Positions 1 through 64,000 of a stretch of DNA of 64,000 nt are shown here, piece after piece. The stretch is from Lingula anatina. Lineage: Eukaryota > Animalia > Brachiopoda. The first letter of the stretch is position 1. Each line of letters starts with the position of its first letter. Below the pieces are notes generated by a model, which ran no database searches, was not told the DNA's origin, and worked only from the letters and a program-made list of their open reading frames with translations. Where the stretch lies: positions 18,166,001-18,230,000 of the forward strand of contig CM120640.1 in the NCBI GenBank assembly GCA_051362555.1. The letters are read 5' to 3'. Both the position numbers and the translations under genes were made by a program.

Positions 1-262
1 AAGAGGGTTCGATCTCGGTTTGCTTTGTGGCCAAATTATTTACACTTTGCTTGATGTCTGAGTGCCAGATAGAGGGAGTCTGGGCTCTCCTTTTTGGTCG
101 TGCACCAGTAGCGTTTTTATGCCCATTTTCTTTTGGAGAAATTTCGACCGCCAGAACCCCTTGCTTGCTATCAGCTGTTTGCTTCATCATGCATTCTGCT
201 GTTTGTGCTTTACGTTTGGTCATAGCTTGTTTTTCTGACACCAGGTTAGAATATTCCTCTGC
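1..262 (-). CDS. Exon of giant gene, truncated by the window edge (AEEYSNLVSEKQAMTKRK...KQTEIEPS)
   Basis: TAG acceptor at 263-265; open frame to position 1; runs into an IEPx motif like the other exons. Confidence 0.7.
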
Positions 263-3200
263 CTATAACAAGCATGGTGGTATATTTTAATAAATTACAT
301 TTATATATGTTTTAATTAAAATTACAAAAATCAATAGAAGCTATGTTTAAAATCATGATAACGAAATAAGGACCAATAAATCAAAAAGTTCATGAACAAA
401 CTGAGAACTATGATATTCCTTTAATGTCGTACCTGTTCCTTTACCCCCTTTGTAAAAGTTTTATTCTTTTCCCTGTTGATGTGCTTAACCACCGGAATAT
501 ATGGCTTTTTAGCACTCTGGTTTTGCACCACATCATTTCTCTGTGATTCTTCTCTTTCTTTTAATAAGCTGGCTTTGCTTACAACTACTTTATCTGATTG
601 TAATTTTAGTGGCTTAGATTTATCCACCTGTAATAAGAACGTCACTAAATTAAATATACAAATTCCAAACATTATTAGTCAGTTGTTCTCTGCTTAACCT
701 GAGGGATACATAAAACCCACATCAGGGGCTGACCAATGATTATTTGAAGGGGGGGGGGAAGAAAATTTTTGATACTTTGAAAGACAAACGTTGCCATTTG
801 GTGCGGTTTATAACTACGATTCAGCTAGTCAATTTTCGAACTTCAAAAGGGGAATATTAGACGCAAGTAAAAAAAAAAAAGTAAAAACCAAAATATTGAT
901 GAACCAAAGAACATTATTTGGTCTTCATAATAAGATTTAAAGAGAAAATCTTGTGAAAACTTATTTAGAAAGAAAGAAAGTATATTGTGCCATTTATAAT
1001 AGAAGTAGTAATATAAAAAAGCTGGTCAAGAAATGAGCATCAGGAACGTTTGGTTATAACCCGAAGATAAAGCGTGTGTGTCAATAATTGTTTACCTCAG
1101 TTTCCAGTAAAGTGGCTTCAAACTTAATTTGTTCCACTGTCAAAGAGGAACGTTTTTGGATGCACAGAATTCTACTCGTTACTTGTCCCTCTTTCTTCAT
1201 ATGTTGACTGACACTATCCACTTCCTCTTTTCCATCATCTGTGCTTCTTTTGACCTGTTTTTCCTTGTCAACAGTAACAACGCTGGCTTTGAGGATGCCT
1301 GGTTCTCTTAAGTGTTTGGTTTCCGGAATTTCCATAAAGCTTTTAGTGGTCTTTGCCTTAATAAATAATAATGGCTTGATAATGGCTTGATAAAATTATA
1401 ATGGCCTGATCAAGCATGCAACAAGTTATTTATAAAAATGAAAAGTTTTAATGAAGAAAATTAAATCATAACGCTTTAATGATTGATATTGGTTTAATTT
1501 AGTCATCATGTGTACAGGCTTACCTCAGTGTCCAGCAAAATGGGTTCAATCTTTAATTGTTTGGAATTTTGGATGCAGGATCCTTGGCCCAGATCTCCTT
1601 TCTTCGCATTTTGATTGACGTAGTCATTCGCATTGTATTCGGGATTGCTCACCACAGTTGGAAGTGACGGATGGTAGGACCTTTGTTCTACTGAGTCAGT
1701 CACAGCTGTAACTTCTTTTTCTGCTAGAAGATTGGGGGGCTTGGATATTTCTCCCTGTAATAAAAATGTCAGTCTCTTTAATAAACATTTTCCAAATATT
1801 ATAAGTTACAAGAATTTATTTTTTTCATCCAGATGGCATAAGTACGGCGGCAAAGACACCACATCACTAACCCCATGTGTCTTGTCTTCACCTGAGTTTT
1901 GGACACCTCATCCAATAAATTTAAAATGGCCATGCTTAAAATCTATTTAAGAAAATGATGGCTTTCGAGTCAAAAAAATTAAAAAGCCTTTAACTGCCAA
2001 GTATGTAATTTACAAACTTATTGCCTTTCATTTAAAATCATACCTGTAGGGTTTTTACCTCGTTTTCCAGGGGACTGGTTTTAATCTGTCTTTCTCTGTT
2101 GAGAGTTTCAACCACCAGAACTTCGTGCTTCCTGGCATTAAGCTCTTTTGTCCCTTCCAATGTTTCTGCCTTAGATATAGGTCCCATCAATAATATGCTA
2201 GGGTTTATCAGGTCTTCTATGATGGAGGACACGACATTGTCAGGTAAGACAAGTGTTTTTCCATGGAAACTCTGTCTTAGCGAAATAATGCTTGGATCGA
2301 TGTCCACAGGAGAAATAGAAAGTCTCATGGTCTCACTTTGACTTTGCGATATTTCTTTTTTCATGTCTTCTTTCGTGCTGCTATCAAACTGCATTTTGTC
2401 CTTAATCATAGATACTTCAGCTTTGGGGATGTCAAGCTCTCTTGAATGATCTGTCTCAGCTACTTGTAAACAGCTCCGGATTTTCTTGGCCTATATTTAT
2501 AAGATTTTATCATTAATGATCAAGTAAACTAGAGGATCAGAGATGCGATACTGCCTACGGATATTGTACCACCAGCTGGAGTTAGCGCATTCGTATGGAA
2601 ATCCCCCCCCAAAAAAGGGACACCACCATCAGTCTTGTGCTTGACAAGCTCTATAAAATGCCATCAACAAGAGTTCTCAAAATATGCAAAAAAATGCGAA
2701 AAAATACAACTGAAAATGGTACAGTCAAGCAGATTTTCGAATTGATCTGTATTTTCCTAAAATTGATCACTCCTGTGATTTTCTAGACAATAGGCCCATT
2801 GGTTTCTCTTGAAATATGTGTTGTCAGTGTTGCATATATGCTGACAAAAGAGAAAACCTAGGGGCACCACTGGGCATTGCTCTGCTAGTTTTGAAAATAA
2901 GAAGGGCAAGAAAATATGCAAAGTTCAGTTCATGGTGAAAAAGAAGGTCAAAGGTCAATTTCAATGTCACAGTATATGACTTCCTATTCAAGTTCAATAG
3001 TTACCATGGGCATTTTCTTTACCAATTTGGAGATTTAAAGGCCAGAAAACATGCAAAGTGCAGTTCATCTTAAAAAGTATGTCAAATGTCAATTTCAAGG
3101 TCACACTTAGATTGCCAGTGTATGACTTCCTATACAAGTTTAATAGTAACTATGGGCGTATCTCTGCCAGTTTTTGAGATATAAGGGAAAAAAAATTTGC

Positions 3201-6200
3201 AAAGGTCAGTTCATGGTGAAAAGTAGATCAAAAGTCTATTTCAGGGTCACAGTTAGATTGCCAGTATATGACTTCCTATTCAAGTTCAATAATAACTATG
3301 GGCGTATCTTTGCCGTTTTTGGAGATATAAAGATCAGAAAATTTGCAAAGTGCAGTTTATCATGAAAAATAGGTCAAAGGTCAATTTCAAGGTCACAGTT
3401 AGATTACCCGCATATGACTTATTATTAAACTTCAATAGTAACTATAGAAATATCTCTACCAGTTTTGAAGACAAAGGGAAAGAAAATTTGCAAATTTCAG
3501 TTCATGATAAAAAGTAGGTCAAAGATCAATTTACAGGTCACACTTAGATTGCCAGTAAATGACTTCCTATACAAGTTTAATAGTAACTATGGGTGTATCT
3601 CTGCCAGTTTTGGAGATATAAGGGAAACCTTGCATAGTGCGGTTCATGGTGAAAAGTAGGTCAAAGGTCAAATATAAAGTCACAGTTACATTGCCAATAT
3701 ATGACTTCCTATTCAAATTTAATAGTAACTATGGGCGTATCTTTGCCAGTTTTGAAAGTATAAGCACTGAAAAAGTTGCAAAGTTCAGTACATGGTGAAA
3801 AGTAGGTTAATGGCAATTTTAAGGTCATAGTTAGATGCCAGTATATGACTTCCTATTCAATTTCTATAGTAACTATGGGCCTATCTCTGCCAGTTTTGGA
3901 GATAAAAGAGATGGAAAATTTGCAAAGTTCAGTTCATGATGAAAAGTAGGTTAAAGGTCAATTTAAAGGTCACACTTAGATTGCAATTATATGACTTCCT
4001 ATTCAAATTCAATAGTAACTATGGGCGTATCTTTGTCAGTTTTGTAAGTATAAGCACTGAAAAATTTGCAAAGTTCAGTTCATGATGAAAAGTAGGTTAA
4101 AGGTCAATTTAAAGGTCACACTTAGATTGCAATTATATGACTTCCTATTCAAATTCAATAGTAACTATGGGCGTATCTTTGTCAGTTTTGTAAGTATAAG
4201 CACTGAAAAAGTTGCAAAGTTCACTTCATGGTGAAAAGTAGGTCAAAGGTCAATTCTAAGGTCACAGTTAGATTGCCAGTATATGACTTTCTATCCAAGT
4301 TCAATAGTAACTATGAGCGTTTCCTTGCCAGTACGTTTTGGAGATATAAGGGACAGAAAAGTTGCAAACTTTAGATTTTAGTGAAAAGTAGGTCAAAGGT
4401 CAATTTCAAGAACACAGATTGCCAGTATAAGAGTTCCTATTCAACTTCAGTAAAAACTATGGGCCTATCTATGCCAGTTTTGGAGATATAAGAAACTTAA
4501 ATGTTGCAAAGTCCAGTTCATGGTGAAAAGTAGGTCACAGGTCAATTTCAAGGTCACTGTTAAATTGCCAGTATATGACTTCCTATTCAACTTCAATAGT
4601 AACTATGGACCTATCTCTACTAGTTTTGGAGATATAAGGGACTAAATGTTACAATTTTGTAGTTACAATAATGTGCCATAAAATTCCTACAGAAGAAATT
4701 AATTGAAATAAAGAAAAGGTCATTTTGGTTGAAATTCTTGATATGGGAGGTTCTCAGAAATTCAAGATGTTCTAATTTCATGAAATGATGTCATTTTTGA
4801 CCAGAAGTTGTCTGCTTCACCAAGTCTTGTTATCTTTTCCAGACGTTCAAAATTTTATGCATATTACCTTATTGCACATTTTACTTTCACCAGCACAATG
4901 CACTTTGTGATACAGCATAACTTGTAAACCGTATGAAAAACAAAAAACAGAGACCACCTCCAGTGTTGGGCTTGACATGCTCTATCAAATGCAAAAAACA
5001 AGGGGTCTCTATTTTGGCATCCAATGGCTGCTGCTCCTGTGAAAATGCACCGATTGACCTCAAACTCACGGAGATGAAAGATGACCTGATGGGTAACACC
5101 TGCCAATAAAATTATAGGTAAAGTCTGTGTAGTGTCTGAATTGTAGCGCAAATAATTTTTTTTTTTGTAAAAAATTCTTTTTTTTTTTTTTGAAAATTTT
5201 GGCCCATTTCACCTTGAAATAAAGGTCAAAGGTCAAATACAAGGGCATATTTGAAATCTCCACATATGATTTTCGGTCGGTTGTCTGTAGAAAATTCTCC
5301 CATAATTCCTATGGCAGATAATTAGCATTTAATTTTGCCAATTTTGGACAAGGCTGCATTGCAATGAGTGCCACACCTAGACCCCAGCACCAACAAAGCC
5401 CACATTTTATGTGGGGTGAGTTGAAATTATAGGTGACCTAAATCCAAGAGATGGGTACACAGGCCCTTGTAGTCTAGGAGGAAAAGCAGTAATGGTAACA
5501 TGACGGAGGAGCAGGCGGAACGATCCGGACCAGATTAAAACCATGTGTACCGCCAGCACCTACGCTGGTGGTACAATAACAAGTTCTCCAAAAGATTGAA
5601 AACAAATTTATGAAGCAAAGTTCACGATTTGGTCTTTATCATATGATATGAAAAAATATTGGCAAACATTTCTTATCAGAGTTAATGTACTTATGACTCT
5701 GAGAAATACATAGTACCACTTATTATTAAAGATGCAAATATCACAAATAGCTGGTAAAATGAACTTCAGAAACGTTTGGTGATAACCCGAAGAAAAAGTG
5801 TGTGTCAGTAATTGTTTACCTCAGTTTTCGGCAAAGTGGGTTCAATCTTATCTTGTTCCATTGTCAAAGAGGAACGTTTTTGGATGCATGGAATTTTACT
5901 TGTTTCTCGTCCCACGTTCTTCATATTTTGATTCACACTATCCACTTCCTCTTTTCCTTCATCCATGTATCTTTTGACCTGTTTTTCTTTGTCAGCTGTG
6001 ATAACGCTGGCTTTGGCGATGCTTGATTCTCTTAACTGTTTGGTTTCAGGTATTTCCATTAAGCTTTTGGTATTTTTTGCCTTAAGCAATGATTGATAAT
6101 GGCATATTAGTGATAAAATATACAAAAACCTCTTTTTAAAAGCAAGGTTTCTAATGAACAAAAATTCATAACGACTTAATAAATGATTTTGGCCCATTTC

Positions 6201-9200
6201 TGATCAAGTTTGCAACATGTTTATAAAAATGAAAAGCTTTAAGTAAATTATAGCATGCGTCTTCAGCAGCTGATTTCATGACAAACATTAAGAATGTTAA
6301 TTTCATCAGTATATGTATTCTAACCCATGAAAAATCCAATTCATCCCTTAAAACAGGGCATGCAACTATATCAAAGCTGTTAAAAATGAAAGACATTTGA
6401 CATTTCCTAAATTACTTACCTCAGTTTCCTGCAAAGTGGGTTTGATCCTTAATTGTTCAGAGGCCATAGATGTACTTTTTTGGATGCAGGGTACTTGGTC
6501 CATATCGTCTTTTTTCAATGCTTGTGCTTTAGATACAGGTCCCATCAGTAAAATGCTAGGGTCTATCAAGTCTTCTATGATGGAGGACATGACATTGTCA
6601 GGGAAGACGAGTGTTTTTCCATGGAAACTCTGTCTTAACAAATTAATGTTTGAATCAATGTCCACAGGAGAAACAAAAAGACTCATGGTCTCACTTTGAC
6701 TTTGCAGTGTTTCTTTTTTCCTGTCTTCTTTCGTGCTGCCAACAAACTCTCCAGAATCTTCTGTCTCAGCTACATGTAAAATGCTCTGGATTTTCTTGGC
6801 CTATATTTATAAGATTTTATCATTAATGATCAAGTAAATAACAAGTTCTACAAAAAAAATGAAAACAAATTTACAAAGCAAAGTTCACAATTTGGTCTTT
6901 ATCATATGATATGTAAAAATATTGACAAAAATTTCTTATACATGTAAGACTTAATGTACTTATGACTCTGAGAAATGCATAGTACCACTTATTATTAAAG
7001 ATGCAAATATCACAAATAGCTGGTAAAATGAACTTCAGAAACATTTGGTTATAACCCAAAGAAAAAGTGTGTCAGTAATTGTTTACCTCAGTTTTCGGCA
7101 AAGCGGGTTCAATCTTATCTTGTTCCATTGTCAAAGAGGAACGTTTTTGGATGCATGGAATTTTACTTGTTTCTTGTCCCATATTCTTCATATTTTGATT
7201 CACACTATCCACTTCCTCTTTTCCATCATCCGTGTATCTTTTGACCTGTTTTTCTTTGTCAGCTGTGATATCGCTGGCTTTGGCGATGCTTGATTCCCAT
7301 AACTGTTTGGTTTCAGGTATTTCCATTAGGCTTTTGGTATTTTTTGCCTTAAGCAATGATTGATAATGGCATATGAGTGATAAAATATACAAAAATCTCT
7401 TTTTAAAAGCAAGGTTTCTAATGAACAAAAATTCATAACGACTTAATAAATGATTTTGGCCCATTTCTGATCAAGTTTGCAACATGTTTATAAAAATGAA
7501 AAGCTTTAAGTAAATTATAGCGTGCGTCTTCAGCAGCTGATTTCATGAGAAACATTAAGAATGTTAATTTCATCAGTATATGTATTCTAACCCATGAAAT
7601 CCAATTCATCCCTTATAACAGGGCATCCAACTATATCAAAGCTGTTAAAAATGAAAGACATTTGACATTTCCTAAATTACTAACCTCAGTTTCCCGCAAA
7701 GTGGGTTCGATCCTTAATTGTTCAGAGGCCATAGATGTAGTTTTTTGGATGCAGGGTACTTGCTCAATATCGTCTTTTTTCAATGCATGTGCTTTAGATA
7801 AAGGTCCCATCAATAAAATGCTAGGGTCTATCAAGTCTTCTATGATGGAGGATACAACATTGTCAGGGAAGACGAGTGTTTTTCCATGGAAACTTTGTCT
7901 TAACAAATTAATGTTTGAATCGATGTCCATAGGAGAAACAGAAAGACTCATGGTCTCACTTTGACTTTGCAGTGTTTCTTTTTTCCTGTCTTCTTTCGTG
8001 CTGCCAACAAACTCTCCAGAATCTTCTGTCTCAGCTACATGTAAAATGCTCTGGATTTTCTTGGCCTATATTTATTAGATTTTATCATTAATGATCAAGT
8101 AAATAACAAGTTCTACAAAAAAATGAAAACCAATTTACAAAGCAAAGTTCACAATTTGGTCTTTGTCATATGATATGAAAAAATACTGACAAAAATTTCT
8201 TATACATGTAAGACTTAATGTACTTATGACTCTGAGAAATGCATAGTACCACTTTTTATTAAAGATGCAAATATCACAGATAGCTGGTAAAATGAACTTC
8301 AGAGACGTTTGGTTATAACCCGAAGAAAAAGTGTGTGTGTCATTTATTGTTTACCTCAGTTTTCGGCAAAGCGGGTTCAATCTTATCTTGTTCAATTGTC
8401 AAAGAGGAACGTTTTTGGATGCATGGAATTTTACTTGTTTCTTGTCCCACATTCTTCATATTTTGATTCACACTATCCACTTCCTCTTTTCCATCATCCG
8501 TGTATCTTTTGACCTGTTTTTCTTTGTCAGCTGTGATATCGCTGGCTTTGGCGATGCTTGATTCCCTGAACTGTTTGGTTTCAGGTATTTCCATTAGGCT
8601 TTTGGTATTTTTTGCCTTAAGCAATGATTGATTATAGCATATTAGTGATCAAATATACAAAAAGCTAATTTTAAAAGCAGACCAAAATTCATAACAACTT
8701 AATAAATGATTTTGGCCCATTTCTGATCAAGTTTGCAACATGTTTATAAAAATGAAAAGCTTTAAGTAAATTATAGCGTGCGTCTTCAGCAGCTGATTTC
8801 ATGAGAAACATTAAGAATGTTAATTTCATCAGTATATGTATTCTAACCCATGAAATCCAATTCATCCCTTATAACAGGGCATCCAACTATATCAAAGCTG
8901 TTAAAAATGAAAGACATTTGACATTTCCTAAATTACTAACCTCAGTTTCCGGCAAAGTGGGTTTGATCCTTAATTGTTCAGAGGCGATAGATGTAGTTTT
9001 TTGGATGCAGGGTACTTGCTCCATATCGTCTTTTTTCAATGCATGTGCTTTAGATAAAGGTCCCATCAATAAAATGCTAGGGTCTATCAAGTCTTCTATG
9101 ATGGAGGATACAACATTGTCAGGGAAGACGAGTGTTTTTCCATGGAAACTCTGTCTTAACAAATTAATGTTTGAATCGATGTCCACAGGAGAAACAGAAA

Positions 9201-12200
9201 GACTCATGGTCTCACTTTGACTTTGCAGTGTTTCTTTTTTCCTGTCTTCTTTCGTGCTGCCAACAAACTCTCCAGAATCTTCTGTCTCAGCTACATGTAA
9301 AATGCTCTGGATTTTCTTGGCCTATATTTATTAGATTTTATCATTAATGATCAAGTAAATAACAAGTTCTACAAAAAAATAAAAACAAATTTACAAATCA
9401 AAGTTCACAATTTGGTCTTTGTCATATGATATGAAAAAATATTGACAAAAATTTCTTATACATGTAAGACTTAATGTACTTATGACTCTGAGAAATGCAT
9501 AGTACCACTTTTTATTAAAGATGCAAATATCACAAATAGCTGGTAAAATGAACTTCAGAAAGGTATGGTTATAACCTGAAGAAAAAGTGTCAGTAATTGT
9601 TTACCTCAGTTTTCAGCAAAGCGGGTTCAATCTTATCTTGTTCCATTGTCAAAGAGGAACGTTTTTGGATGCATGGAATTTTACTTGTTTCTTGTCCCAT
9701 ATTCTTCATATTTTGATTCACACTATCCACTTCCTCTTTTCCATCATCCGTGTATCTTTTGACCTGTTTTTCTTTGTCAGCTGTGATATCGCTGGCTTTG
9801 GCGATGCTTGATTCCCATAACTGTTTGGTTTCAGGTATTTCCATTAGGCTTTTTGTATTTTTTGCCTTAAGCAATGATTGATAATGGCATATGAGTGATC
9901 AAATATACAAAAACCTCTTTTTAAAAGCAAGGTTTCTAATGACCAAAATTCATAACAACTTAATAAATGATTTTGGCCCATTTCTGATCAAGTTTGCAAC
10001 ATGTTTATAAAAATGAAAAGCTTTAAGTAAATTATAGCGTGCGTCTTCAGCAGCTGATTTCATGAGAAACATTAAGAATGTTAATTTCATCAGTATATGT
10101 ATTCTAACCCATGAAATCCAATTCATCCCTTATAACAGGGCATCCAACTATATCAAAGCTGTTAAAAATGAAAGACATTTGACATTTCCTAAATTACTAA
10201 CCTCAGTTTCCGGCAAAGTGGGTTTGATCCTTAATTGTTCAGAGGCGATAGATGTAGTTTTTTGGATGCAGGGTACTTGCTCCATATCGTCTTTTTCAAT
10301 CTTATCTTGTTCAATTGTCAAAGAGGAACGTTTTTGGATGCATGGAATTTTACTTGTTTCTTCTCCCACATTCTTCATATTTTGATTCACACTATCCACT
10401 TCCTCTTTTCCATCATCCGTGTATCTTTTGACCTGTTTTTCTTTGTCAGCTGTGATATCGCTGGCTTTGGCGATGCTTGATTCCCTGAACTGTTTGGTTT
10501 CAGGTATTTCCATTAGGCTTTTGGTATTTTTTGCCTTAAGCAATGATTGATTATAGCATATTAGTGATCAAATATACAAAAAGCTAATTTTAAAAGCAAA
10601 GTTTCTAATGAACAAAAATTCATAACGACTTAATAAATGATTTTGGCCCATTTCTGATCAAGTTTGCAACATGTTTATAAAGATGAAAAGCTTTAAGTAA
10701 ATTATAGCGTGCGTCTTCAGCAGCTGATTTCATGACAAACATTAAGAATGTTAATTTCATCAGTATATGTATTCTAACCCATGAAATCCAATTCATCCCT
10801 TATAACAGGGCATCCAACTATATCAAAGCTGTTAAAAATGAAAGACATTTGACATTTCCTAAATTACTTACTTCAGTTTCCGGCAAAGTGGGTTCGATCC
10901 TTAATTGTTCAGAGGCCATAGATGTAGTTTTTTGGATGCAAGGTAATTGCTCCATATTGTCTTTTTTCAATGCATGTGCTTTAGATAAAGGTCCCATCAA
11001 TAAAATGCTAGGGTCTATCAAGTCTTCTATGATGGAGGATACGACATTGTCAGGGAAGAGGAGTGTTTTTCCATGGAAACTCTGTCTTAACAAATTAATG
11101 TTTGAATCGATGTCCACAGGAGAAACAGAAAGACTCATGGTCTCACTTTGACTTTGCAGTGTTTCTTTTTTCCTGTCTTCTTTCGTGCTGCCAACAAACT
11201 CTCCAGAATATTTTGTCTCAGCTACATGTAAAATGTTCTGGATTTTCTTGGCCTATATTTATAAGATTTTATCATTAATGATCAAGTAAATAACAAGTTC
11301 TACAAAAAAAATGAAAACCAATTTACAAAGCAAAGTTCACAATTTGGTCTTTGTCATATGATATGAAAAAATATTGACAAAAATTTCTTATACATGTAAG
11401 ACTTAATGTACTTATGACTCTGAGAAATGCATAGTACCACTTTTTATTAAAGATGCAAATATCACAAATAGCTGGTAAAATGAACTTCAGAGACGTTTGG
11501 TTATAACCCGAAGAAAAAGTGTGTGTGTCATTTATTGTTTACCTCAGTTTTCGGCAAAGCGGGTTCAATCTTATCTTGTTCAATTGTCAAAGAGGAACGT
11601 TTTTGGATGCATGGAATTTTACTTGTTTCTTGTCCCACATTCTTCATATTTTGATTCACACTATCCACTTCCTCTTTTCCATCATCCGTGTATCTTTTGA
11701 CCTGTTTTTCTTTGTCAGCTGTGATATCGCTGGCTTTGGCGATGCTTGATTCCCTGAACTGTTTGGTTTCAGGTATTTCCATTAGGCTTTTGGTATTTTT
11801 TGCCTTAAGCAATGATTGATTATAGCATATTAGTGATCAAATATACAAAAAGCTAATTTTAAAAGCAAAGTTTCTAATGAACAAAAATTCATAACGACTT
11901 AATAAATGATTTTGGCCCATTTCTGATCAAGTTTGCAACATGTTTATAAAGATGAAAAGCTTTAAGTAAATTATAGCATGCGTCTTCAGCAGCTGATTTC
12001 ATGACAAACATTAAGAATGTTAATTTCATCAGTATATGTATTCTAACCCATGAAATCCAATTCATCCCTTAATACAGGGCATCCAACTATATCAAAGCTG
12101 TTAAAAATGAAAGACATTTGACATTTCCTAAATTACTAACCTCGGTTTCCGGCAAAGTGGGTTCGATCCTTAATTGTTCAGAGGCCATAGATGTAGTTTT

Positions 12201-15200
12201 TTGGATGCAGGGTACTTGCTCCATATTGTCTTTTTTCAATGCTTGTAAAATGCTAGGGTCTATCAAGTCTTCTATGATGGAGGATACGACATTGTCAGGG
12301 AAGACGAGTGTTTTTCCATGGAAACTCTGACTTAACAAATTAATGTTTGAATCGATGTCCACAGGAGAAAAAGAAAGATTCATGGTCTCACTTTGACTTT
12401 GCAGTGTTTCTTTTTTCCCGTCTTCTTTCGTACTGCTATCAAACTCTCTTGAATGTTCTGTCTCAGCTACATGTAATAAGCTTTGGATTTTCTTGGCCTA
12501 TATTAATAAGATTTTATCATTAATGATCAAGTAAATAACAAGTTCTACAAAAGAATGAAAACAAATTCATGAAGCAAAGTTCCCAATTAGGTCTTTATCA
12601 TATGATATGAGAAATATTCACAAAAATTTCTTATAACACCCCATTTCCTACTTAATATCGACCTAACTCCCTGGGGGTTCACGCTAAATAGCTGTCAGAA
12701 GGGCCGACATGAAAGTTAATTACCCCTTACAGCTTGTAGTAGGAGGGACGGACATTTAAGTCGGATTATCTGAAAATAATCTAGTGAGACTCCCCACGGG
12801 GATAGATCGATCTAAAATCTATGGGAATAGAGCCTAAGACTTAATGTACTTATGACTCTGAGAAATGCACAGTACCACTTATTATTAAAGTTGCAAATAT
12901 CACAAATAGCTGGTAAAATGAACTTCAGAAACGTTTGGTTGTAACCCGAAGAAAAAGTGTGTGTCATTAACTGTTTACCTCAGTTTTCGGCAAAGTGGGT
13001 TCAATCTTATCTTGTTCCATTGTCAAATAGGCACGTTTTTGGATGCATGGAATTTTTCTCATTTCTCGGCCCCCTTTCTTCATATTTTGATATATAGAGG
13101 CCATAGATGTACTAATTTGGATGCAGGGTACTTGGTCCATATCGTCTTTTTTCAATGCTTGTGCTTTAGATACAGGTCCCATCAGTAAAATGCTAGGGTC
13201 TATCAAGTCTTCTATGATGGAGGACATGACATTGTCAGGGAAGACAAGTGTTTTTCCATGGAAACTCTGTCTTAGCAAAATAATGCTTGCATTGATGTCC
13301 ACAGGAGAAACAGAAAGACTCATGGTCTTACTTCGACTTTGCAGTGTTTCTTTTTTCCTGTCTTCTTTGGTGCTGCTATCAAACTCTCTTGAATGTTCTG
13401 TCTTAGGTACATGTAAAAAGCTCTGGATTTTCTTGGCCTATATTAATAAGATTTTATCATTAATGATCAAGTAAATAACAAGTTCTACAAAAGAATGAAA
13501 ACAAATTCATGAAGCAAAGTTCACAATTAGGTCTTTATCATATGATATGAAAAAATATTGACAAAAATTTCTTATAAGACTTAATGTACTTATGACTCTG
13601 AGAAATACATAGTACCACTTATTATTAAAGATGCAAATATCACAAATAGCTGGTAATATAAACTTCAGAAACGTTTGGTTATAACCCAAAGTAAAAGTGT
13701 GTGTGTCATTAACTGTTTACCTCAGTTTTCGGCAAAGTGGGTTCTATCTTATCTTGTTCCATTGTCAAATAGGCACGTTTTTGGATGCATGGAATTTTTC
13801 TCGTTTCTTGGCCCCCTTTCTTCATATTTTGATATATAGAGGCCATAGATGTACTTTTTTGGATGCAGGGTACTTGGTCCATATCGTCTTTTTTCAATGC
13901 TTGTAAAATGCTAGGGTCTATCAAGTCTTCTATGATGGAGGACATGACATTGTCAGGGAAGACGAGTGTTTTTCCATGGAAACTCTGTCTTAGCAAAATA
14001 ATGCTTGCATTGATGTCCACATGAGAAACAGAAAGACTCATGGTCTTACTTCGACTTTGCAGTGTTTCTTTTTTCCTGTCTTCTTTGGTGCTGCTATCAA
14101 ACTCTCTTGAATGTTCCGTCTTAGGTACATGTAAAAAGCTCTGGATTTTCTTGGCCTATATTAATAAAATTTTATCATTAATGATCAAGTAAATAACAAG
14201 TTCTACAAAAGAATGAAAACAAATTCATGAAGCAAAGTTCACAATTAGGTCTTTATCATATGATATAAAAAAATATTAACAAAAACTTCTTATAAGACTT
14301 AATGTACTTATGACTCTGAGAAATACATAGTACCACTTATTATTAAAGATGCAAATATCACAAATAGCTGGTAAAATGAACTTCAGAAACGTTTGGTTGT
14401 AACCCGAAGAAAAAGTGTGTGTGTCATTAACTGTTTACCTCAGTTTTCGGCAAAGTGGGTTCAATCTTATCTTGTTCCATTGTCAAATAGGCACGTTTTT
14501 GGATGCATGGAATTTTTCTCGTTTCTCGGCCCCCTTTCTTCATATTTTGATATATAGAGGCCATAGATGTACTTTTTTGGATGCAGGGTACTTGGTCCAT
14601 ATCATCTTTTTTCAATGCTTGTGCTTTAGATACAGGTCCCATCAGTAAAATGCTAGGGTCTATCAAGTCTTCTATGATGGAGGACATGACATTGTCAGGG
14701 AAGACGAGTGTTTTTCCATGGAAACTCTGTCTTAGCAAAATAATGCTTGCATTGATGTCCACAGGAGAAACAGAAAGACTCATGGTCTCACTTTGACTTT
14801 GCAGTGTTTCTTTTTTCCTGTCTTCTTTCGTGCTGCTATCAAACTCTCTTGAATGTTCTGTCTCAGCTACATGTAAAAAGCTCTGGATTTTCTTGGCCTA
14901 TATTAATAAAATTTTATCATTAATGATCAAGTAAATAACAAGTTCTACAAAAGAATAAAAACAAATTCATGAAGCAAAGTTCACAATTAGGTCTTTATCA
15001 TATGATATGAAAAAATATTGACAAAAAGCTCTTATAAGACTTTATGTATACTTATGACTCTGAGAAATGCATAGTACCACTTATTATTAAAGATGCAAAT
15101 ATCACAAATAGCTGGTAAAATGAACTTCAGAAATGTTTCGTTATAACCCGAAGAAAAAGTATGCGTGTCATTAACTGTTTACCTCAGTTTTCCGCAAAGT

Positions 15201-18200
15201 GGGTTCAATCTTATCTTGTTCCATTGTCAAATAGGAACGTTTTTGGATGCATGGAATTTTTCTCGTTTCTCGGCCCCCTTTCTTCATATTTTGATATATA
15301 GAGGCCATAGATGTACTTTTTTGGATGCAGGGTACTTGGTCCATATCGTCTTTTTTCAATGCTTGTAAAATGCTAGGGTCTATCAAGTCTTCTATGATGG
15401 AGGACATGACATTGTCAGGGAAGACGAGTGTTTTTCCATGGAAACTCTGTCTTAGCAAAATAATGCTTGCATTGATGTCCACATGAGAAACAGAAAGACT
15501 CATGGTCTTACTTCGACTTTGCAGTGTTTCTTTTTTCCTGTCTTCTTTGGTGCTGCTATCAAACTCTCTTGAATGTTCCGTCTTAGGTACATGTAAAAAG
15601 CTCTGGATTTTCTTGGCCTATATTAATAAAATTTTATCATTAATGATCAAGTAAATAACAAGTTCTACAAAAGAATGAAAACAAATTCATGAAGCAAAGT
15701 TCACAATTAGGTCTTTATCATATGATATAAAAAAATATTAACAAAAACTTCTTATAAGACTTAATGTACTTATGACTCTGAGAAATACATAGTACCACTT
15801 ATTATTAAAGATGCAAATATCACAAATAGCTGGTAAAATGAACTTCAGAAACGTTTGGTTGTAACCCGAAGAAAAAGTGTGTGTGTCATTAACTGTTTAC
15901 CTCAGTTTTCGGCAAAGTGGGTTCAATCTTATCTTGTTCCATTGTCAAATAGGCACGTTTTTGGATGCATGGAATTTTTCTCGTTTCTCGGCCCCCTTTC
16001 TTCATATTTTGATATATAGAGGCCATAGATGTACTTTTTTGGATGCAGGGTACTTGGTCCATATCATCTTTTTTCAATGCTTGTGCTTTAGATACAGGTC
16101 CCATCAGTAAAATGCTAGGGTCTATCAAGTCTTCTATGATGGAGGACATGACATTGTCAGGGAAGACGAGTGTTTTTCCATGGAAACTCTGTCTTAGCAA
16201 AATAATGCTTGCATTGATGTCCACAGGAGAAACAGAAAGACTCATGGTCTCACTTTGACTTTGCAGTGTTTCTTTTTTCCTGTCTTCTTTCGTGCTGCTA
16301 TCAAACTCTCTTGAATGTTCTGTCTCAGCTACATGTAAAAAGCTCTGGATTTTCTTGGCCTATATTAATAAAATTTTATCATTAATGATCAAGTAAATAA
16401 CAAGTTCTACAAAAGAATAAAAACAAATTCATGAAGCAAAGTTCACAATTAGGTCTTTATCATATGATATGAAAAAATATTGACAAAAAGCTCTTATAAG
16501 ACTTTATGTATACTTATGACTCTGAGAAATGCATAGTACCACTTATTATTAAAGATGCAAATATCACAAATAGCTGGTAAAATGAACTTCAGAAATGTTT
16601 CGTTATAACCCGAAGAAAAAGTATGCGTGTCATTAACTGTTTACCTCAGTTTTCCGCAAAGTGGGTTCAATCTTATCTTGTTCCATTGTCAAATAGGAAC
16701 GTTTTTGGATGCATGGAATTTTTCTCGTTTCTCGGCCCCCTTTCTTCATATTTTGATATATAGAGGCCATAGATGTACTTTTTTGGATGCAGGGTACTTG
16801 GTCCATATCGTCTTTTTTCAATGCTTGTAAAATGCTAGGGTCTATCAAGTCTTCTATGATGGAGGACATGACATTGTCAGGGAAGACGAGTGTTTTTCCA
16901 TGGAAACTCTGTCTTAGCAAAATAATGCTTGCATTGATGTCCACATGAGAAACAGAAAGACTCATGGTCTTACTTCGACTTTGCAGTGTTTCTTTTTTCC
17001 TGTCTTCTTTGGTGCTGCTATCAAACTCTCTTGAATGTTCCGTCTTAGGTACATGTAAAAAGCTCTGGATTTTCTTGGCCTATATTAATAAAATTTTATC
17101 ATTAATGATCAAGTAAATAACAAGTTCTACAAAAGAATGAAAACAAATTCATGAAGCAAAGTTCACAATTAGGTCTTTATCATATGATATAAAAAAATAT
17201 TAACAAAAACTTCTTATAAGACTTAATGTACTTATGACTCTGAGAAATACATAGTACCACTTATTATTAAAGATGCAAATATCACAAATAGCTGGTAAAA
17301 TGAACTTCAGAAACGTTTGGTTGTAACCCGAAGAAAAAGTGTGTGTGTCATTAACTGTTTACCTCAGTTTTCGGCAAAGTGGGTTCAATCTTATCTTGTT
17401 CCATTGTCAAATAGGCACGTTTTTGGATGCATGGAATTTTTCTCGTTTCTCGGCCCCCTTTCTTCATATTTTGATATATAGAGGCCATAGATGTACTTTT
17501 TTGGATGCAGGGTACTTGGTCCATATCATCTTTTTTCAATGCTTGTGCTTTAGATACAGGTCCCATCAGTAAAATGCTAGGGTCTATCAAGTCTTCTATG
17601 ATGGAGGACATGACATTGTCAGGGAAGACGAGTGTTTTTCCATGGAAACTCTGTCTTAGCAAAATAATGCTTGCATTGATGTCCACAGGAGAAACAGAAA
17701 GACTCATGGTCTCACTTTGACTTTGCAGTGTTTCTTTTTTCCTGTCTTCTTTCGTGCTGCTATCAAACTCTCTTGAATGTTCTGTCTCAGCTACATGTAA
17801 AAAGCTCTGGATTTTCTTGGCCTATATTAATAAAATTTTATCATTAATGATCAAGTAAATAACAAGTTCTACAAAAGAATAAAAACAAATTCATGAAGCA
17901 AAGTTCACAATTAGGTCTTTATCATATGATATGAAAAAATATTGACAAAAAGCTCTTATAAGACTTTATGTATACTTATGACTCTGAGAAATGCATAGTA
18001 CCACTTATTATTAAAGATGCAAATATCACAAATAGCTGGTAAAATGAACTTCAGAAATGTTTCGTTATAACCCGAAGAAAAAGTATGCGTGTCATTAACT
18101 GTTTACCTCAGTTTTCCGCAAAGTGGGTTCAATCTTATCTTGTTCCATTGTCAAATAGGAACGTTTTTGGATGCATGGAATTTTTCTCGTTTCTCGGCCC

Positions 18201-21200
18201 CCTTTCTTCATATTTTGATATATAGAGGCCATAGATGTACTTTTTTGGATGCAGGGTACTTGGTCCATATCGTCTTTTTTCAATGCTTGTAAAATGCTAG
18301 GGTCTATCAAGTCTTCTATGATGGAGGACATGACATTGTCAGGGAAGACGAGTGTTTTTCCATGGAAACTCTGTCTTAGCAAAATAATGCTTGCATTGAT
18401 GTCCACATGAGAAACAGAAAGACTCATGGTCTTACTTCGACTTTGCAGTGTTTCTTTTTTCCTGTCTTCTTTGGTGCTGCTATCAAACTCTCTTGAATGT
18501 TCCGTCTTAGGTACATGTAAAAAGCTCTGGATTTTCTTGGCCTATATTAATAAAATTTTATCATTAATGATCAAGTAAATAACAAGTTCTACAAAAGAAT
18601 GAAAACAAATTCATGAAGCAAAGTTCACAATTAGGTCTTTATCATATGATATAAAAAAATATTAACAAAAACTTCTTATAAGACTTAATGTACTTATGAC
18701 TCTGAGAAATACATAGTACCACTTATTATTAAAGATGCAAATATCACAAATAGCTGGTAAAATGAACTTCAGAAACGTTTGGTTGTAACCCGAAGAAAAA
18801 GTGTGTGTGTCATTAACTGTTTACCTCAGTTTTCGGCAAAGTGGGTTCAATCTTATCTTGTTCCATTGTCAAATAGGCACGTTTTTGGATGCATGGAATT
18901 TTTCTCGTTTCTCGGCCCCCTTTCTTCATATTTTGATATATAGAGGCCATAGATGTACTTTTTTGGATGCAGGGTACTTGGTCCATATCATCTTTTTTCA
19001 ATGCTTGTGCTTTAGATACAGGTCCCATCAGTAAAATGCTAGGGTCTATCAAGTCTTCTATGATGGAGGACATGACATTGTCAGGGAAGACGAGTGTTTT
19101 TCCATGGAAACTCTGTCTTAGCAAAATAATGCTTGCATTGATGTCCACAGGAGAAACAGAAAGACTCATGGTCTCACTTTGACTTTGCAGTGTTTCTTTT
19201 TTCCTGTCTTCTTTGGTGCTGTTATCAAACTCTCTTGAATATTCTGTCTTAGGTACATGTAAAAAGCTCTGGATTTTCTTGGCCTATATTAATAAGATTT
19301 TATCATTAATGATCAAGTAAATAACAAGTTCTACAAAAGAATGAAAACAAATTCATGAAGCAAAGTTCACAATTAGGTCTTTATCATATGATATGAAAAA
19401 ATATTGACAAAAACTTCTTATAAGACTTTATTTACTTATGACTCTGAGAAATGCATAGTACCACTTATTATTAAAGATGCAAATATCACAAATAGCTGGT
19501 AAAATGAACTTCAGAAATGTTTCTTTATAACCCGAAGAAAAAGTATGCGTGTCATTAACTGTTTACCTCAGTTTTCCCCAAAGTGGGTTCAATCTTATCT
19601 TGTTCCATTGTCAAATAGGAACGTTTTTGGATGCATGGAATTTTTCTCGTTTCTCGGCCCCCTTTCTTCATATTTTGATATATAGAGGCCATAGATGTAC
19701 TTTTTTGGATGCAGGGTACTTGGTCCATATCGTCTTTTTTCAATGCTTGTAAAATGCTAGGGTCTATCAAGTCTTCTATGATGGAGGACATGACATTGTC
19801 AGGGAAGACGAGTGTTTTTCCATGGAAACTCTGTCTTAGCAAAATAATGCTTGCATTGATGTCCACAGGAGAAACAGAAAGACTCATGGTCTTACTTCGA
19901 CTTTGCAGTGTTTCTTTTTTCCTGTCTTCTTTGGTGCTGCTATCAAACTCTCTTGAATGTTCCGTCTTAGGTACATGTAAAAAGCTCTGGATTTTCTTGG
20001 CCTATATTAATAAAATTTTATCATTAATGATCAAGTAAATAACAAGTTCTACAAAAGAATGAAAACAAATTCATGAAGCAAAGTTCACAATTAGGTCTTT
20101 ATCAAATGATATAAAAAAATATTAACAAAAACTTCTTATAAGACTTAATGTACTTATGACTCTGAGAAATACATAGTACCACTTATTATTAAAGATGCAA
20201 ATATCACAAATAGCTGGTAAAATGAACTTCAGAAACGTTTGGTTGTAACCCGAAGAAAAAGTGTGTGTGTCATTAACTGTTTACCTCAGTTTTCGGCAAA
20301 GTGGGTTCAATCTTATCTTGTTCCATTGTCAAATAGGCACGTTTTTGGATGCATGGAATTTTTCTCGTTTCTCGGCCCCCTTTCTTCATATTTTGATATA
20401 TAGAGGCCATAGATGTACTTTTTTGGATGCAGGGTACTTGGTCCATATCATCTTTTTTCAATGCTTGTGCTTTAGATACAGGTCCCATCAGTAAAATGCT
20501 AGGGTCTATCAAGTCTTCTATGATGGAGGACATGACATTGTCAGGGAAGACGAGTGTTTTTCCATGGAAACTCTGTCTTAGCAAAATAATGCTTGCATTG
20601 ATGTCCACAGGAGAAACAGAAAGACTCATGGTCTTACTTCGACTTTGCAGTGTTTCTTTTTTCCTGTCTTCTTTGGTGCTGTTATCAAACTCTCTTGAAT
20701 GTTCTGTCTTAGGTACATGTAAAAAGCTCTGGATTTTCTTGGCCTATATTAATAAGATTTTATCATTAATGATCAAGTAAATAACAAATTCTACAAAAGA
20801 ATAAAAACAAATTCATGAAGCAAAGTTCACAATTAGGTCTTTATCATATGATATGAAAAAATATTGACAAAAATTTCTTATAAGACTTTATGTACTTATG
20901 ACTCTGAGAAATGCATAGTACCACTTATTATTAAAGATGCAAATATCACAAATAGCTGGTAAAATGAACTTCAGAAATGTTTCGTTATAACCCGAAGAAA
21001 AGGTATGCGTGTCATTAACTGTTTACCTCAGTTTTCCGCAAAGTGGGTTCAATCTTATCTTGTTCCATTGTCAAATAGGAACGTTTTTGGATGCATGGAA
21101 TTTTTCTCGTTTCTCGGCCCCCTTTCTTCATATTTTGATATATAGAGGCCATAGATGTACTTTTTTGGATGCAGGGTACTTGGTCCATATCGTCTTTTTT

Positions 21201-24200
21201 CAATGCTTGTAAAATGCTAGGGTCTATCAAGTCTTCTATGATGGAGGACATGACATTGTCAGGGAAGACGAGTGTTTTTCCATGGAAACTCTGTCTTAGC
21301 AAAATAATGCTTGCATTGATGTCCACATGAGAAACAGAAAGACTCATGGTCTTACTTCGACTTTGCAGTGTTTCTTTTTTCCTGTCTTCTTTCATGCTGC
21401 TATCAAACTCTCTTGAATGTTCTGTCTCAGCTACATGTAAAAAGCTCTGGATTTTCTTGGCCTATATTAATAAAATTTTATCATTAATGATCAAGTAAAA
21501 AACAAGTTCTACAAAAGAATGAAAACAAATTCATGAAGCAAAGTTCACAATTAGGTCTTTATCATATGATATGAAAAAAATATTAACAAAAACTTCTTAT
21601 AAGACTTAATGTACTTATGACTCTGAGAAATACATAGTACCACTTATTATTAAAGATGCAAATATCACAAATAGCTGGTAAAATGAACTTCAGAAACGTT
21701 TGGTTGTAACCCGAAGAAAAAGTGTGTGTGTCATTTATTGTTTACCTCAGTTTTCGGCAAAGTGGGTTCAATCTTATCTTGTTCCATTGTCAAATAGGCA
21801 CGTTTTTGGATGCATGGAATTTTTCTCGTTTCTTGGCCCCCTTTCTTCATATTTTGATATATAGAGGCCATAGATGTACTTTTTTGGATGCAGGGTACTT
21901 GGTCCATATCGTCTTTTTTCAATGCTTGTGCTTTAGATACAGGTTCCATCAGTAAAATGCTAGGGTCTATCAAGTCTTCTATGATGGAGAACATGACATT
22001 GTCAGGGAAGACGAGTGTTTTTCCATGGAAACTCTGTCTTAGCAAAATAATGCTTGCATTGATGTCCACAGGAGAAACAGAAAGACTCATGGTCTCACTT
22101 TGACTTTGCAGTGTTTCTTTTTTCCTGTCTTCTTTCAGGCTGCTATCAAACTCTCTTGAATGTTCTGTCTCAGCTACATGTAAAAAGCTCTGGATTTTCT
22201 TGGCCTATATTAATAAGATTTTATCATTAATGATCAAGTAAATAACAAATTCTACAAAAGAATAAAAACAAATTCATGAAGCAAAGTTCACAATTAGGTC
22301 TTTATCATATGATATGAAAAAATATTGACAAAAATTTCTTATAAGACTTTATGTACTTATGACTCTGAGAAATGCATAGTACCACTTATTATTAAAGATG
22401 CAAATATCACAAATAGCTGGTAAAATGAACTTCAGAAATGTTTCGTTATAACCCGAAGAAAAGGTATGCGTGTCATTAACTGTTTACCTCAGTTTTCCGC
22501 AAAGTGGGTTCAATCTTATCTTGTTCCATTGTCAAATAGGAACGTTTTTGGATGCATGGAATTTTTCTCGTTTCTCGGCCCCCTTTCTTCATATTTTGAT
22601 ATATAGAGGCCATAGATGTACTTTTTTGGATGCAGGGTACTTGGTCCATATCGTCTTTTTTCAATGCTTGTAAAATGCTAGGGTCTATCAAGTCTTCTAT
22701 GATGGAGGACATGACATTGTCAGGGAAGACGAGTGTTTTTCCATGGAAACTCTGTCTTAGCAAAATAATGCTTGCATTGATGTCCACATGAGAAACAGAA
22801 AGACTCATGGTCTTACTTCGACTTTGCAGTGTTTCTTTTTTCCTGTCTTCTTTCATGCTGCTATCAAACTCTCTTGAATGTTCTGTCTCAGCTACATGTA
22901 AAAAGCTCTGGATTTTTTTGGCCTATATTAATAAAATTTTATCATTAATGATCAAGTAAAAAACAAGTTCTACAAAAGAATGAAAACAAATTCATGAAGC
23001 AAAGTTCACAATTAGGTCTTTATCATATGATATGAAAAAAATATTAACAAAAACTTCTTATAAGACTTAATGTACTTATGACTCTGAGAAATACATAGTA
23101 CCACTTATTATTAAAGATGCAAATATCACAAATAGCTGGTAAAATGAACTTCAGAAACGTTTGGTTGTAACCCGAAGAAAAAGTGTGTGTGTCATTTATT
23201 GTTTACCTCAGTTTTCGGCAAAGTGGGTTCAATCTTATCTTGTTCCATTGTCAAATAGGCACGTTTTTGGATGCATGGAATTTTTCTCGTTTCTTGGCCC
23301 CCTTTCTTCATATTTTGATATATAGAGGCCATAGATGTACTTTTTTGGATGCAGGGTACTTGGTCCATATCGTCTTTTTTCAATGCTTGTGCTTTAGATA
23401 CAGGTTCCATCAGTAAAATGCTAGGGTCTATCAAGTCTTCTATGATGGAGAACATGACATTGTCAGGGAAGACGAGTGTTTTTCCATGGAAACTCTGTCT
23501 TAGCAAAATAATGCTTGCATTGATGTCCACAGGAGAAACAGAAAGACTCATGGTCTCACTTTGACTTTGCAGTGTTTCTTTTTTCCTGTCTTCTTTCAGG
23601 CTGCTATCAAACTCTCTTGAATGTTCTGTCTCAGCTACATGTAAAAAGCTCTGGATTTTCTTGGCCTATATTAATAAGATTTTATCATTAATGATCAAGT
23701 AAATAACAAATTCTACAAAAGAATAAAAACAAATTCATGAAGCAAAGTTCACAATTAGGTCTTTATCATATGATATGAAAAAATATTGACAAAAATTTCT
23801 TATAAGACTTTATGTACTTATGACTCTGAGAAATGCATAGTACCACTTATTATTAAAGATGCAAATATCACAAATAGCTGGTAAAATGAACTTCAGAAAT
23901 GTTTCGTTATAACCCGAAGAAAAGGTATGCGTGTCATTAACTGTTTACCTCAGTTTTCCGCAAAGTGGGTTCAATCTTATCTTGTTCCATTGTCAAATAG
24001 GAACGTTTTTGGATGCATGGAATTTTTCTCGTTTCTCGGCCCCCTTTCTTCATATTTTGATATATAGAGGCCATAGATGTACTTTTTTGGATGCAGGGTA
24101 CTTGGTCCATATCGTCTTTTTTCAATGCTTGTAAAATGCTAGGGTCTATCAAGTCTTCTATGATGGAGGACATGACATTGTCAGGGAAGACGAGTGTTTT

Positions 24201-27200
24201 TCCATGGAAACTCTGTCTTAGCAAAATAATGCTTGCATTGATGTCCACATGAGAAACAGAAAGACTCATGGTCTTACTTCGACTTTGCAGTGTTTCTTTT
24301 TTCCTGTCTTCTTTCGCGCTGCTATCAAACTCTCTTGAATGTTCTGTCTCAGCTACATGTAAAAAGCTCTGGATTTTCTTGGCCTATATTAATAAGATTT
24401 TATCATTAATGATCAAGTAAATAACAAATTCTACAAAAGAATAAAAACAAATTCATGAAGCAAAGTTCACAATTAGGTCTTTATCATATGATATGAAAAA
24501 ATATTAACAAAAATTTCTTATAAGACTTTATGTACTTATGACTCTGACAAATGTATAGTACCACTTATTATTAAAGATGCAAATATCACAAATAGCTGGT
24601 AAAATGAACTTCAGAAATGTTTCGTTATAACCCGACGAAAAAGTATGCGTGTCATTAACTGTTTACCTCAGTTTTCCGCAAAGTGGGTTCAATCTTATCT
24701 TGTTCCATTGTCAAATAGGAACGTTTTTGGATGCATGGAATTTTTCTCGTTTCTCGGCCCCCTTTCTTCATATTTTGATATATAGAGGCCATAGATGTAC
24801 TTTTTTGGATGCAGGGTACTTGGTCCATATCGTCTTTTTTCAATGCTTGTAAAATGCTAGGGTCTATCAAGTCTTCTATGATGGAGGACATGACATTGTC
24901 AGGGAAAACGAGTGTTTTTCCATGGAAACTCTGTCTTAGCAAAATAATGCTTGCATTGATGTCCACAGGAGAAACAGAAAGACTCATGGTCTTACTTTGA
25001 CTTTGCAGTGTTTCTTTTTTCCTGTCTTCTTTGGTGCTGCTATCAAACTCTCTTGAATGTTCTGTCTCAGCTACATGTAAAAAGCTCTGGATTTTCTTGG
25101 CCTATATTAATAAAATTTTATCATTAATGATCAAGTAAATAACAAATTCTACAAAAGAATAAAAACAAATTCATGAAGCAAAGTTCACAATTAGGTCTTT
25201 ATCATATGATATGAAAAAATATTAACAAAAATTTCTTATAAGACTTTATGTACTTATGACTCTGACAAATGTATAGTACCACTTATTATTAAAGATGCAA
25301 ATATCACAAATAGCTGGTAAAATGAACTTCAGAAATGTTTCGTTATAACCCGAAGAAAAAGTATGCGTGTCATTAACTGTTTACCTCAGTTTTCCGCAAA
25401 GTGGGTTCAATCTTATCTTGTTCCATTGTCAAATAGGAACGTTTTTGGATGCATGGAATTTTTCTCGTTTCTCGGCCCCCTTTCTTCATATTTTGATATA
25501 TAGAGGCCATAGATGTACTTTTTTGGATGCAGGGTACTTGGTCCATATCGTCTTTTTTCAATGCTTGTAAAATGCTAGGGTCTATCAAGTCTTCTATGAT
25601 GGAGGACATGACATTGTCAGGGAAGACGAGTGTTTTTCCATGGAAACTCTGTCTTAGCAAAATAATGCTTGCATTGATGTCCACATGAGAAACAGAAAGA
25701 CTCATGGTCTTACTTCGACTTTGCAGTGTTTCTTTTTTCCTGTCTTCTTTCGCGCTGCTATCAAACTCTCTTGAATGTTCTGTCTCAGCTACATGTAAAA
25801 AGCTCTGGATTTTCTTGGCCTATATTAATAAGATTTTATCATTAATGATCAAGTAAATAACAAATTCTACAAAAGAATAAAAACAAATTCATGAAGCAAA
25901 GTTCACAATTAGGTCTTTATCATATGATATGAAAAAATATTAACAAAAATTTCTTATAAGACTTTATGTACTTATGACTCTGACAAATGTATAGTACCAC
26001 TTATTATTAAAGATGCAAATATCACAAATAGCTGGTAAAATGAACTTCAGAAATGTTTCGTTATAACCCGAAGAAAAGGTATGCGTGTCATTAACTGTTT
26101 ACCTCAGTTTTCCGCAAAGTGGGTTCAATCTTATCTTGTTCCATTGTCAAATAGGAACGTTTTTGGATGCATGGAATTTTTCTCGTTTCTCGGCCCCCTT
26201 TCTTCATATTTTGATATATAGAGGCCATAGATGTACTTTTTTGGATGCAGGGTACTTGGTCCATATCGTCTTTTTTCAATGCTTGTAAAATGCTAGGGTC
26301 TATCAAGTCTTCTATGATGGAGGACATGACATTGTCAGGGAAGACGAGTGTTTTTCCATGGAAACTCTGTCTTAGCAAAATAATGCTTGCATTGATGTCC
26401 ACATGAGAAACAGAAAGACTCATGGTCTTACTTCGACTTTGCAGTGTTTCTTTTTTCCTGTCTTCTTTCGCGCTGCTATCAAACTCTCTTGAATGTTCTG
26501 TCTCAGCTACATGTAAAAAGCTCTGGATTTTCTTGGCCTATATTAATAAGATTTTATCATTAATGATCAAGTAAATAACAAATTCTACAAAAGAATAAAA
26601 ACAAATTCATGAAGCAAAGTTCACAATTAGGTCTTTATCATATGATATGAAAAAATATTAACAAAAATTTCTTATAAGACTTTATGTACTTATGACTCTG
26701 ACAAATGTATAGTACCACTTATTATTAAAGATGCAAATATCACAAATAGCTGGTAAAATGAACTTCAGAAATGTTTCGTTATAACCCGAAGAAAAAGTAT
26801 GCGTGTCATTAACTGTTTACCTCAGTTTTCCGCAAAGTGGGTTCAATCTTATCTTGTTCCATTGTCAAATAGGAACGTTTTTGGATGCATGGAATTTTTC
26901 TCGTTTCTCGGCCCCCTTTCTTCATATTTTGATATATAGAGGCCATAGATGTACTTTTTTGGATGCAGGGTACTTGGTCCATATCGTCTTTTTTCAATGC
27001 TTGTAAAATGCTAGGGTCTATCAAGTCTTCTATGATGGAGGACATGACATTGTCAGGGAAAACGAGTGTTTTTCCATGGAAACTCTGTCTTAGCAAAATA
27101 ATGCTTGCATTGATGTCCACAGGAGAAACAGAAAGACTCATGGTCTTACTTTGACTTTGCAGTGTTTCTTTTTTCCTGTCTTCTTTGGTGCTGCTATCAA

Positions 27201-30200
27201 ACTCTCTTGAATGTTCTGTCTCAGCTACATGTAAAAAGCTCTGGATTTTCTTGGCCTATATTAATAAAATTTTATCATTAATGATCAAGTAAATAACAAA
27301 TTCTACAAAAGAATAAAAACAAATTCATGAAGCAAAGTTCACAATTAGGTCTTTATCATATGATATGAAAAAATATTAACAAAAATTTCTTATAAGACTT
27401 TATGTACTTATGACTCTGACAAATGTATAGTACCACTTATTATTAAAGATGCATATATCACAAATAGCTGGTAAAATGAACTTCAGAAATGTTTCGTTAT
27501 AACCCGAAGAAAAAGTATGCGTGTCATTAACTGTTTACCTCAGTTTTCCGCAAAGTGGGTTCAATCTTATCTTGTTCCATTGTCAAATAGGAACGTTTTT
27601 GGATGCATGGAATTTTTCTCGTTTCTCGGCCCCCTTTCTTCATATTTTGATATATAGAGGCCATAGATGTACTTTTTTGGATGCAGGGTACTTGGTCCAT
27701 ATCGTCTTTTTTCAATGCTTGTAAAATGCTAGGGTCTATCAAGTCTTCTATGATGGAGGACATGACATTGTCAGGGAAGACGAGTGTTTTTCCATGGAAA
27801 CTCTGTCTTAGCAAAATAATGCTTGCATTGATGTCCACAGGAGAAACAGAAAGACTCATGGTCTTACTTTGACTTTGCAGTGTTTCTTTTTTCCTGTCTT
27901 CTTTCGTGCTGCTATCAAACTCTCTTGAATGTTGTGTCTCAGCTACATGTAAAAAGCTCTGGATTTTCTTGGCCTATATTAATAAGATTTTATCATTAAT
28001 GATCAAGTAAATAACAAATTCTACAAAAGAATAAAAACAAATTCATGAAGCAAAGTTCACAATTAGGTCTTTATCATATGATATGAAAAAATATTGACAA
28101 AAATTTCTTATAAGACTTTATGTACTTATGACTCTGAGAAATGCATAGTACCACTTATTATTAAAGATGCAAATATCACAAATAGCTGGTAAAATGAACT
28201 TCAGAAACGTTTCGTTATAACCCGAAGAAAAAGTATGCGTGTCATTAACTGTTTACCTCAGTTTTCCGCAAAGTGGGTTCAATCTTATCTTGTTCCATTG
28301 TCAAATAGGAACGTTTTTGGATGCATGGAATTTTTCTCGTTTCTCGGCCCCCTTTCTTCATATTTTGATATATAGAGGCCATAGATGTACTTTTTTGGAT
28401 GCAGGGTACTTGGTCCATATCGTCTTTTTTCAATGCTTGTAAAATGCTAGGGTCTATCAAGTCTTCTATGATGGAGGACATGACATTGTCAGGGAAAACG
28501 AGTGTTTTTCCATGGAAACTCTGTCTTAGCAAAATAATGCTTGCATTGATGTCCACAGGAGAAACAGAAAGACTCATGGTCTTACTTTGACTTTGCAGTG
28601 TTTCTTTTTTCCTGTCTTCTTTCGCGCTGCTATCAAACTCTCTTGAATGTTCTGTCTCAGCTACATGTAAAAAGCTCTGGATTTTCTTGGCCTATATTAA
28701 TAAGATTTTATCATTAATGATCAAGTAAATAACAAATTCTACAAAAGAATAAAAACAAATTCATGAAGCAAAGTTCACAATTAGGTCTTTATCATATGAT
28801 ATGAAAAAATATTAACAAAAATTTCTTATAAGACTTTATGTACTTATGACTCTGACAAATGTATAGTACCACTTATTATTAAAGATGCAAATATCACAAA
28901 TAGCTGGTAAAATGAACTTCAGAAATGTTTCGTTATAACCCGAAGAAAAAGTATGCGTGTCATTAACTGTTTACCTCAGTTTTCCGCAAAGTGGGTTCAA
29001 TCTTATCTTGTTCCATTGTCAAATAGGAACGTTTTTGGATGCATGGAATTTTTCTCGTTTCTCGGCCCCCTTTCTTCATATTTTGATATATAGAGGCCAT
29101 AGATGTACTTTTTTGGATGCAGGGTACTTGGTCCATATCGTCTTTTTTCAATGCTTGTAAAATGCTAGGGTCTATCAAGTCTTCTATGATGGAGGACATG
29201 ACATTGTCAGGGAAAACGAGTGTTTTTCCATGGAAACTCTGTCTTAGCAAAATAATGCTTGCATTGATGTCCACAGGAGAAACAGAAAGACTCATGGTCT
29301 TACTTTGACTTTGCAGTGTTTCTTTTTTCCTGTCTTCTTTGGTGCTGCTATCAAACTCTCTTGAATGTTCTGTCTCAGCTACATGTAAAAAGCTCTGGAT
29401 TTTCTTGGCCTATATTAATAAAATTTTATCATTAATGATCAAGTAAATAACAAATTCTACAAAAGAATAAAAACAAATTCATGAAGCAAAGTTCACAATT
29501 AGGTCTTTATCATATGATATGAAAAAATATTAACAAAAATTTCTTATAAGACTTTATGTACTTATGACTCTGACAAATGTATAGTACCACTTATTATTAA
29601 AGATGCAAATATCACAAATAGCTGGTAAAATGAACTTCAGAAATGTTTCGTTATAACCCGAAGAAAAAGTATGCGTGTCATTAACTGTTTACCTCAGTTT
29701 TCCGCAAAGTGGGTTCAATCTTATCTTGTTCCATTGTCAAATAGGAACGTTTTTGGATGCATGGAATTTTTCTCGTTTCTCGGCCCCCTTTCTTCATATT
29801 TTGATATATAGAGGCCATAGATGTACTTTTTTGGATGCAGGGTACTTGGTCCATATCGTCTTTTTTCAATGCTTGTAAAATGCTAGGGTCTATCAAGTCT
29901 TCTATGATGGAGGACATGACATTGTCAGGGAAGACGAGTGTTTTTCCATGGAAACTCTGTCTTAGCAAAATAATGCTTGCATTGATGTCCACAGGAGAAA
30001 CAGAAAGACTCATGGTCTTACTTTGACTTTGCAGTGTTTCTTTTTTCCTGTCTTCTTTCGTGCTGCTATCAAACTCTCTTGAATGTTGTGTCTCAGCTAC
30101 ATGTAAAAAGCTCTGGATTTTCTTGGCCTATATTAATAAGATTTTATCATTAATGATCAAGTAAATAACAAATTCTACAAAAGAATAAAAACAAATTCAT

Positions 30201-33200
30201 GAAGCAAAGTTCACAATTAGGTCTTTATCATATGATATGAAAAAATATTGACAAAAATTTCTTATAAGACTTTATGTACTTATGACTCTGAGAAATGCAT
30301 AGTACCACTTATTATTAAAGATGCAAATATCACAAATAGCTGGTAAAATGAACTTCAGAAACGTTTCGTTATAACCCGAAGAAAAAGTATGCGTGTCATT
30401 AACTGTTTACCTCAGTTTTCCGCAAAGTGGGTTCAATCTTATCTTGTTCCATTGTCAAATAGGAACGTTTTTGGATGCATGGAATTTTTCTCGTTTCTCG
30501 GCCCCCTTTCTTCATATTTTGATATATAGAGGCCATAGATGTACTTTTTTGGATGCAGGGTACTTGGTCCATATCGTCTTTTTTCAATGCTTGTAAAATG
30601 CTAGGGTCTATCAAGTCTTCTATGATGGAGGACATGACATTGTCAGGGAAAACGAGTGTTTTTCCATGGAAACTCTGTCTTAGCAAAATAATGCTTGCAT
30701 TGATGTCCACAGGAGAAACAGAAAGACTCATGGTCTTACTTTGACTTTGCAGTGTTTCTTTTTTCCTGTCTTCTTTGGTGCTGCTATCAAACTCTCTTGA
30801 ATGTTCTGTCTCAGCTACATGTAAAAAGCTCTGGATTTTCTTGGCCTATATTAATAAAATTTTATCATTAATGATCAAGTAAATAACAAATTCTACAAAA
30901 GAATAAAAACAAATTCATGAAGCAAAGTTCACAATTAGGTCTTTATCATATGATATGAAAAAATATTAACAAAAATTTCTTATAAGACTTTATGTACTTA
31001 TGACTCTGACAAATGTATAGTACCACTTATTACTAAAGATGCAAATATCACAAATAGCTGGTAAAATGAACTTCAGAAATGTTTCGTTATAACCCGAAGA
31101 AAAAGTATGCGTGTCATTAACTGTTTACCTCAGTTTTCCGCAAAGTGGGTTCAATCTTATCTTGTTCCATTGTCAAATAGGAACGTTTTTGGATGCATGG
31201 AATTTTTCTCGTTTCTCGGCCCCCTTTCTTCATATTTTGATATATAGAGGCCATAGATGTACTTTTTTGGATGCAGGGTACTTGGTCCATATCGTCTTTT
31301 TTCAATGCTTGTAAAATGCTAGGGTCTATCAAGTCTTCTATGATGGAGGACATGACATTGTCAGGGAAGACGAGTGTTTTTCCATGGAAACTCTGTCTTA
31401 GCAAAATAATGCTTGCATTGATGTCCACATGAGAAACAGAAAGACTCATGGTCTTACTTCGACTTTGCAGTGTTTCTTTTTTCCTGTCTTCTTTCGCGCT
31501 GCTATCAAACTCTCTTGAATGTTCTGTCTCAGCTACATGTAAAAAGCTCTGGATTTTCTTGGCCTATATTAATAAGATTTTATCATTAATGATCAAGTAA
31601 ATAACAAATTCTACAAAAGAATAAAAACAAATTCATGAAGCAAAGTTCACAATTAGGTCTTTATCATATGATATGAAAAAATATTGACAAAAATTTCTTA
31701 TAAGACTTTATGTACTTATGACTCTGAGAAATGCATAGTACCACTTATTATTAAAGATGCAAATATCACAAATAGCTGGTAAAATGAACTTCAGAAATGT
31801 TTCGTTATAACCCGAAGAAAAAGTATGCGTGTCATTAACTGTTTACCTCAGTTTTCCGCAAAGTGGGTTCAATCTTATCTTGTTCCATTGTCAAATAGGA
31901 ACGTTTTTGGATGCATGGAATTTTTCTCGTTTCTCGGCCCCCTTTCTTCATATTTTGATATATAGAGGCCATAGATGTACTTTTTTGGATGCAGGGTACT
32001 TGGTCCATATCGTCTTTTTTCAATGCTTGTAAAATGCTAGGGTCTATCAAGTCTTCTATGATGGAGGACATGACATTGTCAGGGAAGACGCGTGATTTTC
32101 CATGGAAACTCTGTCTTAGCAAAATAATGCTTGGATCGATGTCCACAGGAGAAACAGAAAGACTCATGGTCTCACTTTGACTTTGCAGTGTTTCTTTTTT
32201 CCTGTCTTCTTTCGTGCTGCTATCAAACTCTCTTGAATGTTCTGTCACAGCTACATGTAAAAAGCTCTGGATTTTCTTGGCCTATATAAATAAAATTTTA
32301 TCATTAATGTCAGTAAATAACAAGTTCTACAAAAGAAGGAAAACAAATTCATGAAGCAAAGTTCACAATTAGGTCTTTATCATATGATATGAAAAAATAT
32401 TAACAAAAACTTCTTATAAGACTTAATGTACTTATGACTCTGAGAAATGCACAGTACCATGCACTCATTATTAAAGATGCAAATATCACAAAAAGCTGGT
32501 AAAATGAACTTCAGAAACGTTTGGTTGTAACCCGGAGAAAAAGTGTCGGTAATTGTTTACCTTAGTTTTCGGCAAAGTGGGTTCAATCTTATCTCGTTCT
32601 ATTGTCAAAGAGGAACGTTTTTGGATGCATGGAATTTTACTTGTTTCTCCTCCCCCTTTCTTTATATTTTGATTGACACTATCCACTTCCTCTTCTCCAT
32701 CATCCATGTATCTTTTGACCTGTTTTTCTTCATCAGCTGTGGTAATGCTGGCTTTGGCGTTGCTTGATTCCCTTAACTGTTTGGTTTCAGATATTTCCAT
32801 TAGGCTTTTGGTGTTTTTTGCCTTAAGCAATGATTGATAATGGCATATTAGTGATCAAATATACAAAAAGCTCTTTTTAAAAGTGAGGTTTCTAATGAAC
32901 AAAAATTCATAACGACTTTATAAATGATTTTTAGCCCATTACTGATCAAGTTTGCAACATGTTTAAAAAGATGAAAAGCTTTAAGTTAATTATATTATTA
33001 CATGTGTCTTCAGCAGTTGATTTCATGAGAAACATTAAGAATGTCAGTTTCATCGGTATATGTATTCTAACCCATGAAATCCAATTCATCCCTTATGACA
33101 GGGCATGCAACTATATCAAAAGCTATTAAAAATGAAAGACGTAACATTTCCTGAATTACGTACCTCAGTTTCCAGCAAAGTGGGTTTGATCCTGAATTGT

Positions 33201-36200
33201 TCAGAGGCCATAGATGTACTTTTTTGGATGCAGGGTACTTGGTCCATATCGTCTTTTTTCAATGCTTGTGCTTTAGATACAGGTCCCATCAATAAAATGC
33301 TAGGGTCTATCAAGTCTTCTATGATGGAGGACACAACATTGTCAGGGAAGACGCGTGATTTTCCATGGAAACTCTGTCTTAGCAAAATAATGCTTGGATC
33401 AATGTCCACAGGAGAAACAGAAAGACTCATGGTCTCACTTTGACTTTGCAGTGTTTCTTTTTTCCTGTCTTCTTTCCTGCTGCTATCAAACTCTCTTGAA
33501 TGTTCTCTCTCAGCTACATGTAAACAGCTGTGAATTTTCTTGGCCTATATTTATAAGATTTTATCATTAAGGATCAAGTCAATAACAAGTTCTCCAAAAA
33601 AAATGAAAAATTTACAAAGCAAAGTTCACCATTAGGTCTTTATCATATGATATGAAAAAATATTCACAAAAATTTCTTATAAGACTTAATGTACTTATGA
33701 CTCTGAGAAATGCATAGTACCGCTTATTATTAAAGATGCAAATATCACAAATAGCTGGTAAAATGAACTTCAGAAACGTATGGTTATAACCTGAAGAAAA
33801 AGTGTCAGTAATTGTTTACCTCAGTTTTCGGCAAAGTGGGTTCAATCTTATCTCGTTCTATTGTCAAAGAGGAACGTTTTTGGATGCATGGAATTTTACT
33901 TGTTTCTCGTCCCCCTTTCTTCATATTTTGATTGACACTATCCACTTCCTCTTCTCCATCATCCATGCATCTTTTGACCTGTTTTTCTTCATCAGCTGTG
34001 GTAACGCTGGCTTTGGCGATGCCTGATTCCCTTAACTGTTTGGTTTCAGATATTTCCATTAGGCTTTTCGTGTTTTTTGCCTTAAGCAATGATTGATAAT
34101 GGCATATGAGTGATCAAATATACAAAAAGCTCTTTTTAATAGCAAGGTTTCTATGAACAAAAATTCATAACAACTTAATAAATGATTCTGGCCTATTAAT
34201 ATTAATGATCAAGTTTGCAACACTTTTATAAAGATGAAAAGCTTTAAGTAAATTATATTATTACATGTGTCTTCAGCAGTTGATTTCATGAGAAACATTA
34301 AGAATGTCAGTTTCATCGGTAAATGAATTCTAACCCATGAAATCTGTTTCGATGTATGCATACGACAGATCGTAGAGGCATACTCGAAGTTAGAGAGAGC
34401 GAGATAGAAGTGACACAAGCGCCATTGGAACTCAACATCCGGGACTTTATTCTAGTAACAAGGTCAAGGTTACTACACAGTAAACAGAATAGTGTAACAT
34501 CCCCCTTTTTTTTTGAGGATAAAGCTTAAGAAAGAAAGAATGTGCAATAGAAACAATATCAAACATTTTACAGTAATGCACACACTATTCAGTTCTCAAC
34601 AGTTACAGTACAGTTCATATAAAGTAAATGTTCATATGCAGAATCCTGAAAAAGAATTGATGAAACTTTCATCAGTAAAGTTGAAACAGTAATAAATGTC
34701 AGTTTGAACTCTGAGATTTATGAGTTATGTTGTTCCTCAACATCAACAAATGAACAGTATCTGCAAAACACAAAGTTCAAGTTAGAAACATTACTTGACT
34801 TGCTATGAACAAAATCACTTTGGAACAAAATCTTTAAGATATACAGGCTTTTTAACTGTTCTAGTAGATCTACGCGTAGGCACAGTTGCCTTCTGAGGCT
34901 TAACAATATTCTCTGGCACTTTCACAGAGACTGGCTGCTTAAGTGAATCCTTCACTTTAACACAAGATTTTTGACATGTACTCTGAGTGATCGGTACAGA
35001 TTTTTCTGACTGACTTTTCACAATAAGATTTGGAGGAGATTCTTTTGTTTTCTTTAAATGAATACGGTTTCTCCTGAATAAACCAGTAGGTGTATCAATT
35101 TCATAAGATCTCTCGTCTAGTCTACGAGTAACAACACCTTTCTGCCATTCCTTCTGATTAAGTCTGAATGGTTTCATACGCACAGTGTCACCTTCTTCCA
35201 GAGGTGGAAGATCATGTGCATGTTCATTGTACTTTCTACATTGAGAGTCTTTCTCACACTTGAGTTGATACTTATCAAGCTGAAAGTAATCATTGCCTCT
35301 AGGCTGAAGTAGTTTATCAGTCACAGGTAACAAAGTTCTGGTTCTCCTGTTCAGAAAACGTTGAGCTGGACTTGTCCCCATACTCTGAGTAGGTGTATTA
35401 CGAATTTCCAATAATGCCAAAAATGGATCAGTTCTGCTTTTCACACACTTTTGGATCATAGTCTTAGCTGCTTTAACTGCAGACTCTGCTTTGCCATTAG
35501 CACTGGCATGGTAAGGAGAAGAAGTATAGTGCTCGAAATCCCAGGTTGCAGCAAAATTTCTGAATTCCTCAGAACAGAATTGAGGTCCATTGTCACTAAT
35601 GACAGTAGATGGGATTCCATATCTGGAGAAATGTCGTTTTAAACACTTAATGACACTGTTGGAAGAGGTATCTGTGAGTTTATCACATTCCCAGAATCCA
35701 CTGTAGTAATCCACAGAAATCAAGTAGTCATGATTCTCCACAGTGAAAAGGTCAAGACCTACTTTTTCATAAGGAGCTTGAGAATCAATTGGAGTAAGAG
35801 TTTCTCGTTGCTGGGATCTCTGGTATGACTGACACGCGTCACAGACTTCTGCTGTCTGACGTATATCCGCTGTCATCCCTGGCCAAAATATGCATTCACG
35901 TGCACGGCGCAACATACTGTCACCTCCTAAGTGCGAAGTATGTAAATGATCCTTGATAGCTTTACGAGCAGCAGCTGGCACGACAACACGATCGCCTTTA
36001 AAGATCAATCCACTGTGCACAGCTAATTCATCCCTGTAGGAGAAGTAGGGCATGATCTGAGAAGGTACATAGTCTTTGGATTCTGGCCAACCTTTAACAA
36101 TGACTGACTTAAGGAGATTCATAGTGTCATCCTTCAAAGTAGCATCACGTAGCTCACCGAGACGTTCAGAGCTCATTTTTATGTTGCCAATGACATTGAT

Positions 36201-39200
36201 CTGCTCAAAATGATCACTCTCATCTGTCATATTCGGTAGGTAGTTCCGAGACAACATATCAGCTATAAACATTTCCTTGCCTCTTTTGTAAATGACTGTA
36301 GTGTCATACTTCAAAAGGCGTAGTAGCATACCTTGTATACGCTTTGGAGCTTTGTGCAGTGGCTTCCGCACAATCATCTCAAGAGGCTTGTGGTCAGTGT
36401 GAATAGTAGTGTGACGTCCAAATGTATACTGATGGAACTTTTCCATAGCAAAGACCATTGCTAGACATTCCTTTTCTATCTGAGCATAACCCTGCTCAGT
36501 AGCGGAGAGAGCACGGCTGGCATAAGCGACTGGACGTCCATCTTGAAGCAAAGCTGCTCCGAGTCCTGTGCTTGAAGCATCACACTGGACAAATAGTTCC
36601 TTACTAGCATCATAGTAGGATAGCACAGGCGCTGAAGTAAGTAGAGCTTTAAGTTCAGACATGGCTCTGTCTTGCTCATCAGTCCACAGAAATTCAGTGT
36701 CTAGTCTAGTAAGACGCCTGATTGGTTCAACAACCGTTGCTAGCTTCGGGAGAAATTTAGACAGGTAGGTCACAGAACCAAGTAGCTGTCTAACACCTTC
36801 CACATCCGTGGGGTTCTCTAACCTGAGGATGGCTTCAATCTTAGATTGATCTGCTTTTAGACCTTGATTGGTTATAGTGTGTCCCATAAAACCAACTTCA
36901 GAGGTACAGAAAACACTTTTCTGCTTGTTTAGCTTTATGCCTTTCTCAGCACACCTGTCAAGTAGGCGCTTTAAGTTATGGTCATGGTCCTCAGTTGACT
37001 TGCCATAGACCAAAATATCATCAGCTATGCAGATAACACCACTGAGACCTTCTAATGACTCGTTGAGTTTCCTCTGAAAGATTTCAGAACTGACTTTCAG
37101 ACCAAAGGGCAAACGTTTCCAACGGTATCTACCGAAGGGAGTGATGAAAGTCGTGAGGTTACTGCTCTCTTCATCCAAGATACAGTGCCAGTAACCATGA
37201 GCGAGGTCTACCGTAGAGAAGATTTTAGCATCTGAGAGTTCTGGCAGAACATCCTCAATAGTAGGGAGTTGATAGCGCTCTCGCTGTAGCACTTCATTGA
37301 GAGGTCTAGGGTCAATGCAGATCCGAATGTCTCCATTCTTCTTAGTCTGGATTGATATCTGTGAGCACCATTCAGTAGGCTCACTCACAGGAGTAATCAC
37401 ATCTAGACGCACAAGATTCTCTAACTCTTCTTTGAGCTTAGGCTTCACTGAGACTGGGACACGCCTAGGTGGGCATTGCACAGGTTTGGAGTCCTCTTGC
37501 ACCTTAATATGCACGGCACCAGGTAACTGCCCGATCAGTCCATTAGTAGCAAACACTGAGTCATACTGAGAGATCATAGCTTCACAGTTGCTATGGCTAT
37601 TCACAGCATCAACTTGCTGAAAGTTATCATAGTTAACAGTTATGAGATTCATGAGCTCAGCTGTTTCTCGAGAGATAATGGGCTGAAAGTTTTCCTTTAC
37701 AACTTGGAATTCCACAAGGTAGAACTTCCCTGCATTATCTAGAGTGAGTAGACACTTTCCAATGGGCTTTACTTTGCTCCTGTTGTACACAGAGAGAGTA
37801 GTCTTAGAATGTTCAAGCTTAGTGCCTTGGACATATTTCTCAGGTATCACATTAACACTGGCTCCACTGTCAATCTGGAATATCACTTGCTTTCCATTTT
37901 CTAAGGACATTTGAGCACAAATAGGACCACCATTCACTGAATTCACCTGAGTATCATCAGTAACACACAAGGTAAAAGATTCATCAGACACTCCATGGAC
38001 TTTCTTCACAGTAGGGCAGCAGATAGCAAAGTGATTCGACGCTTTACATTTGGAGCACTGCTTACCCCAAGCTGGGCATAGCTCTTTTTTTCTAGGGTGA
38101 TTCTTACCGCAAAATTTGCACTGGATTATGGAGGGGGTTGGAAACTTTCTGACAGGCTGTTTGTTTTTTTTCTTATCCAACTTCCGGACAACATGTAGTG
38201 AATTGTCAGAGATAACAGAGTCATTTAGGAGAGACATGTGCCTTGAGGTGCTCTCGTAGCTCCTGCAAATGTCTATGGACCTTTCAAGTGTTAGGTTCTT
38301 CTCCTGAAACAATCGTTTCCTAACATTGCTGTCAATAACGCCAATGATTATCCTGTCTCTGAGTAGACTGTCCCGCATACAATTGCAAAAATTACACGTT
38401 TTTGCTAGTTCTTTCAAAACACTAACATAATCCTCTATCGTCTCACCTTTAGCCTGGCATCTAGTGTTGAATTGATAACGCTCAAAAGTTTCGTTGGTCT
38501 CGCCAAGAATATGAGAGTCAAGTTTCCCGAGAATATCCTCCACTGTATCGGTGTCTGCCGGATCACATCCGTTGTAAACTCGTAAGGCCTCAATTCCCAT
38601 GACAGAGATAAACAAAGATTTCTTATACTGTTCTGTTTTAGAGTCAAGGTTACTTACAACCGAGTAGTGAGACCATAGCTGCTTCCACAGTTTCCAGTTT
38701 TCTTGTTTATTCTTAGTTAAAGTCACTGGTTCCGGTGGTTTTACATTAAAGAAAGGCGAAGCAAAGTTGTTGTGATCATCCGATTGGCCTCCTTCTGCCA
38801 TCGTTATCAATGTAATAAGGAAGATAGCGAAGAATAAGATCAGCATGTACAGTTGGTCACGTGGCGTGCGCGTAGCTCCCGCCAACACAGAGCTTCACTG
38901 AAAGAGCTTCTCCTCAGTTAGAAACGCCGTCGAGTTGGTGTCGAGGCAACTCTAGGCATGGTCCGATTACGCTGCCACCATGTTTCGATGTATGCATACG
39001 ACAGATCGTAGAGGCATACTCGAAGTTAGAGAGAGCGAGATAGAAGTGACACAAGCGCCATTGGAACTCAACATCCGGGACTTTATTCTAGTAACAAGGT
39101 CAAGGTTACTACACAGTAAACAGAATAGTGTAACAAAATCCAATTAATCCCTTATGACAGGGCATGCAACTATATCAAAAGCTGTTAAAAATTAAAGACA

Positions 39201-42200
39201 TGTAACATTTCCTGAATTACGTACCTCAGTTTCCAGCAAAGTGGGTTTGATCCTGAATTGTTCAGAGGCCATAGATGTACTTTTTTGGATGCAGGGTACT
39301 TGGTCCATATCGTCTTTTTTCAATGCTTGTGCTTTAGATACAGGTCCCATCAATAAAATGCTAGGGTCTATCAAGTCTTCTATGATGGAGGACATGACAT
39401 TGTCAGGGAAGACGCGTGATTTTCCATGGAAACTCTGTCTTAGCAAAATAATGCTTGGATCGATGTCCACAGGAGAAACAGAAAGACCCATGGTCTCACT
39501 TTGACTTTGCAGTGTTTCTTTTTTCCTGTCTTCTTTCGTGCTGCTATCAAACTCTCTTGAATGTTCTGTCACAGCTACATGTAAAAAGCTCTGGATTTTC
39601 TTGGCCTATATAAATAAAATTTTATCATTAATGTCAGTAAATAACAAGTTCTACAAAAGAAGGAAAACAAATTCATGAAGCAAAGTTCACAATTAGGTCT
39701 TTATCATATGATATGAAAAAATATTAACAAAAACTTCTTATAAGACTTAATGTACTTATGACTCTGAGAAATGCACAGTACCATGCACTCATTATTAAAG
39801 ATGCAAATATCACAAATAGCTGGTAAAATGAACTTCAGAAACGTTTGGTTGTAACCCGGAGAAAAAGTGTCAGTAATTGTTTACCTTAGTTTTCGGCAAA
39901 GTGGGTTCAATCTTATCTCGTTCTATTGTCAAAGAGGAACGTTTTTGGATGCATGGAATTTTACTTGTTTCTCCTCCCCCTTTCTTTATATTTTGATTGA
40001 CACTATCCACTTCCTCTTCTCCATCATCCATGTATCTTTTGACCTGTTTTTCTTCATCAGCTGTGGTAATGCTGGCTTTGGCGTTGCTTGATTCCCTTAA
40101 CTGTTTGGTTTCAGATATTTCCATTAGGCTTTTCGTGTTTTTTGCCTTAAGCAATGATTGATAATGGCATATTAGTGATCAAATATACAAAAAGCTCTTT
40201 TTAAAAGTGAGGTTTCTAATGAACAAAAATTCATAACGACTTTATAAATGATTTTTAGCCCATTACTGATCAAGTTTGCAACATGTTTAAAAAGATGAAA
40301 AGCTTTAAGTTAATTATATTATTACATATGTCTTCAGCAGTTGATTTCATGAGAAACATTAAGAATGTCAGTTTCATCGGTATATGTATTCTAACCCATG
40401 AAATCCAATTTATCCCTTATGACAGGGCATGCAACTATATCAAAAGCTATTAAAAATGAAAGACGTAACATTTCCTGAATTACGTACCTCAGTTTCCAGC
40501 AAAGTGGGTTTGATCCTGAATTGTTCAGAGGCCATAGATGTACTTTTTTGGATGCAGGGTACTTGGTCCATATCGTCTTTTTTCAATGCTTGTGCTTTAG
40601 ATACAGGTCCCATCAATAAAATGCTAGGGTCTATCAAGTCTTCTATGATGGAGGACACAACATTGTCAGGGAAGACGCGTGATTTTCCATGGAAACTCTG
40701 TCTTAGCAAAATAATGCTTGGATCGATGTCCACAGGAGAAACAGAAAGACTCATGGTCTCACTTTGACTTTGCAGTGTTTCTTTTTTCCTGTCTTCTTTC
40801 CTGCTGCTATCAAACTCTCTTGAATGTTCTCTCTCAGCTACATGTAAACAGCTGTGAATTTTCTTGGCCTATATTTATAAGATTTTATCATTAAGGATCA
40901 AGTCAATAACAAGTTCTCCAAAAAAAAATGAAAAATTTACAAAGCAAAGTTCACCATTAGATCTTTATCATATGATATGAAAAAATATTGACAAAAATTT
41001 CTTATAAGACTTAATGTACTTATGACTCTGAGAAATGCATAGTACCGCTTATTATTAAAGGTGCAAATATCACAAATAGCTGGTAAAATGAACTTCAGAA
41101 ACGTATGGTTATAACCTGAAGAAAAAGTGTCAGTAATTGTTTACCTCAGTTTTCGGCAAAGTGGGTTCAATCTTATCTCGTTCTATTGTCAAAGAGGAAC
41201 GTTTTTGGATGCATGGAATTTTACTTGTTTCTCGTCCCCCTTTCTTCATATTTTGATTGACACTATCCACTTCCTCTTCTCCATCATCCATGCATCTTTT
41301 GACCTGTTTTTCTTCATCAGCTGTGGTAACGCTGGCTTTGGCGATGCCTGATTCCCTTAACTGTTTGGTTTCAGATATTTCCATTAGGCTTTTCGTGTTT
41401 TTTGCCTTAAGCAATGATTGATAATGGCATATGAGTGATCAAATATACAAAAAGCTCTTTTTAATAGCAAGGTTTCTATGAACAAAAATTCATAACAACT
41501 TAATAAATGATTCTGGCCTATTAATATTAATGATCAAGTTTGCAACACTTTTATAAAGATGAAAAGCTTTAAGTAAATTATATTATTACATGTGTCTTCA
41601 GCAGTTGATTTCATGAGAAACATTAAGAATGTCAGTTTCATCGGTAAATGAATTCTAACCCATGAAATCCAATTCATCCCTTATGACAGGGCATGCAACT
41701 ATATCAAAAGCTGTTAAAAATTAAAGACATGTAACATTTCCTGAATTACGTACCTCAGTTTCCAGCAAAGTGGGTTTGATCCTGAATTGTTCAGAGGCCA
41801 TAGATGTACTTTTTTGGATGCAGGGTACTTGGTCCATATCATCTTTTTTCAATGCTTGTGCTTTAGATACAGGTCCCATCAATACAATGCTAGGGTCTAT
41901 CAAGTCTTCTATGATGGAGGACATGACATTGTCAGGGAAGACGCGTGATTTTCCATGGAAACTCTGTCTTAGCAAAATAATGCTTGGATCGATGTCCACA
42001 GGAGAAACAGAAAGACTCATGGTCTCACTTTGACTTTGCAGTGTTTCTTTTTTCCTGTCTTCTTTCGTGCTGCTATCAAACTCTCTTGAATGTTCTGTCA
42101 CAGCTACATGTAAAAAGCTCTGGATTTTCTTGGCCTATATAAATAAAATTTTATCATTAATGTCAGTAAATAACAAGTTCTACAAAAGAAGGAAAACAAA

Positions 42201-45200
42201 TTCATGAAGCAAAGTTCACAATAAGGTCTTTATCATATGATATGAAAAAATATTAACAAAAACTTCTTATGAGACTTAATGTACTTATGACTCTGAGAAA
42301 TGCACAGTACCATGCACTCATTATTAAAGATGCAAATATCACAAATAGCTGGTAAAATGAACTTCAGAAACGTTTGGTTGTAACCCGGAGAAAAAGTGTC
42401 AGTAATTGTTTACCTTAGTTTTCGGCAAAGTGGGTTCAATCTTATCTCGTTCTATTGTCAAAGAGGAACGTTTTTGGATGCATGGAATTTTACTTGTTTC
42501 TCCTCCCCCTTTCTTTATATTTTGATTGACACTATCCACTTCCTCTTCTCCATCATCCATGTATCTTTTGACCTGTTTTTCTTCATCAGCTGTGGTAATG
42601 CTGGCTTTGGCGTTGCTTGATTCCCTTAACTGTTTGGTTTCAGATATTTCCATTAGGCTTTTCGTGTTTTTTGCCTTAAGCAATGATTGATAATGGCATA
42701 TTAGTGATCAAATATACAAAAAGCTCTTTTTAAAAGTGAGGTTTCTAATGAACAAAAATTCATAACGACTTTATAAATGATTTTTAGCCCATTACTGATC
42801 AAGTTTGCAACATGTTTAAAAAGATGAAAAGCTTTAAGTTAATTATATTATTACATGTGTCTTCAGCAGTTGATTTCATGAGAAACATTAAGAATGTCAG
42901 TTTCATCGGTATATGTATTCTAACCCATGAAATCCAATTCATCCCTTATGACAGGGCATGCAACTATATCAAAAGCTATTAAAAATGAAAGACGTAACAT
43001 TTCCTGAATTACGTACCTCAGTTTCCAGCAAAGTGGGTTTGATCCTGAATTGTTCAGAGGCCATAGATGTACTTTTTTGGATGCAGGGTACTTGGTCCAT
43101 ATCGTCTTTTTTCAATGCTTGTGCTTTAGATACAGGTCCCATCAATAAAATGCTAGGGTCTATCAAGTCTTCTATGATGGAGGACACAACATTGTCAGGG
43201 AAGACGCATGATTTTCCATGGAAACTCTGTCTTAGCAAAATAATGCTTGGATCAATGTCCACAGGAGAAACAGAAAGACTCATGGTCTCACTTTGACTTT
43301 GCAGTGTTTCTTTTTTCCTGTCTTCTTTCCTGCTGCTATCAAACTCTCTTGAATGTTCTCTCTCAGCTACATGTAAACAGCTGTGAATTTTCTTGGCCTA
43401 TATTTATAAGATTTTATCATTAAGGATCAAGTCAATAACAAGTTCTACAAAAAAAATGAAAACAAATTTACAAAGCAAAGTTCACCATTAGGTCTTTATC
43501 ATATGATATGAAAAAATATTGACAAAAATTTCTCATAAGACTTAATGTACTTATGACTCTGAGAAATGCATAGTACCGCTTATTATTAAAGATGCAAATA
43601 TCACAAATAGCTGGTAAAATGAACTTCAGAAACGTATGGTTATAACCTGAAGAAAAAGTGTCAGTAATTGTTTACCTCAGTTTTCGGCAAAGTGGGTTCA
43701 ATCTTATCTCGTTCTATTGTCAAAAGGGAACGTTTTTGGATGCATGGAATTTTACTTGTTTCTCCTCCCCCTTTCTTTATATTTTGATTGACACTGTCCA
43801 CTTCCTCTTCTCCATCATCCATGTATCTTTTGACCTGTTTTTCTTCATCAGCTGTGGTAACGCTGGCTTTGGCGATGCCTGATTCCCTTAACTGTTTGGT
43901 TTCAGATATTTCCATTAGGCTTTTCGTGTTTTTTGCCTTAAGCAATGATTGATAATGGCATATGAGTGATCAAATATACAAAAAGCTCTTTTTAATAGCA
44001 AGGTTTCTATGAACAAAATTCATAACAACTTAATAAATGATTCTGGCCTATTAATATTAATGATCAAGTTTGCAACACTTTTATAAAGATGAAAAGCTTT
44101 AAGTAAATTATATTATTACATGTGTCTTCAGCAGTTGATTTCATGAGAAACATTAAGAATGTCAGTTTCATCGGTAAATGAATTCTTACCCATGAAATCC
44201 AATTCATCCCTTATGACAGGGCATGCAACTATATCAAAAGCTGTTAAAAATGAAAGACGTAACATTTCCTGAATTACGTACCTCAGTTTCCAGCAAAGTG
44301 GGTTTGATCCTGAATTGTTCAGAGGCCATAGATGTACTTTTTTGGATGCAGGGTACTTGGTCCATATCGTCTTTTTTCAATGTTTGTGCTTTAGATACAG
44401 GTCCCATCAATAAAATGCTAGGGTCTATCAAGTCTTCTATGATGGAGGACACGACATTGTCAGGGAAGATGCGTGATTTTCCATGGAAACTCTGTCTTAG
44501 CAAAATAATGCTTGGATCAATGTCCACAGGAGAAACAGAAAGACTCATGGTCTCACTTTGACTTTGCAGTGTTTCTTTTTTCCTGTCTTCTTTCCTGCTG
44601 CTATCAAACTCTCTTGAATGTTCTCTCTCAGCTACATGTAAACAGCTGTGGATTTTCTTGGCCTATATTAATAAGATTTTATCATTAATGATCAAGTAAA
44701 TAACAAGTTCTACAAAAGAATGAAAACAAATTCATGAAGCAAAGTTCACAATTAGGTCTTTATCATATGATATGAAAAAATATTGACAAAAATTTCTTAT
44801 AAGTCTTAATGTACTTATGACTCTGAGCAATGCATAGTACCACTTATTATTAAAGATGCAAATATGCAGATAGCTGGTAAAATGAACTTCAGAAACATTT
44901 GGTTATAACCCGAAGAAAAAGTGTGTGTCTCATTAATTGTTTACCTCAGTATTCAGCAAAATGGGGTCAATCTTATCTTGTTCCATTGTCAAAGAGGAAC
45001 GTTTTTGGATACATGGAATTTTACTTGTTTCTTGTCCCCCTTTCTTCATATTATGAATCACACTATCCAGTTCCTCTTTTCCATCATCCATGTATCTTTT
45101 GACCTGTTTTTCTTCGTCAGCTGTGGTAACCCTGGCTTTGGCGATGCCTGATTCCCTTAACTGTTTGGTTTCAGATATTTCCATTAGGCTTTTGGTGTTT

Positions 45201-48200
45201 TTTGCCTTAAGCAATGATTGATAATGGCATATTAGTGATCAAATATACAAAAAGCTCTTTTTAATAGTAAGGTTTCTAATGAACAAAAATTCATAACGAC
45301 TTTATAAATGATTTTTAGCCCATTACTGATCAAGTTTGCAACATGTTTAAAAAGATGAAAAGCTTTAAGTAAATTATATTATTACATGTGTCTTCAGCAG
45401 TTGATTTCATGAGAAACATTAAGAATGTCAGTTTCATCGGTATATGTATTCTAACCCATGAAATCCAATTCATCCCTTATGACAGGGCATGCAACTATAT
45501 CAAAAGCTATTAAAAATGAAAGACGTAACATTTCCTGAATTACGTACCTCAGTTTCCAGCAAAGTGGGTTTGATCCTGAATTGTTCAGAGGCCATAGATG
45601 TACTTTTTTGGATGCAGGGTACTTGGTCCATATCGTCTTTTTTCAATGCTTGTGCTTTAGATACAGGTCCCATCAATAAAATGCTAGGGTCTATCAAGTC
45701 TTCTATGATGGAGGACACGACATTGTCAGGGAAGACGCGTGATTTTCCATGGAAACTCTGTTTTAGCAAAATAATGCTTGGATCAATGTCCACAGGAGAA
45801 ACAGAAAGACTCATGGTCTCACTTTGACTTTGCAGTGTTTCTTTTTTCCTGTCTTCTTTCCTGCTGCTATCAAACTCTCTTGAATGTTCTCTCTCAGCTA
45901 CATGTAAACAGCTGTGGATTTTCTTGGCCTATATTTATAAGATTTTATTATTAAGGATCAAGTCAATAACAAGTTCTACAAAAAAAATGAAAACAAATTT
46001 ACAAAGCAAAGTTCACCATTAGGTCTTTATTATATGATATGAAAAAATATTGACAAACATTGCATTTAAAAGTTTTTGTACTTATAACTCTGAGAAATGC
46101 ATAGTACCGCTTATTATTAAAGATGCAAATATCACAAATAGCTGGTAAAATGAACTTCAGAAAGGTATGGTTATAACCTGAAGAAAAAGTGTCAGTAATT
46201 GTTTACCTCAGTTTTCGGCAAAGTGGGTTCAATCTTATCTCGTTCTATTGTCAAAGAGGAACGTTTTTGGATGCATGGAATTTTACTTGTTTCTCGTCCC
46301 CCTTTCTTCATATTTTGATTGACACTATCCACTTCCTCTTCTCCATCATCCATGCATCTTTTGACCTGTTTTTCTTCGTCAGCTGTGGTAACCCTGGCTT
46401 TGGCGATGCCTGATTCCCTTAACTGTTTGGTTTCAGATATTTCCATCAGGCTTTTGGTGTTTTTTGCCTTAAGCAATGATTGATAATGGCATATTAGTGA
46501 TCAAATATACAAAAAGCTCTTTTTAAAAGTGAGGTTTCTTATGAACAAAAATTCATAACGACTTAATAAATGATTCTGGCCTATTAATATTACTGATCAA
46601 GTTTGCAACGCTTTTATAAAGATGAAAAGCTTTAAGTAAATTATAGCGTGCGTCTTCAGCAGCTGATTTCATGAGAAACATTAAGAATGTTAATTTCATC
46701 AGTATATGTATTCTAACCCATGAAATCCAATTCATCCCTTATAACAGGGCATGCAACTATATCAAAAGCTGTTAAAAATGAAAGACATGTAACATTTCCT
46801 GAATTACGTACCTCAGTTTCCAGCAAAGTGGGTTTGATCCTGAATTGTTCAGAGGCCATAGATGTACTTTTTTGGATACAGGGTACTTGGTCCATATCGT
46901 CTTTTTTCAATGCTTGTGCTTTAGATACAGGTCCCATCAATAAAATGCTAGGGTCTATCAAGTCTTCTATGATGGAGGACACGACATTGTCAGGGAAGAC
47001 GCGTGATTTTCCATGGAAACTCTGTCTTAGCAAAATAATGCTTGGATCAATGTCCACAGGAGAAACAGAAAGACTCATGGTCTCACTTTGACTTTGCAGT
47101 GTTTCTTTTTTCCTGTCTTCTTTCCTGCTGCTATCAAACTCTCTTGAATGTTCTCTCTCAGCTACATGTAAACAGCTGTGAATTTTCTTGGCCTATATTT
47201 ATAAGATTTTATCATTAAGGATCAAGTCAATAACAAGTTCTACAAAAAAAATGAAAACAAATTTACAAAGCAAAGTTCACCATAAGGTCTTTATCATATG
47301 ATATGAAAAAATATTGACAAAAATTTCTTATAAGACTTAATGTACTTATGACTCTGAGAAATGCATAGTACCACTTATTATTAAAGATGCAAATATCACA
47401 AATAGCTGGTAAAATGAACTTCAGAAACATATGGGTATAACCTGAAGAAAAAGTGTCAGTAATTGTTTACCTCAGTTTTCGGCAAAGTGGGTTCAATCTT
47501 ATCTCGTTCTATTGTCAAAAGGGAACGTTTTTGGATGCATGGAATTTTACTTGTTTCTCCTCCCCCTTTCTTTATATTTTGATTGACACTGTCCACTTCC
47601 TCTTCTCCATCATCCATGTATCTTTTGACCTGTTTTTCTTCGTCAGCTGTGGTAACACTGGCTTTGGCGATGCCTGATTCCCTTAACTGTTTGGTTTCAG
47701 ATATTTCCATCAGGCTTTTGGTGTTTTTTGCCTTAAGCAATGATTGATAATGGCATATGAGTGATCAAATAAACAAAAAGCTCTTTTTAATAGCAAGGTT
47801 TCTAATGAACAAAAATTCATAACGACTTAATAAATGATTCTGGCCTATTAATATTAATGATCAAGTTTGCAACACTTTTATAAAGATGAAAAGCTTTAAG
47901 TAAATTATATTATAACATGTGTCTTCAGCAGTTGATTTCATGAGAAACATTAAAAATGTCAGTTTCATCGGTATATGAATTCTAACCCATGAAATCCAAT
48001 TCATCCCTTATAACAGGGCATGCAACTATATCAAAAGCTGTTAAAAATGAAAGACATGTAACATTTCCTGAATTACGTACCTCAGTTTCCAGCAAAGTGG
48101 GTTTGATCCTGAATTGTTCAGAGGCCATAAATGTACTTTTTTGGATACAGGGTACTTGGTCCATATCGTCTTTTTTCAATGCTTGTGCTTTAGATACAGG

Positions 48201-51200
48201 TCCCATCAATAAAATGCTAGGGTCTATCAAGTCTTCTATGATGGAGGACACGACATTGTCAGGGAAGACGCGTGATTTTCCATGGAAACTCTGTTTTAGC
48301 AAAATAATGCTTGGATCAATGTCCACAGGAGAAACAGAAAGACTCATGGTCTCACTTTGACTTTGCAGTGTTTCTTTTTTCCTGTCTTCTTTCCTGCTGC
48401 TATCAAACTCTCTTGAATGTTCTCTCTCAGCTACATGTAAACAGCTGTGGATTTTCTTGGCCTATATTTATAAGATTTTATTATTAAGGATCAAGTCAAT
48501 AACAAGTTCTACAAAAAAAATGAAAACAAATTTACAAAGCAAAGTTCACCATTAGGTCTTTATTATATGATATGAAAAAATATTGACAAACATTGCATTT
48601 AAAAGTTTTTGTACTTATAACTCTGAGAAATGCATAGTACCGCTTATTATTAAAGATGCAAATATCACAAATAGCTGGTAAAATGAACTTCAGAAAGGTA
48701 TGGTTATAACCTGAAGAAAAAGTGTCAGTAATTGTTTACCTCAGTTTTCGGCAAAGTGGGTTCAATCTTATCTCGTTCTATTGTCAAAGAGGAACGTTTT
48801 TGGATGCATGGAATTTTACTTGTTTCTCGTCCCCCTTTCTTCATATTTTGATTGACACTATCCACTTCCTCTTCTCCATCATCCATGTATCTTTTGACCT
48901 GTTTTTCTTCGTCAGCTGTGGTAACGCTGGCTTTGGCGATGCCTGATTCCCTTAACTGTTTGGTTTCAGATATTTCCATCAGGCTTTTGGTGTTTTTTGC
49001 CTTAAGCAATGATTGATAATGGCATATTAGTGATCAAATATACAAAAAGCTCTTTTTAATAGCAAGGTTTCTAATGAACAAAAATTCATAACGACTTCAA
49101 AGTTCACAATTAGGGTATGCAACTATATCAAAGCTGTTAAAAATAAAAGATGTGTAACATTTCCTGAATGATGTACCTCAGTTTCCGGCAATGTGGGTTC
49201 GATCCTGAATTGTTCAGAGGCCATAGATGTACTTTTTTGGATGCAGGGTACTTGGTCCATATCATCTTTTTTCACATTTTGATTGACGTAGTCCTCGGCA
49301 TTGTACTCAGGTTTAGTCACCACAGTTGAAAGTGTCAGATGGAAGGACTCCCGTTGCCAGGCATTGGCCACATCTTTAACTTTAGGTGCCGGTCTTTCAA
49401 AAGGGGGTCTCTGCAAATTTTGTGTCATAAATTTGTAACTGGGCAGGGACGTTCTCATCAATACAATTGGTTTCTTTCCATTGACGCGCTTTTTCTTTGA
49501 TATGGTGTTTTTTGTAACACTGCTAATCTCATTCCCTTTTGATTGTTTGGTGGGATAATGTATGACCAAAGGAGGTAAGTCACTTTCTGTTAGAGTTTCT
49601 TGGGTAACATCTGCCGAGGCTGCTGTCTCTAACTCAGTGTCCTCTTGCACTTTTGATAAGCTGTCTGTGGTCACTACATGTTTTTCTGGTGGCAGATTGG
49701 GGGAGTTTGATTTCTCCACCTGTAATAAGAATGACAGTAGATAAAACAGACATATTTCAAACATCAACAGTTAGTGATCATTAATGATCAAGTGATGACA
49801 GGTCCTAAAAATGATGAAATGGTATAAATGAACCAATTAACATTACAAGGTCTTCGTCATAATTTTCTTTAGCGAAAAAAATTGAGAAAAATTACTTTCA
49901 TAATAGATGTTATTTATTAGCTATGAAAGGTATTTTACCACTAATAACAGAAATGTGTCATAAATTTACCACAGTTTCCAGCAAAGTGGGTTCAATCTTA
50001 ACTTGTTCTGCTGCCACACCTTTGTCATCTGTGTTTCTTATGATTTGTTTTTTGTTGTCAACAGTAACAATGCTGGCTTTGACGACACCTTGTTCACTTA
50101 ACCGTTTGGTTTCAGGTATTTCCATCAGACTTTTAGTGATCTTTGCCTTAATAATTAATGATAACTTATTAATGATCAAGCCTACAACAACTTCTTTATA
50201 TAGGTGAAAAAATTTAATAAACAAAATTGAATCATCCCAGCAGACAAACGACATTGATTCACCGTTGAATCAACGTTAATTTTGGTGGATCAACGTTGAA
50301 TCAACGTAGAATCAATGTCGTTTGCCTGCTGGGATAATGCTTTAATAATTTATGGCTTAAAGGGATAATAACTCTCCGTATGAGATCTATATTTCACAAT
50401 AAAAACATTGTTAGTAACTCATAGAAATATCATATATTCTGTTTTACCACAAAAACAGCAGTTATAGCTATTATTCTGATATCTGAGCTTGTCTTTAGAC
50501 CACGTGACCTCCATTGATGGCTATACTCTGTTAAATGTATTATAACTCATGAAATCTAATGCATCGCTTATAACAGGCAGGCAACAGGCAGGCAAAGCTG
50601 CTAACAGAAGAAGATGGGTGTCATTTCTTAAATTGCTTACCTCAGTTTCTGGCAAAGCAGGTTTAATCTTTATTTGTTCAGAGGCCATAGAGGCACTATT
50701 TAGATCTTCACACACAGGGCTCAGGTCCTCTTTCTTCACATTCTGATTGACGAGGTCTTTGGCATTGTATTCGGGTTTGCTCGCCACTGTTGGTAGTTTC
50801 GGACTGAAGGACCTCTGTTGCTCTGTGTCGGCCACAGCTGTTACTTTCGGTGCTGGTATTTCAGCAAGTGATGCCTCCGAGTCTTGTGTCATGAACTTAT
50901 ATTTGGGCAGAGAAGATGTTCTCATCAAAATGGTTGGTTTCTTTCCATTTCCATGCTTCTTCTTCGATTTGGGGACTTTTGATAAACCGTCAGTCTCTTT
51001 TGTTGGATCATATTTGGGCAACTGAAAAAAGCCATTTTCCATTATAGCTTCTTGGGTTACAAGAGAAAGGTTAAACAGGTCATTGTCCTTCTCATCTGCC
51101 GAGGCAGGTACCTTAAAAGTCCCATCCTTTTGCATTTTAAAGAAGCTGGCTTTGGTCACAGCATGTTTTTTTGATTGTAGATTGAGGGACTTCTTTTTCT

Positions 51201-52557
51201 CCATCTGTAAGAAGAATATCAATAGATTAACTATACATATTCCAAACGTTAGTTATTTATTCTCTAAAACCGAGAGGAAAATTAAGTCCAAATGTCACCG
51301 ACTCCTGTTATGTATCTTAGCCTTACGTCACCCATTCCATCCAATTAATTTAACATGAGCATGTTTAAAAAAAATTTAAACAGATGTTAAGTATCCAATA
51401 TTTCTGAGATTTCCTTTCCTAGATTGTACCTGGTCTTTGATCCTATCTGAAATGTTCTTTATCTTTTCCCTGCTAAGGTGTTTAACCACTGGAATATCAG
51501 GCTTTTTAGTATTTTTGCTTCTCTTTCCTTCATCTCTCTGTGTTTCTTTTCGCACTTTTGATAAACTGTCTTTGGTTACAGTGCGTTTTTCTGATAGCAG
51601 ATTGGGTAGCTGAGATTCCGCCTCCTGAAATATATGTAAAAACGCCACTATATTAAATTAAAACATTACTAGTAAGTTAAAATTGTTCTCTTAACCTGAG
51701 AGGGACATATATGGTCACACTGATCCTTCATCTCTTACCTGAAGCATATTACCTTAAGTTTTATCATTTAGTTATTTACGATAACTATTTTCCTCTATTT
51801 TAAGTTGTACCTTCAGTGTTTTTGTCCCGTTTTTCGGGCTGGATTTAATGTGGTTTTTTCTGCTGAGACGCTGAACCACCGGAACCCCGTGCTTCCCGAC
51901 ATTTTGCTCTCTCGTCCTGTTAGATGTTTGCTCTTTAGATGTATGTTCAATCAGTAAAATGGTAGGGTCCCTCGCATCTATGCTGTTTGATACATGGCTT
52001 TGTCTGGGGGGACGACTGCGCAGCCTTGATAAAATGATGCTTGGATCAACGTATATTGGAGAGGCTGAAATAAGGCAGGTTTCGATCTGATGCTGTAGTG
52101 TGAGAAGGGTCTGATCTCCCAACTCGATTTCCTTCCCGCCAGTCTGTTGGACGACTCTGGCCGTAATTGGTTCTTTGGTATGCTGAGCACTCAAACTATT
52201 CACCTAAATTCGAAATAGATATTTTATTTAAAATACATTTTATGGATCTTAAGATTCCCTGCTTAAAGGTATCATACCTGGGATTTCCCCAACCTAATTG
52301 AATTTTCTTTGAATAAAATTTTCTCCCACTCACCAACCATTGACCGACCCGACCCTGCACTTGTAAATATAAATAATTTAGTTTTAAATTACTGCCCACT
52401 CACCAAGACCTCTATGTCTTCATAAATATTTCATAAAGAATTACATTATTTCTAATATATGCATCTGCTTAAAAGATTTATATTATGTAATTTATTGTTA
52501 TTTTATTATTTTCAATCAAGCAAACTATTCATCATCTATGTATTCACAACCGCGTCA

Positions 52558-52607
<50 letters not shown>

Positions 52608-55044
52608 TTACCTGTACAATGATGTTCTGGAATTGATCAACCTTGATAATGTGTTTGCAAATTTCAAGTGAACGAGTGACTTCCAGGTCTCTGAATTTCC
52701 GTAGCTGTTCAACGTGAACGTGGGGCTGAATTAAGAATAAAATGAGTATTATTTGAAATTATGATCTGCTGTTTAATTTACTAGATTTTACTAGATTTAA
52801 AGGTGAACTTGAATAAGTTTACGTCCTTTTATATTAATGTCTGGGACAACATGAAAGGTAACCCGTGATTTTGATGGTCAAAACATTACCAAAATTTGAT
52901 GGTCAAAACATTACAAAACATAAGCAAAAATAATCTAACGGTTAGCATTCTATATCATAGTTTAACAACTACTGGCATTGTATTTTTATATCAATTAAGA
53001 AAACATTAAAGTTTTAATGCAGATGTTAACCCTTTTTTGTCACAAAACAAACCTTTCTGATCTCCACGGCCCGTGTGTTCTGCCATTCCTTTAAGTAGAG
53101 CTTTACTAGGGGGTGGACCTACAGTGAAAAAATTACATTACTTATGACATATTTCCATATGTTTTTTTTTTCTCTTTAATACATATAAATTGAAACAATA
53201 TTTTATCATAAATCAAACAAGTTATCGTCTAAGTATTCACAACTATTCCAATAATAATAATAATTATTATAAAACACCTGTGCACGGATGTTCTGGAATT
53301 TGTCAACCTTGATTATATGCTTGCACATTTCAAGTGAACGAGTTACTTCCTGGTCTCTAAATTTCCGTAGCTGTTCAACGTGAATGTGGGGCTGAATTGA
53401 AAAGAAAATAACTATCATTTGAACGTTTGATCAGATGTTAAATATACTATCATGTCTTATTGAATGATTAGATGGCCTATTATATTCATGTTTGGGAGAC
53501 CATAAAAGGTTATCCATGTTTTGTCGGGTCATAACAACTTTCAGCTGCCTTGTCCGTCCACCGAAAGATCTAAAGCTTTTTCATACTGTATAACCATTCA
53601 GCATGCGTGTACTGTTATTGGACTTTAAAATGTTATTATAAAAAAGAAACAATCTTTTTTCATATCAGAATACTCACCTCTCTAGCCACAACTGCCCTTT
53701 GATTCTGCCATTCATTTATGTGCAGCTTTACTAGGGAATGGACCTACAGTGAAATGATTATAGCCCTTTTACTTCTGACATATATCTATCTGTATTTTTT
53801 AACAAATATTGTCAAATAATATATGTTTATTATCAATGAAACAAACTATAAATTCTTTATCATCTAAGCGCTAAGGTCCACTTCAGTTATGAGAAAACGT
53901 ACCTGCACAAGAGTATTCTGGATTTTGTTTATCTTGAAAATATTTCTGCAAATTCCATGCACACATGTAACTTTCATGTCTTTTAATTTTCTCATCCGTT
54001 CAACATGAACGTGGGGCTGAATGTTTAGAAACATGGCTCATTAGAAATATTAAGCATTTGTATATTTCCCTCATATCAAGTTATGCTGTAATTAAATAAT
54101 TAGTTTCCGTAGATTAAGCAAAGAGCATTCCCCTTTCAAGCTCTATATACCATTACGTAATCCTAGAAATATCAAGTGAAATTCGCTTTGATTTGAAAAA
54201 ATTACACGATATCAAATAAATATATCAATTAAGCTTTACCGGTGCAACATATCAAAGTATATTGTTATATTGTAAGAAAAGAACACCAGCGCTGTTATTT
54301 GTCTAAATCTTACCCGCCTCAACAAGACCGCACGGTTGTTCCTGTAGCGGAGCGTCTTAGCAGCGGCTCTTTTGCGCTCGGCTGTAATCGACCAACAACA
54401 CGTTAATTGAATCAATTATCAAAAACTTTGTAACTTTTATGATGAAAGTGCGATCTGGATTTACGTTACCAATGTGCACCTTCCGGATTAAAAGCAGCAC
54501 TTATCAACATGTGCATTTAACTGAACTCATAAAGCGTAAATAAATACAAACAATATTCTTATCAAGATAAATAAGAGGAATATATAAGATTGATTTATAG
54601 TACATATTTTAAACTCTTACCGCGTTTTCTTTCATTCCTTTTGAGACAGTAAACTGAAATAAATAACACGCAGGGGATATACATGTCACCAGCAGTTCTT
54701 AGACTGAGATTCTGACACATGGCAACGGTCAGCTCTCTGACTCTCAGGGCGAGTTTCGTTCACATAAGACCTGTACTAAACTAACTGAACATAGCACTTT
54801 AAAAAATGACAAATAATGAATGATATAATATGATATTAGGCATATTTTTAGGATTAAAGATTTTAACATCAGTGAATGCTGACTTACCTTTCACATAGGC
54901 GACGAAGAATGCCAGCATCATTCCCAGAGCGAAACATACGAACAAAATAAGATCACTGTTGATTTTGTCCCATTGCTCTTCTAAGGACAACTCTTCAAAT
55001 AAGAATATTCTTATTTTGTTATGATGATACGAGCTACTTCGCAT
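1..55044 (-). CDS. Giant multi-exon gene (about 75 exons in the window, 3' end outside it): predicted membrane-anchored, highly repetitive K/S/E/T-rich protein of at least ~8,500 aa, function unknown
   Basis: Chain of open exons with AG acceptors and GT donors and compatible phases (1, 1, then 0 from exon 3 onward), starting at ATG 55044. Exon lengths measured from exon 4 onward are all multiples of 3. The interval includes introns. Confidence 0.8.
433..627 (-). CDS. Exon type V (195 nt, VDKSKPLKLQ...GVKEQ)
   Basis: CAG|...|GTACG boundaries, phase 0; same length as and homologous to exon 51430-51624. Confidence 0.75.
1096..1356 (-). CDS. Diverged exon type X (261 nt)
   Basis: AAG|GCA...GAG|GTAAAC; homologous to the array X exons. 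Confidence 0.75.
1524..1754 (-). CDS. Short exon type W (231 nt, GEISKPPNL...LLDTE)
   Basis: CAG|...GAG|GTAAGC, phase 0; shares PEYNAxDxVNQN with exons 49177-49719 and 50641-51204. Confidence 0.75.
2044..2490 (-). CDS. Diverged Y-like exon (447 nt)
   Basis: TAG|GCC...CAG|GTATGA, phase 0; contains SPVDIDPSIISLRQSFHGK...INPSILLMGP. Confidence 0.75.
2528..5575. mobile_element. Non-autonomous Helentron/HINE-like rolling-circle element in an intron
   Basis: Interrupts CAAGTAA|ATAACAAG, which is intact in paralogous introns, with no clear TSD. Left end ACTAG. Subterminal TATTGTACCACCAGC (2562-2576) is inverted at 5564-5578. Terminal hairpin TGTACCGCCAGC-ACCTAC-GCTGGTGGTACA (5546-5575). Central tandem array. 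Confidence 0.75.
2880..4650. repeat. ~146-bp tandem satellite, about 12 copies, inside the HINE-like element
   Basis: AAAAGTAGGTCAAAGGTCAATTT...TGACTTCCTATTCAA...AGTAACTATGGG recurs at 3371, 3516, 3658, 3804, 3948, 4094, 4240, 4390 and 4532. Confidence 0.9.
5820..12497 (-). repeat. Left exon-array block: ~1.26-kb X+Y units (5 X exons, 5 Y exons, 1 X/Y fusion exon), coding
   Basis: For example X 5820-6080 (261 nt), Y 6420-6800 (381 nt), fusion 10202-10534 (333 nt), short Y 12141-12497 (357 nt); recurring ORFs in the track. Confidence 0.88.
12637..12834. mobile_element. 198-bp PIF/Harbinger (Tourist)-like MITE
   Basis: Insertion relative to paralogous introns (TTCTTATAAGAC); TAA duplicated at 12634-36 and 12835-37; degenerate terminal inverted similarity (ATTxCC..ATCGAxCTA..TGGGG..TCAC). 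Confidence 0.6.
12979..32281 (-). repeat. Central exon-array block: 27 copies of fused exon Z (8 long 459 nt, 19 short 435 nt) plus intron; 742/718-bp units, coding
   Basis: ORF-track copies from 12967 to 31835; long+short dimers of ~1461 bp up to ~23.9 kb, then exact 718-bp monomers; TAG|GCC...GAG|GTAAAC boundaries. Confidence 0.9.
34345..34499 (-). repeat. 3' LTR (155 bp)
   Basis: Identical to 38981-39135; preceded on the minus strand by the polypurine tract (A-run then GGGGGA, 34500-34514); contains AATAAA on the minus strand. Confidence 0.95.
34815..38801 (-). CDS. Gag-Pol polyprotein (single ORF)
   Basis: Two Cys/His knuckles (CKFCGKNH..C, CSKCKASNH..C), protease IDSGA, RT with IADD core, RNase H (CDAS, IEKE, TDHKPL), integrase HHCC and D-D-E (DLF, SDNGPQF, GKAE), order PR-RT-RH-IN. 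Start taken at MAEGG; an in-frame upstream ATG exists at 38846. Confidence 0.95.
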   Translation of the reverse strand: MAEGGQSDDHNNFASPFFNVKPPEPVTLTKNKQENWKLWKQLWSHYSVVSNLDSKTEQYKKSLFISVMGIEALRVYNGCDPADTDTVEDILGKLDSHILGETNETFERYQFNTRCQAKGETIEDYVSVLKELAKTCNFCNCMRDSLLRDRIIIGVIDSNVRKRLFQEKNLTLERSIDICRSYESTSRHMSLLNDSVISDNSLHVVRKLDKKKNKQPVRKFPTPSIIQCKFCGKNHPRKKELCPAWGKQCSKCKASNHFAICCPTVKKVHGVSDESFTLCVTDDTQVNSVNGGPICAQMSLENGKQVIFQIDSGASVNVIPEKYVQGTKLEHSKTTLSVYNRSKVKPIGKCLLTLDNAGKFYLVEFQVVKENFQPIISRETAELMNLITVNYDNFQQVDAVNSHSNCEAMISQYDSVFATNGLIGQLPGAVHIKVQEDSKPVQCPPRRVPVSVKPKLKEELENLVRLDVITPVSEPTEWCSQISIQTKKNGDIRICIDPRPLNEVLQRERYQLPTIEDVLPELSDAKIFSTVDLAHGYWHCILDEESSNLTTFITPFGRYRWKRLPFGLKVSSEIFQRKLNESLEGLSGVICIADDILVYGKSTEDHDHNLKRLLDRCAEKGIKLNKQKSVFCTSEVGFMGHTITNQGLKADQSKIEAILRLENPTDVEGVRQLLGSVTYLSKFLPKLATVVEPIRRLTRLDTEFLWTDEQDRAMSELKALLTSAPVLSYYDASKELFVQCDASSTGLGAALLQDGRPVAYASRALSATEQGYAQIEKECLAMVFAMEKFHQYTFGRHTTIHTDHKPLEMIVRKPLHKAPKRIQGMLLRLLKYDTTVIYKRGKEMFIADMLSRNYLPNMTDESDHFEQINVIGNIKMSSERLGELRDATLKDDTMNLLKSVIVKGWPESKDYVPSQIMPYFSYRDELAVHSGLIFKGDRVVVPAAARKAIKDHLHTSHLGGDSMLRRARECIFWPGMTADIRQTAEVCDACQSYQRSQQRETLTPIDSQAPYEKVGLDLFTVENHDYLISVDYYSGFWECDKLTDTSSNSVIKCLKRHFSRYGIPSTVISDNGPQFCSEEFRNFAATWDFEHYTSSPYHASANGKAESAVKAAKTMIQKCVKSRTDPFLALLEIRNTPTQSMGTSPAQRFLNRRTRTLLPVTDKLLQPRGNDYFQLDKYQLKCEKDSQCRKYNEHAHDLPPLEEGDTVRMKPFRLNQKEWQKGVVTRRLDERSYEIDTPTGLFRRNRIHLKKTKESPPNLIVKSQSEKSVPITQSTCQKSCVKVKDSLKQPVSVKVPENIVKPQKATVPTRRSTRTVKKPVYLKDFVPK
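38970..38980 (-). promoter_or_regulatory. Primer-binding site, tRNA-Leu-like
   Basis: TGGTGGCAGCG directly after the 5' LTR, complementary to the ...CGCUGCCACCA 3' end of eukaryotic tRNA-Leu(AAG/UAG). Confidence 0.75.
38981..39135 (-). repeat. 5' LTR (155 bp)
   Basis: Identical to 34345-34499. Confidence 0.95.
49177..49719 (-). CDS. Exon type W with a Y-type C-terminus (543 nt)
   Basis: CAG|GTG...GAG|GTACAT, phase 0; ORF 49123-49767. Confidence 0.8.
49970..50146 (-). CDS. Diverged short X-type exon (177 nt)
   Basis: AAG|GCA...GTG|GTAAAT, phase 0. Confidence 0.7.
50236..50333. mobile_element. 98-bp palindromic MITE, EnSpm/CACTA-like (CCC...GGG ends, 2-bp TSD)
   Basis: TIRs CCCAGCAGACAAACGACATTGATTC / GAATCAATGTCGTTTGCCTGCTGGG; AT duplicated on both sides; paralogous intron (~1461-1480) lacks it. 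Confidence 0.75.
50641..51204 (-). CDS. Exon type W (564 nt)
   Basis: CAG|ATG...GAG|GTAAGC, phase 0; ORF 50521-51222. Confidence 0.8.
51430..51624 (-). CDS. Exon type V (195 nt)
   Basis: CAG|GAG...CAG|GTACAA, phase 0. Confidence 0.75.
51811..52203 (-). CDS. Highly diverged Y-like exon (393 nt)
   Basis: TAG|GTG...AAG|GTACAA, phase 0; SPIYVDPSIILSR and DPTILLI motifs. Confidence 0.72.
52559..52606. repeat. (TAA)16 microsatellite
   Basis: Direct reading; abuts the donor of exon 52612-52725. Confidence 0.95.
52612..54016 (-). CDS. Exons 4-8: alternating 114-nt (53903-54016, 53278-53391, 52612-52725) and 66-nt (53678-53743, 53053-53118) repeat exons
   Basis: All AG/GT bounded and phase 0; PHVHVEQLRKFRD.EVTRSLE.CKHIIKVD.FQN and VH.LVKL...EWQN.RAV repeats. 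The interval includes introns. Confidence 0.8.
54314..54381 (-). CDS. Exon 3 (AERKRAAAKTLRYRNNRAVLLRR)
   Basis: CAG|...|GTAAG, phase 1 to 0. Confidence 0.72.
54621..54653 (-). CDS. Exon 2, 33-nt microexon (VYCLKRNERKR)
   Basis: TTTCAG|...|GTAAG, phase 1 to 1. Confidence 0.68.
54888..55044 (-). CDS. First coding exon, with predicted transmembrane helix (LILFVCFALGMMLAFFVAYV)
   Basis: ATG at 55042-55044; AAG|GTAAGT donor; ~20-aa hydrophobic run followed by basic residues from exons 2-3. Confidence 0.72.
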
Positions 55045-55137
55045 AGTAAATTATTTCAAAATATAACTTATTCATCTTGTCCATCACTATTACCATCCAT
55101 GATTCGTAAACGATATCTATGGAAATGACCTACTCTG

Positions 55138-55296
55138 TGATGTCACTACCTGTCATGTCAGCACATTATGACGTCAACGTTTACAACAGTGTCAATAATA
55201 TGGCAAACGTCATTTTTGTTGAGAACAATGAGTATCAACAATAGGAACGACACTGGGGTCATGACAACGACCCACTGCGAGTTAACTGTGACGTCA
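55138..55296. promoter_or_regulatory. Candidate proximal promoter with CRE palindromes
   Basis: TGACGTCA at 55169-76 and 55289-96, TGATGTCA at 55138-45, 95-250 bp upstream of the ATG. Confidence 0.4.
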
Positions 55297-56471
55297 CCGT
55301 TACAGGATCACTTTTTTTAAAAAAGATTCTTGATGAAAACATTTGAAGCTTTGTAAGCCCTAATTTAGTTTCTTTATAATTTCTAAATCTTCAGCCAACC
55401 ATAGCGGTTGTTGCAAGGAGGCCCTTATTTTACTACCAAGCGACTGTATCATATTATTGGCCGACTTTGTGTACTTATTTGAGGTAATTTTTATAACCAA
55501 TGAAACATTTCATCTTGTGCTCTATTTTCCAAGTCCTCCCATATTTCTAAAAACTCCTTATTAAAACTTTCCATAAAATCAGCTTCTTTTTCATAATCCG
55601 AATAAACACGTTTGTAAGGGGAAACTTCTCAATTCTTTGATATTTCAGTACCTTAGATGTGACATCTTGTAGTGCAATCGATGGGTAAATGGTCAGAAAT
55701 CTCAAGAGCAAAAAATGGGAGAAAGTTCCTTGATACTGAAATATAGTCTACCATGCAGGCTACAGCCATTGTCCAAATTTATTTATTGATTTGCGTTTAC
55801 TTTTCCGTTGAAGATCAAAATCATCTTCACCACATCTATAACAATCGCACAGATTGGAATGTATTGGTTTTTAATCAGTGTTACAATTTGGGATAGAAGA
55901 TATTCGGTAAAGGTTGCTATTATCACCGTTGTTAAACACGAAAGGCGTATGAGAATGAAAATAAAAAGCGCATATCGAATATTTGAAACACGTGTTATTG
56001 CTACAGTCGTTATGTTGTTGATAATATATTGGATTTGTATAACGTTAAATGCACGATTTGATTAAAAACATGCAGGTGAAGCTGTACTTTCAGTTGACTT
56101 TTGCTTGCCGTATTTATTTCTGTGCACTTTACTTTTTAAAGAAAATATAGTTATCAACAATTTTGACCTTAGACAAATGAGAGGGCTCTCGTTATAAAGA
56201 ACATTTACGATATTTTTATGAGAATATTGATTGATTACAAAGAACACGGTCACCTTTACATAATAGTGCCTGTTTAAGTATTGAGTTTACAAACAGATAT
56301 GAAATGTATTAATACCTCGTATATTTCTTTCAGATGAAGCTTTGGCGTGAGGCTCGAGCCGTTCTCTGCTGCAAGATAAACACGCCCTCAAAAATCATAT
56401 TTTAGATGAGTATACTTTATGTATCACAACACACACGAACACAAGCTAATACAATCAGACACACACACGCC

Positions 56472-56473
<2 letters not shown>

Positions 56474-56511
<38 letters not shown>
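56474..56511. repeat. (CA)n microsatellite
   Basis: Direct reading. Confidence 0.95.
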
Positions 56512-56514
<3 letters not shown>

Positions 56515-57949
56515 CAGTGACTATTATTTAATAGACAGATGTTTTTCATAGATGCTCTCCGCCCTCTACAAAGTACCGTATGTTACTCATACGCAACATC
56601 GCTGTCTATTAAAAAGACACCTTTTACATTTAAAAGAAAAGACTTGATCGTACTTTTATCCACATTATGCAAGATATATTTACAATATCCATTAGTGGTT
56701 GCATTGTAAAAACATAGTTTATCAGTTATTTTTATTGTTTGCCGTAAAAGAAATTCGTCAAAATGATCTTCAATAAATCATTACCCCTAAACGCATAATG
56801 CATATCAATTCAATGATATAAAATTCCATAGTAAGTGTCATAACTTATTTAACAACATATATTCATTTCAGATCATACTGGTAATTTGACGCCAGTCAAG
56901 CTCAATCCCAACCTTTTTTCGGTTCTAGCGGCCTGGACCCTGAATTTTGGACACACATACAAAACGTGAGTGGATTCAATTATAACTAAACCATCCTTGC
57001 ACTGGTCGCAGTATCCAAAAAGCCTCTGGTAAAAGAACGGCTTCTCTCATCTATCACCCCTATTTATATAGCTATCACGTTGTAGTTTAGTGTACATTTT
57101 CACTTGTACATACCTTCTACCAGAGCCACGCATTGACTTTTCACTAGATTTTTCACAAAAAAATGCACATAATTAGTTTAATTTGCATCCATGGTAAAGG
57201 GTTCTGGTTCATAAGTTACAATTAAATCTTCTTCTTTACACAAGTTGACTTTTATAGCCTTTCCATTCATAAGAATTTAACAGAAAATTTAAACCATTAT
57301 TTTTATATTTTAGAAGCACCATCCGAGAAAGTGCACACCATGCGCCTGCAAGAAACCTGATCAGTTGTTTGTTTATCGGGAACCTGACGCTCGTTTTTTA
57401 TCTTAAAACTGAATAAATTCTTTTTCTGTGGTTTGTTATTTCAATATGAACCTATGATAGTGACAATAATGACGAAAATAGAGATCAAAATAATACCAGC
57501 GTTGGAGGAAACTTATACTAAAATGGTACCTGTTCGAGCACTTTCAAACCCAGTTTATGTATAAATAAACAGTTCATGAAATTTTTTAAATTAAAATTGT
57601 TTTAAAACTGGCTTTGTAAAAATATGCCCAATTTTTAGACCCATTGTATATTAAAATGTCTTTTAAAGGTTAAAAACCACACAAAAAATTGTTTAATGCT
57701 TTTATAAACCAGCTTTTTTCTTTTCCTATTTCATTGAACAGATCTCAATGTTCTTCCTCAGCAAATCTATCTTTGCAATGTTTCCTTTTAATTCCAAATT
57801 CTGTTCTGCAGCATTATAGTTTTTAACATATCTCTGAACAAACTTAATTTCCCCTGCTATCACTTACCTATTAGGCTGATTTTAATTTTTTTTTTTTAAA
57901 TTTATGTCAGTTTCATTTTCGACAGTTTCTGAATTTTTCATTCTCACAC

Positions 57950-57951
<2 letters not shown>

Positions 57952-57993
<42 letters not shown>
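57952..57993. repeat. Poly(A) tract, about 42 nt
   Basis: Direct reading. Confidence 0.9.
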
Positions 57994-57995
<2 letters not shown>

Positions 57996-58941
57996 ATTGA
58001 AATTGCTCAGAGAGCAAGTAACTTGCGAAATTGCAAAATAAGTTTTTAAACAACGAATACATTAATGAAATATGGCGGTTAAAAGATGATTTAACTTATC
58101 CTTGTCATTCTCGATGTTCTAAGCGCTGTTGAAAGAAGGAATCCCAGAATTCTAAGTGCCTTTGACTGAAAATTTCTATTATATTGCACTGCACATTAGT
58201 TAACACAGGGTCAAACACACAGAGAACACAGGACAGGCTATTTCAGAACACACTTAAATGGCGTTAATAATTAGCAGGAAATTTGAGCCGGTCAAAGGCG
58301 GTCTTGATTAATGACGGGTGTGGCAGCTTGCATATCGTTAATGTCTCTGTGGCACTCTCCTAGCTTCTACCGCAGAATTCAATGTTTAAAAGCTTCAGGA
58401 TTTTTTTATCTACTAAACAGTTTGAAAAAAAAAAAACGCGAGAATAATGAATAAATAAATAAGGTTGATAAAAAGTTTCCAAATTCGTATTCTCTGCAAA
58501 AAGTTAACCTGAAAGTTTTATTTTTGAGTCCTACGCGAATTTGTAGTAAATAACCACACAAAATTTTAATTCTTGCTAAATTAAATCTTAAATCAATTTT
58601 TCACTGTATTAAAAGTTGACATCCTCTGATCTAAAAAAAATGCAATATTATCTTTTTCCAAATGTTATCCCCTTGTTGATATGTTGCCTTTACGCCCATA
58701 TTTCTCAACATTTTTACTAAAGGTTGCTTAAATAGATATATTTTGGTAGTTTGTTTGCTTGCTTGTTTGATGGATAGTTTTGGCAGTCATTTGATTTTGT
58801 TTATAAGACTTCTCAGCAGATATTTGATTTTGTATTAACTTGTTTAGTGTTTTGCATAACATTAAAATTTGGTACTGTTCAATGTCGCTGTTTTTTTTTA
58901 TGAAAAATAAATGAAAAGAAAACATGTATTAGTTGTTTTTC

Positions 58942-59426
58942 ATGGACTCTTCCCACATGTCACCCCTCGAACCCAATGAACTCTTCCCACCTAACACCCC
59001 TCGAATTAAATTGACTTGTCCCACCTGACTCCCCTCGAATCAAATAGACTCTCCCCACCTGACACCCCTCAAATGAAATTCTTCCCACCTGACACCCCTC
59101 GGACTGAATGGACTCTCCCCACCTGACACCCCTCAAATCAAATGGACTCTTCCCACCTGACACCCCTCGAATCAAATGGACTCTTCCCACCTGACACCCC
59201 TCGAACCGAATGGACTCTCCCCACCTGACACCCACAAATGAAATGGACACTTCCCACCTGACACCCCTCGAACCGAATGGACTCTTCCCGCCTTACACCC
59301 CTCAAACCAAATGTACTCTCCCCACCTGACACCCCCCGAATCAAATGTACTCTCCCCACCTGACATCCCTTGAACCGAATGGGTCCTTCCCATCTGACAC
59401 CCCTTAAATTAATTGGACTCGTCCCA
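58942..59426. repeat. 34-bp minisatellite, about 14 copies
   Basis: Unit CCCACCTGACACCCCTCGAATCAAATGGACTCT(T/C); period of 34 at 59121, 59155, 59189. Confidence 0.92.
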
Positions 59427-60953
59427 TGCAGTCATATTAATCATACTGTCATTCCAATATACCAAACATATTTCTTTGAACCGTTTATTTATCATCAATT
59501 CTATTATCCATTTATCACAAAACAATACTAAAAAAACTTAACGACAGAACCAGAACGTACAAAATAATTCAACTTTTTTCAAAGGTTTATATTACGTAAA
59601 AACACGCCATATGACAAAAAACAATGTTTTTCAAAAAATTATACGAAATGCAGATTCAATCGATACCGAAAATTTCACATACACTGTTAAACCAAATTAT
59701 TAAAACGAGTCACCAAATAAATCTACAGAAAACTAAGAAGACATAACGTGAAAATGTAGAAGTAAAGTTTTCCATTTTCTCAAATTATGTTTTTTGAAAT
59801 GAATTAAATACAGCAATGTAAATACATTAAAATATAAAAATAGCGCTCCTTAGAGGATTCTCAGAGTCAAATATTGAAACAATTTAAAAGGGTTACAACG
59901 ACTTCAAACAGGGTTGGGCACATTCAGTCTTTTTCTACAGGATTCGTCAGTTTATCCGGGGATTAAAAATCTTATTCTTAAATGTTTTATAGAATAGGAA
60001 GAAAAACCATCAACCTTTTGAAAGCAGAAATATTTGGAAGGGCGATCACAATACGTAGGCATAGATAATTGGGAGATTTAGGTAAATTTCAACTGTTCAA
60101 TGTGTGCATAGCACTTATTTGTAAAAGAATCCAAAATTGGACGGCGTTTTGAAAATTCGGCTCATAATGCGATTTCTTTTACTTCTAATCCAGTATTTCA
60201 AATCAAACTGAAAGCGTATTGTTCGTCACTCAAAAAATGCTATTATAAAAAGAAACTGAATTCGACTAAGTGGATTATAGTAACAAATTAAACAACAGTT
60301 GATCGACTTTATTGAACAATTTTTTTCAAGATTCGACCTGCTATTTGGTGGAAAAATGCACTCCAACGTTTAAGTTTAAACTTTAGAAATGTAAACACTT
60401 AAAAAACAAACATTATTGCATTTACTCTACTGCAATGCCACCCCCCTCCAAAGCTAAAGTGTCTAGAATTTTTTTTTTTACCAAATAGCTGTTCTAATCG
60501 TAATAAGTGTGCCGGCGGGCGTGCATGCGTGCCATGTTCCAAAATCCGGAGAGCGAAGGCAGGCTTCTGTCAGACGGAGTTTACATTATCTTGACAAAGG
60601 AGATGGCAGTTCTGAAAAAACAAACAAACATTAATGGCGGTACGCATCTCCAATGTAAATGATTTTACACTAAGATTTAAGGCATTAAATATGGTATTAA
60701 TATAGATATTATAAGGACGCATATAAGGACAAAAAATCTAAAGAAATCGAACCAGAATTCAAGGACGAAAAAATATTTCTCAACAAATTTCAAGGAATGG
60801 AGTACACCTATTTCTCAGAAAAAAAAACAGACCAATGTTAGAAAATGGAGCTCTTTGATAAATTGCATGAAAATTTAATGAACCAATACAAATGGAGATA
60901 TTAAGACTACAATTCCTTTTCAGAAAAGATTCTCTAAAACAAATTATTGGAAG

Positions 60954-61539
60954 TACGTTTCCGTGTTCTCATAAAATCAGGCTTGTTGAATAACACAACG
61001 CAAAAGTACACATTTCCAACAAGTACCTTAGATTTCAAATCTGACGTTGATAGTGATACAAATATCTTATTTAATTAAATAAAGCAATTAAAAGACGGCT
61101 GTAAAAGAAATGCTGCTTACATGACAAAGCTTCAACGCTGAATGAGAGTCATTACTTGCGGCTTCAACACACCATGCATCTTCCCTTTACGGAATCCTAC
61201 TGTCAAGTGACCATGAAGAAGAAACGATGACAATATGTCAGAAAAAAATTAAGTCTCTAAAGCAAATTATCGAACGTACGTTTCAGTGTTCTCGTCAAAT
61301 GAGGTTAGTTGAATAGTACAACGCAAAAGAAGGCATTTACAACACTGACTGAAGATTTCAAAACTGATGTTGATAGTGAAACAAATACCCTACTGAATTG
61401 GACGAAGCAATTAGATCTTGGCTGTAAAGAAATGTTACTTACGTGACAAAGCTCCAACACCAAATGTTGCTAGCTTCTTCACCACACCCAACCATGCGCC
61501 TTCTCTTCACGGGATCCTACTGTCAAGTGACTATGAAGA
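60954..61539. repeat. Diverged tandem duplication (~265-bp copies, offset ~323 bp)
   Basis: TACGTTTCxGTGTTCTC...ATCCTACTGTCAAGTGAxxATGAAGA at 60954-61219 and 61277-61539. Confidence 0.8.
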
Positions 61540-63696
61540 TGGGTCGCACTGCCGTGAGCGACCTATTGTTATGTAAATTATAACAGGTACAGCTCATGTT
61601 CATTCAGGAGTATTGCGCTTGAAATCGTTCTCATTAGGAAGGCGAAACTATGTGATTTCGATAGTTTAACATAAAATGATGAATCTGTTTTTCGTGAATT
61701 CTTGATAATATAATTTAATCCATCGGTCAGAAGTATCTTGCGATCCCTCATGGCTGAATACGCAGAGACCTAACACTGAATCTTCTCGGCACTGTCGGGC
61801 GATCATTGGTTTAGATGGAGAGCACGCTCACCTGTCTATTGTCATGGTAATCGTAATGGTCTGGTTCACTTCTGAGTAAAGGGATATACAGTTGCAGTTC
61901 CCTCGACTATTCTGATAATTATATTTCCATTTAAGGTCCTTGTATATTTACGACGGATAGATCTAGCTATACGTGCAAAATTGAAATACCTAACGTAAAA
62001 GCCGCTAATACATGAGAACCTGGCATTTCCGTAGTATTAGTCGAAGAAGGGACGCACATGGGTCGCAGTTTAGTGTGAAGGGGGGCCCCCCAAGTTGTCA
62101 GGCCAAAGAGACCCATAAAATAGCGCATTCTTAACGAAAATTCTATACTTTTTCTCAGAAAAATATTGTTGATTAACAAGGTTTTACTCTGTACCAAAGT
62201 TAAAAGCAGTTGACACTAGGATAGAAATTCATAAATTTTATTCTCAGTGGTTTCCAAATTGCAATTATTACGTAAAAAGATGCACGCACAAATTACTTTC
62301 AAATATATATTTCCTTTCTAGATTTTCCTCTTTTCTTTCTTTAAATGAGGGGAAGAGCGTCTATGGATTTCAACATAAGAAATAAAGTAACTGTGTGTAT
62401 ATAAATATAGCTGTGCACAAGTTACAATGCTAGAAAAGTAACAACTTGATAGTGATACAAACTTACATAATCTATGCAATATACACAGTTTAATAACAAT
62501 TACACTGTGATTTTTCAAAAATAGAAGCATACCGATTTACTTCAGTTTTAAAGTGCCATGCTGTACAATATAGTTCAGTAAAATGGATCTCTCTGAAAAT
62601 ACTCAACAGGTTACCTAACAATACCTTTCTTTGTTCAATATATGAAAAAGTTATTGACATTCTTTCTTTAACAATCTAAATATTTTGTCTAATACTCATA
62701 ACACAACTCACTACTCATATGTACATATTAAGTAAACAATATCTTATATAAACAATGTAAGTAATAAAATCCTTTATGACAATCAGTTAAAAGCACAAAA
62801 GTAATACTAAAACTGTGTAATAGTATTTTATTAATGGCAACTATGAGTGGTAGTGAAAGTAGTGTCCCAACCTTGACCTAAGTTGAAATAGAAAGAACAC
62901 AAACTGCGATAAATGTCAACGACAAGCACCATACCAAAAGAAATACAGGACATTTTAAAATGATAATTCTTTTTCAAATGCCCTTTATTAAGTAGAAATG
63001 AGTACAAAAAAGAATCCCATTGGACGAATATTTGTAATGCTTGAAAGTCTGTAAGTACTTATTTAATAATAAAATTTAATAATTCTTCTTTTAATCTTCC
63101 TCAATATCATCCACTGTCTGGTTTCAACTTATCCTTCTTTATTTTTCCTAAAAAAAAAAAGAAGTGATTTTTTAAATCAAATAATTTTTCATATTTAGTT
63201 TTTAACTATACATGAAAACTTGTATGTGCTAAAAAGCTTTCACCATATCCGTTGAATATGTATTCCATGTATCAACTTACTGCAAGATCAAGATAGCAAA
63301 GAATTATCTCCATTTGGATTTGGTAAAACTACATTAATTTCATCAATGTGCTGAATAAAAACAAGTAATATGCAGAGTGGGATGAGGAGTGGCAGTATGC
63401 AAGATTCCTTATGTGCTGTGAAATATGATAGCACTGGTTTACTAAAAAAAAATTAAATGCTGTTCATTTCACCTCATTGAATGTTCCTTTTTTCTTTTAT
63501 TTTTTCCATTGTGATAGATTAACATTATGATTAACAGTGTCTTAGCTGTGTCTGTGTACTGATCATCATAACTACTGGGATGCTGTTAGTATATGATAAG
63601 AAACCATGCTGAGTGCTAAATCATTTTAAGATAAGATACATTCTCCAAGGTGTTGTAATGTGTTATAAAGTTGAAATACACACCTTTCAGGCCCTA

Positions 63697-63902
63697 TTAA
63701 TAACAAGGTTGTAAATTACAGTATCTCCTCTGTAGTTTTGGTCCACAGGGTCTACCTCCATTCTGGGGCTCGACAAGGACATGTTTTGACCTCTCCTGAA
63801 TGCTGTCATATCCACATGTCTTGGCACATGGCGTCCAGGGTCCCCAGCCTCCCAGCACGCAGTCTACACGCTCTGTGCTCTTACGAAACTCATTACTCGA
63901 CT
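63697..63902 (-). CDS. Terminal coding exon of a neighbouring gene: spondin/mindin-type thrombospondin type-1 (TSP1) repeat
   Basis: DCVLGGWGPWTPCAKTCG...QERSKHVLVEPQNGGRPC...RYCNLQPCY*; TTTTCAG acceptor at 63903, phase 1; the rest of the gene is outside the window. Confidence 0.88.
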
Positions 63903-64000
63903 CTGAAAATAAAACATTCAATACCTACAAGTAAATGATATTTGCAGTATTTCTTTCCGAATTGTCATATTCTGTGTGAATTATTCTAAACATTTAGTTG

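Follow-up and report, generated by a model that had tools for sequence, protein, structure and literature searches.

The satellite-like repeats in this 64-kb stretch of Lingula anatina DNA (the whole stretch analyzed, hereafter the window) are best explained as part of a spliced, lineage-specific gene in which 57 exons are repeated in tandem and in frame, and which would encode a single-pass membrane protein of ~8,900 residues whose predicted cytosolic repeats would form a long flexible tether of maintained length; we give this reading a probability of roughly 0.55. The exons were read from the minus strand and assembled by script.

The Repeat Blocks Form One Minus-Strand Reading Frame

Self-comparison of the window identified three repeat blocks, one at 12.8-32.7 kb with a period of ~720 bp, and two (39.1-49.1 kb and 5.6-10.3 kb) with a period of ~1,265 bp; this satellite-like block spans ~43 kb in the middle of the gene. 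Within the window, the minus-strand gene comprises 75 exons (25,479 nt, 8,493 codons) in one frame with no stops, and its introns have AG acceptors (74/74) and GT donors (74/74) throughout. A previous sequence-only reading had proposed one minus-strand frame of ~8,500 aa up to the window end, composed of 13 N-terminal, 19 right-block, 27 central, 11 left-block, and 5 further exons, and the scripted assembly returned exactly these counts. The claim that all cassettes are in phase 0-0 also held for 57 of the 57 tandem cassettes, the lengths of which are multiples of 3 in every case. There are three cassette types (A, n = 16; B, n = 14; C, n = 27), encoding units of 87-153 aa.

Exon N1 (54888..55044, minus strand as all exons below) starts with the ATG and encodes a short acidic N-terminus followed by a predicted transmembrane helix at residues 33-51; a candidate acceptor at 54980, which would serve a hypothetical exon upstream of N1, has a poor score. 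Exons N2 and N3 (54314..54653) encode a basic juxtamembrane segment, with phases 1-1 and 1-0 that close the frame. Exons N4-N8 (52612..54016), of 38 and 22 codons, correspond to older repeats of ~60 aa, and exons N9-N13 (49177..52203) are relatives of the cassette and T exons that are older and have diverged. In the right block (32561..49000), 10 A exons (261 nt) alternate with 9 B exons (381 nt) in units of ~1.26 kb, while the central block (12979..32281) consists of 27 C cassettes of 435 or 459 nt, in units of ~720 bp arranged as a two-unit higher-order repeat. The left block (5820..12497) contains 6 A and 5 B exons, among them a 333-nt recombinant of an A head with a B tail and a B of 357 nt. 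Finally, exons T1-T5 (2..2490) lead to the start of the window, beyond which the gene continues. The model includes no stop-bearing terminal exon from N1 to the window end. The central block is known from this assembly alone; of its 26 units, 20 are distinct, an argument against its being a simple assembly echo.

A Gene Model From Another Assembly Backs the Exon Ends

A HMMER search with the cassette profile against 1.84 billion protein representatives retrieved one real match, P0001 (E = 5e-213), a 1,348-aa singleton cluster from NCBI/UniRef sources that is a gene model of another assembly. P0001 consists of 10 segments joined at predicted exon ends in the order A-B-A-B-A-(B/T1)-T2-T3-T4-T5, with 91-100% identity per matched exon and lower identity at the fused B/T1 segment. 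Its T exons are nearly those of the window (T5, 87/87; T3, 85/87; T2, 73/77; and T4, 59/65 identical residues), and its cassettes are closest to the left-block copies. Since P0001 is itself a prediction, it backs the exon ends and not the protein.

P0001 reaches 391 residues past the window, for a combined total, taken across two assemblies, of ~8,880 aa. It also retains five extra residues at T1, the end of which probably lies at 2044 and not at 2059. The last B is fused to T1 in P0001 and separate in the window, so that the array differs between assemblies, in line with the earlier suggestion that protein length can change by copy number. Moreover, the first residue of P0001 is an internal Met of an A cassette, inside the array, which bears out the expectation that annotation would fragment this gene.

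Selection Acts on the Reading Frame

None of the 139 distinct substitution variants between copies introduces a stop, compared with 6.3 expected (P about 0.002, an approximate value, as two C classes have variants in common). Every exon length class is divisible by 3, in contrast to the intron gap runs, 16 of 21 of which are out of frame. Stops and frameshifts are absent from the right- and central-block copies as well. For the young repeat copies, pN/pS was 0.84, not significantly below 1 (p = 0.22), and eight spacer pairs gave dN/dS values of 0.42-0.98. The N4-N8 duplicates had dN/dS values of 0.26-0.30 in all three pairs (N6 used twice), indicative of purifying selection. We conclude that the reading frame is under selection and that the amino acids of the repeats are nearly neutral.

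Database Searches and Origin of the Cassettes

The sequence-only reading had recognized no domain, and Pfam gave nothing above cut-off in 18 exon translations (E 0.5) or in P0001, with Ig, FN3, and kringle domains absent from these scans. Three length-limited searches were performed: none of 344 candidates was homologous to N13 among proteins of 318-2000 aa, none of 30 to the N4/N6/N8 alignment among proteins of 75-2000 aa, and among 1,377 candidates for the C-terminal 226 aa of P0001 (proteins of 397-2000 aa) only P0001 itself was. No match was found for B in the Atlas, and none among the PDB sequences or in Rfam (0 matches). Several candidates were rejected, including DUF5641 for N9 (Atlas leads below 0.9 only) and P0002 and P0003 (HMMER, E about 5e-6 and 5e-5), which are unrelated low-complexity repeats with only a DP.IL-like word in common. 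The likeness of the C-terminus to N4-N8 did not reach significance (lowest p among 7 tests, 0.02). In the main texts searched, there was no description of the gene, and four of its repeat peptides appeared in none of these papers; supplementary proteome or expression tables could name it. The relevant part of PMC8830517 provides general background only.

Within the gene, identity was 31% for N9 to C and 53-55% for N11/N13/T2, with N10 related to T4 and N12 to A. Exons N9-N13 and T1-T4 are older relatives of the cassettes, and the homology of N9-N13 to both the array and the T exons connects the 5' part with the array through common descent. The link of the anchor to the array is inferred from phase, from homology, and from the lack of a terminal exon between them.

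The C cassette is an in-frame fusion of a B head and an A tail. In the history of the array, an A-B doublet was amplified together with its introns, a deletion then generated C by joining the head of a B in frame with the tail of an A, and C was amplified 27-fold with the 459/435 two-unit repeat. Copies cluster mostly by block, with several tree forks weakly supported, as would be expected of unequal crossing-over and conversion.

Spliced Reads and the Extent of the Transcript

Four of nine same-species RNA runs (X1, X4, X7, and X9) were mapped to 48030-55300, using 6-30% of each run. A minus-strand GT-AG intron at 49001-49176, which corresponds to the predicted E|AKN join, is spliced out in nine reads, of which five are from X1 and four from X4; short-read counts at this junction, proposed earlier as a check of the gene, were therefore positive in two of the four runs. 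The first mates of these reads are on the plus strand, the orientation expected of minus-strand RNA, with two start places each (main rows). This is 1 of 14 joins predicted within the mapped stretch 48030-55300, and no spliced join was found there in the partial runs X7 and X9. In the four runs, no read covers an A-to-B join and no cassette-skipping join was seen, at a depth too low for a test of skipping. Exons N1-N12 had zero depth in all four, except for 0.13 in one bin of X9. With one join type read and N1-N12 without depth, splicing proceeds as predicted at that join, and the gene is nearly silent in these samples.

The spliced reads differ at 6-10 places from the mapped copy and resemble left-block copies; they derive from alleles or copies other than those mapped. 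The X4 variants (E-27, T-19, V-16, L-11, I+10, and A+11), tallied per run and unphased across reads, equal the P0001 join 421/422, and two of them (V-16 and A+11) are present in no B or A copy of the window. As a separate observation, X1 gave ~1x depth over the B exon (48030-48758) from reads that run opposite to the spliced ones and carry variants typical of C or left-block B; these reads may be antisense RNA or DNA. A short intronic interspersed element at 50357-50535 attracted RNA reads in both orientations at a depth of up to ~1,100, and these reads extend into unrelated sequence, indicating that they come from many other copies.

Regarding the splice sites, the in-frame B/C acceptor scored -1.2, and an out-of-frame AG located at -47 or -45 scored 6.7 (training set of 14 sites); this competing upstream AG, overlooked in the sequence-only reading, reads TAG in 39 of 42 copies. 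The A-type acceptor is used in the reads despite an equally poor score (-2.4). A TTGATCAYTAAT-like box is located at a fixed distance upstream of the acceptor in 16/16 A, 12/14 B, and 26/27 C cassettes.

A putative promoter on the minus strand (55169..55296) includes two perfect CRE palindromes TGACGTCA at 55169 and 55289, and a half site at 55207. These palindromes, the only two in 64 kb, precede the ATG by ~120 and 240 bp, a position that supports a promoter there; the chance of two within 300 bp is about 2-4e-6, for a pattern noticed post hoc. CREs have been described to mark CREM targets in spermatids and to occur also in somatic CREB targets, and testis promoters prefer CRE-like over full sites (PMC3091680). 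We therefore rejected the CRE as proof of testis expression, for which it is weak, and regard a role in the germ line as no more than a lead. The gene is probably expressed mainly in some tissue or stage outside the four runs; the male germ line is one candidate, at less than even odds. Further upstream, a stretch at 55490-55750 (minus strand) resembles a coding remnant, a 34-bp minisatellite (14 copies) occupies 58942-59426, and 63700-63924 holds the final coding exon of a neighboring minus-strand gene further upstream, which has a TSP1 domain of spondin-like type (PF19028, E = 2.6e-17) and may serve as a synteny anchor.

The cassette intron 39224-34081 harbors a Ty3/Gypsy-type LTR retrotransposon (34345..39135, minus strand) in the orientation of the gene, which the sequence-only reading had also overlooked. 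This element has identical 155-bp LTRs, a 5-bp target duplication, and a single open frame of 1,359 codons from stop to stop with RVT_1, RNase H, Integrase_H2C2, and rve domains (order RT-RH-IN), and is apparently very recent and intact. Each LTR carries a sense AATAAA, which could truncate the transcript of this allele. Two other insertions were observed in introns. One of 3 kb (2530-5571) contains a 146-bp tandem array of 11.5 copies (2970-4641) and a subterminal inverted repeat of 11 bp, ends in CTAG on the minus strand, and resembles a non-autonomous Helitron/Helentron-type element. The second (~198 bp, 12640-12835) is in the intron between the central and left blocks, flanked by an apparent TTA duplication.

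These data raise the alternative that the locus is real and the full-length giant is rarely made, with shorter products arising from separate 5' and 3' transcripts, or from messages that mostly skip the recently amplified right and central blocks or are cut short at the LTR, so that the array is tolerated and not selected. The reads are of left-block type only with none on N1-N12, P0001 spans only the 3' 1,348 aa, and pN/pS is nearly neutral (0.84), all of which fit such products, as do the weak acceptors, the LTR polyadenylation signals, and the 0-0 phase that renders skipping harmless. However, the right and central copies are equally free of stops and frameshifts, and the model lacks a stop-bearing terminal exon between N1 and the window end. 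Moreover, the A acceptor is used in spite of its equally weak score, and B and C share its TTGATCAYTAAT-like box. Poly(A) libraries have a 3' bias, which on a 27-kb message would yield the same read pattern. On balance, we regard shorter products as unlikely, albeit as an alternative to be taken seriously.

Predicted Topology and Composition of the Protein

As the sequence-only reading had claimed, only the N-terminus is hydrophobic: a single 19-mer (residues 33-51) reaches a Kyte-Doolittle value of 2.62, followed by a runner-up of 1.26, and the C-terminal 390 aa of P0001 contain no hydrophobic helix (maximum 0.65). The helix is preceded by 32 residues and flanked by one K+R before and seven after. 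By the positive-inside rule, the basic flank faces the cytosol, which places the region after the helix on the cytosolic side and predicts an N-out/C-in topology with cytosolic repeats. After the helix come about three 60-residue repeats (N3-N8) and then roughly 8,000 residues of S/K/E/I/L/T-rich repeats. The K/S/E/T-rich composition described earlier is correct (S 11.5, K 11.2, E 8.3, and T 6.7%) but incomplete, as I (8.0%) and L (7.5%) are also high; Pro amounts to 4.7%. Charged residues make up 31%, with a net charge of +88 over 8,493 residues.

The charge-hydropathy value (0.426 vs. 0.417) lies on the order/disorder boundary. Of the three cassette types, A falls on the disordered side, and B and C fall just across the line on the folded side. 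AlphaFold predicted mostly coil for the C cassette (pLDDT 46, pTM 0.13) and long helices for the P0001 C-terminal segment (pLDDT 47, pTM 0.25), both at low confidence; this segment is also more aromatic. The spacer is likely disordered. Two candidate motifs were rejected: the EB1-binding SxIP, since S-x-I-P is present in 16/16 A cassettes but failed the context rule and is lost in 27/27 C cassettes, and an enrichment in PKA sites (p = 0.27).

A lone N-terminal hydrophobic helix followed by S/T-rich repeats would also suit a polyprotein resembling mucins, adhesives or matrix proteins, in which the helix would serve as a type II anchor or an internal signal and the repeats would face outward or be released. 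The presence of about one N-glycosylation sequon per C cassette (28 in 27) and of one or two Cys per cassette fits this possibility. The excess of basic residues after the helix speaks against it, as do the near absence of sequons from A (0) and B (1 in 14) and the absence of furin-type sites (R-x-K/R-R) from the 57 cassettes. The charge content of 31% and Pro below 5% are likewise unlike mucins, and we consider this arrangement improbable.

That the locus is a non-coding satellite, a decayed gene or an assembly artefact, its frames open merely through the youth of the copies, would agree with the very low read depth and with the nearly identical central copies seen in one assembly, but is already largely refuted and highly improbable given the stop-free variants with in-frame indels only, dN/dS <1 in old duplicates, the distinct central units, and the spliced reads with a matching model from another assembly. 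Taken together, frame selection, spliced reads, and the P0001 model support a real spliced gene and not a satellite, as had been proposed.

Comparison With Known Tandem-Exon Genes

In primates, the NBPF/Olduvai (DUF1220) genes contain lineage-specific exon doublets amplified in tandem with their introns, together with higher-order repeats and recombinant exons, and encode a disordered product (10.1101/2021.07.06.450945). The A-B doublets and two-unit repeats described here share this design, which does not imply homology: the units are of 87-153 aa instead of ~65 aa and follow a predicted membrane anchor, there was no Olduvai Pfam match in the 18 exon translations or P0001, and the furin site found once per expanded NBPF unit has no counterpart in the 57 cassettes.

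Chicken BG proteins, members of the butyrophilin family, are membrane proteins with a long cytoplasmic tail encoded by many tandem exons, the number of which differs among genes and haplotypes (PMC5938342). These proteins have an Ig-V ectodomain and 21-nt heptad exons that form a coiled coil of 27-38 heptads, whereas here we found no Ig match, only 32 residues before the helix, exons of 261-459 nt, and a C cassette modeled mostly as coil; the tail would be of ~8,800 aa.

The layout is also reminiscent of p180/RRBP1, which has an N-terminal membrane anchor, long cytosolic tandem repeats, and a helical C-terminal part (PMC12491259). In our case, the anchor and the cytosolic side are predicted from hydropathy and flanking charge, and instead of the 54 strongly basic decapeptides of p180 there are long, nearly charge-neutral units without a Pfam or homolog match. 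Many in-frame exons are also present in titin PEVK and LPA KIV-2, whose length varies by splicing and by copy number, respectively. The present gene differs from both in having no Ig, FN3, or kringle domain and in a composition that is not PEVK (Pro 4.7%). As the sequence tests for NBPF/Olduvai, chicken BG, and p180/RRBP1 failed, the gene is a member of none of these. The design of a tandem-exon repeat gene is already known; its sequence and scale are new.

A Proposed Long Tether Under Selection for Length

In the reading we favor, one transcript would run from N1 to the end of the gene, and the helix would anchor the protein N-out/C-in, leaving a huge repeat region in the cytosol, as suggested by the flanking charge. 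The spacer would be flexible, with selection acting on its length and not on its exact sequence, and the predicted helical C-terminal segment may bind a partner. The array would grow and shrink by unequal crossing-over. A more specific version, in which a ~27-kb message yields an 8,000-residue cytosolic spacer that works as a tunable ruler, with unequal crossing-over setting its length in each allele and phase-0 skipping setting it in each cell, within a restricted cell type (for example, developing sperm), is speculative and rather unlikely.

The search of 1.84 billion protein representatives yielded no relative but a fragment of the same gene, and P0001 is an example of how annotation masks or fragments such genes. 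One of the larger animal proteins can have its coding core in a 43-kb block that looks like satellite DNA. The locus records stepwise repeat-protein evolution, from a doublet to an in-frame fusion exon, its 27-fold amplification, and allele differences, and offers a case in which selection on length and frame, as opposed to residues, can be tested.
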